Origin: Chiloscyllium plagiosum
Lineage: Eukaryota
Assembly (NCBI RefSeq): GCF_004010195.1
Contig: NC_057752.1
Span: 9,433,323 to 9,497,322 of the forward strand
DNA: 64,000 nucleotides
Reading direction: 5' to 3'
Below are positions 1-64,000 of this stretch, one piece after another. The translations under genes and the position numbers were made by a program. Under the pieces are notes generated by a model that was not told the origin of the DNA, did not search any database, and saw only the letters and a list, made by a program, of their open reading frames with translations. The stretch's first letter is position 1, and each line of letters opens with the position of its first letter.

Positions 1-259
1 GCAAGAAGGTTCCAACATGATTTATGCTGAGCTAATAGACCTCAGTTGGAATACAAACAATGGTATACAATTGGTATCAGCACACACAGACTAAATGGCA
101 GAGGCTGGGGAATGAGGGGAACCAGATCCTGATCTTGATCTGAGCCAGCTGTAAAGTACATTTTGTGGGTGCTTAATGAGAACAAGATTTAACAGTGATC
201 CCTTTCACTATTGAATTGCTTGCTGTAGCCCCTTTCCCTCCCACTCCCAACTATTCAGA

Positions 260-360
260 TAAAGTCGAAAATTGTGGGGCTGAAAAAGAACAGCAGGTCA
301 GGCAGCATCCGAGGAACAGGGGAATCAACATTTTGGACATAAGCCTTTCATCAGGAATGT
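260..360 (-). mobile_element. Degenerate PLE-type terminal repeat, family A
   Basis: cagcaggtcaggcagcatcc shared with the 5053-5509 element; decayed hammerhead core on minus strand (cctgatgaaaggcttatgtccaaaatgttg). Confidence 0.6.
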
Positions 361-554
361 GTCAGATAAATTCAGATAAAGTCCCAAGCCATGCAAATCA
401 TAAGTACACGCCGGCTGAGGTTACCATAAAAGACTCTCCTTCTCAACCTTTCCCCTCGCCTGAGGTATGGAGACCCTCGAGTTAAGTCACATGTCATCTC
501 ACTCGCTCTAATGAGAGCAGCCCTATTCCGTGATAAGAATATGACGACTTTACT

Positions 555-782
555 AATTAGGGTCTGGAATGCACTGCCTGGAAGTCTGGTGGATGGTATT
601 GGATGGCAACTTATCTTGGGGGGGATCTTATAGAAGTGTATAAAGTCTGAGAGACATGGTTAGGGTGAATGCACTCAGCCTTTTTCCCAGGTTTGGGGAA
701 TTGAGGACTACAGAGCATCAGTTTAAGGTTAGAGGGGAAAGAATAAAAAGAAACCTGAGGGGTAACTTTTTTTACACAAAGA
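555..782 (+). mobile_element. CR1 LINE 3' fragments
   Basis: ggggatcttatagaagtgtataaa and agaaacctgaggggtaactttttt resemble the CR1 ORF2 end at 60790-60950; followed by (GA)n 781-810. Confidence 0.7.
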
Positions 783-829
783 GAGAGAGAGAGAGACAGA
801 GAGAGAGAGACACACTTTCCATGATCAAA

Positions 830-1720
830 CAACCTTTGTCATTTCACAAAGCTACCAGAAAGTGCTTAGCACCCACAGAATGAAATCCAAACACCTTTGA
901 GAGAAAGTGGATCAAGGAAAAGAAAGCACATCAAGGAAAATACTAAGGTGTTACATAAAACCACCCGAAAATGCTTTACAGTGGCATTCTAAAACAAAAA
1001 AGGACACAATACCACAAAGAGATATTAGGACAAATGACCAAAGCTTGTACAAAGAGGCCGATTTTAAGGAGTGTCTTGGAGGAGAGGTAGAGATGTGCGG
1101 AAGTTTAGAAAAATAATGTCTGTCTGTGCTTCAGATCCAGGCAGCTGAAGATCCAGCCGCCATCGCTAAACCAGTATAATCCAGAATGCTGAAGAGGCCA
1201 GACTTCGAGAAGCAGAGATCTCAAAAGGATTGTCAGGCTAACAAAGATTGGAGAAGAAATGACTAAGATTTTTACAAATGTAAAAATTAAAATCAAGTGT
1301 TGCTTTTACAGAACCTAAAGTCATTGAGCACATGGGTGATGGGTAAATGGGACACAGTTTGAGTTAGGACACAGGCAACTGATTTTTGGATGAGCTCAAG
1401 TTTACAAAGAGTAGAAAGTGGGAGGCCAACCAACAGGATATTAATTAAGTCTAAAAAAAAATAAAGGCATGGATAAGGATTTCAGCATAGAAGAGCTGGG
1501 GTAGGGGCAGAGTAGGGCAAAATTATGGAATTGGAAATAGACAGTCTTATTGATGGCACAGATGTGTGGTTGAAAACTCCTCTTGGGATCAAATATGATA
1601 CCAAGGTTGCCAACCGTCTGGCTTGGAGAGTTGCCAGGGAAAGGGTTGGATTTGGTGGCTAGGGAGCAGAATTTGCGGTGGGGACTAAAGACAATAGTTC
1701 ATTCTTCCCAATATTTAATT
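830..1720 (-). mobile_element. Old L2-type LINE fragment
   Basis: Purine-rich antisense LINE-like sequence; similar motifs recur at ~26170-26700 (ttttggatgagctcaagtttac vs ttttggatgacctaacac). Confidence 0.5.
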
Positions 1721-3662
1721 GAAATTTAATTTTATTTAAAAAGAAAGTTAGATAAGTATTGATTTTGATCCTTAGCCACTATGAATATAAGGCGTTATCC
1801 AGCACTCTGTGAAATCATGCTGACATAGTGCGTATTGAAGACAGGGCTGTTGGGAAAATCTCCAGACATGTCTAAGCCCAGAGAAAACAACTCTGAAATA
1901 CTAACTCAGTAGCTGCCATATTGACTGGAGGAATAATTTCACGCAGGTGGTGTACCCACAATAGTACAAACTTCTATAACATAATTTTTAAAAATCCTAA
2001 CAGTCAGAAGTTCACAAATGAGTCAAGACAAACAGTTGGTAATATAATGATGTCACCAACAAAATAACTGCATGTTCTTACAGTTTTAAGCCTGAGACAG
2101 CAACTAGCACTTCAACTGACTTTCTACACTTTCTTCCCCTCCCTTTACTTTTGAGCATTGTGACTTCTGCTGGGATCCAGTTGTGCTCACCCATTGGACA
2201 GTGCTTGTCCCCTTGGTCAGTCACAATGAGCATTGTGGCCACACCCAATCGTGGCACCAACAAGGTCAATTGTAGCTAAAGGGATGAGATCAACCAACTC
2301 GGTGCAAACCAGGTTTTAGAAACTAGAATCTTTTGATATGTCAGGCTCCATTTTTTGCCAACAGAGCAAACAGTGGAAGTAACAATATTCCTGGAAGGCT
2401 CATTTTAGAGTTTTGTATCTGTATTTATTCTAGACATTTGCTGCCAAAAATATGCAGAAAATAGCAAACACAATAAAACAATACCTGAACACTGAGAAAG
2501 TGAAAGTTGATTTTTTGATGAAAAAACAGGGAGAGGTAACATTACAAATCTACAGAATGGAACCCAGTCACATTTTGCATGATGCTCGGTTATGCTTCAA
2601 TCATGCGATCAGAGAAAGTGGCTTCCTTCTGTGCTACATTCAGGCCATCAAGTCTGTGATGTTCTTGGCTCCTCAACTGGAGCTAATTCCTCGAACCTCA
2701 CTTCCTTGTTCCTTCCTCATATCCTATTATATTTTGCCTCTTCAAGTACTTTTCAAAAATAAAACTAATTCACTTTCAAGTATATCAACCACAATAATGA
2801 CAAAGAATTCGATGTGCTGACAATACTCTGAATTGAAATTGGGCAACTTTCCTCTTCATTTTTTGGCATGACAATCTGAACTTTGCGTCCCCTTCTTTGC
2901 TGAATCACTAACCAAAAGGAAATCTTTTGCTATTTTTCATCAAATCTTTCAAAGTCTTTCAGTGTTATGCAAATATGCATCGAGAGAGGCTCTGGACCAC
3001 CTGTCTCCCCCGCCCCCCCCCCCCCCAAATAAAACAAGAATAATAGGTTGTGATTTGTATAAACATTTAAACTATGCTTGATATGATGCCAGGCATCAGC
3101 TGACAGTTTTACAAAAAAAAATGCCTCAAGTGTAAAAGCCTGTTACAGAATATTTCATCTGACATTAGGAGCCATGTCGCAGCTCTGCAAATATGTCAAG
3201 AGGGGGTTGACAAACAGCGAGCAGTCACTTCCAACATGTTTTAACTTATTTCATTCATTGCCCGGATCAACCTAGTGGAGAAAAATAAACAGCAACGCAA
3301 AACATCCCAAGCTGCACATCCTGACCCCTAAATACATAGCTAGAACATTCATTTGTAGGAGGGATCTTTACCCAAGAAACTGATAAATCAAAACGAAAAG
3401 CCGTGTTCTTTCTTTTCCCTCAATGTTATTACAAGCAGCACCGATTTATCTATATAAAAAAAGACGCAGTCCCCCTGCACCCAGTGAATAATGCAGCCTG
3501 GGCACATGCAGGGATTGAAATCGCACAGGATGAATAATGCCGCACACCAGACTGAAATAAAACTACAAAAAAAAGGGAGAGTTTTTTTCCCCCCTGTTGT
3601 CGCGACCGTAACGTATATTCAGGCGCGCCACCTTTAGTTAAAACGATTCGGAAGAGACTGAC

Positions 3663-3735
3663 CGATGATTTCTTCCAGTTCGTAGGCATCTTTTGCATTT
3701 GGCCATTGGGACCCGGCAAACAGCTCCTCCGCCAT
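3663..3735 (-). CDS. STK39: First coding exon of STE20/SPS1-related kinase SPAK (STK39); rest of gene lies left of the window
   Basis: ATG at 3735 encodes MAEELFAGSQWPNAKDAYELEEIIG, matching the WP..DAYELQEVIG start of the SPAK/OSR1 kinase domain. A phase-1 donor (G|GTCAGT) sits at 3662. Head-to-head position next to CERS6 favours STK39 over OXSR1. Confidence 0.85.
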
Positions 3736-4060
3736 GACGCTGTGAGTCACAATGCGGCGAGAGTCAGAGCCCGACAGGCTGCTGAAGAGAGAGAGAGAGA
3801 GAGAGCGCTCAGCAACTTTATTCAGGCTCAGCCACACACACAGACACAGCACATACACCTCAGAGTACAATAGGGACCGGCACAGTCTAGCTGATTGTTT
3901 AACGCACATACATACCTCAGAATACAAGCGGACAACCATCAGTGGTCGTGTTGTGATGGGCTCCAAATGATGCAGATATATCTCATGCCCGTTTTGCTCC
4001 ATAGCAACAGTAGTTGCGCGAAACGCGACTCTGTCAACTTGGAGTTTCGAAAGTAATGGA
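3736..4060 (-). promoter_or_regulatory. CpG-enriched 5'UTR/proximal promoter of STK39
   Basis: Local CpG enrichment. Motif matches only: AP-1-type TGAGTCA 3743-3749, (GA)n ~3786-3804, RFX-like CCATAGCAAC ~3999-4008 and E2F-type GCGCGAAA 4016-4023. Confidence 0.55.
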
Positions 4061-5052
4061 TGGTGATTGAACCGTCAGAATCTGTCCGAGGGCAGGAGTT
4101 GCTGCAGCGAAGCAGAGTTCCTTTTGGGGTGGGAAATCCTTCAGAGCCACTTTCTGCTGCTTCTGGCATCACATTCTGGGATAGAACTTCATCTCCGGTA
4201 GTGACACAAAACAGGCAGTATTCGCTAAGCCACCAGGATTGTCCAATACCATTGTAGTCAATGGAATTAAAAATCAGGTACTTTATATAATGGGCAACTG
4301 ATCCATACCCCCCCCCCCCCCCCCCCATTTTACAGCACTGCCCAAAGTGGATTTTTACTTTCAAATTCTTCCTCTGCTCCCAGATCACTTAAGATGGGGT
4401 CGAATCACTACATGAAGAGCCCACGAAATACCTGATTCTGGGGGATGGTTTTAAGATCCTACTCAGAGCAGAAACAGTGCAGGTGGGCATTGAAAATAGT
4501 GCTCCAGGTGGCACGCCAATATCCAACTCGATTCCATTTCCAGGCTTATTTCTAGAGGTGGAATAAGGTAGTCAATTCAGTCTGTTAATGGTGACTTAAG
4601 GATAACTGTTGGAGGCCAACTCCAGCTTCTCAGTTCCCACAGACAGAGCAGGGGATGAGTAGCAAACAGTATAAATGCGCTGAGGTGACGTTCTGGCAGC
4701 AGCCTGAAGGAGCTGGTGCTCCAAGCAGGTCTACAGAGGCCCTCTCTGCCTGCCTCTCCTCCCCATCACATGTACACGCGCGCAAATATAATTGTCCACA
4801 TTAATCCCATTCCCTATCTTTTTTTCCACAGCCCTGCAATATTTGCCCTTTCAAATACTGCATACATTTAATTTCCTTTGGAAAGTTACTCGAGCACGTG
4901 TCTCCACAACTCTTTCAGACAGTGCAATCTGTTTCAGAACTTCTTGCATTTTTAAAAATAATTTTTAACTAGCCTGTCCAGTGATGTTATTACACACCCC
5001 GGAGCAGGTGGGACTTGAACCCAGGTCTCCTTCCTTAATTCTGTTTTTTTTT

Positions 5053-5515
5053 AGTTGAAACTTTATTGCTGGAACAGCACAGCAGGTCAGGCAGCATCCA
5101 GGGAACAGGAGATTCGACGTTTCGGGCACAGGCCCTTCTTCAGGAATGAGCAGAGAGTGTTCAGCAGGAGAAGATAAAAGGTAGGGAGGAGGGACTTGGA
5201 GGAGGGGAGTTGGAAATGTGATAGGTGGAAAGAGGTCAAGGTGAGGGTGATAGGTCGGAGTAGGATGGAGGCGGAGAGGTCAACAAGAAGACTGCAGGTC
5301 AGGAAGGCGACGTGGTCGACGGTGCCCTCCACCGCATCTCCTCCACTTCCAACTCCCCTCCTCCAAGTCCCTCCTCCCTACCTTTTATCTTCTCCTGCTG
5401 AACACTCTCTGCTCATTCCTGAAGAAGGGCCTGTGCCCGAAACGTCGAATCTCCTGTTCCCTGGATGCTGCCTGACCTGCTGTGCTGTTCCAGCAATAAA
5501 GTTTCAACTTTGATA
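5053..5515. mobile_element. Family A hairpin element (inverted PLE terminal repeats)
   Basis: Arms 5053-5215 and 5347-5509 read as exact 163-bp reverse complements, separated by a 131-bp spacer. Confidence 0.85.
5415..5450 (+). ncRNA. Minimal type I hammerhead ribozyme motif, family A (mirror copy on minus strand at 5112-5147)
   Basis: ATTC-CTGAAGA-A-GGGC-ctgt-GCCC-GAAA-C-GTC-GAAT: stem I ATTC/GAAT, stem II GGGC/GCCC, GUC triplet, palindromic ACGT in place of helix III. Confidence 0.75.
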
Positions 5516-6384
5516 TCCAAATGAATCCAACAAGAACTGGACCAAGCATATGTGGTACTCATAATCTTCTTCATCCTAAGTATACGCATGATTTTACTAC
5601 AACTGCTAAGTATTTCATCAGTAATATTTTCAGCAACATAACACAAAACATCGCAGATAAGAAAAACTGCAGCATATTAACATGCCAAATTTCCCCTAAA
5701 GTAAATGCATTAAAATTCCATCAAATTTGACAATATTGTTATGTATTTGGCTTTAAGGGGTTAACACGTAGGGGGTTCCATACAACAGCCAAGCAGGGTG
5801 AGATCAATAGTTGTGATGTTGAGAAGATATGCTCTTCTTCATTAGGGTAAATAAAACCACAGAAAGTAGACAAAATCAAACACAAAATATTGCTGAGGAA
5901 AGGAGTGAACAAAGACAGAAATGGGAACTATTTAAATGTAAATCTATGATTCGCTCCAGTAATAATATCTAACAATATTCAATATCTAGGATCATACCAA
6001 AAGAGTACTTTGAAGTATTAAAGGGATTTTCTGCTATCTAGTGATCTCTGAGGCATGAAGTTTCCCTTTCTTGATATGTGCAAGATCAAGACAAACACTA
6101 GGCATACAGTAACAGTGATATCACCGCAGGGAGTTGGCAGCCAATTACACTGAAGTATTCTCAAACAGCAAATCAGAAAGTAAAATGCAGTAAAATCTTC
6201 TACTCAATTAAAATTTCCACAGAGTAAATACAAATCATCAGTGATACACATGGGATTAAAGTAGCTGAAATATCATAACTTTTTTTTAAATTTGAAAAAA
6301 ACATTATTGCCATAATAATGGCAAAAAAGCATCCCAGTGATATAACATTAGATTTCTATGAGTAACTATTGAGTTATTAAAATT

Positions 6385-6915
6385 AAATTGCATTTATATA
6401 GTAACTGTTATGGCCACAGAAAGATCCAAAATGCTTTACAGCCAATAAAGTACTTTGGAAGTACAGTCAGTGTTGACACATAGCAGGCAATTTACATGTA
6501 GCAAGCTCCCACAAAAAGAAATGCTGTACTAATTATTGAAAAAATATTGACTATGACACCTGGAACAACTTTCTCATCAGTGGTGAGGTTCTGGAACCCA
6601 CGAGTTCAAAGGGTAATACAGGCAAAAACCATAATCACATTAAAACATGCGGTGGAACAGTCAATGGGTTTAGGAATCAAAATTTGGAGAGTGGGATTAG
6701 TGTGACGAGGTATTCATCGACTGGTATGGACATAATGTGCCAGACGACTACCTTCTGTGCATGAAATCTTACTGTGTTTTCTATGTATCTATAACTCTTA
6801 TTAAAAATAGTGCCATTGGCTCTTCTATGTCTACATTAGAGGACAGACAGGCCTTCACTTAGTAGGCTCTCGTCAAAAAGATAGCAGCTTAAATCTTCCA
6901 ACTTCCCTCACTGGA
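6385..6915 (-). mobile_element. DeuSINE (SacSINE1-like), interrupted by a CR1 3' fragment at ~6575-6790
   Basis: ttgcatttatatag...gctttacagccaat...gcaagctcccacaaa...aaatagtgccat; antisense to the copy at 42745-43115. Confidence 0.6.
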
Positions 6916-6920
6916 TTGGA

Positions 6921-7265
6921 ATGTGTTGCTGGAAAAGCGCAGCAGGTCAGGCAGCATCCAGGGAACAGGAGAATCGACGTTTCGGGCATAAACCCTTCTT
7001 CAGGAATGAGGAAAGTTTGTCCAGCAGGCTAAGATAAAAGGTAGGGAGGAGGGACTTGGGGGAGGGGCGTCGGAAATGTGATAGGTGGAAAGAGGTCAAG
7101 GTGAGGGTGATAGGCCAGACTGGGGTGGGGGCGGAGAGGTCGGGAAGAAGATTGCAGGTTAGGAAGGCGGTGCTGAGTTCGATGGATTTGACTGAGACAA
7201 GGTGGGAGGAGGGGAAATGAAATTTTCAGCTCTGATCTCCAGCATCTGCAGACCTCACTTTCTCC
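6921..7265. mobile_element. Family A PLE end on minus strand with inverted 3' tail; hammerhead motif on minus strand at 6972-7007
   Basis: Minus strand cctgaagaagggtttatgcccgaaacgtcg; plus-strand terminal tail gatctccagcatctgcagacctcactttctcc ending at 7265. Confidence 0.75.
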
Positions 7266-7639
7266 TAGCCATAGTGAAGCCACACAGTGTCTAACTCAAT
7301 GACTCGTCTCTGGTAAATACGAACGTTGTTGATCTCCTCTTGTGTTGAAATCAGAAACAGACATGAAGGTGACAATTGGAAGCCACCCACCCTGCACTGA
7401 GACTGAAGCCAGCCGTCTCTGGTTTGATGTTTTCAAGAAAGACCTTTATATCTGCGATGGGAAGATTTGGGTGTCAATCTTACAAGGTAATGCAACAATA
7501 TCATTAAGGTAGAGATGGATTGTTTGTAGTGCCACCCCTCAGTGAAGTTGTTAATGAATAAATAGAATACATAAAGAAAGAAAGTCACATTTGTATGAAC
7601 CTCAGCAAGGCTCATTACGGTCAATGAAATTTTTTTTAC

Positions 7640-7780
7640 TCAGCCAATGAAACAGGGCACAATAAGCTCCCACAAACAGCAATATGATAGTTGCCAAGTG
7701 ACCTGCTTTTGCAATGTTGATTGGTCAGGACTCCAGGGTTAACTCCCTTACTATTCTTTAAAATTGTGCTATGGTATCTT
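7640..7780 (-). mobile_element. DeuSINE fragment
   Basis: cagccaatgaa...agctcccacaaacagcaat...aattgtgctatggtatctt, similar to 6385-6915. Confidence 0.55.
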
Positions 7781-7786
7781 CTCCCT

Positions 7787-7876
7787 CTGTTCCCTGGATG
7801 CTGCCTGACCTGCTGTGCTGTTCCAGCAATAAAGTTTCAACTTTGATCTCCAGCATCTGCAGACCTCACTTTCTCC
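7787..7876 (+). mobile_element. Family A PLE 3' terminus
   Basis: Near-identical to 5454-5515 plus the terminal tail. Confidence 0.75.
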
Positions 7877-7959
7877 TCTGTTTTTTTTTAACCAATTACA
7901 TTCAACCTGAGACCTTGGCTTGGTAATTTTCCTGACTGTGAAAACAGTCCCTACTCTCT

Positions 7960-8545
7960 TGACACTTCTCTATCAGGAACAAATGGAGAAGTATTGGTAC
8001 CTTGGGAATGGTGCTATTGGAAGTTAAAAAAAATGAAGTAGCATTTATGTTAAATAATTACAATGTGTTAGTAGAAGAGGAGGGTAGTATACGGGACATC
8101 CCAGGGAAACAAATTCTGAATCAGAGCTAGGAACTCACCAAATTTAACATAAGCAAAATTATTAATTAACAGAAAGATGCACTTAAAAGTGACAAATCTT
8201 AACACAAATGATTTTCAGTCCAGGACTTTAGAGGAAACAGGTTCAAAAATTGCAGATTATCTATTATCTTCCGGTGTTCTCTTGATTTGGGAACCTTTCC
8301 TTCAGTTTCTCTCTCTGTTATTTAAAACTGGTGAGAGAGAGAAACCAGTAATTGTAGACCAGTTACCTAACATCTATTGTTGGAAATTTCTAGAGTTGAA
8401 GGATAGAGTGACTGAATACCTTGAACATTTTAAGTTGAACAGAGAGAATCAGCACAGAGTTGTAAGAGATAGGTCATAGCTAAGTGTTTGGATATTTTGA
8501 AGAAATAACTTCTAGAAGGCATTTAATAGAAACCCCTCATAAGAG
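7960..8545 (+). mobile_element. Old CR1 ORF2 fragment
   Basis: Degenerate RT N-terminal motifs (LFKTGEREKP, LKDRVTEYLE..ENQH) in ORF 8177-8479. Confidence 0.6.
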
Positions 8546-8862
8546 ATAGGGCCGGGATTATCCTTCCAAGTTAAAGAATGGCAGCAAGCAAATTTCCTGA
8601 CATAATTTCTGCCCTGCCAAGGCCTAGGGCACTATCTCAGACAATCATAGGCTTCTCAGCAAATTATTTATTCAAGCAAGGTTTTGGGTGTATTACTTGG
8701 CAAATCACACAGTGAGTGAGACAGAAGTGCTTGCCATGACTAGGACTGTCCAGCTGTCAAGACTCTTGCACCTTATTTAAAGCCCAGTTGGACACAACTT
8801 TAGATGCTGCAAGCCAGGAACTTACCTTCACACACTGGTGCTCGCCTCTAAAGTCTTAACAC

Positions 8863-9090
8863 ATGGAGCAGAGGAAAACAAAGCTGTCTCCTCTTTTCAT
8901 GGAGAAAGATTTTGAGATGCTAGTGGATAGGGTAATAGTCCCCTTCATGGATGACTGCAACAGGAGCCCGCCCACCAGACCCAGAAAACCTGGGCAGCGA
9001 TAGCACCATGTATCAGTGCTGGCTCTCTGTGAAAAATGATGCCCAGGAGTGCTGATTGAAGGTCATAACCTCCAGAGCTCTGCGAGGGTA
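8863..9090 (+). pseudogene. Degenerate Myb/SANT-like exon, possibly from a PIF/Harbinger transposon
   Basis: MEQRKTKLSPLFMEKDFEMLVDRV...KTWAAIA...QEC*LKV..SAR with frameshifts, ending at an AGG|GTAAGT donor. Confidence 0.4.
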
Positions 9091-9479
9091 AGTTACACCA
9101 TCTTCTCTTTGCTACCTCACATTCGCAGGGCCATCACTCATACTAACTCTGCCTCACCACAATTGTTTCCTTAAAGTGCACAAGGAGAACAATATCTGCC
9201 ATCCCACCCACTGGTGGTTGACCTCCTAGCCTTCTTGTGGGCCAGTTTTTCTGCAATAAAGAGAAGGATTGAATATGATGCAAGTGGATGCAAGAGCAAT
9301 TAGTGATTATACACGAGTACTAGAGGAGGTGCGGTGATCCCAGTGAGTCAGCAGCAAGGTAGGAAGGGTGACTGAACATGCATCTCACTAAGGGTGATTA
9401 ACTACAACCCTCAGCATCACTCCACTCAATGACACTCACATAACCCTCTACAATTATTAACTATTGCATTTCCCACTAT

Positions 9480-10124
9480 TATGGTCCAGACCTAAACCCC
9501 TTGAGAAAGTTTAAGAAGGTAGCCTACAGCCTAACCTTTTCTTGTTTTAAAGGTAAATGTAAGGCATTGCATTCCAGATGCAATTCGATTGGTCTAACTA
9601 TCAACTTTAAGCAAAACACATTTAATTTTTACACAAAAGATAAAATACCGACAAAATAATAAAAAGAACAGAAAAGAATTGGCTTAACTACAACTCTATT
9701 GAAATGCTTAACAAAATAATATATACATTAACTACTACTAATTAGCTGTTCTAATAAAGCAGTATGCCATAAACACACACTTGGCAAAAGTAAATTCAGT
9801 CAATTAGATTGTCTCACATGCAATTCTAGCGGTAGGAAGAGAACCCCAGCTTTTAGCTGTAACAGAGAGAGGAATAATAGCATCCACATCTTGCTTCAAC
9901 ACCCCAGCAACTGCTACTGAAGGCTAAAACTAAAAAAAATCCTGGTTCTGTGGGTGCTTGACCCCACCCATTCAGGCTGCTTTTATTGATCCAACTAAAA
10001 AAAAACCCCAAAACCTCACAAGCTGTTTATTAGCTTTGAGCAGACCGCTTTTCACCTCTGTCTTAACCTTTCTTTGTGTCTAAAAAAGGACAAAATACAC
10101 CTCTTAAAGCCATAGTATCATCAC
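9480..10124 (-). mobile_element. Solo LTR-like element
   Basis: Minus strand starts TGTGATGATACTATGGCTTTAAGAGGTGTATTTTGTCC, resembling the start at 34132 (tgtgatgctgtc...aaaggttattttgtc); the far end resembles 36570-36610. Confidence 0.5.
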
Positions 10125-11259
10125 ACTACTCACTCACTGGGGTCACCTCTGTTGCTCATGTATGATCACTAATTGCTCTTGCAGCCACTTCCAACATATT
10201 CAATCTTCCTTTTATTGCAGGAAGTACTGGCTCATAATGAGGCTGAGAGGTCCAAGACTGGTGGGAGGTGGTAGACATCAGGCTCCTTATGCATTTTTGA
10301 GGAGAATATTGTGGACGTAGCTGGGGAAAACAACAAAATATGTGGCAGGCAGGCAGGCAGACAACCACTGTTCCCTCTAAGCTGTATAGCCATGTGACCG
10401 CACAGCCACGTGAAGATCAATCGGTGTGCTGATTACCTCAGTGAACCCCGTGACTGGGGCCATTGAATTGCTTCCCCTGTTCTTTCCCCCCCACCATTAA
10501 AGCAATATTTTTTGTGTGTGTGTGTAGGGGAAGGTTTAGAAGAGGGTTGGAGTTTTAACTAGTAGAGTTATATGTCAATAATTCATCGCTATTTATTTGT
10601 AACAAATAGTCATTGTTAAGCACATAAACCTTGTCTGTGTTTTCTGTTCATCTGGGTCTATCTGGTAGATAAATTGGGGAATTTTGCATTATTGGATAGC
10701 ACCTGTAACGTTTGTGATGACATTAGGAGTAGTGGGGCTTGATTTCCAGTGCACTACCTCACTGAGGCAGATACTTTAACAATCAAGCTGCATGTTATGC
10801 CTCCACACGGGTCGCATGGAGGTTTTCTAAGGAGGTAGTGATCATGCCTCAGTAAGATATTCTAAGGTATATGACCTCCAATATCAGTTGTGAATTTCGC
10901 TGTTTGTTAAGTGTTCCTAGCCGCACTCTGATGTCCAGCGATACATTAATTCAAACAGCAAAAGGCAGTGACTGTGCAGATTCTCTGCCTTGTCAGTTAG
11001 CGGCATGGGGTTCTTTCTCTCTCGCTCGCTCTCTCTCTCTCTACCTCTCCTTCACTGACCATGTGCTGCCTGTTATCTGTCCTTCTCCCTTTTAAAAGTG
11101 TCGTTGTTTTGATCTTTTTCCCTCCAAAATTCCAAAACAATGCAACTGTATATAAAACAGTTATTGCTTCTCCTGGAATTCGAGGAAATCACCTCCAGCA
11201 CCTAAAAATACCTCAAAAACAAGGAGCAGCTGTTACAGCCACAAACTTTTCCCATCCTC

Positions 11260-11715
11260 CAACATGGCTTTGTACGTGGGAAATCATATCTCACAAACTT
11301 GATTCAGTTTTTTCAAAAAGTAACAAAGAGAATTGATGAGGGCAGAGCGGTAGACGTGATCTATATGGACTAGGCAAAAGTGAGAACTACAGATGCTGGA
11401 GATCAGGGTCGAGAGTGTGGTGCTGGAAAAGCACAGCAGGTTAGGCAGCATCCGAGGAGCAGGAGAAGCAGGAGAGATATCTCTCCAACCTCTTGGCTCA
11501 CAGCCCCATTCCTGAATGTCGATTCTCCTGCTCCTCGGATGCTGCCTGATCTGCTGTGCTTTTCCAGCACCACACTCTCGACTGGTGAGCTATGTGGACT
11601 TCAGTAAGGCATTCAACAAGGCTCCCAGTGGGAGACTGGCTAGCAAGGTTAGATCTCATGGAATACAGGGAGAACTAACCATTTGGGTACAGAACTGACC
11701 TCGAAGGTAGAAGAC
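11260..11715 (+). mobile_element. CR1 RT fragment, interrupted by a family A hairpin
   Basis: HGFVRGKS.LTNLI.FF.KVTKRIDEGRAVDVIYMD continues after the insertion as DFSKAFNK.P.GRL.SKVRSHGIQG. Confidence 0.8.
11372..11584. mobile_element. Family A hairpin element with TSD
   Basis: gtcgagagtgtggtgctggaaaagcacagcagg... and its reverse complement ending 11583. Flanked by gtgatctatatggact (11356-11371) and gtgagctatgtggact (11585-11600). Hammerhead core largely deleted. Confidence 0.75.
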
Positions 11716-11717
11716 AC

Positions 11718-12025
11718 GGCACGGTGGCACAGTGGTTAGCACTGCTGCCTCACAGCGCCAGAGACCAGAGACCCGTGTTCAATTCCCGACTCAGGCGACT
11801 GACTGTGTGGAGTTTGCACATTTTCCCCGTGTCTGCGTGGGTTTCCTCCGGGTGCTCCGGTTTCCTCCCACAGTCCAAAGATGTGCAGGTCAGGTGAATT
11901 GGCCATGCTAAATTGCCGATAGTGTTAGGTAAGGGGTAAATGTTGGGGTATGGGTCGGTTCGCTTCGGCGGGGCGGTGTGGACTTGTTGGGCCGAAGGGC
12001 CTGTTTTCACACTGTAAGTAATCTA
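11718..12025 (+). mobile_element. tRNA-derived V-SINE (HE1-like)
   Basis: A box TGGCACAGTGG, B box GTTCAATTCCC, V-domain-like gtggagtttgcacattttccccgtgtctgcgtgggtttcctccggg, CR1-like tail. Confidence 0.85.
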
Positions 12026-13012
12026 AAAACACAAAAGGAATGTGGAAATTCATTAGTTACAGCAGAACCTACAAGTTATTCATACAAATATAAATTTGGA
12101 ACTTCCTCTGGTCCCAATGACCCTTCAACCTCTACCCATTTTGGTTGAATGCCTTTATATTACAATTAATTCACGTGTTTTACCTCAGAGCCTATGAATG
12201 TGGGGGTTCCTACACCCATTCTGGTCCTATACACACCCACGTAGAGGCCAGAATTATTGTGACCTGCTTGAACCACACGCCCTGCTTCAAATGTTCCCAG
12301 TCCCCTCAATTCACTATGAAGTCCCAATTTCCTCCCTGTCTCCAACTGCCTCCTTGTCAGCATCAATATTCCCATGGAGACCCAGTGCAATGAGGCACAT
12401 CCCTAATACTTGCCTGCTTTCCCCAGGATGCCATAGACTGATCACTGATAAGCCCCTGATTATTAGTGATTGAATATTTTTGATGGGCACATGGCTATTC
12501 CCTGTACTGATCTCTCAACATCACCTAGACTGACCTACACATAATCACTGGACTGATTGTGTTTGAGCTTGAGGACTGGCCGTAGCCCAATCCCCAGACT
12601 GCAACAATACAGATCCCTGGACTTACAAAGGACCAATCACCTGACTGACTGGCGAAACCCCTGCAGTGGGATCAGACTAACCCCTTGACTGACTGTGGCA
12701 GTAACTCCTGATTGCCATTATCTTCAAGCATGTGCAATGCGTTTGCTATTCAGCTGCTGGCACATGTTGCAGCTCTGACTTTGATGAAGAATGCCATAAA
12801 TGTTAAACGCCTCTCTTACTTTTCAGTGCACCCCACTGCCACAAGCCATTTGGCTAGAGCTAGTAATAAGATGGAATTAATAATGGATCGCATACTTATG
12901 GAACCTTTAGTAGAAGGTGATCATAACATGGTAAAATTTCAAATTCAGTTTGAGGGTGGGCAATTTGGGTCTCAAACTAGTGTCCTCAACTTAAATCAAG
13001 GAAATGACAGAC

Positions 13013-13712
13013 AGAGTCATAGAGATGTACAGTACAGAAACAGACTCTTCGGTCTAACTCATCCATGCTGACCAGATATTCTAAATTTGTCCAGTCCCAT
13101 TTGCCAGCACATGGCCCATATCCCTCTAAACTCTTCCTATTCATATACCCATCCAGATGCCTTGTAAATGCTGTAATTGTACTAGCCTCCACCACTTCCT
13201 CCGGCAGCTCATTCCATACATGTACCAGCCTCTGCATGAAAAAGTTGCTCCTTAGGTCTCTTTTATATCTTTCCCCTCACCATAAACCTAAACCCTCTAG
13301 TTCTGGACTCCCCCAACCCCAGGGAAATGACTTTATTTATTTAACCTATCCATGCCCTTCATGATTTATAAGGTCACCCCACAGCCTCCAACACTCCAGG
13401 GAAAACAGCCCCAGCCTGTTCAGTGTCTCCCTATAGCTCAAATCCTCCAACCCTAACAACATCCTTGTAAATCTTTTCTGAACCCTTTCAAGTTTCACAA
13501 CATCTTTCTGATAGGAAGGAGACCAGAACTGCACGCAATATTCCAACAGTGGCCTAACCGATGTCCTGTACAGGCGGAACATGAACTCCCAACTCCTGTA
13601 CTCAATACTCTGACCAATAAAAGAAAGCATACCAAACGCTTTCCTCACTATCCTATCTACCTGCAACTCCACTTTCAAGGAGCTATGAACCTGCACTCCA
13701 AGCAACACTCCC
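13013..13712 (-). mobile_element. CR1 ORF2 C-terminus and 3' tail
   Basis: GVQVHSSLKVE.QVDRIV.KAFGMLSFI...LEYCVQFWSP...LERVQKRFTRML. Confidence 0.9.
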
Positions 13713-14828
13713 TCACACCTTACTGGTTTAAATCCTCCAACGCAGCTCCAGCAAATCTCCCTGTCCAGTATATTAGTCCCCTTCCAATTTAGGTGCAGTC
13801 TGGGGTGGCACGGTGGCTCAGTGGTTAACACTGCTCCCTCACAATGCCAGGAACCCAGGTTCGATTCGGGCGACGGTCTGTGTGGAGTTTGCACATTCTC
13901 CCTGTGTCTATGTGGGTTTCCTCTGGGTGCTCTGGTTTCCTCCCACAGTCCAAAGATGTGCAGGTTAGGTGAATTGGTCATGCTAAATTGCCCATAGAGT
14001 TAGGTGCATTAGTCAGGGGGGGTTGGGTCTGGGTGGGTTACTCTTCGGAGGGTCAGTGTGGACTAGTTGGGCCGAAGGGCCTGTTTCCATGTTGTAGGGA
14101 ATCTAATCCTTCTTATATAGGTCACTTCTATCCTAGAACTGATTCCAATGATCCAAACATGTGAACCCTTCTCCCATACAGCAGCCATACATTCATCTGC
14201 TCTATCCTCCTATTCCTGCCCTCACTAGCTCGTAGCACCGGGAGTAATCCAGATATTACTACCCTCAAGGACCTCCTTTTTAAATTCCTGCCTAACTTCC
14301 TGTATTCTCCCTTCAGGATCTCATCCTTTTCCCTTCCTATGTCATTAGGTCCAATGTGTATAATGACCACATGCTGGCCCCTCACCCCTTTGAGAATATT
14401 CAGCACCCTCTCTGAGATATCCTTGATCCTGGCACCAGGGAGGCAACACATCATTTTGGTTTTCCACTGCTGGCCGCAGAAACATCTGTCTGTGACTCTG
14501 ACGAGAGAGAGTTCCTTAACACAATTAATCGCTTGGAACCTGACATACCCCTCATTATATTAGAGGCTGTCTCGATACCAGAAACGTGGTTGTTCGTGCT
14601 ATATTCTCCTGAGAGTCCATCGCCCCCTACATTTTCCAGAACAGCATACTTGTTTGAGATGGGGATAGCCACAGGAGATTCCTGCAATACCTGTCTCCCT
14701 CTCCTACCTTTCCTGGACGTAACCCATCTACCTAACTGTGTCTGTGGTTTTTCTCCCTTCCTATAATAGCCATCCATTACACCCCCTAGCTCCTGTGAAT
14801 TCCTTATTGCCTCTAACTGCCGCTCCAA
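13713..14828 (-). mobile_element. CR1 ORF1 (SGNH esterase-like), split by a SINE
   Basis: CCLPGARIKDISERV...VIIHIGPNDIG...RVVISGLLPV and LHLNWKGTNIL; frameshifted. Confidence 0.8.
13802..14107 (+). mobile_element. tRNA-derived V-SINE (HE1-like)
   Basis: Same head, core and tail as 11718-12025. Confidence 0.85.
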
Positions 14829-14829
14829 C

Positions 14830-15565
14830 AAAAACAGAGGTACAGGCAAATGTTAAGAGTTTGCGAGTCCATTCAGTATTCTAACAGCAGGAGGGTAGAA
14901 ACTGTTACAAAACCGGCTGGTGCATGTTCACGCTTCTGTACCTTCTCCCTGATGGTAGAGATTGTAGAAAAACATTGCCAGGGTGGGATGGATCTTTGAG
15001 AATGCTGGCGACCTTTCCTTGACAGCGGGCCTGGTAGGTGGATTCTATAGATGGGAGGTTGGCCTTTGTGATTGTCCAGGCCGAGTTCACCACTCTCTGT
15101 AACTGTCTCTGATCTTGAATGGTACAGTTGCCATACCAGGTAGTGATACATCCAGACAGAATGCTCTCAATGGTGCACCGAGAAATGTTGGCAAGGGTAT
15201 TCGCTGTCATGCCAAATTTCCTCAGCTGCCTGAGGAAGAAGAGTTGTTGTTGGGCCTTTGTAACCAGTGCGTCCACATGAAGAGTCCAAGGAAGCTTATT
15301 GTTGATGACCATTCCCAGGAGCTGGACACTCTCCACTCATTCCACCTCTGTGCTGTTAATGTGTAAGGGGGCATGAGTAACATCCCGCCAAAAGTCAATA
15401 ATGACTTCCTTGGTTTTGCCGCATTGAGAGCTAGCTTGTTCTTAGTGCACCATTTTTCCAGGTTTTTCACCTCCCATCTGTAGTCTGTTTCGTCGCCATC
15501 TGAGATTCAACCAATTATGGTGGTGTCATCAGCGAACTTGTAAATGGCATTCATCTGGTATTGGA
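14830..15565 (-). mobile_element. Rex1/Babar-type LINE RT C-terminal fragment
   Basis: KAQQ.LFFLRQLRKFGM...RCTIESILSGCITTWYGNCT.QD..QLQRVV...SILKDPSHPG; upstream YKFADD motif near 15520-15545. Confidence 0.8.
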
Positions 15566-17329
15566 GGTAAGATCAGAGGGTGTGGGCTCGGAAAGCATGT
15601 TGATTTTGCCTAGCGCACACACTGTGCAATGTAACTTGGACACCTCTAAGTTTTTTTTGCATGTCCTTGCTCACTATGATCTGCCTCTACTGCTCACAAA
15701 CAAAGCTTTTCACTGTACTTAGGTACACATGACAATCAACCAACCAAACATTTAAAACAAGGATAGATAAGTGTTTTAAATATCAGGGAGTTGAGGACTG
15801 AGGTGAGCTGGCTCAAAAAAGGAGTTGAGACCTGGGAAGATCAGCCATGATCTTATTGAATGGCAGGGCAGGCTCGAGGAGCCAAATGGCCTGTTCTTGC
15901 TCCTGCTCCTATTTCTTAGGGCTTGATTGCTGCGCTAAAAATGCAGTCTAAGCCAATTTAAGGTTGCCTGCCTCTAACTTAGCATTAAAGACATCTATGC
16001 CAAAACAAAGCAGGCTGTGTCAGTCACAAAGGCTGTCTGCATCTAACTGAGCATTAAAGACCTTCTGTTCTAAGATAAGTCACAGAAGATGCCTCGATCC
16101 GTATCAGTGCCAAGAATCTGGGATAGATGCACAAGATATCGGTCACGATGTATAGGCATGTCACAATCATGCAAGTCCTGAGTCTATCTCAACACTAAAG
16201 TATTAATGTTTGATTTAGTTATTGTCATGTGTATTTTGTTACAAAATATAGTAAAGAGTGTTGTATGGTGTCATAAAATCCGACACGATCTTAAAACACA
16301 GAAAAATAAACCAAAACAGACTATAAAAAGGCAGAGAAATGGACAAATAAAGAAAATGTGTTCAAATTTACAGTCCTTCTTGTTAAGTTCTCTGCCATGG
16401 GCCTGGGGCCCAGGCACGAGTTCCCTTTGCCAGACCACTGCCGCAGGAACGAAAGTCGCCAGTCTGTGGTACCGACTCGCCTCCACTGACGCACTGGCTA
16501 CTAGGAGTCCTTGATTTGCCTCACCAATGCTGCCAGGTACCACACTGGCATAAACTCAACTCCACCACTGCCATGAATCCACTTCGAGCCCACGTTGCAA
16601 ATGAAGCCACTGCCAATGCCGCCAGATTTCGTACTGGGCCAATATGCGCAACTGCTGCTGCCTCAATGAATCTGCTCAGGACACAGATGCTGCCAGGAAT
16701 CCAAACGCCTCCAACGCCCCCGCCACAAGTCCGCACTGCTGGGCCCATTTGCAGTCTCTGATGGATACCATTGCTCTGACCGAGGTCTTCCCAAGAGGTA
16801 AGTAAAAGAGAAAAAAAATTTAAAATGAGAGAAAAGAAAAGCAGATGGAGCAGAAAAGCCCCAGGCTCAGAAGCCCTACTCCACCGCCTTACTGAAAAGT
16901 ACACACCGAGTTGGACCGAGGCCAAGCACTAGGATATTGTGCAGCTAGTGCTTTGCTGATGCCATATTATGTGGATGAAGGGTCCAAGAAGAGCATGCCA
17001 ATTGATCATGAAGGTATCTTATGCAGAAGCTGCGGTTTCAGAGGAGAAGCTAGATGGTCATCATCACCATTCAACAAGCTGCAATGGATAACCGCCAGAC
17101 AAGCCACTTTGTTTCATCCGTGCACTTTTTAAAATCCAACTATGCAAAAGAAGACTGGGAGTGTTATGTTAATATGGTAAGTTGGGCTATAAATGAGACA
17201 CAAACACATGAGCTTCTCACCACCTGACAGCAAGATTTTAAAACTGCCATCTCAGGCATGAGGACTTAATTGCGATATGAAGAAACTGCTGGAGACACTG
17301 GTTATTGTAAAGGATATGGGATAAAGAGT

Positions 17330-18020
17330 TGTGCTACAAGAATTGCCGGATGACTAGCCAAGCTGTTCCAGTACACTTACAACACTGGCATCAACCCAGC
17401 AATGTGGAAAATTGCCCAGGTATGTCCTGTAGACAAAAAAAACAGGACAAATCCAAACTGGCCAATTACCTAATCATCAGTCTATGCTTGATCATCCATA
17501 AACCGATGGAAGGGGTCATCAACAGTGCTATCATGCAGTACTTGGTTAACAATAACCTGCTCACTGACACCCAGTTTGGTTCTGCTAGGGCCACTCAGAT
17601 GCTAATCTTATTACATTCTTCCTTCAAACCTGGACAAAAGAGCTGAATTCCAGAGGTGAAGTGAGAGTGACTGCCCTTGACATCAAAGCTGCATTTGACA
17701 GTGTGCAAATGACATTATCATCACTGAATTTGCTTCTAAAAACATCAAGGAGCCCTCGCAAAACTAGAGTCAATGGGAATCGGGGGATAATTCTTTGCTG
17801 GCTGGAGTCAAAACAGAGAAAGATAGTTGTGGTTATTGAAGTTCAATCATCTAAGCTGCAATATATCACTGCAGGAGTTCCTCAGGGTATTGTCCTCGGC
17901 CCAGACATCTTCAGCTGCTTCAATGACCTTTCCTCCATCATAACAGGAGGACAACAGCATCAAATACATGGATAGACCACCACCTAGTTCCCTTCCAAGC
18001 CACTCAACATCTTGACTTGC
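17330..18020 (+). mobile_element. Non-LTR RT fragment (second CR1/L2-group family); 3' end resumes at ~20290-20480
   Basis: KKQDKSKLANY..ISL..I.K.MEGVIN, VTALDIKAAFD, AGVPQGIVLGP; same family at 56280-57250 and 61760-63260. Confidence 0.75.
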
Positions 18021-19846
18021 ACCCCACTATGCTAACATTTTCATGTACGAGTTCAAACAAGACTTCTTTGCTGCACAGGATCTCCAACCAGCACTATACA
18101 CCAGATATACTGGCAATATTTTCTTCCTCTGGATCCATGGCGAGGAGTCACTGAAACAACTACACAGTGATATCAACAAGTTTCCTCCCACCATCAGACT
18201 CACCATGGAATACTCTTTAGTATCAGTCTCATTCTTGGACACACACATCTCGCGCACCTTAGTACCTCACTCTACTGCAACCCCATGGATAACCTCACAA
18301 TGGTGCACTTTCCTAGATTCCACAAGAAACATATTAAAACAGCCATCCCTTATGGACAAGCCCTGCACATACACAGGATCTGGTCAGATGAGGAGGAACA
18401 CAACAGACACCTGAGGGTGCTCAAGGATGCCCTCGTAAGAACAGGGTATGATGCTCAACTCATCGATTGCCAGTTCCAACGTGCCACAGCGAGAAACCGT
18501 AATGACCTCCTCAGGAGACAGACATGGGATGCAGCCGAGAGGGCACCCTTCACTGTCCAGTACTTCCCGTGAGTGGAGAATCTATGCCATGTTCTTTGCA
18601 GCCTGCAACACATTATCAATGAAGATGAGCACCTCGCCAAGACCTTCCCTACATCTCCACTTCTCACCTTTAAACAACCGCCAAACCTTAAGCAGACCAT
18701 TGTTCATAGCAAACTGCTCAGCCTTCAAGATAGCATCGACCACAACACTGTATAACCCTGTCATGGCAACCACTGCATGACATGTCAGTGTGTCGACACG
18801 GATATCACCATTATACTTGGGGACACAACCAACCACATGCACAGCAGGTACTCATGTGACTCGACTAACATTGTCTATGTCATATGCTGCAGGCGAGGAT
18901 GCCCAAAGGCATGGTACGTTGGCGAGATCAAGCAGAATAAATGGACGCGCAACAATCACCAGACAGATGTTCCCTCCCAGTCGGGGAACACTTCAGCTGT
19001 CAGGGACATTTGGCCTCGAATCTTTGGGTGACCATCCTCCAAGGTGCACTTCGGGATACACAACACCACAGAGTGGCTGAGCAGAGGCTGATAGCCAAGT
19101 TCAGAACCCATGAGGATGGCCTCAACCGAGACATTGGGTTCATGTCACACTACAGGTGACTATGCACTCTCTCTCTCACACACACTCATACATTCATGCA
19201 GACCGTCTCTCATACACACACTTGCTCTCGTACACACACACACATATACAGCTCCACCCACACACACACACCCTCTCACAGGCTTATACTCCATCACACA
19301 CACACTTTACCATGCATGCACACACACAAACACACACTCTCTCACATGCACACACTCTGTCTCTCTCTCTCTCTCTCATGCAGGCACACACACATATGTC
19401 GATGGGGTGAATTTGTATTTGCAGAATTATATTGGCCGATACATTCTATTTTGCTCAAAAATGTACAATCTGCAGGCAGTCAATCCATGTAATATTTTAT
19501 AAGTTCCTACTTTGGAAATAGAACCAGTCGGACTCAAGATTGGGATACAGATAGCTCTAAGCTCACACCTTTAATGCATTGTCTGAGCTGAGATGTCACC
19601 TTTTTTATAAAACCTTAAGCTATCTCAAGTATGTGTTGTAAAAGAAGTTCTGAGATTTACATATTAATGAACCAAAACCTGCAACCCATTCTAAAAGATG
19701 AAAGATTTAACAGAAATCTAGATTTGTTCATTACTTGTATATCATTTCAGTTGCATGACATTCTAATCTTTTGCTATAAATTCTGCATCTTACGATCCTC
19801 TTTCATGGAGCAGCACTCTGAAGGCTAGTGCTTCCAAATAAACCTG
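18020..19846 (+). mobile_element. 5'-truncated Penelope-like element, Neptune type (RT end, Cys-rich linker, GIY-YIG, 3'UTR)
   Basis: YANIFM..., LYTRYTGNIFFLW (decayed RYIDD), VSFLD, IPYGQAL.I.RI.S, CHGNHCMTC, YSCDSTNIVYVICC...WYVGE, DGLNRD; frameshifted; ends in a decayed family C terminal repeat. Confidence 0.85.
19165..19396 (+). repeat. (CA)/(CT)-rich microsatellite within the PLE 3'UTR
   Basis: Imperfect CA/CT tracts. Confidence 0.9.
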
Positions 19847-20261
19847 ATTTGGAGATGCCGGTGTTGGACTGGGGTGTACAAAGTTAAAAATCACACAACA
19901 CCAGGTTATAGTCCAACAGGTTTAATTGGAAGCACACTAGCTTTCGGAGCAACGCTCCTTCATCAGGTGATTGTGGAGGGCTCGATCGTAACACAGAATT
20001 TATAGCAAAAATTTGCAGTGTGATGTAACTGAAATTATACATTGAAAAATTGATTGTCTGTTAAGCCTTTCATCTGTTAGAATACAGTGATAGTTTCACT
20101 TCTTTCACGTGTAAATCACAAAACCCTTTTTTTTAAAGTTGCATTCTCAGGTTAGCTGTTAACAATGGTGATAGCTAGACAATAAGCGTCGCTCCGAAAG
20201 CTAGTGTGCTTCCAATTAAACCTGTTAGACTATAACCTGGTGTTGTGTGATTTTTAACTTT
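19846..20261. mobile_element. Family C hairpin element; hammerhead motif on minus strand at ~19936-19969
   Basis: Arms 19880-19956 and 20185-20261; unpaired tail 19846-19879; minus strand cac-CTGATGA-a-GGAGC-gtt-GCTCC-GAAA-G-CTA-gtg. Confidence 0.8.
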
Positions 20262-23066
20262 AGTCCAACACCAGCTCCTCCACCTCATAGACATATATCA
20301 CCATTCTTTCAGTGTTACTGGATCAAAATCCTGGAACTTTCTCCCTAACAGCATTATAGATCTCGCTACACTAAACTAACTGCAGGAGTTTAAAAAGGTA
20401 GCTCACCATCACCTTTACAAGGGGAACTAGGGATGGGAAATAAATGCTGGCCCCACAAGCGGTACTCACACCTCACAAATTTATTTCTTAAAATTAAGGA
20501 GAGTTTTTCTCAACGTTAGGAATCTGATTTTTTTCACTCATGCCTGATTGAGTCATTATGCTCTCCAACATTGTCACCACCTCAGAGAGAGCAAAATCTG
20601 CACTTTGAAGCAATTGAAGCTCATGGAATTGAAGACAAATTATTCACCTCGTTAGAAAATGGACTCTGCAGCAGAAGTAAGGATAATGAGCAGATGCACT
20701 AATTGGCAGAATGTGACTGACTCTGCAAGGACCTCTGTTGCAGATTTAATTCTTACGATATTTAGTAACAACTTATGTTAAATAGAGTTGTATACCTTGT
20801 AATTGAGAAAGTTAAGAGGAGGGGGCTGGTGGTAATGTCCCTACCTCTGAGCCAGGAGGTTTGGGTTCAAAATCTCACATCTTTGAATAGGTTGATTAGA
20901 AACTTAAGAGGTAATTTAATCAAAGTTTTAAAAAAAAATTATTGAGAACAGAGAGGGGAGATAGAGTTAGCACATTGGGACATTTAATTAAGCTAATTAA
21001 GTAAACTGGTTAAATCTGGTTCTTGAAGCAGGGCAGGTCTTACAAGTTTAAAAACCAAGGCCTACTAGTCCTAGCATGGAGTGTGAATTACAGACAGTGA
21101 GCTTGGTTGTTTGTTCTGAAAGTTTTTGTAAGGTGCTGCTAGTTACATCTAAGAACAGGCATAGGTGGATACTGGGTTTTGAGGGGGACAAGCAGCAACA
21201 AGGTAAGACCCCTTTTTTTTCCCATAAGTCTCCTAGTTGTTAAAGGAGCTGAGCTGGCATTTAGTGGAGTGGTACCCTTCTGTCAGATGTGGGAGATCAG
21301 GGAGTAGTTGAATGTCCTTGGTGACTATCTACAGGAACTGTCTAGCTATGGTTTCCCTCCAACAATCGCCAGACAGTTGGAAGTACAGGAGTATGTAGGA
21401 GGTAGAGAATGTGGATAGATGGCTACTTCAGGGGTGTTGTCACACTGCTGGTTCAGTCCAGGGGAGGCTAGCCGCTTGTGCAGGGGATGGATGGATGGAT
21501 GCAGGGATGGATGGATGCAGGGATGGAGTGAAGATCGGTCTTGATCGATTAAACTGCATTTCATCTAAGTGAAAGAGGCCTGACATTAAGGCAGATAAAT
21601 GTATGGATTGGAACTGGGATATTGTAGCTATTACAGAAACATGGTTGCAGGAGAGAACTGGCAGCTGTGTTGGGGTACAGATGCAATAGGAAAGACAGCA
21701 GGGAAGGCAAGAGAGGAGGGGGAATGGCGTTTATTAGGGAAAACCTCTCCAAAAATACTTAGAGGATACTTCTGACGATCATCCAATGAAGCAATATGGG
21801 TGGAACTGAGAAATAAGGTTATTACTTTGGGACTGTACTATAGACCTCCTAAAGTCAGTGAGGAAATTGAAGAATAAATATGAAGGGAGATAGCTGCCAG
21901 AATAAGAATTGTAATAGCAGGGGGTTTTAATTTTCCAAATAGAGTAGGATTGCCATAGTATTTAGGATTTGGATTGGGGAGGAATTTGATCACATTTTGA
22001 ACACAATGTGGATGGCCCTACTACAGAAAAGGCAAAATGTTTCCTCTTGGGAAATAAAGCAGGGTAAGTAGCTGAGGTGTTAGTGGGGGAACACTTTGGG
22101 ACCAGTGGATGTAATTCTGAGCTTTAAAATCCTTTTATGGAAAAGGATAGGCCTGGTCCACCAATTAAAGATCAGAATTGGCCTTGTTCCAATTAGACAG
22201 GAACTGCCCAAGTTGACTGGGGCAAGGGGAGGCTGTTTGCAGGAAAAACCTGCATATAGCAAGTGGGAGACTTTCAAAAGTGAGATAATGAGAATTCAGG
22301 GCTAGCATGTTCTTATAAATGTGAAGGGTAAGGCTAATAGAAGTAGGGAACCTGAGATGACTAGACACTTGAGGCCAGAAAAAGGAGGTACATGGCAGGT
22401 GCAGACAGCTGGGATCAAGTGTACCCTTGAGGGGTACAGGAGGTGTAGGAGTACACTTGAGGGAAATCAGAGCAAAAAGGGACATAAGATTGCTTTGGCA
22501 AATAGGGAAAGGAGAAACCAAAGATTCAACAGTATGTTAAGGGCAAAGGGATAACCTGGGAGACAATAGGGTCCCTTAAAGATCAATGTTTCCATCTGTG
22601 TGGAACCATGGGAGATGGTTGAGATCCTAAATGAATATTTTGTATTGGTATTTGCTGTGGAGAATGCTAGGGAAGCCAGGGAACTCTGAGATATTGTGCT
22701 ATCTGAAAACAGTCCAATTTACAGGTCTTAAAACATGTATAGGTAGGTAAATCCCAGGATCTGATCAAGTCTATCCCAAGACACTATGGGTAGCTGGGGA
22801 GAAAGCTATGGGGACCCCGAGCAGAGACACTTGTATCATTGACAGCTATGGGTGAGGTACCGGAAGACTCGTGGTTAGCTAATATTGTACCTTTCTTTAA
22901 GGCTGCAAGAAAACACTAGAACCACAGACCAGCTAGTCTAATGTCAGTGGTGGACAGGATCAACATGCATTTGGAAAGGCAAAGACTGATTAGGAATAAA
23001 TAGCATAGCTTTGAGCATGGGGAAATTCTTCAATTGTTTTTTTTTTTTGGAAGAGGCAACCAAGAG

Positions 23067-23573
23067 ATGTGTTGGACTGGGGTGGACCTAGTTTAAAAAT
23101 CACAGAATACCCGATTAGTCCAACAGCTTTATTTGGAAGCACTAGCTTTCAGCATTTCACCTTCAGGTAGCTGAAGAAGCAGTGCTCTGAAAGACCAGAT
23201 GGGCCAATGGGCTGAGAAGTGGCAGATGGATTTTAATTCAGATAAATGCAAGGTGCTGCATTTTGGGAAAGCAAATCTTAGCAGGATTTGTACACTTAAT
23301 GGTTAGGTCCTAGGGAGTGTTGCTGAACAAAAACCTTGGAGTACAGGTTCATAGCTCCTTGAAAGTGGAGTCGCAGGTAGATAGGATAGTGAAGAAGGCG
23401 TTTGGTATGCTTTCCTTTATTGGTCAGAGTATTGAGTACAGGAGTGGGGAGGTCATGCTGTGGCTGTACAGGACATTCGTTAGGCCACCGTTGGAATATT
23501 GCATGCAATTCTGGTCTCCTTCCTATCGGAAAGCTAGTGCTTACAAATAAAGCTGTTGGACAATAACCTGGTT
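23067..23573. mobile_element. Old family C hairpin interrupted by a young CR1 fragment (~23194-23529)
   Basis: gtgttggactggggtg...gcactagctttc...ctgaagaagcagtgctctgaaag | CR1 | gaaagctagtgcttacaaataaagctgttggacaataacctgg. Confidence 0.65.
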
Positions 23574-24184
23574 ATGAATCTTGTAAAACAAGATGTAGGC
23601 AGAGCAGTAAACATTGTTTGCATGGACTTTAGGAAGGCCTTTGACCAGGTTCCACATGTTTGACTGATCGTAAGGTCATGTGGGATCCAGAGAGCTAGCC
23701 AATTGGACACAAAATTGGCTTGTCAGTAGGAGACCGGTGGTGATAGAAGGTCACTGTTCAGACTGGAGGCCTGTGACCAGCAGTGTACTGTAATGATCAG
23801 TGCTGGCTCCATTATTGTTCATCACTTGTATTCTTATCCAAATCATTTGAGGCATGGTTAGTAAGTTTGCAGATTACCCCAAAATTGGTGGTGTGGTTGA
23901 CAGTTAAGGTTATTTAAGAGTGACTGACTGGATCCTGATCAACTGGCACCATGGGCTGAGGAATGGCAGACATAGTTTAATTCAGCTGGATGCATTTTAG
24001 TCAGAAAAACCAGGGCAGGGCTTGCACAGTTAATGGTAGTATCCTGGAGTGTTGTCAGTGACCTAGGGGTGCAAGTATATAGTTTAAAGTGCCACCACAG
24101 GTAGACTGTCAGTTGACATGCTTGCCTTCAATCAGAGCACTGAGTACAGGAGTTGTGACATTGTTACAGCTGTACACGACTGCT

Positions 24185-25210
24185 CCTCTAACAAGTTATG
24201 GTGTCCTTGTTGTCTTTTTCCAGAGCTTGTAAAAGACAGACTCTGAAACACTTGGGTTAAGTTTTTAGGGCCAGTTTGATTATAGGTACTGCCTCAGGCA
24301 AAAGCTTAAGTGTTTTTTTTAAAAAAAAAAACACTTGTATAATGCAGTCAGCTCTTCTCTGGTTTGGTTTCTTTTTTGTCTCCTGTAAGACCCTGTTTGA
24401 TTTTTACCTTTTGTGCCAAGCGGTGTTTATGGGGATTGTTGTGAGAAACAAAAGCTCACTCACTTCAACAATAATTTCAGTCCGAGACCAAAAATCTGAA
24501 ACCGTGTTGTTTATTTGTACACTTGCAAGTGGGTGCAATGTCTAATGCCAGGTAAGGCAATGACAAATGCACATCAAATCCAACAAACTCTCATTTATCC
24601 AGTTTGAATCCCCATATTTTTTCTTATTTCACTGTTTGCCCCCATCCTCCGCTTACGTCATTCATTTCCTTAAGACTGATCCCACAACTTCTGTTTATCC
24701 GGCCTTGTCTGTGACAATTGCCTATCTCCGGCCCCCCCATAAGGTTGTTTGACGTCATCCCATCCTTTGCTTACCATTATCTACTCCCTCCATCTGCACT
24801 GCCCCTCACAGCATCTTATCACTAGCCCTTTAATTGGGGTTTGTTTCTGTGTCTCTGTACAAATGGGAAACGGATGTTTTTCCTGTTTGCCCATACATCT
24901 ACCATTGTTCTATAATAATGTCTCATGCTAACATATCATTTTTTAGCTGAATATATATTTCCTCATTCTTGTTCTGTATCAGAATTTATAGTTGCAGAAA
25001 TAACACTAATTCATCTCTATCTATATAGAACAGCATCATAAATTGGGATAATCTGTTGGGTTAAGTTATTCTGTATTGTTTTTTGCTTCATTCAGTAATC
25101 TTGCAAATTGTTTTGTTTAAAACATGGGCTGGCCATCTACATCCCTTCCAGAATATCCATGTTATACTTAAAACAACTTGCAAAGTGAGGGTCTGGCCTG
25201 GTCAGTGACA
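24185..25210 (+). mobile_element. LTR-like insertion inside CR1
   Basis: Interrupts CR1 ORF2 (LQLY.T...LEY.VQFW); 3' end aaagtgagggtctggc...gtgaca resembles the LTR-like ends at 9480-9540 and 36570-36600. Confidence 0.4.
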
Positions 25211-26169
25211 ACAGGCATGTGACAAGAATGCAAGTGTAAAGTTGGAGTACAATGTACAATTCTGGTTGCCCAGCTGTAGGAAAGATGTTGTTAAATTGGA
25301 AAGTGTAAAAAGCCAAGTCTTAAGTCTTAAGGTTTGAGTTAAGAATAGGCTGGGACTTCTTTCCCTAGCATGTAGGAGGCTGAAGCGTGACCTTTTTATT
25401 GAGGCTTTGAAAATCACAAGGGGTATGGATAGGGTGGATAGCCAGGTCTTTTTCCCAAGTTAATGGAGCCCAAAACTAGAGGGCATGAGTTTAAGGTTAG
25501 AAAAAATTTTAAAAGGGACATCAGGGATAACCTTTCTACCAAAGGATGGTGTACATGGAACAAGCTGAGACTAGGTGGGTACTATTGCAACATTTTTTAA
25601 TAAATATTTTAATTGGACAATTATAACACTTAAAAGGCATCTGGATGGGTCCATGGACAGAAGGGTTTAGAGACATAGACTAATTTGGAAAAGGGATTAG
25701 TTCAACTTAGAAACCTGGTTGGTTTGGGCTGAGGCTGTTTACATGCTATATGTTCAAGATTCTTCAACTGTTTCTGGAAGTTGGAGATTTTCAAGAATAG
25801 GGAAATAGTGTAAATATGAAGTCAGACTTTTCAGGAGCATAGTGAGGAAACCTCTATGTAAAAATGATGCACATTTGGAATTCTTTCATAAATGCTAATA
25901 GATGCCAAATTGATTATTCCTTTTAAATCTGAGATTGATAAGTTGTTGCTTTCATATTTTTTTTTTAAAAAAGTTAGTGCGTGGAGTTGAATCACAGATG
26001 AGCCATGATCTTATGGAAGGGTTAAATGACCACCTATTCCTCTTTGGTCACAATTTTGACTGCTTCTATTAAACATTCCTAATTCTGTCGAAGGACAACA
26101 ATCCAGCTTCTGTCTCTCCACAGAAAAGATGGGGGGAAAAAACAATTCTATCAGAGGTTATCCAACAGG

Positions 26170-26700
26170 GCACTAAGAAAAGACAAGTGGAGTGAACACA
26201 GTACTCCACTTGGTCAAAGGGACAGTTTTTAAGAGACTTGCAGGAAGAGAACACATCTGAAAGACAGATGTGTGTAGGGAAAGAGTTCCAGAGCTTGTAC
26301 CTCAACAACTGAAGGCACAGTCACAATGGTGTATAAAGTACAATGGGGAATGTAGAGAGTCCAGAAGTAGAGAAGCACCTATCTTGCAGCATTTTTTTTT
26401 CTTTTGCAAGAGATTATAGAACTAAGAATGAAGATGTTAATGAACAGAGGGATAAGAGAATATGGAACTTGCTGTGAGTTTAGACAAGAATAGCACTGTT
26501 TTGGATGACCTAACACTTTTTTTTTTTTTTACAGAGCAAAATGTGAAGGACCAGCCAGGAATGTGTTGAACAGTTAAATAGAGACAATAGCCATGAAGGT
26601 TTCAACAGCAGATGAGTTGAGCCATGGGGAAAAATCAATTGTTCTGGAGATGGAAATAAGTGGCTTTAGGGATGGCACAAAGACTCCTTTCAATGGAGTG
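26170..26700 (-). mobile_element. Old L2-type LINE fragment
   Basis: gtagggaaagagttccagagcttgtacct...; related to 830-1720. Confidence 0.5.
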
Positions 26701-27679
26701 TTGCTGGATTCTTTTTTTTCTCTTTTTCCCCCCCACCAACCTGACCTCTGAACTTGGTACCACTCAAACCTTGAATTTGGACATTTCATTGACTTGAGAC
26801 AATATATGCTGTGTCCCTTTTCTTTCCAGGTATTAGCCAATGCTCAGGCAATTTCTGCCATACACTGAGGCCTCAACTGGCAGCACCCTCTCTCACACCT
26901 CAATACTTTGGTAAAATAGCAGAGATTTAATTGTCTCCTGATCCATTTGCCCTTAATCTGGGAACATTAAGATCAACAATTGCATTAGTATTACCTCCCA
27001 TGGCCAGTGAGATTAGTTAACTTGGCACAAACATTTGGGTGTTGGACCTTTTTTTAATTAACAAACCACACAATGCATTTACCCACAACTGTCAAAGTTG
27101 CTTGCTGAAATTATTTTTGAGGAATGATTCAAAAAGTTCAAGAATCCCTTTCACAAATGAATAATGAAGGACATTGCATTCCTACAATGTTTGTTACATT
27201 TCTCAATATGAAGCAAGCTTTTAAAGATGAGAAATATGAAGAAATTTTATGGCTTATGTTTAGAGGAGGCTTTTAGATCAGATACTTAGATGGATTTCCA
27301 TCTTCAATGACATTATAAATGGAGATAGGAGGCACACTCGGGTATAATCTTACTCCACTGAATTGTTCTGATTTTAGCAAATAATATTTTGCAGAGTTTA
27401 CTTTCAGGTGTCCTTCTGGCCATCCGCTCTTAAAAGCATAAGAGCCAAACATGACTGAAATAGCTGTATCTCGACATGAGTTGTCGAGTTGACAGATTTT
27501 CTCATCAACCTGCTCAGATGTTGAGACATCTAAAGCAGATAGAACTTGAGTACAGGCCTCAGATCTTGAGGTAGGGACACTACCATGGCACAACAGCCCT
27601 GAACATTTTTAAAAATTAATCTGCTCACAGACCACCAGGGTAGATGAGAATTGAACGAAACCACTAGGGTTTGCTTTAA

Positions 27680-28386
27680 GAAAAAAGGAAGCATATGTCA
27701 GACACAGACTAAATTAGATCAAGTGAATCCTTTTAAGAGTATAAAGGCAGTAGGCGTATACTTGAGAAATCAGGAGAGCAGAAAAGAGACGTAGCTTTGG
27801 AAAATAGGGTTATGTAGAATCCAAAGGGTTTTTACAATGTGTTAAGGACAAAAGGGTAACTGGGAGAGAATAGGGCCCCTCAAAGATCAGCAAGATGGCC
27901 TTGTGTGGCACTGCAGGAGATGGGGAGATACTAAATGAGTATTTTGCATCAGCATTTCATGTGGAAAAGGACCATGAAGATATAGAACGTAGGGAATAAA
28001 TGGCAACATCTTAAAATCCTCCATTAGAGGAAGAAGTGCTGGATAAATCCCCGGATCTGATCAGGTGTACCCTAGAACTGGGAAGCTAGGGAAGTGAATG
28101 CTGGGCCTCTTGCTGAGATATTTGTATCGTTAATACTGACAGATGAGGTGTTGGAAGACTGGAGGTTTGTTAACATGGTGCCACTATTTAAGAAAAGTGC
28201 TTTAAAAGCAATCCAGGGAACTATAGGCCAGTGATCCTGATGTTGGTGGTGGGCAAGTTGTTGGAGGGAATCCTGAGGGACAGGATGTACATGTACTTGG
28301 AAAGGCAAGGACTGATTAGGGATAGTCAACATGGCTTTGTGTGAGAAATCATGTCTCAAACTTGAGTTATGGAAAGCAAATCTTAG
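27680..28386 (+). mobile_element. CR1 ORF2 fragment
   Basis: EILNEYFAS, EDWR..NMVPLFKK, GKLLEGILRDRMYMYLERQGLIRDSQHGF. Confidence 0.8.
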
Positions 28387-28722
28387 CACTACATTGGACA
28401 AATAGGTAGAAAACTAGCCACCAGGATACATGAACATCAATTAGCCACAAAATGACATGACCCTCTTACTAGTATCCTTACAGATGAAGGACACCACTCT
28501 GACTGGGACAACATCAATCCTAGGACAAGCCAAACAGATGAGAATTCGTAGAAGCATGACATTCCAACCAGAACTATCAACAAACAGACTTGGATCCCAT
28601 TTACCACCCTCACCTGAGAACCGGAAATGACATCACCAACCCAAATATAAATAGAAAGCAGGAATCAGCAATGCTTTGTCTGGAGGTCACTGAAGATGTT
28701 ACCTCATATGGTAATGAAACAC
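28387..28722 (+). mobile_element. Penelope-like element, Poseidon type: GIY-YIG end plus family B hammerhead remnant
   Basis: HYIGQIGRKLATRIHEHQLATK*HD...DWDN..ILGQAK...INK..LDPIY; then CTGAAGA-t-GTTACC-tcatat-GGTAAT-GAAAC at 28690-28720. Confidence 0.75.
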
Positions 28723-28724
28723 TA

Positions 28725-28855
28725 CATCTGGATGGGTATAGAATAGGAAGGGTTTGAAGGGTTATGGGCCAGGTGGGACTAGATTGGGTTGGGGTATCTG
28801 GTTGGCATGGATGAGCTGGACCGAAGGGCCTGTTTCCAAGCTGCACATCTCACTC
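28725..28855 (+). mobile_element. CR1 3' tail
   Basis: catctggatgggtat...ggactagattgggttgg...gaagggcctgtttcc. Confidence 0.8.
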
Positions 28856-30494
28856 TGAACCCAGTGGTAGGGGCCCAACCACTGCACCACATGAACCCCT
28901 GTCCTACTGATTGACCTGTTGAGACAATCCTTTCAATACAGTCAGGCTAGTAGGCTTTTAGTGGAATACTTAATTTGGTTTTTCACTGTCTCTAATAGTT
29001 CCTGTGGTCATGGGTACAGGCCCTTCAGACCTTGTTGTGCTGGCCTGTGAAAATAATCTGCCCATCTAACCTACACTCCATATATGGATAATAGTGGAAC
29101 AATGCCCTTAATGCAGCAAGTCTGTTAGGCATGCCATTCCATGCCCCTACTACTGAGTGAAGAAACTACCCCCAAATCTCTTGCCCCTCAATTTAAAGCG
29201 ATATGCCCTCGTGTTAGCCTTTCATCTGAGGAAAAAGGTCGACAATGAGAACTTATCTAACCCTCATTTAAGCAGCAATGAATTCTCTTCCATTTATTTT
29301 ATATATAAAATAACAAATTTCAGTGGTTTATATCGAAGCTTTTCTGCTCATCTGATCAAAGGCCCCTCAATCTAACTAATCGAGAAAATGAATTGGAACC
29401 GAGCCTTTTTGGTTGGTTTTTATTTACTGCTGTAGAATAAAAATAATCAAAACATAATCAATTTTATCTTTGTTGCTTTTTGCCTCCTTAGGTCCTCTGG
29501 TTGTGTACTAGTTGTCCAACTGGGAGGACAAACAGGCAAGATTCTGCCTGGTTTCATCATAGGGTGAGATGTTTTCACCTGGAACTGCACCCTGATAGGC
29601 CAGTCCTGATCAGGGACCTGTCATGCAGGGATTTACAAGAGTGAACTCATGAAATGTATTGCACTTGGTAATCTCAGCTCTTTGGGAATTCTGGCAAAAA
29701 ATACAGGAATGGGAAAGAAAGCTGGTAATCAAGGAAATGAAAAAATATTCTGGTTTTCTATTAACACCACATTAACAAATTGCATAACTTTCCAGTTCTA
29801 TATTACTGTGACATGACAGGCAGGGATGTGAATAGTTTCTAGCAATGAATTGCCACTGAAGTGGCTGGAACTATTCTTTCTTTGCAAAGTGACCAAAAGG
29901 TGAAATTTATTGTCTTGCAACTCGTGCATAAGCTTGTATGCTAATTCAGACTTTTTTCAGAAAAAGTCAAATGCCTGCAGAAACAACCTAACTGATTTGA
30001 CAATGCTGGATTAAACCAATGAACATGGAAGTAGAATGGTTCTGTAGATTTGAAGTGTTCAAAACTAGTGCTAGAAAGTGATTTAATAATGCTCACTCTA
30101 ATGATAGAACTAATGCTGAATGGTTTTTATTTGCCTTCAGGTTATCCAATTTACAATCGACTTAACTGTCAATTTTTTTTTAAGACTGCTAATCTAGAAC
30201 TTTTGGCATCCAGTATCAAGCAGGTACAGAACAGCCAATTACAACGTGAAGCTCTCGCCATTTTGTTATAACCTACATCCCAACCTCAAACTCAAACTAT
30301 CTCCTATGAGACAAATGGGAATTGTTCTATGCTCACCAACTATTGTACGCATTTTGAGAAATTATCAAGTGATACCAATTTAGTGAGGAATGATCGAAAT
30401 GGGATGCTGGCTTACCCAAATGAGAGAATAAAGCTAAAAAATACATGGAATGAAATCACAAGCCAAGTCTAACCGTTGGATATCTACAACGTGC

Positions 30495-31165
30495 AGATGC
30501 CAGTGTTGGACTGGGGTTGACCAGAGATTAATAAATCAACACCAAGTGATAGTCCAACAGATTACTTTGAAGTACAAGCTTTCATAGTGCTGCTCCTTCT
30601 GTCAGGTAGATAGGGCAGTATTATAGGACACAATTTTATAGTAAAAGATGTCATATAACTAGATGTATTGTACAAACCTAGATTGCTGTTATGTCTTTAA
30701 TCACTTTGGAAATGTGTATTTTGATTTAATATGTAAATCCCAGAACTACTTTCAAGTCAGTCCTGAGAACTTGAGGTCTTATTTTTAAAGTGACATCTTG
30801 GCTCAGATAATGCATTAGGATGTGCAGTTAGTCTGTATGTATCCCAACCTTGTCAGAATAATTCTAATTTGGAAATTGAATCAATAAAATGTCATATGGA
30901 CTGACTGTCTACACATTCTATTTCATTCAAAATAGAATCTATCGGCAAATGCAAATTTGCCCCATAGATATGTGCACACGAGTGCATGGGTGAGTGTATA
31001 GTGTGGTGAGGGTCACATGGTGTGACATGAACCCAAGGTTCTGATTGAGTCTGTCCTCAGCTACTAGAGTTAGCTATCAGTCTCCGCCTGGTGACTGTGT
31101 ACCCCAAAGTCTGCCTTGGACAGTCACCCAAAGATCCAAGGTTGAATATCCTTGATCGTTGAAGT
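30495..31165 (-). mobile_element. Neptune-type PLE 3' end, degenerate
   Basis: agatgccagtgttggactgggg tail; antisense to 19020-19846 (catgaaccc...ctgtcctc...agctatcagtctc). Confidence 0.7.
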
Positions 31166-31577
31166 GCAGCATTGTTATCTGTGGGCTTGAGGTAGCGAAG
31201 TATTGAGGTGCCTGTCTTGGAGATCTCTCCTAGTGAGACTTGATTGATTCTAAAGAGGAGTCCATGGTCTAGGTAGGCTATCTAGTGACCCCTGCTGGAA
31301 AGTTTGAGGCTATAATTCAACTCCACTGAGCTCCATCTGCTTGTCACAATGGAGTTGCTTGCTCAGGCTTACAGGTGGGGGGGAAAAAACAATTCAAGAA
31401 TGTAGGGTTTCCAAAATTCACAATTGTATTTCTAGTGTGAAGAATGGGAGGAGGGTGTTAGTTTTTCTCCATTCCTCTATATGCAGAGATATCTTCAGCT
31501 TTGTAGTGATTTTGAGATCCTCCTGGCTGATCTCATTACAATGAGTTCCCTGATTGAGACTTTGGGGGGGGGGACAA

Positions 31578-31732
31578 AAAACACCGGATTATAGTCAAAC
31601 AGGTTTAACTGAAAAACTAGGTTTTGGAGTGCTGCTCCTTAAAGTGCTGCCAATTAAGCCTGTTGGACTATAACCTGGTGCTAGTTTTCAAACTTTGTAC
31701 ACCCCAGTCCAACACTAGCATCTCCAAATAAT
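31578..31732. mobile_element. Old family C hairpin element
   Basis: caccggattatagtcaaacagg... inverted against cctgttggactataacctggtg, followed by tail tgtacaccccagtccaacactagcatctccaaat. Confidence 0.7.
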
Positions 31733-31734
31733 TC

Positions 31735-34130
31735 CCTGCTGATTTAGGCTGTTAACCTAGTCTAATCAGAGCCTTGGCTGACAAACAAGTGTCAGAGGGT
31801 CTGTTCACTCTGGACCTGCAGCTTTTTTGGTTTCGGAGTCTTTCCTGAGGCACCAAACACAAATTGTTTCAAGAGTTGACTTATTTAGTTAAGGAATATT
31901 ACAATTCCAAGCTCTCTCTCATTCAGAGATGCTATTGATTTTTACTTGGCAATTTGAGAACTGGGGAATCAATGTCAGGATCTTTGACTAGGTAAAAATC
32001 TTTGGCAGAGGTACGTGACTTTGGTTTAACCCTTATTGAGATGCTGAGAACCCATTTGGTATGTGGAATTAATGATGTGAACATGCTAAAGCCCAACTGG
32101 ACTTCACTCTGCAATTGTCTTTGTCATCAGAAAATGTGGCAAGTGGAGCATGATTGCAGGGTATTCTGATGGAAATGGACACCCTTGCCAAGTCAACTGA
32201 GCTTGGGGTACAACTTGAGTGCAGGCAACTGCATAGCCTAACTCTGGACGTATCCTGAACAGACTCTAGGTCAGCCCACAGCCAAGCCTCGGACAAACAT
32301 TTTCTTCAGAATCTGGGCTGGTAAGCCATTGTAGTTGCTGCCACTATGCAGACATGAGACAGCGAGTCCCATGAGACCTAAATTGAGTGAGATCTCATAG
32401 GGCAGTATCCAGGAGAGTGCATGCTCTGGAAGGTCCACCTATATCTGGTTTGGAACAGCTAATTTACTTAACATCCAAATAGAACCAATCTAGTTAAATT
32501 GTCACCCAGTTCTAATGTAGATTGATACCAGTGCAGCTCAGTGATTGCAGAACCAGTCTTTAACAGAACTCACTATGGACTCCCAGCCCTTAAGCTTAAG
32601 ACCATGACTAGACTGAACCTATACCAGGGGAACCTTTACAGATTAAGGGTCCAACTTCGGTTCTGGTCTCTTATGAGAAGCAGCTGGTTTTTTACCACTG
32701 ACTGTAGTAAAAGACTCTGGCCCAAGCTGGATGGAGGGGGGGGGGGAGAATTGGTTGAGGAAGACTCTCCTTGATTGGACCACCATTTTATGATTAGAAA
32801 ATGGCTGCCTGAGTCGTCATAAATGCCAGAAGTATTTGGGAATGTCTAGGGATGATCAAAGGAGCCAAGGCCACTTTGTTGACCAGGAAGTAATGCAATG
32901 ATTTGGCAAAGCTTGCCTGATGACATTGCTGTTACAGGCAAAAGTAGAGCCAAAAATCAGGAGGCTGGAAAGTGAAGGAATCATCAAACCAGTCCAGTTT
33001 GTGGAATTGGCAGCACCAGTCATACTGATTGTGAAACCCAGTTTGCCTTTGTGGGGATGTTAAATGGTAAACAGATTGGATAAAGATTCAATCCTTGGCA
33101 TAGAGGATTTACACACAAAGCCAGCACTGATGATGTCCTTCACTAAGCTGAACATGAGCCATGCATACTTGCAATTCCAGTTAGATAATGGATTTTCCCA
33201 GTAGTATGCTACAATTAATACCCAAAGGGTTTGTACCAATTTGAGACTGCCTTTTTGAGGTGTCTTCAGCCTGAGCCATTTTTCAGTGGGGTGATGCAGA
33301 ACATTTTACAAGGTCTACCCCAGGTTACCATTTAATAAATGTGCTCATAACCAGGAAGACCAATAAGGAGCTCTTCAAGAACTTGGACATAGTCTTTAGA
33401 CATTTTCTCCCAGGTGGTGTATTCATTTAAAAGGGAAAAATGTCTGTTCCAGGCACCCACTGTAATCTACTTTAGCTACAGTGTCAACAAGACCATAATG
33501 ACCTGTTGCAGGGTGATCAAAGGTGCCCTGGCTCCCATGTCCATACAGGAGCATGGGTTTGTCTTTGGATTAGGTGAATTATTACAAATTTCACATGTAA
33601 CCTGGCCTCCTTCCTGGCAACCTTTTTAATCTGCTATTGAAAGAGTCCACCTTGGAAATGGTCTCGTAGCTCAGGTTCAGAAGTAAGGGAAGTGGCTCTG
33701 AGTCTTAGCCCATTCTGACTTTAAACTTTCTGGACACCTTCCAGTCACTGCTGACCATATCAGACTGTGGACACAGATCTGGTCCTGGCAAAACTAAAAC
33801 AGCTGCTGATATGAGGAGAACAAGTAATCGCAACCAGAGCTGAAACACTTCTGGATCAGGTGAGACCTGTCTGATATGGTGAGCTCCATATTATGGGAAG
33901 GAAGATTGATTAGTTCTGAGTAAAGGTCACTGCCAGATACTGGCTGAACTCTACCAGAGTGATCCAGGGGTGTCCAAAATGAAAATGGTGGCTAGGATCA
34001 GATGCTGACAGCTGCATTGGTGGTGCAATGCCCAGAGTACCAACAAGGACAAAAATTACCAATAGCAGTTCCCCCACATTCACTGGATTGCCAGATTAAA
34101 ACCTGGACTTGATTTCATGTCAACTATGGG
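31735..34130 (+). mobile_element. Degenerate Gypsy-type LTR retrotransposon
   Basis: RT-like RLESEGIIKPVQF.ELAAPVI.IVKP, FTKLNMSHAYLQ, ATINT, QNILQGLP; integrase-like PGVSKMKM and QCPE.QQ; LTR-like sequence at 31735-31815. Confidence 0.7.
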
Positions 34131-34131
34131 C

Positions 34132-36610
34132 TGTGATGCTGTCATCTTTTTTATAAAGGTTATTTTGTCTGGTTTGGTTTTGAAGAGGTCATAAAAGCAG
34201 AAGTGCAGAAGAGTCTAGGTTTTAAGACTTTTTGCCTTGCTTTAAAAGCACTTGAAGGGGTGTGGCCAGTTCTCCCAGTTCAGGCTTTCTAGTTTTTCAA
34301 GCTGCAGCAATCACAAGATGTTGGAGCCCAGAAGAGTCAAGCTCCAGTAAGGATTCCTGAGTTTCTCTGAAATCATTATCAGGAGGATGATCCCTCCTGC
34401 CTGTAAGAATCTGAATTTACATTTTCTTGCCAAGAGGTATGTTTGTGGGATGTTACTGTATTGGAACAATTAATTGTTTGTTGGTTAGGTTTAAGTTATT
34501 CTAAGTTCTGCTTCCCTTATGTTTTCAACTGCTGTCGTCATCATAGAGATGTACAGAATGGAAACGTGCCCTTCAGGTCAACTCCTCCAAGCTGACCAGA
34601 TATCCCAACCCAATCTAGTCCCACCTGCCAGCACCTGACCCATATCCTCCCAACCCTTCTATTCATATGCCCCTCCAGATGCCTTTTAAATGTTGCAATT
34701 GTACAAGCCTCCACCACTTTCTCTGGCAGCTCATTCCATACACACACCACCCTCTGCATGGGGAAAAAGTTGTCCCTTGCGTTTTTTTTAAATCTTCCCC
34801 TCTCTCCATAAACCTATGCCCATAGTTCTGGACTCCCCTACCCCAGGGAGAAGACCTTGTATATTCCATTCATGCCCCTTCTAATTTTATAAACTAAGGT
34901 CACCCCTCTGTCTCCATTCCAGAGAAAACAGTCCCAGCCTATTCAGCCTCTCCTATAGCTCAAATCCTCCAACCCTGGCAACATCCTTAAATCTTTTCTG
35001 AACCCTTTCAAGTTTCACAACATCCTTCTGATAGGAAGGAGACCAGAATTGCACACTATATTCCAACAGTGGCCTAACCAATGTCCTGTACAGCCACAAC
35101 ATGACCTCCCAACTCCTGTACTCAATACTCTGACTAATAAAGGAAAGCTTACCAAACGCCTTCTTCACTATCCTATCTACCTGTGACTCTACTTTCAAGG
35201 AGCTATGAACCTGCACTCCAAGGTCTTTGTTCAGCAACACTCCCTAGGACCTTACCATTAAGTGTATAAGTCCTGCTAAGATTTGATTTCCCAAAATGCA
35301 GCACATCTCATTTATCTGAATTAAAGTCCATTGGCCCATCTGGTCAAGATCCCATTATACTGAGGTAACCTTTGCTGTCCACTGCTCCTCTGATTTTGGT
35401 GTCATCTGCAAACTTGCTAACTATCCCTCTTATGCTCACATCCAAATAATTTTATATAAATGATGAATAGTGGACCTAGCACTGATCCTTGTGGCACTCC
35501 ACTGGTCACAGGCCTCCAGTCTGAAAAACAACCCTTCACCACCATCCTGTCTTCTACCTCTTTTTTTTTTTTTTAGCCAGTTCTGTATCCAAACGGTGAG
35601 TTCACCACCTGTTCCATGAGATGTAACCTTGCTACCCAGTCTCTCATGGGAACCTTGTCAAATGTCTTACTGAAGTCCATATAGATCACATCCACTGCTT
35701 TGCCCTCATCAATCCTCTGTGTTACTACTTCAAAAACCAAGGTAATGAGACATGGTTTCCCACAAACAAAGCCATGTTGACTATCCCTAATCGGTCCTTG
35801 CCTTTCTAAATACATGTACATCCTGTCCCTCAGGATTCCCTCCAACAACTTGCCCATCACTGACATCAGGCCCACTGGTCTGTTCCCTGGCTTGTCCTTA
35901 CCACCCTTCTTAAACAGTGGCACCACTCTAGCCAACCTCCAGTCTTCTGGCACCTCACCTGTGACTATCAATGATACAAATGCCTCCGCAAGAGGCCCAG
36001 CAATTGCTTCCCACAGAGATCTAGGGTACACCTAATCGGGTTCTGGGGATTTATCCACTTGATGCATTTCAAGAGATCCAGCATTTTCTCCTCTGTAATA
36101 TTGACTTTTTTTTTCAAGATGTCACCATCTATCTCCTGATTCTATATATTCCATGTCCTTTTTTCCAGAGTAAATACTGATGCAAAATAGTCAGTATCTT
36201 CCCCCATCTCTTGCAGCTCTACACAAAAGCCACCTTGCTGACCTCCTTGAGGGGCCCTATTCTCTCCCTAGTTTACCCTCTTGTCCTTTTTAACATATTT
36301 GTTAACCCTTTGGAATCTCCTTGACTCTTTGCCAAAGCTATCTCATGTCCCCCTTTTGTGCTCCTGATTTCCCTCTACTTGAGTATACTCCTGCCTTTAT
36401 AATCTTCAAAGGATTCACTTAATCTCTCATCTATACCTGACCTATCTTTTTTTTTTAACCAAACCCCCTCTCTTTAAATAAATTCCCTTCTGCTTTTGTT
36501 GTAAAGCCAAGTGGTTTGACCAACTGCATCACACCTGGAACATCCACTTCAGATCTGTTTTTTTAAAATAAGAAAATGTTAGGTCTTGGCTACCTTATAA
36601 AAGAGACCCC
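34132..36610 (+). mobile_element. LTR-like element split by a CR1 insertion
   Basis: 34132-34535 and 36470-36610 resemble the two ends of the 9480-10124 element. Confidence 0.45.
34540..36460 (-). mobile_element. CR1 ORF2 (RT) and 3' tail, 5'-truncated
   Basis: ORFs 35573-36031, 34953-35240 and 34541-34759: VPEDWR, SQHGF, VDVIYMDFSK.FDKVP, VQFWSP. Confidence 0.9.
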
Positions 36611-37139
36611 TCAATATTTTAAAGAGAAGGGATTTTTGTGGGCTCCACATTCTTCAACTTTTGAATAGGTGTCAACCATGGAGTTGAAGGTGCATAGAGT
36701 TCATTTGTCAAATACTTGAACAACAATGATAGGAAAAAATCCAAGCATCTTTTGCAATGCATGGGCTCCTGGAAGTGTTAGTCACACAATGAACTATCGT
36801 TTATCAGCTGGCAACTCCAGTTTCCTAAAGTTGAATGGTATTTGGTAGCTTCATAGCAGGAGCAAAACATATCAGCCCCTCAACAGCCTGAAAGGCTGCC
36901 AGAACTCATGGGCTCTCCACCTCTGTCGGATATGGACATGGTGGATGTCACAGCCTCAAAGTACCACCTGATGAAGTGGATGAATGTCTTCTGAGACATC
37001 CTGGGTGCAAGAGGTTGGCTACTGTCTCCTACATGCTGCCAGTATCAGTCAGAGGAACCAGACCTGCTGTGAAAACTCCCTGGGGTGGCTACAAGAAAAC
37101 AAATCAGTCTATGTACCCAAGTTTAGAGGGGGAGGGATC

Positions 37140-38647
37140 TAGTGATGGTAATGAGGTCAGCCAGATGGACCTCTCAATGAGTTGTCTGATTGGACTAAAC
37201 AGCTCCAATCAGGGAGCCCTGGCTGACAAGTTTGTCTGCAATGTGGTCAAATCACATCATGCCTACCCTCCAGCAGAAGTAGCAGCTGTCGTCAGGGAGC
37301 CATTGCTCAGGATTCTGCACCTCCTACTCCGTGGGTTCGAGTGGCTGTTGGCGGGGCAGGCCATGGCAGTGAGGGTGACCAGGGTCTAGGATGTACTGGG
37401 TGGTGGGGCCTGGGCTGGATCTGCCACAGGATATAGTGAGCAGGGCAGCAGTAGACATCCAGTGCATGGCCACTGCCATCTGACACCTTATTTTTTTAAT
37501 GGTGGTGCTTGGACCTGACACAGTGCACCAGTTGGATGCTCAGATGCACAGTGGAATCCTATCTGCACTTACCCCTGCCTGGATGGAATTTCACATTGGC
37601 CCCAAGGTCCTATACTTCATTTGGGAACCAGTGTCCCACTACCTGAGCCATCTCTGGAATTTTAGTTTTTTGTTTTTCTTTTTGGACCTTTTAAAAAGGC
37701 AGGCCCTGTACAGGTTGCTGCACATGTCCACCTCTTCTCCCTCATCCACTGCCTGGACACACCTTGGTGTGCTGATTTTTCCATCAGGCAGTGGGGATCC
37801 CCAGTGGAGGGGTCTCTACATGGGAGTCCTTCCCCCTTTCTCTCAGGGAGCTGGGGTGGAGGGTGCTGCACGCAGCAGTCCCCTGTAACCGGATTGCAGT
37901 GGTTCACAGACTCTTAGCACAATTGCTCGTGCTGTGGACCATGTATATAGTGGGTGTGGGTGTTTTGCACTCCCATTGATTTTCTTAAACTTCCTCCTCT
38001 GTTTTTGGTTGCACTTCAGTCCCATGCTCCTGATCTTCAGGCACCTGGTATGGAAGGGGGAGGACAGGTCTGAAGACCTATGGGTCTGCTCCTGGGCCTG
38101 GCCATAAACAAACAGGTCCAGGTAGCTGGTTGTGGAGGGGGTTGTTAGGGCTGATTTGCTTGCCCCTCTCTTCTGTGGTTATGTTAGAGCCCAGGTGTCC
38201 CTGGAGAAGGAGCATATGGTATTTAGGGAGAGGTGGGCACTGCAGGGAGTGGAGTGTTATTTTTTTTTTCCCCCTCCAATTCTATTTTGATTTAATCCCT
38301 ACCCTTCACTGTTTGATCACAGTGCCCTTCACATCAAAGGGCAATGCTGCTTGTCACTAGCCACTTGGGTGTTTCTTTTCCTGGTGGTGGAAATTGAATA
38401 AAGAATCATACACCTTGTGTCCTTCCCTGTCTCTCACCTACATGCACAATATGGGTGCTGGGGAAAAATAAGCATTACTGCAATTAGGCAGTAGTGTAGG
38501 GGTCAAAAGAGGAAAAAACAATAAACCGTGTCAGACATTCTGTTTACTCTAGGCTGGCTTCCTCTGCGCTAGCTCTTAATGTCAAGTACTCTGTGTGAAT
38601 AAAGGGTGAGTTGGTGACAGAAACTAGCTTCTGTGGAGCAATTTCAA
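37140..38647 (+). mobile_element. Solo LTR split by a Tx1-like LINE
   Basis: 37140-37230 and 38528-38647 (with aataaa) together match the antisense element at 42142-42337. Confidence 0.6.
37232..38525 (+). mobile_element. L1/Tx1-like LINE 3' portion
   Basis: LRELGWRVLHAAVPCNR, LHFSP.LLIF, LLLGLA motifs; 3'UTR with aataaa and A-rich end. Confidence 0.6.
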
Positions 38648-38869
38648 GGTCTTTATACAACTAGTAGTTTTTCTCCTCAAAACTGTTGTGTGTGACAAAC
38701 AGCACCCCCTAGTACCATCAAATCTAAGAGCATACAATAATTGCAAGGGTTTCCAATCCCTTACTGTAAAGTTTAGGAATCATATAATGCAATCCTGTGC
38801 CATCCTTGGGCAGTCTTCTGTGTTGCTTGGTTACCAGTGAGAGACCTTTTGCAATCTCTGATACAATTA

Positions 38870-40855
38870 CAGTAGCACCTCAACTTACAAACTTAATCCG
38901 TTCCAGGACCCGGTTCGTGAACTGAATCAATGTTCACATTGTTCGGATATTTCTGGAGTTTTTTTTTGTCTCTTGGAGGTTAGTGATGCCACAAGAAAAC
39001 GATCCAGAGAAACTTGTTTTTTTTGTTGCAGAATTTGCCAAAAATGGGACATCACATTGTCATTTAAAACGTTCACTGCTCTGTTGGTCACAGTTTTGTT
39101 AGGGTGATGCCTCTCAACAAAAGCCTGCACTTTTCACTCCATTTGCTACAAATGGCTTTGATTTGAACACTTGATACATCTTCCCTCCTCTTCCGCCTCT
39201 CCAGAATGCTCCTGCTGCACTTCAAGATCTTCTGTGGTGAGTTCTTGTCTGTGGTCCTCCACCAGCTCTGCCACATCATCCTCATTGACCTGCAAGCCCA
39301 TATTTTGGCCCAGGGTCACAATCTCATTCACTACATTTACTGATGTCTCCTCAAAACCCTCAGTCTCTCTCAGGTACACAATCTGGCCAAAGTTTCCTCC
39401 AGGCTGACTGTAACATACAGAAAGAGACCTCGTTCCATGCCTTATCAATAAGGCTTATGCAGTGGAGGATACTGAAATGGTCCTTCCACTACTGACCAAG
39501 GGTCAAATCTGTGGCGTTAGTGACCTAGAAACACCTGGTGAACAGAGCCTTCGTATATAATTTTTTGAAATTTGCAATGACATTCTGGTCCATGGGTTGG
39601 ATGAGAGGAGTGGTGTTGGGAGGAAGGAACTTTGCTTTTATGAAGTCCTATTCAATGTCCAAGTCTTCTTCCAAATTTGCTGGATGGGCAGGAGCATTGC
39701 CCATTACTAGAAGAAACTTAAGTGGCAAATTATTTGTTTCAAGATATTCCTTGACAGCTGGTGCAAAGACTTCTGTCAACCATTCCATAAAATTCATTCG
39801 CGTGACCCAAGCCTTGCTATGCGCCCTCCACATTACTAGCAGTTTAGCCTTCAACACATTATTGCATTTAAAAACGCGAGGATTTTCAGAGTGGTAGACT
39901 AATAGAGGCTTAATCTTGCAATCCCCACTTGCATTCGCACACAATAAAAGTGTTAACCTGTCCTTCATTGGTTTGTGGCCCAGTAGTGCCTTCTCCTCTT
40001 GGGTTATGTAGGTCCTTTTGGGCATTTTTTCCAGAAAAGTCCAGTTTCATCACAGTTAAAAACTTGATGTGAGACATAACCTTCATCTTCAACAAACTTT
40101 ATTGAATTCCTTCACAAAGTCCTCCGCTGCCTTTTCGTCTGAACTTCTCCATGCCTTATTACACTATGGATTCCAGTTCGTCGACAAAATTTATCAAACC
40201 AGCCTTTGCTGGCTTTAAATTCTTCAACGCTAGCAGTACTTGTACTCAGCGATATCACCAACAAATCACAGTGTATGTGTAGAGCCATCTCGCAGATTAT
40301 AGTCTCTTTAACACTATCTCCAGGAAGCTCTTTTTGATTTATCCAAACTAATAATTTTTCAACCTCGTCTAACAATTTAGGCCTTTGCTTCGTTAAAATA
40401 GTCACTCCTTTAGCCATGTCAGCTGCCTTTAGTGCCTCTTTGTTCTTTAGGATAGTACAGATAGTTGATTTCGCCATGTTGTACTGCATACCAAGATCAG
40501 ATACACAAGCACCATTCTTGTGTTTAGCTATTATTTCCTTCTTTGTTTCTACAGTAATACGTTTAGGCTTCTTAACACCACTATCACTACCACTTTTCAC
40601 TTTCTTGGGAGCCATATTGAGGGCTAATTTAATGCAAAAAACAAAAAAAAAGCATAAGAATGCTTGGACGTTGGATGTTCACAGCGCGTGCGCCAAAGAC
40701 GAACTGAATGAGATCACGCGGGGCCCGAGAGCATTTGCATTCAAAGCGAGCGTAGCAAAGCAGAACAATGACAATGAAACCACGGGCTTTTTGCGTTCGT
40801 GCCTTGAATTTCGTACGTACGTTGACAGGATCGTTCGTATGTCGAGGCGCTACTG
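38870..40855 (-). mobile_element. Full-length Tigger/pogo DNA transposon (TIGD1-like transposase, frameshifted)
   Basis: TIRs CAGTAGCACCTCAACTTACAAAC (38870-38892) and reverse complement of 40833-40855 agree at 19/23; TA on both flanks. CENP-B HTH ORF 40112-40615 and DDE ORF 39648-40025 (KDRLTLLLCANASGD, NAPAHP). Confidence 0.92.
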
Positions 40856-41583
40856 TATTGGGCCTCACTCTGTTTGATTACCTTTCCATCCTAATGACCA
40901 ATAGAGGGCACTGTCTTCTTCCTAGGTCAAAAACACTTTCCATCTTGGTTTCTTAAAACAACGTGGAAGGAAAACATGATTTGAAATTGCTGTTTATGTT
41001 CAATAACCAAACAAGTTTGAATGATGTAACTGATTAATAACATAAAAGTAGGTCTACAGTAATATGCACGCTCTAAAAATCAACAGGACGAGTAATGCAG
41101 AATGGCTCTGTGACATGTGTGGGGCAAGAAATTAGTGATTTAGTTCACATTTTTTTTCATAATTCACCCATGATCTCACTTCCTGAAGCGACTCAATGCT
41201 TTCTGATGAGTCATGAAAAATAATGAAAATTGTTATCTTATGTCCAGAAATACAGGACAAAATTCTAACCTCAAATGCTAAGTTCATTTATTCCAATCTA
41301 TTCTGCTTGTTATACTTTCCCAAAGTATAAGGGAATGAGTTTTCCATAACTCTACTGTTTGCAACTAATGTATATATGTTTAGGAGGGAAGAGAAAATTG
41401 GCAGACAAGGAAAATTCACTATAATCATTGAAAAGACATGAAAACAAAAAAAATGCTAACACAGCTGCTAGAAATTGCATTTTCTGGCATTAAAGTTTGA
41501 ATTGTCACCTCTGACAACTTCATAAGTTTAGCCAGTGACTGGATAAACTTTGCAGTTTTGGAAATTTCTCAGGTTTCGTCCCT

Positions 41584-41868
41584 GATTAGATTCCCTACAG
41601 TGTGGAAATAGGCCCTTTGGCCCAACAAGTCCACACTGATCCTCCGAACAGTAACCTACCCAGATCCATTCCACTACCCTATGTTTATCACTGACTAATG
41701 CACCTAACACAATGGACAATTTAGCATAGCCAATTCACCTGACCAGAGGAAACCCACGCAGACACAGGAAGAATGTGCAAACTCCACACAGATGGTCACC
41801 TAAGGTGGGAATCGAACCCGGGTCCCTGGCGCTGTGAGGCAGCAGTGCTAACCTCTGACCGACCATGA
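41584..41868 (-). mobile_element. V-SINE (HE1-like)
   Basis: Antisense to 11718-12025 with an internal deletion. Confidence 0.8.
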
Positions 41869-42141
41869 TCTAATTGCTCCTCAGCACACTTGAGTTTGGG
41901 AGGAGTTATTTAGCTAATTCCTGATTGTATTCCATCAAGTCCCCGCTAACAGACTATGCCTATGGATAGACATTAATTGCTAACAAAACCGGATTTTGTT
42001 ATGAGTTCTTCCTGTGATTTAACAGCTCCTTGACCATCACTGGTTAGGTCCACACATGAAGAGTTGGTGCTTAGTTGTGGTGAACATCCTTCTTGGAAGG
42101 AAAGAACAACAACCAACAACTTGAATTCTATTTTGTACTAC

Positions 42142-42337
42142 GAAGTAACTCCACAAAAGCCGGTATCCCGTCACCAAGTCAGCCTTCAGTTACACATGCA
42201 TAGTACATGACACTGACACAGCTATCTGTGAGCCAGGACTCCCTGATTAAGCTGGTTAATCTAAGGCTGTTAACCTGGTCCAATCAGAGAACTCATTCTA
42301 TGAGATTCACCTGGTTGACATCATTCCAATCACTATA
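42142..42337 (-). mobile_element. Solo LTR
   Basis: ctccacaaaagccggtatcccgtcaccaagtc...ccaatcactat; matches 37140-38647 halves and 31735-31815. Confidence 0.6.
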
Positions 42338-42744
42338 TACTGCTTCTTCAAATTGCAATTCTTTTTAAGATTGTATATGTTATAGAAATTTAGGGTAATT
42401 CAGATTAGTAGCATACTTTGGGTTACCAATAACATCAATAAATCCGTCAACTTCTGTTTGTCATTTGTGGTATGGCTGAAACTTTTCACTATGTTAATGT
42501 CCCACAACAAATGGCTGTTTTCCTATAGGAACACTTTTGAACATCATGCCTAATAATAACAGGCCCTCCTGTCACATGTCACACAGAGAGGTTTTTCTTT
42601 CAACACAACGGTTCTTGGATTTGCATTCCCAGCTAGGTGATTTGTACTTCAACAGTAAACTTTAATTTGCTAAAAGGAAGAAAGAAAAAAACTGGTAAAT
42701 CAACAACAATTAATTCATAATTATTCACCAACATATACGTAAGT

Positions 42745-43115
42745 TTGGTTCGGTGGATAGGACTCTTGCTTCTGAGCCAGAAGATTCTGGATTCATAATC
42801 CCATGCTGGAAATTTGAGTGGATAATCGAGACAGGTGATTCTGTGCAATACTAAGATAACAGTACATTGGGCATGTTGTCTTTATAATGAGATATTAAAC
42901 TGAGGCCCTGCCTGACAATTCAAATAGACTTTAAGCATCCTATGAGGTTGTTTGATAATCAGCAAGGAGCTCTCTTCACATTTGGGCCTAAATGTGATAT
43001 CACCATTGAAAAGCAAATTATTCGTCATTATATTTGAGAGATCTTGCTGTGCATTAAAGTAGACAGAGTGATGTGCCTACACAACAACAGTCATTGCATT
43101 TCAAGTGTAATTTAC
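42745..43115 (+). mobile_element. DeuSINE (SacSINE1-like)
   Basis: tRNA-like head (ctcttgcttctgagccagaagattctggattca), atgagatattaaactgaggccc, gatcttgctgtgca. Confidence 0.6.
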
Positions 43116-45631
43116 CGGGGGTCTATTTTGTGCTTTGAGTGATCTGAATGAGGAGTATACTAATTGACTGCCCAAACTGGTGGCTCCAGCCTCATTTAAA
43201 TTTGGCAGGGAAGCTACAGCATGCCAAACTGAGCTCCTGAAGCAATTCACTGGATTGACATCAGATACAGGGGTGGCTACCAGTAAAAGTGAACTATGGA
43301 GTGAGCAGCGGTTCACATACACAGTGATCTTGGGATAGCACATGTGGCCTGACAAAATAATTCGGATTTATCTTTGCAGATTTCTTTAGCTCCATTGCTC
43401 ATAGAAATTGTTGGACTTTAGTTTCATTCCATCAATTTAGACCAAAAATGACAATCAGGGTTCTCTTTATATCATGGGACCTTGATTCCACAGTAAAAGG
43501 GACTTACACCTAAAACTGGCAAGCACCTGGCAGCTGGTTCCTTTGAAAATTGAACCCCCTGCATCACCAGTTAATAGGTATGGTTACCAACTATATCTTG
43601 AGGTTGCATTGACAGCAGGTAAAGGCGGTGTAAGTCAAATTATTGTGTATGAAGTGATTTAAAATGTTTCAAAGAGAAGCAATACAGCATTTTTATGGAC
43701 GATTTATTTTCTTCTGTGCAATGGTGGTTGGTAGTCTGCTGTGATACAAACTCCAGATTTAAGTGACTACTTATGACGGCATCCGAATTCCTGATATGTG
43801 ACAATTTCAAACTCACAGCCAGCTCTCTATATAGAGAATACAAAGTCTTTATGCCTCTGCATTTTCTGAAGTTTCATCTCTGTGAATTGAATTTGCTGGT
43901 ATTATAATGTGGAGATTATATTCCTGACATGATTGGGTTTGATAGTGGAGCCTTGTCATCATTTATTATCCAGGTTCATGCATAGAAGTGACCTTTTTTT
44001 AAATGCTGTGTTGGAGGGGTACCAATGCTTACAGAATTGTCATTGTTTCAATGTTGCTGTGTTCTGTGAATCACTTTTCTTTCTTCAGTTCTCTGCCCGA
44101 AGGCAGGTCTGACCCACAGCACTGTGACCTCTACTGTGGATAGGGCAAGGAGGCAAGTCCAAAACCTACCATAGTTGGAACAAGAATCAAACTCCATGAT
44201 GTTAGCACCAAGCGTATCCACAGTGACCATTCAACCAAGTAATCCAACCCCACAAGCAGTTCAAGTTGCTATGGTTACATACACTTCAACATACTGTAGT
44301 CTGGAGCTATGAATAATGATTGTACAGGCTCCAATTTTCTTTCCATTACATTACTGGCCAGGAATCTCTCCTGCTCTTACTGCCTGCTATTGGCATACGT
44401 AGGAAGGATTTGCAGGTTGATATTCAACCTGTTTGGCTCCATTAGAAATGTACCCTCCTTGGCCATCAAGTCCTAATAAAGATCTTCAGGAAGGAGGGCG
44501 GGCCACTATGCAGTGATTGTACCCCTCACTAAAAACAGGAACACAGATTAGTAATGCAAATGGGGTATAATGAATGAGGCGAGACACACTTTTGCCCTAT
44601 TATATTTTATTTGTGGTATTAATGGATCTCCCATGCCATCTCTCATTAGTAGCCTGGGTAAGAAGGGTCAGTTAGATCAGTTGACCTGACCGCGAGCATG
44701 TAATTCAGAATACAGCCAACAGTCAGGGATTCAATTCCCATTTCAGCTAAGATAGGGTTGACACCTGCTCTGTAATAAAATCATGGCAGAAACTATGCTT
44801 CAGTAACTCTCCAATTGAGGGGTTGCTCACTTGAGATGTTGGGGTAAAGTTAAATTATTTTCCGTAAGCCACCAAATAAAAGTGGGTGTACAACTTATTT
44901 CTATGAGTATTAATACATAGCACTCCATATTCTTGTCACAACTATCTTGGTTATAGTGTTTAATTGAATGGGAATGTGTTTCTATGAATGTGACTATTTC
45001 AGTAGCCCTTTCAATAACAGCTAATCAAATCATAAATAACTGGAAAATGGTTAATCTGTAATTTCCAAAAGGTACACATAGACATTTAGGTTAGTCTTTG
45101 CTTTATATGTCACAAAGCACTTTCACAGGATATAATATGATTGCTGGGAGAATGAGATGTTATTTCTAATAGCAGTCCTACCAGGAAGCCATGCTTTCAG
45201 TCTTGCTCTGTCATGCTGATATACAAATTGCTTTAGTCAGGTAGAGACTGCTCTTGCATCTTTCAAATCTATCTTGATCAATGGTTTTGTAACCAGAATC
45301 TGCCTCCATCTGGGGATAATTACAATGAAATTGTTAATTCAAATCACACAGATCCATCACATGTACAGATCATTCTGCTGATGCATGACACTGATGCAAG
45401 TACAATGTTGCTGTTTATTTAACAAATACTCAGAAATCCTATTACGTACAAGCAAAGTAGTGAGAATGAAGCATTCTTTACACATAGATTCATTTTTCGT
45501 ACTGTAAAAGTTTACTCTTGTTCACTAAATTGCTGAATAATTAAGTTTTAGCCTGAATTTCATGATCTGGCAGCAAAAGTGCTTTCCAACAGTTCAGAAA
45601 GAACTGAGCATAACTTGGTCAAGCAATAGTT

Positions 45632-45946
45632 TAGATTAGATTAGATTACTTACAGTGTGGAAACAGGCCCTTCGGCCCAACAAGTCCACACCGCCCCCGC
45701 CGAAGCGCAACCCACCCATACCCGTACCCCTACATTTACCCCTAACCTAAGACTACGGGCAATTTAGCATGGCCAATTCACCTGACCTGCACATCTTTTG
45801 GATTGTGGGAGGAAACCGGAGGAAACCCACGCAGACACGGGGAGAACGTGCAAACTCCACACAGTCAGTCGCCTGAGGCAGGAATTGAACCCGGGTCTCT
45901 GGCGCTGTGAGGCAGCAGTGCTAACCACTGTGCCACCGTGCCGCCC
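45632..45946 (-). mobile_element. Young V-SINE (HE1-like)
   Basis: Intact A/B boxes, CpGs retained, (TAGAT)3 tail. Confidence 0.9.
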
Positions 45947-46099
45947 AGTTCTGGTGACTGCCTAAATGTTCATCGTACATTCAAGTAGTACATTTTCCCA
46001 TACATTTTACATGCAACTTAAAGTTTCAGTTTATAGGAAATATGAGTTTGCCTATGAAAGCAGATATTTACAATGATACAAAATGAAGAATATTAATAA

Positions 46100-46400
46100 G
46101 TTGCCTGAGGGGCAACTTTTTCAGGCAGAGAGTGATGCATGAATGGAATGAGCTGCCAGAGGAGCTGGTGGAGGCAGGTACAATTACAACTTTAAAAAGC
46201 ATCTAGATGAGTGCATGAATAGAAAGGGTTTAGAGGGATTTGGTGAAAGTGAGGACCGCAGATGCTGGAGATTAGAGTCGAGAGTGTGATGTTGGAAAAG
46301 CACAGCAGGTCAGGCAGCATCCGAGCAGCAGGAGAGTTGACATTTTGGGCAAAAACCCTTCGGGGTCTGTTTCTGTACTGTACAACTCTATGACTCTAAG
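46100..46400 (+). mobile_element. CR1 3' end with nested family A fragment (46244-46361, minus)
   Basis: cctgaggggcaactttt...tggaatgagctgccagagg; aaagtgaggaccgcagatgctggaga...gcaggtcaggcagcatcc. Confidence 0.7.
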
Positions 46401-46589
46401 TCTACTTCAAAACTTCCCCACATTGTATGAAATGAACATTTTATCCCTGTGCATATTATCCTCCCCTTTCAAACTTAAAACCAAATTTGAACAAGATTCA
46501 TTTAGATGACATTGTCTCATAGTCAGCTATACAAACAAAAATGTCGGAATAGTCAAGGCTGAAGGTAACAAAAATAAATACAAGGGTTA

Positions 46590-47480
46590 AACAGCAGATT
46601 GTTTGAGGCGGAGGTAAAGATGGGTGGTGCTGTGTTGGGTGCCAAGGTTAGGGACAGTCTGATTCTGCCTCAGACAGCAGCCAAGGAAGAAAAATTCAGA
46701 TTAGATAACAGACAAGTAGATTGGCAACACAGTGTTTGAAAGAGATAGTAGAATGGAAGAGCTCAGTGCTGTTAGTAGTTTAAATCTGAATTTGCATCTT
46801 CAAATTATGTTGCCAATGGTCAGAATATATTCTGATAAATAGGATTACACCAAGGATAGATCTTTGGGGGTCACCAGATGAAATGGTGCTGGACGCAGGA
46901 TGACAACAGATGTGTTCTAATAAACAGTCAGTGGACTGAAAACATTAACTCTGCTTCTTTCTTACACATGCTGCCAGACCTGCTGAGTTTCGCCAGCAAT
47001 TTCTGTTTTTGTTTCAGATCTCCAGCATTCACAGTTCTTTGTTTTACTATGCAATTGAAGACAATTATTTGGCTCTGACAGAATGTGTAAGAGCGTAATA
47101 CAGCTGAAAAACTAGATTGTGTTGGGATATCTGGTTGGCATGGACGAGTTGGACTGAAGGGTTTGTTTCCATACTGTACATCTCCAAGACTCTATAAAAA
47201 TAGTTCTATTTCAGATGGATGGTAGAAGAGAACATTGGAGAAACGCAGTATGGCAAACCAAATCAAAGGCTGCAAGTAGGTCATGGATGATGTGAAGAAA
47301 TAACTTATCATGGTCATAGTAACAAGAGTACCAACTTATAACGTTAAGTAGGGTCACTTCAGTGCTATGTCAGGCCACATTGGTGAAATCCAAACACAGT
47401 TGCAGTAAAGAGAGGTACAGATTTGGGAGGAGACAACACCTTCAAGAATTTGGAAAAGGAGATAATACTTTGAATTAGTT
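46590..47480 (-). mobile_element. Old L2-type fragment with nested family A-like (46925-47045) and CR1-tail (47110-47195) pieces
   Basis: aggattacaccaaggatagatctttgggggtcaccag is the antisense of a GVPQGS.LG-like motif. Confidence 0.45.
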
Positions 47481-47969
47481 AATTTTCTGTTGACTGTAGT
47501 GCATTGTGGAAGTTCATTTGCAAGACTTTATAGACATAAATGCTTCACGAATTGTCAAGGGTGTGCTATTTAATTTGGTTCGTTGTTTTGTCTCCCAATT
47601 TGGAAGATTACGGAGCCTGGCACAGAGTAAGAAACAATCCTGTCACATTTTTCTGAAATTTTGCAGCTGCCTGTTTAACTGAATCCTTACGTAACTCGAC
47701 TAGCATAACTTTACAGTCCAGATACCTGCTGTTCAACACATTGTACAAGCAGCTTGTGAGGTTAAAAGAACGTTAAGTTGGTGGTTTCTTCTGACGAGTT
47801 ATTGGGGATGTGCAGACTTGAGTAATGTATTCAACAAGGTCACAATTGCGAGGGCAGCAATGAAAAACACTGTCTAGAACTGATATTTGAAATGTTACCG
47901 GAATTATTAAAGGTACTTCAATAATACCTTATTCGAATATATAGTATAGAGAGGCAGTTTGCTTCAATT

Positions 47970-48133
47970 CCAGCGCTACTAAGCACTTTTCGGTTTGGAT
48001 GACGCTAAAGATAAAAGGGCGGGGCCCCTGTCGGTGACGTCAGATTCTGGTTATTAGGCAGTTCGACACCGCCCCGCCTGAGAGAAACGGAGTGCGAGAA
48101 AGAAGAGGCTGAACTTGCTTAATCCACTCAAAC
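47970..48133 (+). promoter_or_regulatory. CERS6 proximal promoter/5'UTR
   Basis: GC box GGGCGGGG 48017-48024, perfect CRE TGACGTCA 48035-48042 and second GC box CCGCCCC 48069-48075; CpG-rich through ~48560. Confidence 0.75.
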
Positions 48134-48303
48134 ATGGCCGGCTTCTCAGCCTGGTTCTGGAACGAAAGATTCTGGCTCCCTCACAACGTTACTTGGGCCG
48201 ACTTGAAGAACACCGACGATGCCGAGTATCCGCAAGCTGGTGATTTGCTCTTCGCTTTCCCGCTTGCATTTGGCATCTTCCTCGTTCGTCTGGCGTTCGA
48301 GAG
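48134..48303 (+). CDS. CERS6: First coding exon of ceramide synthase 6
   Basis: ATG at 48134 encodes [56 protein letters not shown](R), closely matching the CERS6 N-terminus. The 170-nt coding exon ends at AG|GTAAAA (donor 48304). No exon 2 recognised before 64000. Confidence 0.92.
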
Positions 48304-51300
48304 GTAAAAGAAGCGCTGGTGGTGGGGGGTGGGAAGAAGAGAAGAATGGGGGAAGGGAGTTGGCGCTGTGACTGACAGGGCCACTGTGGTCAATCGCGTG
48401 CTGCTGGAGTAGCCCTGAAGTCCCACCTTCTTTTTGGGGTGGGGGTCGTTGATTGGCTTGTTTGGTGTCCTCGGTTGTCTTCGTCCCCTCGCGCTGTCAA
48501 TCACAAGAGCGGGTGGGGGTTTGTCAGTGAGGAGTGGGAGAACGCAGTGTGTAGACTGAATACTGTGATTTCTGAAGCAGGATTGCATCCAAGCTCTGCG
48601 GCTAAATGTGTTTCTGGTTAATACTTGTCCAACAGGGCAACCGTGCAGGCAATTGAAATCCAAAGTCAACTTTTAGTTTCGTGAGGAAATCATGAACACG
48701 GCTATTAGCATAGATAACATTTTACAGCAATTGAGATAACACCTGTGTATAAATAATTCATTTTCTTTTTGGTCGTTCGCTTTCTGGCTCCCAGAGCTTT
48801 CATTCAGACTGATCAATGACTGGTTCATGTAAGGGAATCGCCTAAAATGATGTGAGCTCTAATCTCTCTCGGGCTACTGTCCAGAACTCACTTCCATTAT
48901 TGATAAGGAACCATTGACTTGCTGCCCTTCAGTACGGGATGTTGATGGGTCGTACACCAGTTTCTGTGCGTTTTTGCCTCCTCAGTAAGTGCCTGTACAC
49001 TGAAGCTATGAGGATTATGGCAGATCTGTGGTACCTTTTGTTATCATCTGGTATCCACTTGCAACTAACATGCAGAATCTGATTACATTCCCTGCTAGGT
49101 ATCGAATTTAATCTCCAACTGGCCTTGATTTTTCAGAGTGATAACGGAGAATGACATGCGGAGGTCTTTGGTTTCTGTTTGAGTGCCATGTCCCTGTGGA
49201 CTCTATTTGAAAGTTGGAATGTTTCATACGTTCTCTGTTAAAGCTGCGTGTACTATATAACAGTAATTTCTTTGCTGTCTGGATATCATTTACTGACTAG
49301 CTCAAAGATGCATGTTAGTTTTTTTTTAAGCATCCATTGTGCCACCTGTTCCATTGGTGGCTCAATGGAAATAGGAGCTAATCTGACTGTTGTGGTACTG
49401 AGCCACACACACTGGAAGGCTGTAGGTTTGCCCCCTTGTTTGTGCAAGAGTAATCAGAGCATGTGGTGGGGACTGCAGCCAATTTTATTGTCCTGGGCTA
49501 TGCAGGAAAGAAAAGGAATATAATCAACTCCATGTTACCCATCCTGATCGCTATTCAGCAAGCTCTGCCAAAAAAATGCATGGTTTGCCAAGCATAGGAC
49601 TGGATTTACAATCTGCCCACAATTAAAGAACCAGTTGTTATTTCATATCTAGGATGGCAACTATGCTACTTTTTCTCAGCAGTTGTTGACTTCTTCAACA
49701 GTGAATGGTGAGGAATGAGGGGAGAAATAGAGAAGCATTTTTATATTTTGGACAGACCTGATTTGAGTGTTTATGTCTGACTGCATGATGGGTAGGAATT
49801 TGATCACACCATGTCCAATGTATAAGTTTTACAGGTCTATACATTGATTTCTACTTTTTATAGTAAGCATATTCCCACATATGATTCAGTCCAATTTGGT
49901 TACATATTTCTGTTGGTTTGAGCTAATTGTAATGCAGATTTGTGCATTGTACTCTGAGCTCTGATTTAGTGCACTCTAGGTTTAATGTAGGAGCTCCCAT
50001 TTGGAGATGCTTGTATCTTATCTGACAAATGTTCAAATTCATATGTGGAGGAGGGGCAAGGAGGAAAATTCTACTAATCCTTGCCTGGACTGTCTGTCTT
50101 CATCAAAAAGCTCCACATGATAGAGAATAGCTATAAAGTTGCTAACCTTGCAAAATGTATCTTTATTTGGCAGAGTGACCACTGTGTAGAATGTGTATTC
50201 TGAGTGGGAGGCTTTAGAGAAGTAACACTGAGGATTGCTCAATCTAACAGACTTGGTTTCAAAACCTCGTGCATGACATTCCTGCCCTATCTTGGCAATT
50301 TCCTCCCCACTCCAGTTCCACAAGTATTTATTCACCCTGGGCTGAGGGCCATGATAATGCCAGTTGTGTTGGCAAACACGCTCTCTCTAACAGTGAGGAC
50401 ACGACGACCAAGTCAGATCTACTCATTCATGGAAGGTTCAAATTGGAAATTGGGCGATGGCTTATTGGATTAGAATGAAAGGGATTCCTACCTGAGTTTC
50501 TCAGTATTCCTTCCTAAACTAACTGTGGAGATAAGTTGTCTTGCCCCATCACTGAGATAAATGACAGCACAGACCGGAGTTTAAATCTTGTTTTCCTGGT
50601 CTGTATCATGCCAGGCTATCTGTTTACCAGACAAGTGTTCCTGGTTTTGAATCTTAGTAACTTGAGATGACTGGTTGTGTTGTAGTCAATAGTGGGTCAG
50701 GTAAGCTGTAAGAACCTCCTTTTGTAAAAAGATTGCAAGTGTAACAGCTTGATCTGCATTCGGAAATGAAATCTTGTGATTCACAGGAGAGGCTGATAAA
50801 ACTTACTCTTTTCCAGGAACAAGTTTCTGGAAGTATTCCAGAAATAAAAAAAATCTTTTTTTTTCCAGCTTGTCCAAAGCCTGTAAAAGGTTTTTGTTTG
50901 TATTTTAGCATGTGAGTCCACCAGAAAGCATTCCTGAATCTTATCGGTCCCACTGCACTTGCTATCAGTCTGCTATCTCAGCCCCAGAGCATGGCCATGT
51001 TTAAGCTTTAGACCAGAAAATTTGTGATGACCTGTCAATGTGTGGAATTGCTTTGAGATCTGGATGGAGCAGTTCACTGTCCTCTGGTTTAAAATCAGTC
51101 AGAGCATTTGTGTGGTTTGTAACAGATTCTGAATTTGACACTTCACCCAGTACCCAAATTTCATTTCTCAAATTGCACTCTCCCTTGCTCACATGCTCAG
51201 ATTGAAAGTGATTGGCAAAGTAGCAGTCTGTGCTTTCAATGTGTAGTTGAATGAGCAGAAATGAGAACATTCCTTTTTTAAAATCTGGATGGGGAAATGA

Positions 51301-52121
51301 GGCCAAGGATTAATTGTGCTCTGGAATAGTAATGTTGATATGTGGCTGGAATTCAAATGTAAGGGCATTGTCCCAAAAATGTTAATTTGCTCCTGCTCGC
51401 TCGCTTGCTTTCTCTCCAGATGCTGCCTGACCTGCTGACTTATTCCCAGAATTTTATTTTATTAGAGAAACAAATAATTGTCCCCGCCTCCTTCCTCCTC
51501 AATGATATGAGCTGTGTATGCATTATAAGCAAGATACTGTGTGTGCAATAAGAAATGTGCCATATTGACACGTAAAAGGAGAGAGTAACAATCCTATAGC
51601 TTTGTGATTATCGTGCATTAAGTGTTTTATAATGCCTGAAAGGGAGATAAAAGAATGTAGCATTCACATTTAAAATCCTTGAAATTTAACTGTCAGTACA
51701 GAAGGGCTGGGTTATCGCTTTCCTATCTTGAAAAACTGCAAGTACAGAGGTCAATCAGTCTCAAACACTGCTGTGTTGAACAAGTAAATATTTAGTGATT
51801 TTTACAGGCATCAAATGATAAGCCTATATGCTTTAAAGATACAGTTTTTAAGGCTTGGAGCCTTTTGAGCTGCACCCCCATAGTTGGGTGTAGTGTTGGG
51901 GCTTTTTGCTAACCTTCATCCTATATTCAGGGTGGGAATGTATATTGAGTTGGGGTAAATGCGTAGATAATGATTTGCAACTTCTTACGATTTTAGCCAG
52001 AAACATGTCTGGGTAGAGAAACAAATTTCCATTCTCCTGACATCATGTACAGAGTAGGCTTGATATTCATTATGTACATCCAGTATTTATAGATGCTTAG
52101 AATATCACTCATGAAAAGCTG

Positions 52122-52349
52122 CCATGATTTGGAGATGCCGGTGTTGGACTGGGGTGTACAAAGTTTTAAAAAAATCACAACACCAGGTTATAGTCCAACA
52201 GGTTTAATTGGAAGCACACTAGCTTTCGGAGTGTCGCTCCTTCATCAGGTGGTTGTCAACCACCTGATGAAGAAGCGACACTCCGAAAGCTAGTGCTTCC
52301 AATTAAACCTGTTGGACTATAACCTGGTGTTGTGATTTTTTAAAAAACT
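52122..52349. mobile_element. Family C hairpin element with 11-bp TSD
   Basis: Arms ~52164-52255 and 52257-52345 meet at a 1-nt centre; TSD atgaaaagctg at 52111-52121 and 52350-52360. Confidence 0.85.
52217..52251 (-). ncRNA. Minimal hammerhead motif, family C (plus-strand copy at 52261-52295 has one stem II mismatch)
   Basis: CAC-CTGATGA-A-GGAG-cgaca-CTCC-GAAA-G-CTA-GTG; palindromic AGCT replaces helix III. Confidence 0.7.
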
Positions 52350-53734
52350 ATGAAAAGCTGTGCAAGCCAAATGAGTTAGTGTGGACTCAATGACTATAGT
52401 GATTTAAATTCCATTTTTATAGCCTTCTCATCAATGATTTTGGATATTTTTAAAAATTGCATTCAGTTCACTGTGTATGGTTTAAAATGTTTAGCATTAT
52501 AATTTGAATTTAATGTTAACCACCTGACATATACATCTTTGCTTGAACATATGGTAAGGTGCAATACATGCAAGTCAAAGTCCACAAATATTCTCTTCAG
52601 TTTTTAAATACACTTCCTAGCTTCATCAAACTTCTATGGTTTACCCATGCACGTTCCATGTTGCTTTCCTTGCTTCTCCACAGACTGACCATGTCTTTTT
52701 TAGATAATGCACCTTGGAAACCTGCTTCTGCCAAATGAAATGCTTCACTTTTTTTGGGTTTCAACTTTTCCTTCGATGACCTTTTTGATTTTGAATGATG
52801 TGGGCCCCAAACCAAAGAAAAACAGTTTGATGTGAATTATCAGCAGAATGAAAAGGTGGTGAGTGACACTGACCAGGGAGGGGATAAATGACTTAATGGA
52901 GCAACTAATTTTTAGACTTTTTTGGTGAGATGGGTATGAGGGATGCTTGAGGGCTAAGTGACTAGTGGGAGGTTGGCAGATGGAAGCAGAATGAATCTGT
53001 CCTTGATGACTTAGCGAGGATGGGGTATGATTGTATCATTTGATTTGCTGTGGAATATGGGGGATATTTTTGCTTTCTGGGATGTTTTAGGATTATAAAT
53101 GCCAAAATGCAACATGCTGTGTTTATTTAATAAACACTTCCTGGAATATAATTGTTCCATGTATAATTGGAATATAATGAATGAAATCTTTTTTCAGTTG
53201 TTCTATTCAGGAAAAAAGTAGTTCAAACATTGTTCTAATTTTTATGTTTTAAAAATAATTACTTTTACTGCTTTGAACATGTTTTTTCCTGTGAGCTCTG
53301 TGCTTAGTAACTTGGCATTGATCCACATGTTTAGAAGAGGGGTGGGCATTGCAAGGCAGTATATATTTTGAATAGCATTGGCTGAAAGCAAGACTAAAAC
53401 ATTTCCAAGTGTGGAAAGTAATCTCCTTCCAATCGGAGTTTTCTCATCAGGTTGTTTTTATGCATAGTCAGAATTTTGAGATGTACTACCCTGGTGGCAA
53501 TCCTTTGTGCTGGTGGAAAGGTTGCTTTGGACAATCCAGTTAACCTTGCTGGTACTGAAAGTATTATTCAGACATTTCATACAGGGTGTGTTTCACCTTT
53601 TTTTTTCCTTTTGAAGGGTTTTTGAGAGACCAACAAACGTTTTCAGGTTTATATTTTTAAACATCTCTCTGTATATAGAATCATATTCATAAGTCAATAT
53701 TTTAAATTTCTTCTTCATCATCCCTGGACACGTA

Positions 53735-54100
53735 CCTCAAAGTAAGCATACAGCTGCATCAGGTAGTGAAGGCAGAAAATGATATGTTGGCTTTCAGAGC
53801 AAGATATTTCCAGTACCAGAGCCAGGGATGTCTTCCAGCAATTGTACAGGGCATCGGTGAGACCACACCTGGAATATTGTGTGCAGTTTTGGTAGTCTCC
53901 TCCTAAGGGAGGGTGTTCTGACTATGGAGGGAATGCAACAAAAGTTCAGCAGGAATAGCAGGATTGATGTACAAAGAGAGATTGGATTGGTTCAGACTAT
54001 ATTCACTGGAGATTAAAAGGATGAGGGGGAATCTCCTAGAATTCTGTAAAATTCTAACTGGACACGATGGAGTAAATGCAGGAAGGATGTTCCTGATGCA
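53735..54100 (+). mobile_element. CR1 ORF2 fragment
   Basis: LYRA.VRPHLEYCVQFW, YKERLD..RLYSLE..RMRG. Confidence 0.75.
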
Positions 54101-55017
54101 CATAATCAGGAGTAGGCCACTTAGCCCCTTGAGCCTGCTCTGCTATTCAGTGTGATCATGGTTGATCTGTTTGTAATCTTAATTCCACATTCCTGCTTCC
54201 CCAATAGCCTTTCAACACCTTGCTTAACAAGAATCTGTCCACCTCTGACTTAAACACGTTCAAGGATTCTGTTTCCATCGCCTTTGCAGGAAGAGAGTTC
54301 CAAGGACTCCCCATACAGAAATGATTTTGAGTCGCTCATTTAAAACAAAGAGGCAAAGTTTCTCAACAGCCACAGGAGTTTTAGTAAAAGTTAAATACTG
54401 TGGATGCTGGAAATCTGAAACCGATACAAAGAATGTTAGATAAATGCAGCAGGCTGGGCAGCATCTCTGGGAGAAACAGTCAACGTTTCAAGTCCAGTAC
54501 GACACTTCTTGAAATCGCACTGAACGTGAAATGTTAATTGTTACGTTTGCTGCCAATGCTGCCAACCCTAATGATAGAATCTCCCATAACAAGAAACGTC
54601 CTCTCCACGTCCACTCTGCCTAGATCCCTCAGGTCTTCTATTTCAATCAAGTTGTTCTTTAATCTTCTAACGTCCAGTGGGTGCAAGCCCAGCCTATCTA
54701 ACTATCCTTAATCAACAGTGTATCTGTTTCGGGGATTAGTCTAGTAAACCTTCTGTAAATGCGTTGGAAGCAGTTCACATCCTTCCTTAAATTGGGACAG
54801 CAATACTGTACACAGTACTACAGATGTCGAATGCCCAGTGCCCTGTATAACCTCCTACTTTTGTATTCTATTTTTATTGTAATAAATTAACATTCTCGGC
54901 TTTCGTGATTACTTGCTGTACCTGCGTAGTAATATTTTGCGATATGTGGCACTGTCACCCAGGTCTGTGCATCTAAGAGCTCTGCAATCACTCACTATCT
55001 AGATAAAATGCTTCCTT

Positions 55018-55266
55018 AGGGTGTAGGTTTGCTCACTGAGCTGTGGGTTTGATAGCCAGACGTTTCATTACCTGGCTAGATAACATCATCAGTGGCGACC
55101 TCCAAGTGAAGCGAAGCTGTTGTCTCCTGATTTCTACTGCTGTTAACAGGAGACAACAGCTTCGCTTCACTTGGAGGTCGCCACTGATGATGTTACCTAG
55201 CCAGGTAATGAAACGTTTGGATATCAAACCCACACCCTAAACCTCAACCTGAGCTACAAACCTTGC
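55018..55266. mobile_element. Family B hairpin element with 13-bp TSD
   Basis: Arms 55042-55129 and 55147-55234 (88 bp, 3 mismatches), 17-nt loop; TSD aaaatgcttcctt at 55005-55017 and 55267-55279. Confidence 0.88.
55055..55096 (-). ncRNA. Minimal hammerhead motif, family B (plus-strand copy at 55181-55220 with GUU triplet)
   Basis: Minus: GCCA-CTGATGA-T-GTTATCT-agcc-AGGTAAT-GAAA-C-GTC-TGGC. Plus: CCA-CTGATGA-T-GTTACCT-agcc-AGGTAAT-GAAA-C-GTT-TGG. Confidence 0.75.
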
Positions 55267-55929
55267 AAAATGCTTCCTTTTTATTCTTCCTTTCAAAAAT
55301 GGATGTTTTCACATTTTTCACATTATACTTCGATTTACTACAACTTACTTTCCTGCCCATGTGTGTTGTCAGCATATTTGGCAACCATGTCTTCTGTTCC
55401 TTCATCAAGGTCATTTATATAAATGGTAAACAGTTAAGGTCTGAGCACTGGTCCTTGTGGTGCACACATATTACATCTTGCCAGTCTTCCTGTTAGCCAG
55501 TTAATCATCTATCTATGCCAATATGCTGCCCCTTACTCAATGAGCTTGTCTTTTCCTCAACCTTTTGATGTGGCACCTTATCAAATGCATTTTGGAAATC
55601 CAAATGCAGTACAGTCACCTGTTCCCTTTATCTACAGCATGTGTTACCTCCAAGAACTACAATAGATTGGACAATCCTGATTTCCATTTCACCATACCAT
55701 GTTGACTCTGCCTGATTACTTTGAACTTATCAACGTGCCATTGGAACTACTTTAATAATAGTTTCCCTTTGGCAAATGTTAAGCTGAAAGGGCTTTAGTT
55801 TCAATTTTGGTCATCCTTTGTTGCTTATAATATTTTGTACAGTTATCTGACCATTTTATATGCTTGTTTTTAGAAAACGTTTGTTACAATCTTTAACATT
55901 TCTAGTTGAACATGATGCTCAGTCCATCA

Positions 55930-56210
55930 CTAGTGTGGAGTTTAGAACCAGAGGTCATCGTCTAAGGATACGAGCTAGGGCATTTTAGGACTGAGGAAAT
56001 GTTTTCTTTGCCCAGAGAGCGGTGAGCCTATGGAACGCTGTCATAGAAAGTGGTTGAGGTCAAAACAGTGAATGTTTTTCAAGGAGTTAGATGTAGACTT
56101 TAGGATTTAAAGGGATCAAAAGGTTTGGGAAGAAAGCAGGGACAGGATATTGAGTTGGATGATCAGACAAGCGGGCCCAAAGCTGGATAGCCCACTTTCT
56201 ATTCTTTTTC
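55930..56210 (+). mobile_element. CR1 3' fragment
   Basis: tagaaccagaggtcatcgtctaagg...cccagagagcggtgagcctatggaa. Confidence 0.7.
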
Positions 56211-56479
56211 TGTAACCTGTTTACCTTTGAGTGATAGTGGCCCTTGGAACTGACTCCAAGCTCCATGAAGCCTTTTTGTTGATTTACTGCATCTTGCCTA
56301 GAGTTTGTTTTAGAGGAAGCTCTTGGATCACCATCCACTGCAGTGATCAATCCTGGCTTACGCAAAATATAGCGGGGCATTCCATGAGTAACTCCAGGCA
56401 AACCTTATACAGTTGCTTACCATGAAAGCAACATGCTTGGTTAGTGCTAAATCTTTCAGAACAAAGGTTCTGCAGCTCT

Positions 56480-57250
56480 ACCACATCCAGTAGCAAGTAA
56501 CACTCATCCCACACAAATGCCAGGCAATGAGCACCTCTAATAAAAGACAAACTAACCACCACCCCCTGACATCTCATGATGTTACCATCACTGAATTCCC
56601 CCACTATAAACATCCTGGGAGTTACTATTGATTAGGAACTGAATTGGGCTAACCATATAATACAGTGACTACAGCAGCAGGTCAGAGAGTAACTCTCCTC
56701 CTGACTCCCCAAAGCCTGTCCACCATCTACAAGGCAAAGTCAGGAATAGGATAGAATATTCCCCACTTGTCTGGATGGGTGCAGCTCCAACAACACTCCA
56801 GAAGCTTGACACCACCCAAGACAAAGCAACCTGCAAAATTGGCATCGCATCCACAAGTGTCCACTCCCTCCACTGCTGACACTTTGTAGACAGTATACAT
56901 TACTGCTATGAGATGCACTGTGAAAGTTCATGAAAGATCCTTAGACAGCACCTTCCAAACCCATCTAGAAGGACAAGGGCAGCAGATACATAGGAACACC
57001 ACCACCACCTGCATGTTCCTGTCCAAGGCACACTCTGTCCTGACTTGGAAATATATTACCATTTCTTCGGTGTCGCTGGGTCAAAATCCTGGAATTCCCT
57101 CCCTAATGGCATTGTGGGTCAACCTACACCAAATGGAATGCAGCGGTTCAAGAAGGCAGCGCACCACCACCACCTTGAGGGCAACAAGTGATAGGCAATA
57201 AATGCTGCTCAGCCAGTGATGTCCATGTCTCACCAGTGAATAAAAATAAT
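56480..57250 (+). mobile_element. Non-LTR retroelement 3' part (same family as 17330)
   Basis: ILGVTID..LNW, LSTIYKA.VR..IEYSPLVW, tail aaatgctg...cagtgatg. Confidence 0.7.
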
Positions 57251-57329
57251 GAATGCTTTTTAAGATTGTAACCAATTAATTTACCCTTCCTCATGCAGTT
57301 TTTATTGTGCCATGGTATTTGGAATTTAC

Positions 57330-58460
57330 TGGCTAACCTAGCATTTACTGCCCTGGAGAAGGTGGTGAGTCACTGCCTTGAATTGCTGAAGTATGTGTGG
57401 TGTAGGAATACCCACAGTGCTGTAAAGGAGTTCCAGCATTTTAACCCAGTAATCGTGAAGGAATGGCAATGTTTCCAAATCAGTGGTATGTGGTTCAGAG
57501 GGAAACTTGCAAGTGTTTGCTGCCTTTTTTTTTCCTCAAGAGGTTGAGAATTTGGAAGGTGCTGTTGAAGAATCCTTGGTGAGTTGCTGCAGAGCATCTT
57601 GAAGACAGTACACACTGCTTCTGTGATGGAGGGAATCTTTGGGGAGTTGGGAGATGAGCTATTTCCTGCAGAACCTCCAGCCTCTGAACTGTCCTTGTAG
57701 CCACAGCATTTGTATCAGGTCCAGTTCAGTTTCTGGTCACTGGTAACAGGGCAGGAACTTGGTGACAGTAATCTTAGTGTCAAGAGGCGATGGTTACATT
57801 CTCTCGGTGCAAGATGATCATTGGGTAACCTCCGTGTTACTTGCTATATATCAGCCCAGCTCTGGATATCGTCCAGGTCATGATGCATTTGAACTTCATT
57901 GTCTGAGGTGTTGAACATAGCGCAAGCATCAGTGAGCATCCTATTTCTGACCTTGAAAGAGGGAAGGTAACTGAAGCAGCAGAACATGGTTGGATCAAGG
58001 ACACTACCCTGAGGAACTGTGGCTCTTGTGGCCTCTGGATCAGGAGCACAGGTTCAAGTTCCAACTGCTCCAGAGGCATGTAATAATATCTCTGAGCAGG
58101 TTGGTTAGAAAACAAGTAACTAGTTTAGGCATGCCTTCTCTAGAGCAGAAGGTCTGGGTTCAAGTCCCACCTATTTGAGTGTGTAATAATGCCCTAGAGC
58201 TAAGATAACTGACCTCCAACGATCACCACCATCTTCCTTTGCTGACTGGAATCCTATCCAGAAGATTTTTTTTCTGCCTGCTTTCCATCGATTCCAGTTT
58301 TGCCAGGGCTCCTTGATGCCTCACATTGGTCAAATGCAGCCTTGATGTCAAGGGTTGTCACTCTCTCCTCCCCTCTGGAATTCAGTTCTTTTGTCCATGT
58401 TTGAACCAAGGCTGGAATGAGGTCAGGAGCTGAGTAGCCCTGGCAGAACCCAAACTAAAT
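57330..58460 (-). mobile_element. Same non-LTR family, antisense, fragmented
   Basis: caaatgcagccttgatgtcaagggttgtcactct is antisense of RVT.LDIKAAFD. Confidence 0.7.
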
Positions 58461-59659
58461 GTCAAACTTTTCCAAATGGAATAAAACATTGCATAAATAT
58501 TTTGTACCATAGCTGAAGTATGTGCTGTTGTGGCTTGTTTACCTGAAAAGCTTTGTTTTTAATCTGAAAGGTTTATCGTTACATGTTCAAAAGATAATTA
58601 TGTGCAGCTGTTTTATGATTTCAGGTGGAAAATTTTAATGCACAGTACAAGAGAAGGGTTTTATTTGTTGTTTGTAGACTGGACCTGGGATTCCTCTTGC
58701 ATGTCTAAGTAGCTGCTTTTAAACCAGAAGGGGGATTGAGTAAAACGCAGTGTTTTAAATAGTCACCTGGATGAGAGTTTTTAGTATGGACATTGCAAAA
58801 GATGAATTGTCCATGATGGTTTGACCATATTCAAGGAGGTTTCAGTGTGTGACATTCTGCATTATATCAAAGTGAAAACGCCATTTCTTAAGCTGTGATT
58901 CTTCCAGTCGTTGGGAATCTTGTTTGCATTTAGCCAGAAGCTATTGTTTTAGTAGCCTCCTGGGATACTGACATCTGCTTTCTGTCTGTCCCGACCTGCT
59001 GGTTGTTTGGTTTTGCCCTTGTTCACTATGGATATCGTATTCCATGCACAGCTGACGCGTGTGTATGAGATTTCAGAAACTTAGTTCTTACCTGTGTTAA
59101 GTTGCCTCTAGGCAGGTGGGACTTGAACCCAAGTTGCCCAGAATTAGGGGCACTACCACTGCATCATAAATCTTTAAATATTGTTACTAGGGGCTGATGC
59201 ATTCCAGCTCCTGTGGAAAATAGTCCTTTTTTTTTTTTACACCCCTCCTGGAGTAGAAACAACTAGAATATTTAAGTGAATGTAACCAGAGGAGTGCCTT
59301 ACTAGAAGCTTTGAGTTCACTTTGACATTTTGACAGCTAGAAGTTGCCAGTGAGCCACATGGTTTTTTAGCTCATCTCTGTTGCAATTCTTTCTGATTTG
59401 TTCTGGCTTCCTCCTTTCTCCAAACTGTTACCACCTATGTGTTGCTTATGCAACCCCGTTCAGTTTGCTTTGAGGGTTTGGAATTCCAGAGCTTGTTGCC
59501 AAGATGGTATTGGTGGGGTGAAGGAAATGCTAGGTACACAAGGCCAGAATTGGATGAATGCTGTTCAGTGAAGGAATGTAAGAATGTAGGTTCTGGATTG
59601 GCTGAGAGACATGAGGAGTGGTGTGGCTTATTACAAGGGGATTCAAGTTTTCAATAGTG

Positions 59660-60350
59660 CAGGAAGGTACAGAAGGAAGCAATTTGGCCCATGTCTGTAC
59701 TGGTTCCTGAAAGAGCTACCCAGCTAGTGCCACTCTCCAGCCCTTTCTCCAAAGCCCCCTAATGTCATCACTTCCAACTCAACATCCAGCTCTTGTTTGA
59801 AACCTATGGAATCCACCTCCAACACTTTTTTTTTCCCCCGAGGCAGTACATTTCCGACTCCTAACAAGAGTAAAGAAATTTCTCCTCCTCTCACTCATTC
59901 TCTTCCTGACTATCTTGAAATTTTGATCCCTAGTTACTGACACTCCAACTAGTGGAGGCAGAATATCCTCCTTTACCCTGTCAAAATTATTCATAATATT
60001 GAACACCTCAATAATGTCACCTCTTAATCTTTTCTGCTCCATGGAGAATAAGCCCAATTTGTTTAATCTTTCCTTGTATCTAAAATCCCTCATTCCTGGT
60101 ATTATTCTAACGAATCTTCTTTGAACTCTTTCTCCAGGGCTTGAACATCCTTCTGTAAGTAAGGTGCCCAGAACTGAACACAATACTCCAAATGTGGTCT
60201 GACCAATGATTTGCAGAAGTGTAGCATCGCTTCCTTGTTTTTATACTCCTCCATGTCTCAATTTATACACCAAAGGATCCTATAAGCTGCCTTAACAACT
60301 GTTTTAACGTGCCTGGTCACACTCATGAACCCGGAGGTCCCACTGCTCCA
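59660..60350 (-). mobile_element. CR1 ORF2 C-terminus and tail
   Basis: ERVQRRFVRIIPGMRDFRYKERLNKLGLFSMEQKRLRGD (ORF 59779-60183). Confidence 0.8.
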
Positions 60351-60431
60351 GTACTTCTGTTAGGTAGCTAATTTTTAAAAATACATTCATTCATTCATTC
60401 ACAGGGTGTGAGTGTCACTGGCTAGGCCAGT

Positions 60432-61165
60432 AGGTAAGGTTCTAGGGAGTGTTGCTGAATAAAGAGACCTTGGGGTGCAGGTTCATAGCTCCTTGAAAAT
60501 GGAGTCGCAGGTAGATGGGATAGTGAAGAAGGTGTTTGGTATGCTTTCCTTTATTGGTCAGAGTATTGAGTACAGGAGTTGGGAGGTCATGTTGCAGCTG
60601 TACAGGACATTGCTTAGGCCACTTTTGGAATATTGCATGCAATTCTGGTCTCCTTCCTATCGGAAAGATGTTGTGAAACTTGAAAGGGTTCAGAAAAGAT
60701 TTACAAGGATGTTGCCAGGGTTGGAGGATCTGAGCTACAGGGAGAGGCTGAACAGGCTGGGGCTGTTTTCCCTGGAGCATCGGAGGCTGAGGCGTGGCCT
60801 TACAGAGGTTTACAAAATCGTGAGGGGCATGGAGAGGATAAATAGACGAAGTCTTTTCCCTGGGATCGGGGAGTCCAGAACTAGAGGGCATAGATTTGGG
60901 GTGAGAGGGGAAAGATTTAAAAGAGACCTACAGGGCAACTTTTTCACGCAGAGGGTGGTACGTGTATGGAATGAGCTGCCAGAGGATGTAGTGGAGGCTG
61001 GTACAATTGCAACATTTGATGGGTATATGAATAGGAAGGGTTTGGAGGGATATGGGCCAGGTGCTGGCAGGTGGGACTAGATTGGGTTGGGATATCTGGT
61101 CAGCATGGACTGGTTGGACCAAAGGGTCTGTTTCCATGCTGTACATCTCTGACTCTGACTCTAAT
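60432..61165 (+). mobile_element. Young 5'-truncated CR1 with open ORF2 C-terminus
   Basis: Uninterrupted 201-aa ORF 60475-61080 ending AGRWD*, then 3' tail with (ctctga) repeats. Confidence 0.92.
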
Positions 61166-61759
61166 TGCCCAGAGCAGTTAAGAGTCAATTTGCTGATGAC
61201 CCAAAGGTACGTAGGAAAGTGACTTGTGATGGATTAAAGTGTATTTCTGTTACAGAAACTGGTCCTGCAATTCAACACATTTTAAGCTGGTGTTTGTGCA
61301 ATTCTTGCAGTCCCTTCCTGCCATCAACATTATCCTTCAGAAAAGGGTTAGGGAGGCAGTACCCAGATGGGGCTCGTGGGGAGAAAGCTGATAGGAGGGA
61401 ATCATCAAAAATGTTACCAACAATTAACTACACCTGATTGGCAGTGGCAACCCTTGAAGACTGAATCCTACATGATCCAGCAAGGGGTGATGGGTAGGTC
61501 TTTTGAAGGAAAAGTGACATCAGCAGCTGCAGAAACAAAGTTATTCAGCAACATTGAAGCAGAATCAACCAGGATGGGCACTATTGGGAACTAGCTCAGT
61601 TGGGTGAAGAATTCCTTGGAGGAGACCGACTAGAGTGGAATAGAGGTTAAGTAGGGAATAGACTTTGTTGAAAATAGCAGCCATAGTCAAGTCCAAAATA
61701 GTTTGTTAGGGATGAGATTGGATCTTTCCCTAGAGTCCAACAGCAATAAAGTGAGCCTG

Positions 61760-63260
61760 GTCTGGCCAATTACCACCCCATCAGTTATACACTCTACCTC
61801 TTTCACTTTCACTGATAAAAATGATCAATCACAATGCTATTGAGCAGCACTTGCTCAGCAATACCCTGCTCATTAACTCTGTTTGAATTCAGCTCTGACC
61901 CCTCAGTTCCTGATCTTGTTACAGCCTTGGTCCAAACATGGACAAAATAGTTGCAGTCCAAGTGAAGTGAGAGTGACTGCCCTTGATATCAGGTTGCATT
62001 TGATAGTGTGGCATCAAGGCGCAATAGTTGAGTGTAGTGCTGAGGGTTTACTCCTGAAGAAGGGCTTAGACTCAAAACGTCGATTCTCTTCTCTTCCTTG
62101 GATGCTGCCTGACCTCCTGTGCTTTTCCAGCACCACACTCTTGACTCTGATTTCCAGCATCCGCAGTACTTCCTTTCTCCCATCAAGGAGCAGTACCAAA
62201 GCTGAAAACAATGGGATGCATTTGAGTGGGAAAATTCCTCCTGCTATTTGGAGTCATACCTGGGACAAAAGCTGATTGTGATTTGTTGGAGGTTTATCAT
62301 CCTGGGGCTGAGATATCTCTGCACGAATTTCTTGGGTTAGTGTTCTCGGCCTAGCCACCTTCAGCATCATCAATGACCTTCCCTCCGTTATAAGGTCAGA
62401 AGTGGGAACGATTGCTGATGATTGCACAACATTCAGCACCATTCGTGACTCCTCAGATACTGAAATAGTCTATTCTAAATGTGGCAACACCTGGATAATA
62501 TCCAGACTGGGGGCTAACAAATAGCAAGTAACAAAAAATAAGAATTGCTGGAAAAATTCAGGTCTGACTGCATCTGTGGAGATAAATCCAAGTTAATGTT
62601 TTTGGTCTAGTGACCCTCCTTCAGAATGCCACTAACATTCACTTCATGTTGGTGCTAGGCAATGAGCATCTCTAACAAGAGAATTCAACCTTGATGTTTG
62701 GCATAACTGACTAAATACCCCCAAGATCAACACCCTGGGGGTCATCACTGACCAGCAACTCAACTGGACAAGCCATGCAGATACTGTGGCTGGCCGAGGA
62801 AGCCAGAGGCTAGAGATCCTGCAGTGAGAAGCTCTCCTCCTGACTCCCGATAGTCTGTCCACCACTTGCAAGGCACAAGTCGGGAGTGTGATGGAATACG
62901 CTCCATTTTTCTGGTTAGCTCAGTTCCGACAACACTCGAAGAAACCCCATTTGAAGACAAAGGAATCCACTTGACACCACATCCACAAATGTCCATTCCC
63001 TCTTTCACTAACTGAGTGAGTAGCAGCAGTGTGTACTATCTACAAGATGCACTGCCAAAATTCAACAAAGATTCTTAGGTGGCACCTTCCAAACCCACAC
63101 CATCCTGAGTTGGAAATGTATCACTGTTCTTTCAGTGTTGGTGGGTTCAACTCCTGAAACTCCCTCTCTGACAGCATTGTGGGTCTACTGAAAGCACATG
63201 ACTTGCAGGTTTTAAGGAGGAAACTTGCTGCCACCACCACCTTGACGCTGACTGTGGATG
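61760..63260 (+). mobile_element. Non-LTR RT fragment (same family as 17330) with nested family A pieces
   Basis: EVRVTALDI, FS.INDLPSVIRSEVG.IADD, LGVITDQQLNWTSH. Confidence 0.75.
62027..62180 (+). mobile_element. Family A PLE end with TSD; hammerhead GAAA mutated
   Basis: cctgaagaagggcttagactcaaaacgtcg; flanked by catcaaggcgcaata (62012-62026) and catcaaggagcagta (62181-62195). Confidence 0.7.
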
Positions 63261-63593
63261 GACAACATGTTTTGTACTGCAGAGCAGGAGCAGTCCTAAA
63301 GCTCTAGGGTACACACCAGTTGATGGGAACCAACACTAGATTGTAACTAGTTACATTAAAACTGAATAGAATAGAGTAGCAGAGTCACAACAACCAATTT
63401 TAACAGTGGTATTCCGAGAGGACAGGAAACCAAATGTGAGTAGAATTAAAACAGGAGCAATACTGGAAGAATACTGAGCATTTTGTTTTCTCTTAAATGT
63501 TTTGGCTTAAAGTTGCCCTTTGGTGAGCTGATTTATATATGTTGAATGGATTATAGTGCATTTGTGATCTGTGCTTGGTTAAATAGTACAAAC

Positions 63594-63901
63594 CTGAAAA
63601 TGTGTTGCTGGAACAGCGCAGCAGGTCAGGCAGCATCCAGGGAACAGGAGAATCGACGTTTCGGGCATAAGCCCTTCTTCAGGGGAAAAAAAAACAAACA
63701 CCTGTTAAATTTTAACCATTTTTTTTTTTAAATTAAAAAATGGTCTTAAACTAGGAAAAGATGCAAAGATAACAGCTCAAAACAGCTTATGCCCGAAACG
63801 TCGATTCTCCTGTTCCCTGGATGCTGCCCAACCTGCTGCGCTGTTCCAGCAACACGTTTTCTGCTCTGATCTCCAGCATCTGCAGACTTCACTTTCTCCC
63901 C
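63594..63901. mobile_element. Family A hairpin element with 13-bp TSD; hammerhead core on minus strand at 63654-63683
   Basis: Arms 63596-63672 and 63785-63861; tail to ~63900; TSD aaatagtacaaac at 63581-63593 and 63902-63914. Confidence 0.85.
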
Positions 63902-64000
63902 AAATAGTACAAACAACAATTGAAAGTGAATTTCAGAAACTTTTATTTGTTAATGATGTTTCTCACCACCGTTCCTTTCTTTGCCTGATACATAACTTTT

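Follow-up and report, generated by a model that had tools for sequence, protein, structure and literature searches.

Penelope-like elements (PLEs) are retrotransposons whose standard insertion layout consists of an inverted, 5'-truncated copy together with a one-sided tail of 30–40 bp (PMC8557442). PMC4209133 records that PLE terminal repeats bear minimal hammerhead ribozymes, that dual minimal hammerheads lying on opposite strands 100–700 bp apart were already described in 2014, and that monomers are inactive and dimers weak. The PLE protein of an anole nicks and extends both strands from two start sites that bracket the tail, and the ribozyme is dispensable for insertion in vitro (PMC11167929). 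Rotifer PLEs with host DNA between their terminal repeats, and with a target-site duplication (TSD), are documented in PMC3846280, and retrozymes have been reported in the single chondrichthyan sampled (PMC7229834; bioRxiv 10.64898/2026.07.22.740005).

We analyzed a window of 64,000 nt from Chiloscyllium plagiosum, in which a preliminary description had noted at least seven hairpin insertions of three sequence families (here A, B, and C) and had proposed either extremely 5'-truncated, inverted PLE insertions or a retrozyme-like, non-autonomous hairpin system. The seven hairpins and their minimal hammerhead motifs are real. The first proposal is supported for this shark-type genome: sequence of families B and C leads into decayed coding regions of PLEs, the nearest named proteins are those of sharks, and the anatomy is the published one. 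In all likelihood the hairpins are truncated head-to-head PLE ends, each with its own centre, that were built once at insertion rather than copied as finished units; assembly anew at insertion is likely because the centre differs in each.

Anatomy of the hairpins and their hammerhead cores

Alignment revealed a head-to-head inverted, 5'-truncated copy with the 3' ends outward in all seven hairpins. A repeat search recovered strong inverted repeats at six of the seven coordinates (5053, 11408, 19880, 52164/52217, 55042, and 63589), with arms of 39–166 nt that are 93–99% complementary; 31578 was absent from this set, and BLAST and alignment identified only a decayed pair there. The one-sided tails measure about 33–38 nt in family A, 37–40 nt in family B, and 28 nt in family C. 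TSDs of 11–16 bp, as previously claimed for the hairpins, were found at five of the seven and are 63–86% AT (11372, 16 bp with 2 mismatches; 52122, 11 bp; 55018, 13 bp; 63594, 13 bp; 5053, 14 bp), against a background of 200 random position pairs, none of which showed an exact repeat of at least 10 bp. Two of them were checked against empty sites, that of 11372 being backed by an uninterrupted LINE paralogue at 35610–35750. At 19846 no TSD was found, and at 31578 nothing rose above background.

Head-to-head arms, a one-sided tail of 28–40 nt and TSDs of 11–16 bp together match published PLE insertions. With the endonuclease-bearing PLEs (Penelope/Poseidon and Neptune) of PMC8557442 and PMC3846280, the window copies share head-to-head inverted terminal repeats, 5' truncation, a TSD, a one-sided tail of about 30–40 nt, palindromes at the inverted junction, and upstream ORFs with a C-terminal GIY-YIG domain. 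They differ in that their TSDs are longer than the 8–10 bp of the rotifer examples in PMC3846280, that the family C tail falls short of the published 30–40 nt, and that most window units, at about 150–470 bp, contain zero coding sequence.

Family A accounts for three of the hairpins, the largest of which (5053..7876) is treated separately below. The fold-back at 11372..11584 lies inside a LINE fragment and has its tail on the left arm, whereas that at 63594..63901 includes a 101-nt AT-rich filler and has a right arm that starts from inside stem II. Further copies beyond those of the preliminary description were found at 257–366, 6920–7266, 23069–23590, 28650–28720, 30490–31166, 46242–46361, and 62047–62181. 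Three of these are solo family A pieces: a decayed one on the minus strand that is bounded by a 14-bp direct repeat (257..366), and two with tails, one on the minus strand that begins inside the core (46242..46361) and one on the plus strand with a 15-bp flanking repeat containing 2 mismatches (62047..62181).

A scan of the window for minimal type I hammerheads, which the preliminary description had put forward as a check, identified eight cores, six of them intact with a stem I of at least 3 bp (5419+, 5143−, 19966−, 52248−, 55092−, and 55184+), compared with 0 such cores in 100 windows simulated under a first-order Markov model. Among nine folded cores, six have intact core boxes, stems I and II, and palindromic helix III positions. 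The palindromes are those previously given, ACGU in families A and C and AGCU in family B, and the decay or deletion described earlier for the cores of 11372 (left absent, right internally deleted) and 31578 was confirmed. The core at 63594 had been taken to be closed by stem I; its left core has in fact lost the 5' strand of that stem, of which 1 bp remains. Only 5053 and 55018 carry an intact core in both arms (2/7), the second core of 52122 having a broken stem II. No Rfam family matched the window cores.

These cores resemble the metazoan PLE hammerheads of PMC4209133 in their conserved boxes, the unpaired base that precedes stem II, family-specific stems, palindromic positions 15.2–16.2, the lack of a stable helix III, dual motifs on opposite strands 100–700 bp apart, and a predominance of solo truncated copies. 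Unlike the hammerheads described there, families A and B have a short stem II of 4–5 bp and family A a stem I mismatch in most copies, and stem II of family C is closed by a G-U pair where G-C is usual; the passages compared do not mention sharks. Whole-element folding of five hairpins gave a pairing probability of 0.00 for stems I and II in all eight cores; in a transcript through a hairpin the ribozyme is thus predicted to be buried. No pile-up of ends was present in the 2% read of one poly(A) single-cell RNA run, a type of library that could hardly show it. Head-to-tail ribozyme tandems were absent from the window at periods up to 500, and the paired copies sit on opposite strands, so that a dimer in cis is impossible. 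The hammerhead would travel as a passenger of the PLE terminal repeat. Any activity would be expected not in the hairpin but in tandem transcripts of the PLE, where it could act as a dimer or assisted by the PLE protein.

Links of families B and C to PLE coding sequence

An old 5'-truncated PLE of apparent Neptune type on the plus strand (18017..19846) consists of a decayed reverse transcriptase (RT) end, a Cys-rich linker, a GIY-YIG endonuclease, and a CA-rich 3' region, and it ends in a family B terminal repeat with a decayed core. Its RT/GIY-YIG ORF (18017–19153), upstream of the family B end, is 64–68% identical to shark RT proteins among the best four matches; all four homologues matched Pfam RVT_1 (one below the cut-off) and one of them GIY-YIG (E 8e-4), and the window pieces themselves had no Pfam match. 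The RT–endonuclease linker motif CX4CX2C, which fits CX2-5CxxC, is found in P0001 and P0003–P0006. Family B thus appears to belong to the Neptune clade, a name taken from the linker motif, which Nematis also has, and from the vertebrate host. A second old family B PLE end on the minus strand (30490..31166) retains the last ORF codons, the 3' region, a decayed core, and the full tail.

The family B fold-back at 19846..20261 lies within the end of the first of these old PLEs and combines a left, tail-bearing arm of about 330 nt, with an intact core (C3 19966), and a right arm that starts inside stem II. In a further family B fold-back at 23069..23590 the right arm is split by about 330 nt of LINE sequence, and the decayed family B one at 31578..31732 has no intact core. 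The fold-back at 52122..52349, also of family B, is a near-perfect palindrome in which the left core is intact (C3 52248). The 3' regions of the window copies showed no fold better than those of shuffled sequences (z −1.2 to +0.2), so that the "AC-rich stem loop" of Poseidon of Anolis carolinensis (PAc; PMC11167929) was not confirmed in the window.

A GIY-YIG endonuclease end of putative Poseidon type is followed by a family C-like hammerhead on the plus strand (28387..28720; C3 28690), with its 3' side cut off. The endonuclease end (28387–28610) is 80% identical to P0161, an RT protein of Stegostoma that matches RVT_1 and has no Cys-rich linker before GIY-YIG, and the core region that follows is 79% identical to the arm of 55018 over 43 nt, which suggests a related subfamily and not an identical copy. 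The family C fold-back itself (55018..55266) has intact cores in both arms (55092− and 55184+) and its 28-nt tail on the right. From the missing linker in the homologue, family C would belong to the Penelope/Poseidon clade.

No comparable ORF tie was found for family A: a 42-residue read-through of the upstream end matched nothing, no retrieved protein had a similar end, scans of sequence collections yielded nothing useful, and the longest copy in the window extends only 216 nt upstream of the core.

A new mobile family was considered and rejected, families B and C running into decayed PLE coding sequence within the window. Short inverted arms within TSDs would also suit MITE-like miniature inverted-repeat DNA transposons with chance hammerhead-like motifs. 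MITE-type DNA transposons have symmetric, fixed termini and a fixed short TSD, whereas the outer ends of the hairpins are made unequal by the one-sided tail, the TSDs vary in length (11–16 bp), each centre is different, solo copies in a single orientation are common, and arms run into retroelement ORFs. We regard the MITE-like reading as extremely improbable and as largely refuted by the ORF links.

The 2.82-kb insertion with host DNA

The tail of the first family A hairpin had been described as truncated at 5053. It is not: the insertion extends over 2.82 kb (5053..7876), framed by a perfect 14-bp TSD (5040–5053 and 7877–7890), and a contig from a related species joins 5039 straight to 7877 (run X9, record 17). 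The order within it is an inverted, tail-less arm on the minus strand (5053..5309), filler, a direct arm on the plus strand (5344..5519), host DNA, and a third terminal-repeat piece with a tail (7787..7876, plus strand). Both arms contain an intact minimal hammerhead, with C3 at 5143 and a predicted cut after 5116 in the tail-less arm, which extends 166 nt or more upstream of the core, and C3 at 5419 and a predicted cut after 5446 in the direct arm, which runs from 75 nt upstream of the core to 10 nt into the tail. The third piece has the full 34-nt tail, without a ribozyme, and is identical to both 5053 arms at 56 of 56 positions, as against 45–50 of 56 for five other family A arms.

For the host segment of about 2.27 kb (5513..7787), self-BLAST returned no second copy in the window. 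Its donor locus lies elsewhere in the genome with other flanks and is present in all three DNA runs, contigs continuing 926–1802 letters beyond 5513 (records 2, 11, and 18) and 34–41 letters beyond 7787 (records 7, 14, and 23). The segment carries an older family A insertion (6920..7266), made up of a 300-nt antisense, tail-less arm (core 7003, stem I of 2 bp) and a sense piece about 45 nt long, nearly all of it tail. This layout is that of the rotifer PLEs with host DNA, in which likewise one terminal repeat is inverted and two are direct, the host DNA lies between the latter two, a single TSD encloses everything, and the empty site has been observed; the shark unit differs in its vertebrate host, in being very young, in that its 2.27 kb are apparently non-coding, and in the older PLE insertion carried inside.

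The host segment is enclosed by a 66-bp direct repeat (5454–5519 and 7787–7852), as expected if it had arrived after insertion, by repair or integration of a circle that duplicated 66 bp, or if the join were an assembly error. In line with this, none of the pieces listed from two same-species runs (24 of about 200,000) bridges the junctions at 5519 or 7787, so that this assembly alone shows the 2.82-kb unit in full. We nevertheless consider a late arrival or misassembly unlikely: the perfect TSD agrees with the empty site of the related species, the left junction has 7/8 microhomology to the tail of the element (5513–5520), rotifer PLEs of this layout have been published, and the segment and the arms are both young (the segment departs from run X1 at 2 of 1431 letters and at 0 of 545, and the arms differ at 1 of 166).

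Formation and possible re-mobilization of the fold-backs

We propose that the PLE GIY-YIG endonuclease would nick both strands of an AT-rich target 11–16 bp apart and that both nicks would prime reverse transcription on PLE RNA, an outer start site giving the tail-bearing arm and an inner site 28–40 nt upstream the tail-less arm. The two cDNAs would terminate early, often close to the hammerhead, and would be joined head to head by way of a small palindrome, microhomology, or filler, or else by switching template to host DNA, which in the 5053–7876 unit would supply the 2.27 kb. The 3' ends in families A and B form two clusters relative to C3, one at about +85 to +91 and one at about +123 to +126. 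In three DNA runs, hundreds of contigs pass from the element into unrelated flanks rich in AT, both at the tail end (7265–7267) and near the tail-less end (24 of 2709 matches listed).

Alternatively, within a PLE origin, the inverted arm might arise by fold-back self-priming, in which a truncated cDNA or antisense RNA copies itself at a small palindrome, as PMC3846280 proposes for rotifer PLEs. The 52122 centre, a 1-nt loop lying 7–8 nt upstream of the cores with arms from −8 and −7, would be explained equally well in this way, and a 16-nt palindrome at 11471–11486, a 30-nt imperfect palindrome in the 63594 filler, and the 97–99% complementarity of arms in young copies point in the same direction. 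However, the tail-less arm extends further 5' than the tail-bearing arm in six of eight pairs (5053, 6920, 11372, 31578, 55018, and 63594), so that each arm has sequence missing from the other and neither is a plain copy of its partner. A 2-nt indel also distinguishes the arms of 52122; its shorter form recurs in three other family B copies, a weak hint of two templates. We regard self-priming as rather unlikely and favor the joining of two separately primed cDNAs.

Animal non-LTR retrozymes (PMC7229834; bioRxiv 10.64898/2026.07.22.740005) resemble the hairpins as short non-coding repeats with type I hammerheads and kinship to PLE terminal repeats, but they form head-to-tail tandems with a one-strand ribozyme per unit, whereas the hairpins are head-to-head with at most one core per strand. 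With differing centres, no head-to-tail tandems, and ribozymes on opposite strands, the proposal of a retrozyme-like hairpin system is not supported for these seven. Whether PLE protein acted in trans on transcripts of some fold-backs and inserted them again as whole units bears on the uniqueness of junctions, which we examined on eight mapped two-armed insertions and on 15 of 658 joints listed. Among these joints, some fold-back joints have a summed depth of 137–609 compared with 8–17 for unique flanks, and the joint 6996>7222, with an identical four-letter spacer, occurs in both same-species runs; some centres could thus be recurring, although depth is not copy number. PLE terminal repeats can also mobilize enclosed DNA in trans, according to PMC3846280. 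Against this, every one of the eight centres is different, no two of the five arm-to-arm joints listed in the 5053 unit share a position (four occur in one run only, none in all three), tandems are absent, and the ribozyme is predicted to be sequestered in hairpins that seldom have two intact cores. Re-insertion in trans is accordingly very unlikely, and single assembly at insertion remains our preferred reading.

A broader conjecture, which we consider quite unlikely, is that the shark PLE machinery routinely captures kilobases of unspliced host DNA when insertions are sealed and that a share of the fold-back cassettes formed in this way is subsequently re-mobilized whole in trans. If this were true, the cassettes would make up a non-autonomous system with hammerheads, through which host sequence is duplicated across a vertebrate genome.

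Inverted repeats and their hammerhead cores

An inverted-repeat search of the window returned strong repeats at 5053, 11408, 19880, 52164, 55042, and 63589, which account for six of the seven insertions proposed in the preliminary description; in alignment the seventh, at 31578, proved to be a decayed pair of arms. Sequence comparison confirmed that the hairpins, named here by their start positions, fall into three families, A (5053, 11372, and 63594), B (19846, 31578, and 52122), and C (55018). A motif scan of the window with a minimal type I hammerhead descriptor likewise bore out the expected ribozyme motifs, finding eight cores, six of them with a stem I of 3–4 bp; 100 first-order Markov simulations of the same sequence yielded no core. 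No Rfam model catches these cores: all 12 Rfam matches at E values up to 5 lie under the gathering scores, most are miRNA models reacting to hairpins, and none is a hammerhead family. The core design said to be common to the hairpins holds insofar as minimal hammerheads are present, but one strand of stem I is gone from the core of 63594, and stem II is broken in the second 52122 core, so that two intact cores are found only in 5053 and 55018. Because families A–C are mutually unalignable, their differing stems represent conserved pairing and not phylogenetic covariation.

RNA folding of the cores alone predicts stem II with a probability of 0.76–0.99 in seven of nine and a marginal stem I, family C excepted. 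Folding of whole hairpins predicts both stems at 0.00 in all eight cores, with 29–40 of the 36–42 ribozyme bases paired to the opposite arm, and a second core on the opposite strand would make the palindromic helix III partner unavailable in cis. Published minimal hammerheads showed no activity as monomers and only weak activity as dimers (PMC4209133), and for an anole Penelope-like element (PLE) cleavage needed protein, whereas insertion in vitro did not need cleavage (PMC11167929). No RNA data set was listed for 3600–8300, and a single RNA run gave no accumulation of starts or ends; neither result carries weight as evidence.

Terminal repeats and PLE coding sequence

The arms of the family B and C hairpins belong to PLEs, as open reading frame (ORF) links show. 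In the frameshifted ORF end at 18017–19153, reverse transcriptase (RT) motifs are followed by a CX4CX2C linker and by a GIY-YIG endonuclease, an arrangement described for Neptune and Nematis elements (PMC8557442). The four closest relatives, 64–68% identical, come from sharks and carry DKG, RVT_1, and the same Cys linker. The 3' region of this element continues into a decayed family B terminal repeat at 19807–19846 and shows homology to the long arm of hairpin 19846, and 30490–31166 is a second old family B copy with the same continuity from ORF to repeat. For family C, a core resembling that of the family lies at 28690, 3' of a GIY-YIG end encoded at 28387–28610 that shares 80% identity with an RT protein of Stegostoma in which the Cys linker is absent (Poseidon type). 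The nearest named proteins to the PLE ORFs of the window come from Heptranchias, Scyliorhinus, Mustelus, and Stegostoma and suggest a shark-type host; Pfam gave no match on the decayed PLE pieces of the window, and among PDB entries none was clearly related to the PLE protein (best E 0.49).

No ORF link was found for family A in the window, by protein search, or in viral and metagenome contigs: its ribozyme motif had no match in viral contigs, an upstream 21-mer had none in metagenome contigs, and a protein search with the upstream read-through yielded none among 79 candidates. The 17 loci sharing a family A 20-mer were rejected as chance matches of 20–26 letters without PLE proteins. By its anatomy, family A is a probable member of the PLEs. 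Older, more diverged pieces resembling the family A 3' end lie at 46960–47030 and 51412–51446 and possibly represent a fourth PLE family or subfamily. Other mobile elements in the window include a decayed pogo/Tigger-like DNA transposase at 39648–40678 on the minus strand (Pfam HTH_Tnp_Tc5, CENP-B_N, and DDE_1) and many 3' fragments of one LINE family (13021–13702, 34545–36031, 60433–61150, and others) that are 83–94% alike, one piece of which matches RVT_1 in Pfam.

Of the two readings offered in the preliminary description, truncated or inverted PLE insertions are borne out by the family B and C ORF links, the PLE-like anatomy, and the target-site duplications (TSDs). Inverted 5'-truncated copies with a one-sided tail of 30–40 bp are typical of PLEs (PMC8557442), and the head-to-head truncated copies with a one-sided tail described there correspond to the window hairpins. 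Dual minimal hammerheads 100–700 bp apart on opposite strands have been in print since 2014, when masses of solo hammerhead motifs from truncated PLEs were also reported (PMC4209133). The overall system is thus not new, minimal hammerheads in PLE ends, inverted copies, and tails having all been published; our literature search found no published description of these shark families, which Repbase, Dfam, or supplements may well list.

Anatomy of the insertions

In every arm the 3' end faces outward, and these ends occupy two positions, which leaves tails of ~33–38 nt (A), 37–40 nt (B), and 28 nt (C); stem-loops at the 3' ends were no better than shuffles in six of six pieces. The 5' ends are scattered relative to the core nucleotide C3, lying in family A at -166 or beyond, -75, +35, -216, ~+80, +30, +22 (or -5 with a deletion), -1, +8, +5, -2, and -5 to -11, in family B beyond -200 and at +10, -8, -7, +6, +31, +4, and +18, or ORF-linked, and in family C at -37 (probably -54) and -37, or ORF-linked. 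Approximately 10 of 24 arms start within 12 nt of C3, an apparent loose clustering. Arms starting 2–7 nt downstream of the predicted cut number three of 24 (7787, 11372L, and 31578R), about what chance would give, and the idea that the ribozyme cut sets arm starts was rejected as unsupported.

No centre, the junction of arm to arm, is repeated among the eight two-armed insertions in the window. Animal retrozymes are head-to-tail tandems (PMC7229834; bioRxiv 10.64898/2026.07.22.740005), and the window has none; with all eight centres different, the retrozyme-like alternative is not supported for these copies. The same centres speak against whole-unit re-amplification of fold-backs elsewhere in the genome, which we consider improbable even though, among the 15 of 658 joints listed, several have a summed depth of 137–609 versus 8–17 for unique flanks (depth being no copy number) and one is present in each of the two same-species runs.

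The TSDs of 11–16 bp described as frequent are clear at 52122 (11 bp) and at 55018 and 63594 (13 bp each), and 11372 has one of 16 bp with two mismatches, an intact LINE paralogue showing the site once; none was found at 19846 and nothing above background at 31578, exact repeats of at least 10 bp occurring in 0 of 200 random pairs. Contigs matching 4500–8400 number 55,699–71,050 in the three DNA runs compared, nearly all on family A parts. In the 24 of 2709 rows listed, hundreds of contigs pass out of the element into AT-rich flanking DNA of heterogeneous sequence, both at 7265–7267, the tail end, and near 6920–6922, close to the tail-less end, in the latter case partly since the window copy diverges there.

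Several insertions have individual features. The family A insertion at 6920–7266 has arms that barely overlap, with the body inverted relative to the tail, like a twin-priming inversion, a term that comes from LINE-1 work. No TSD was found for it, a related-species contig departs from the window sequence at 6918, and the insertion may be absent or different in that species. The fold-back at 19846–20288 is nested in an older family B element, within its terminal repeat; ~45 nt of this repeat are missing, and the old tail apparently remains at 20262–20288. A further family B fold-back at 23069–23590 has its right arm split by ~330 nt of LINE sequence, either captured at insertion or inserted later, and the same five letters flank the break on either side. 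The filler of 63594 (63684–63784) comprises 101 AT-rich nt with an internal 30-nt imperfect palindrome and may derive from sequence past the end of the window, ~100 bp away; no source was found within the window for it or for the junction fillers of 5053 and 11372.

Host DNA in the 5053 unit and a proposed mode of insertion

Hairpin 5053 had been listed as truncated in its tail, but it is part of a larger element, the 5053–7876 unit, with a third terminal piece that bears the full tail and a TSD around the whole, a perfect 14-bp repeat at 5040–5053 and 7877–7890. The unit consists, in order, of an inverted tail-less arm, a 34-nt filler, a direct arm, ~2.27 kb of host-like DNA, and the third terminal piece, which is identical at 56 of 56 positions to both 5053 arms and at 45–50 of 56 to other family A arms. 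One contig of the related species joins 5039 directly to 7877 (run X9, record 17) and provides the empty site. The left junction shows 7-of-8 microhomology with the tail, and the host-like DNA has no stop-to-stop ORF longer than 92 codons. The unit shares its layout with a rotifer PLE, in which host DNA is enclosed by terminal repeats, two of them direct and one inverted, and both a TSD and an empty site are known (PMC3846280).

Within the window, the inner DNA occurs only once. In all three DNA runs its contigs continue into other sequence past 5513 (926–1802 letters) and past 7787 (34–41 letters), indicating a donor locus elsewhere. Comparison with run X1 gives 2 differences in 1431 letters and none in 545, which makes the inner copy young. 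No same-species contig bridges the unit's own junctions among the 24 of ~200,000 pieces listed from two runs; the unit may therefore be polymorphic, and only this assembly shows it complete. The contig of X1 record 8 (7881–8400) extends at its 7881 end by 42 letters that do not match the window, a hint that the X1 individual carries the empty allele. The 5053 insertion lies 1.3 kb upstream of a likely STK39/SPAK-type kinase gene, whose probable first coding exon is at 3661–3735 on the minus strand; the exon has only two PDB matches, both weak and to SPAK chains (E 0.2 and 0.43).

In six of eight pairs it is the arm without a tail that extends further in the 5' direction, so that each arm of those pairs has sequence missing from the other; at 19846 the tail arm is the longer, and at 52122 the arms are symmetric. 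This asymmetry favours two separately primed cDNAs. The main mechanistic rival, fold-back self-priming, as proposed in the Discussion of PMC3846280, would suit symmetric 52122 and the central palindromes but does not fit the six asymmetric pairs, and we hold it to be rather unlikely. For separate priming, a PLE protein is reported to nick and extend both strands of AT-rich DNA, with two start sites that bracket the tail (PMC11167929). Staggered nicks would prime two cDNAs, one per start site, both of which would stop early and then be joined head to head, sometimes via a template switch onto host DNA. Directly observed are the anatomy, the family B and C ORF links, the TSDs, two empty sites, and the donor flanks.

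The very young and very abundant shark copies constitute a natural record of how PLEs insert. With the 5053–7876 unit there is a clean vertebrate case in which 2.3 kb of host DNA have been duplicated in association with a PLE; if such captures are frequent, PLEs would be one way in which small segmental duplications arise in sharks.
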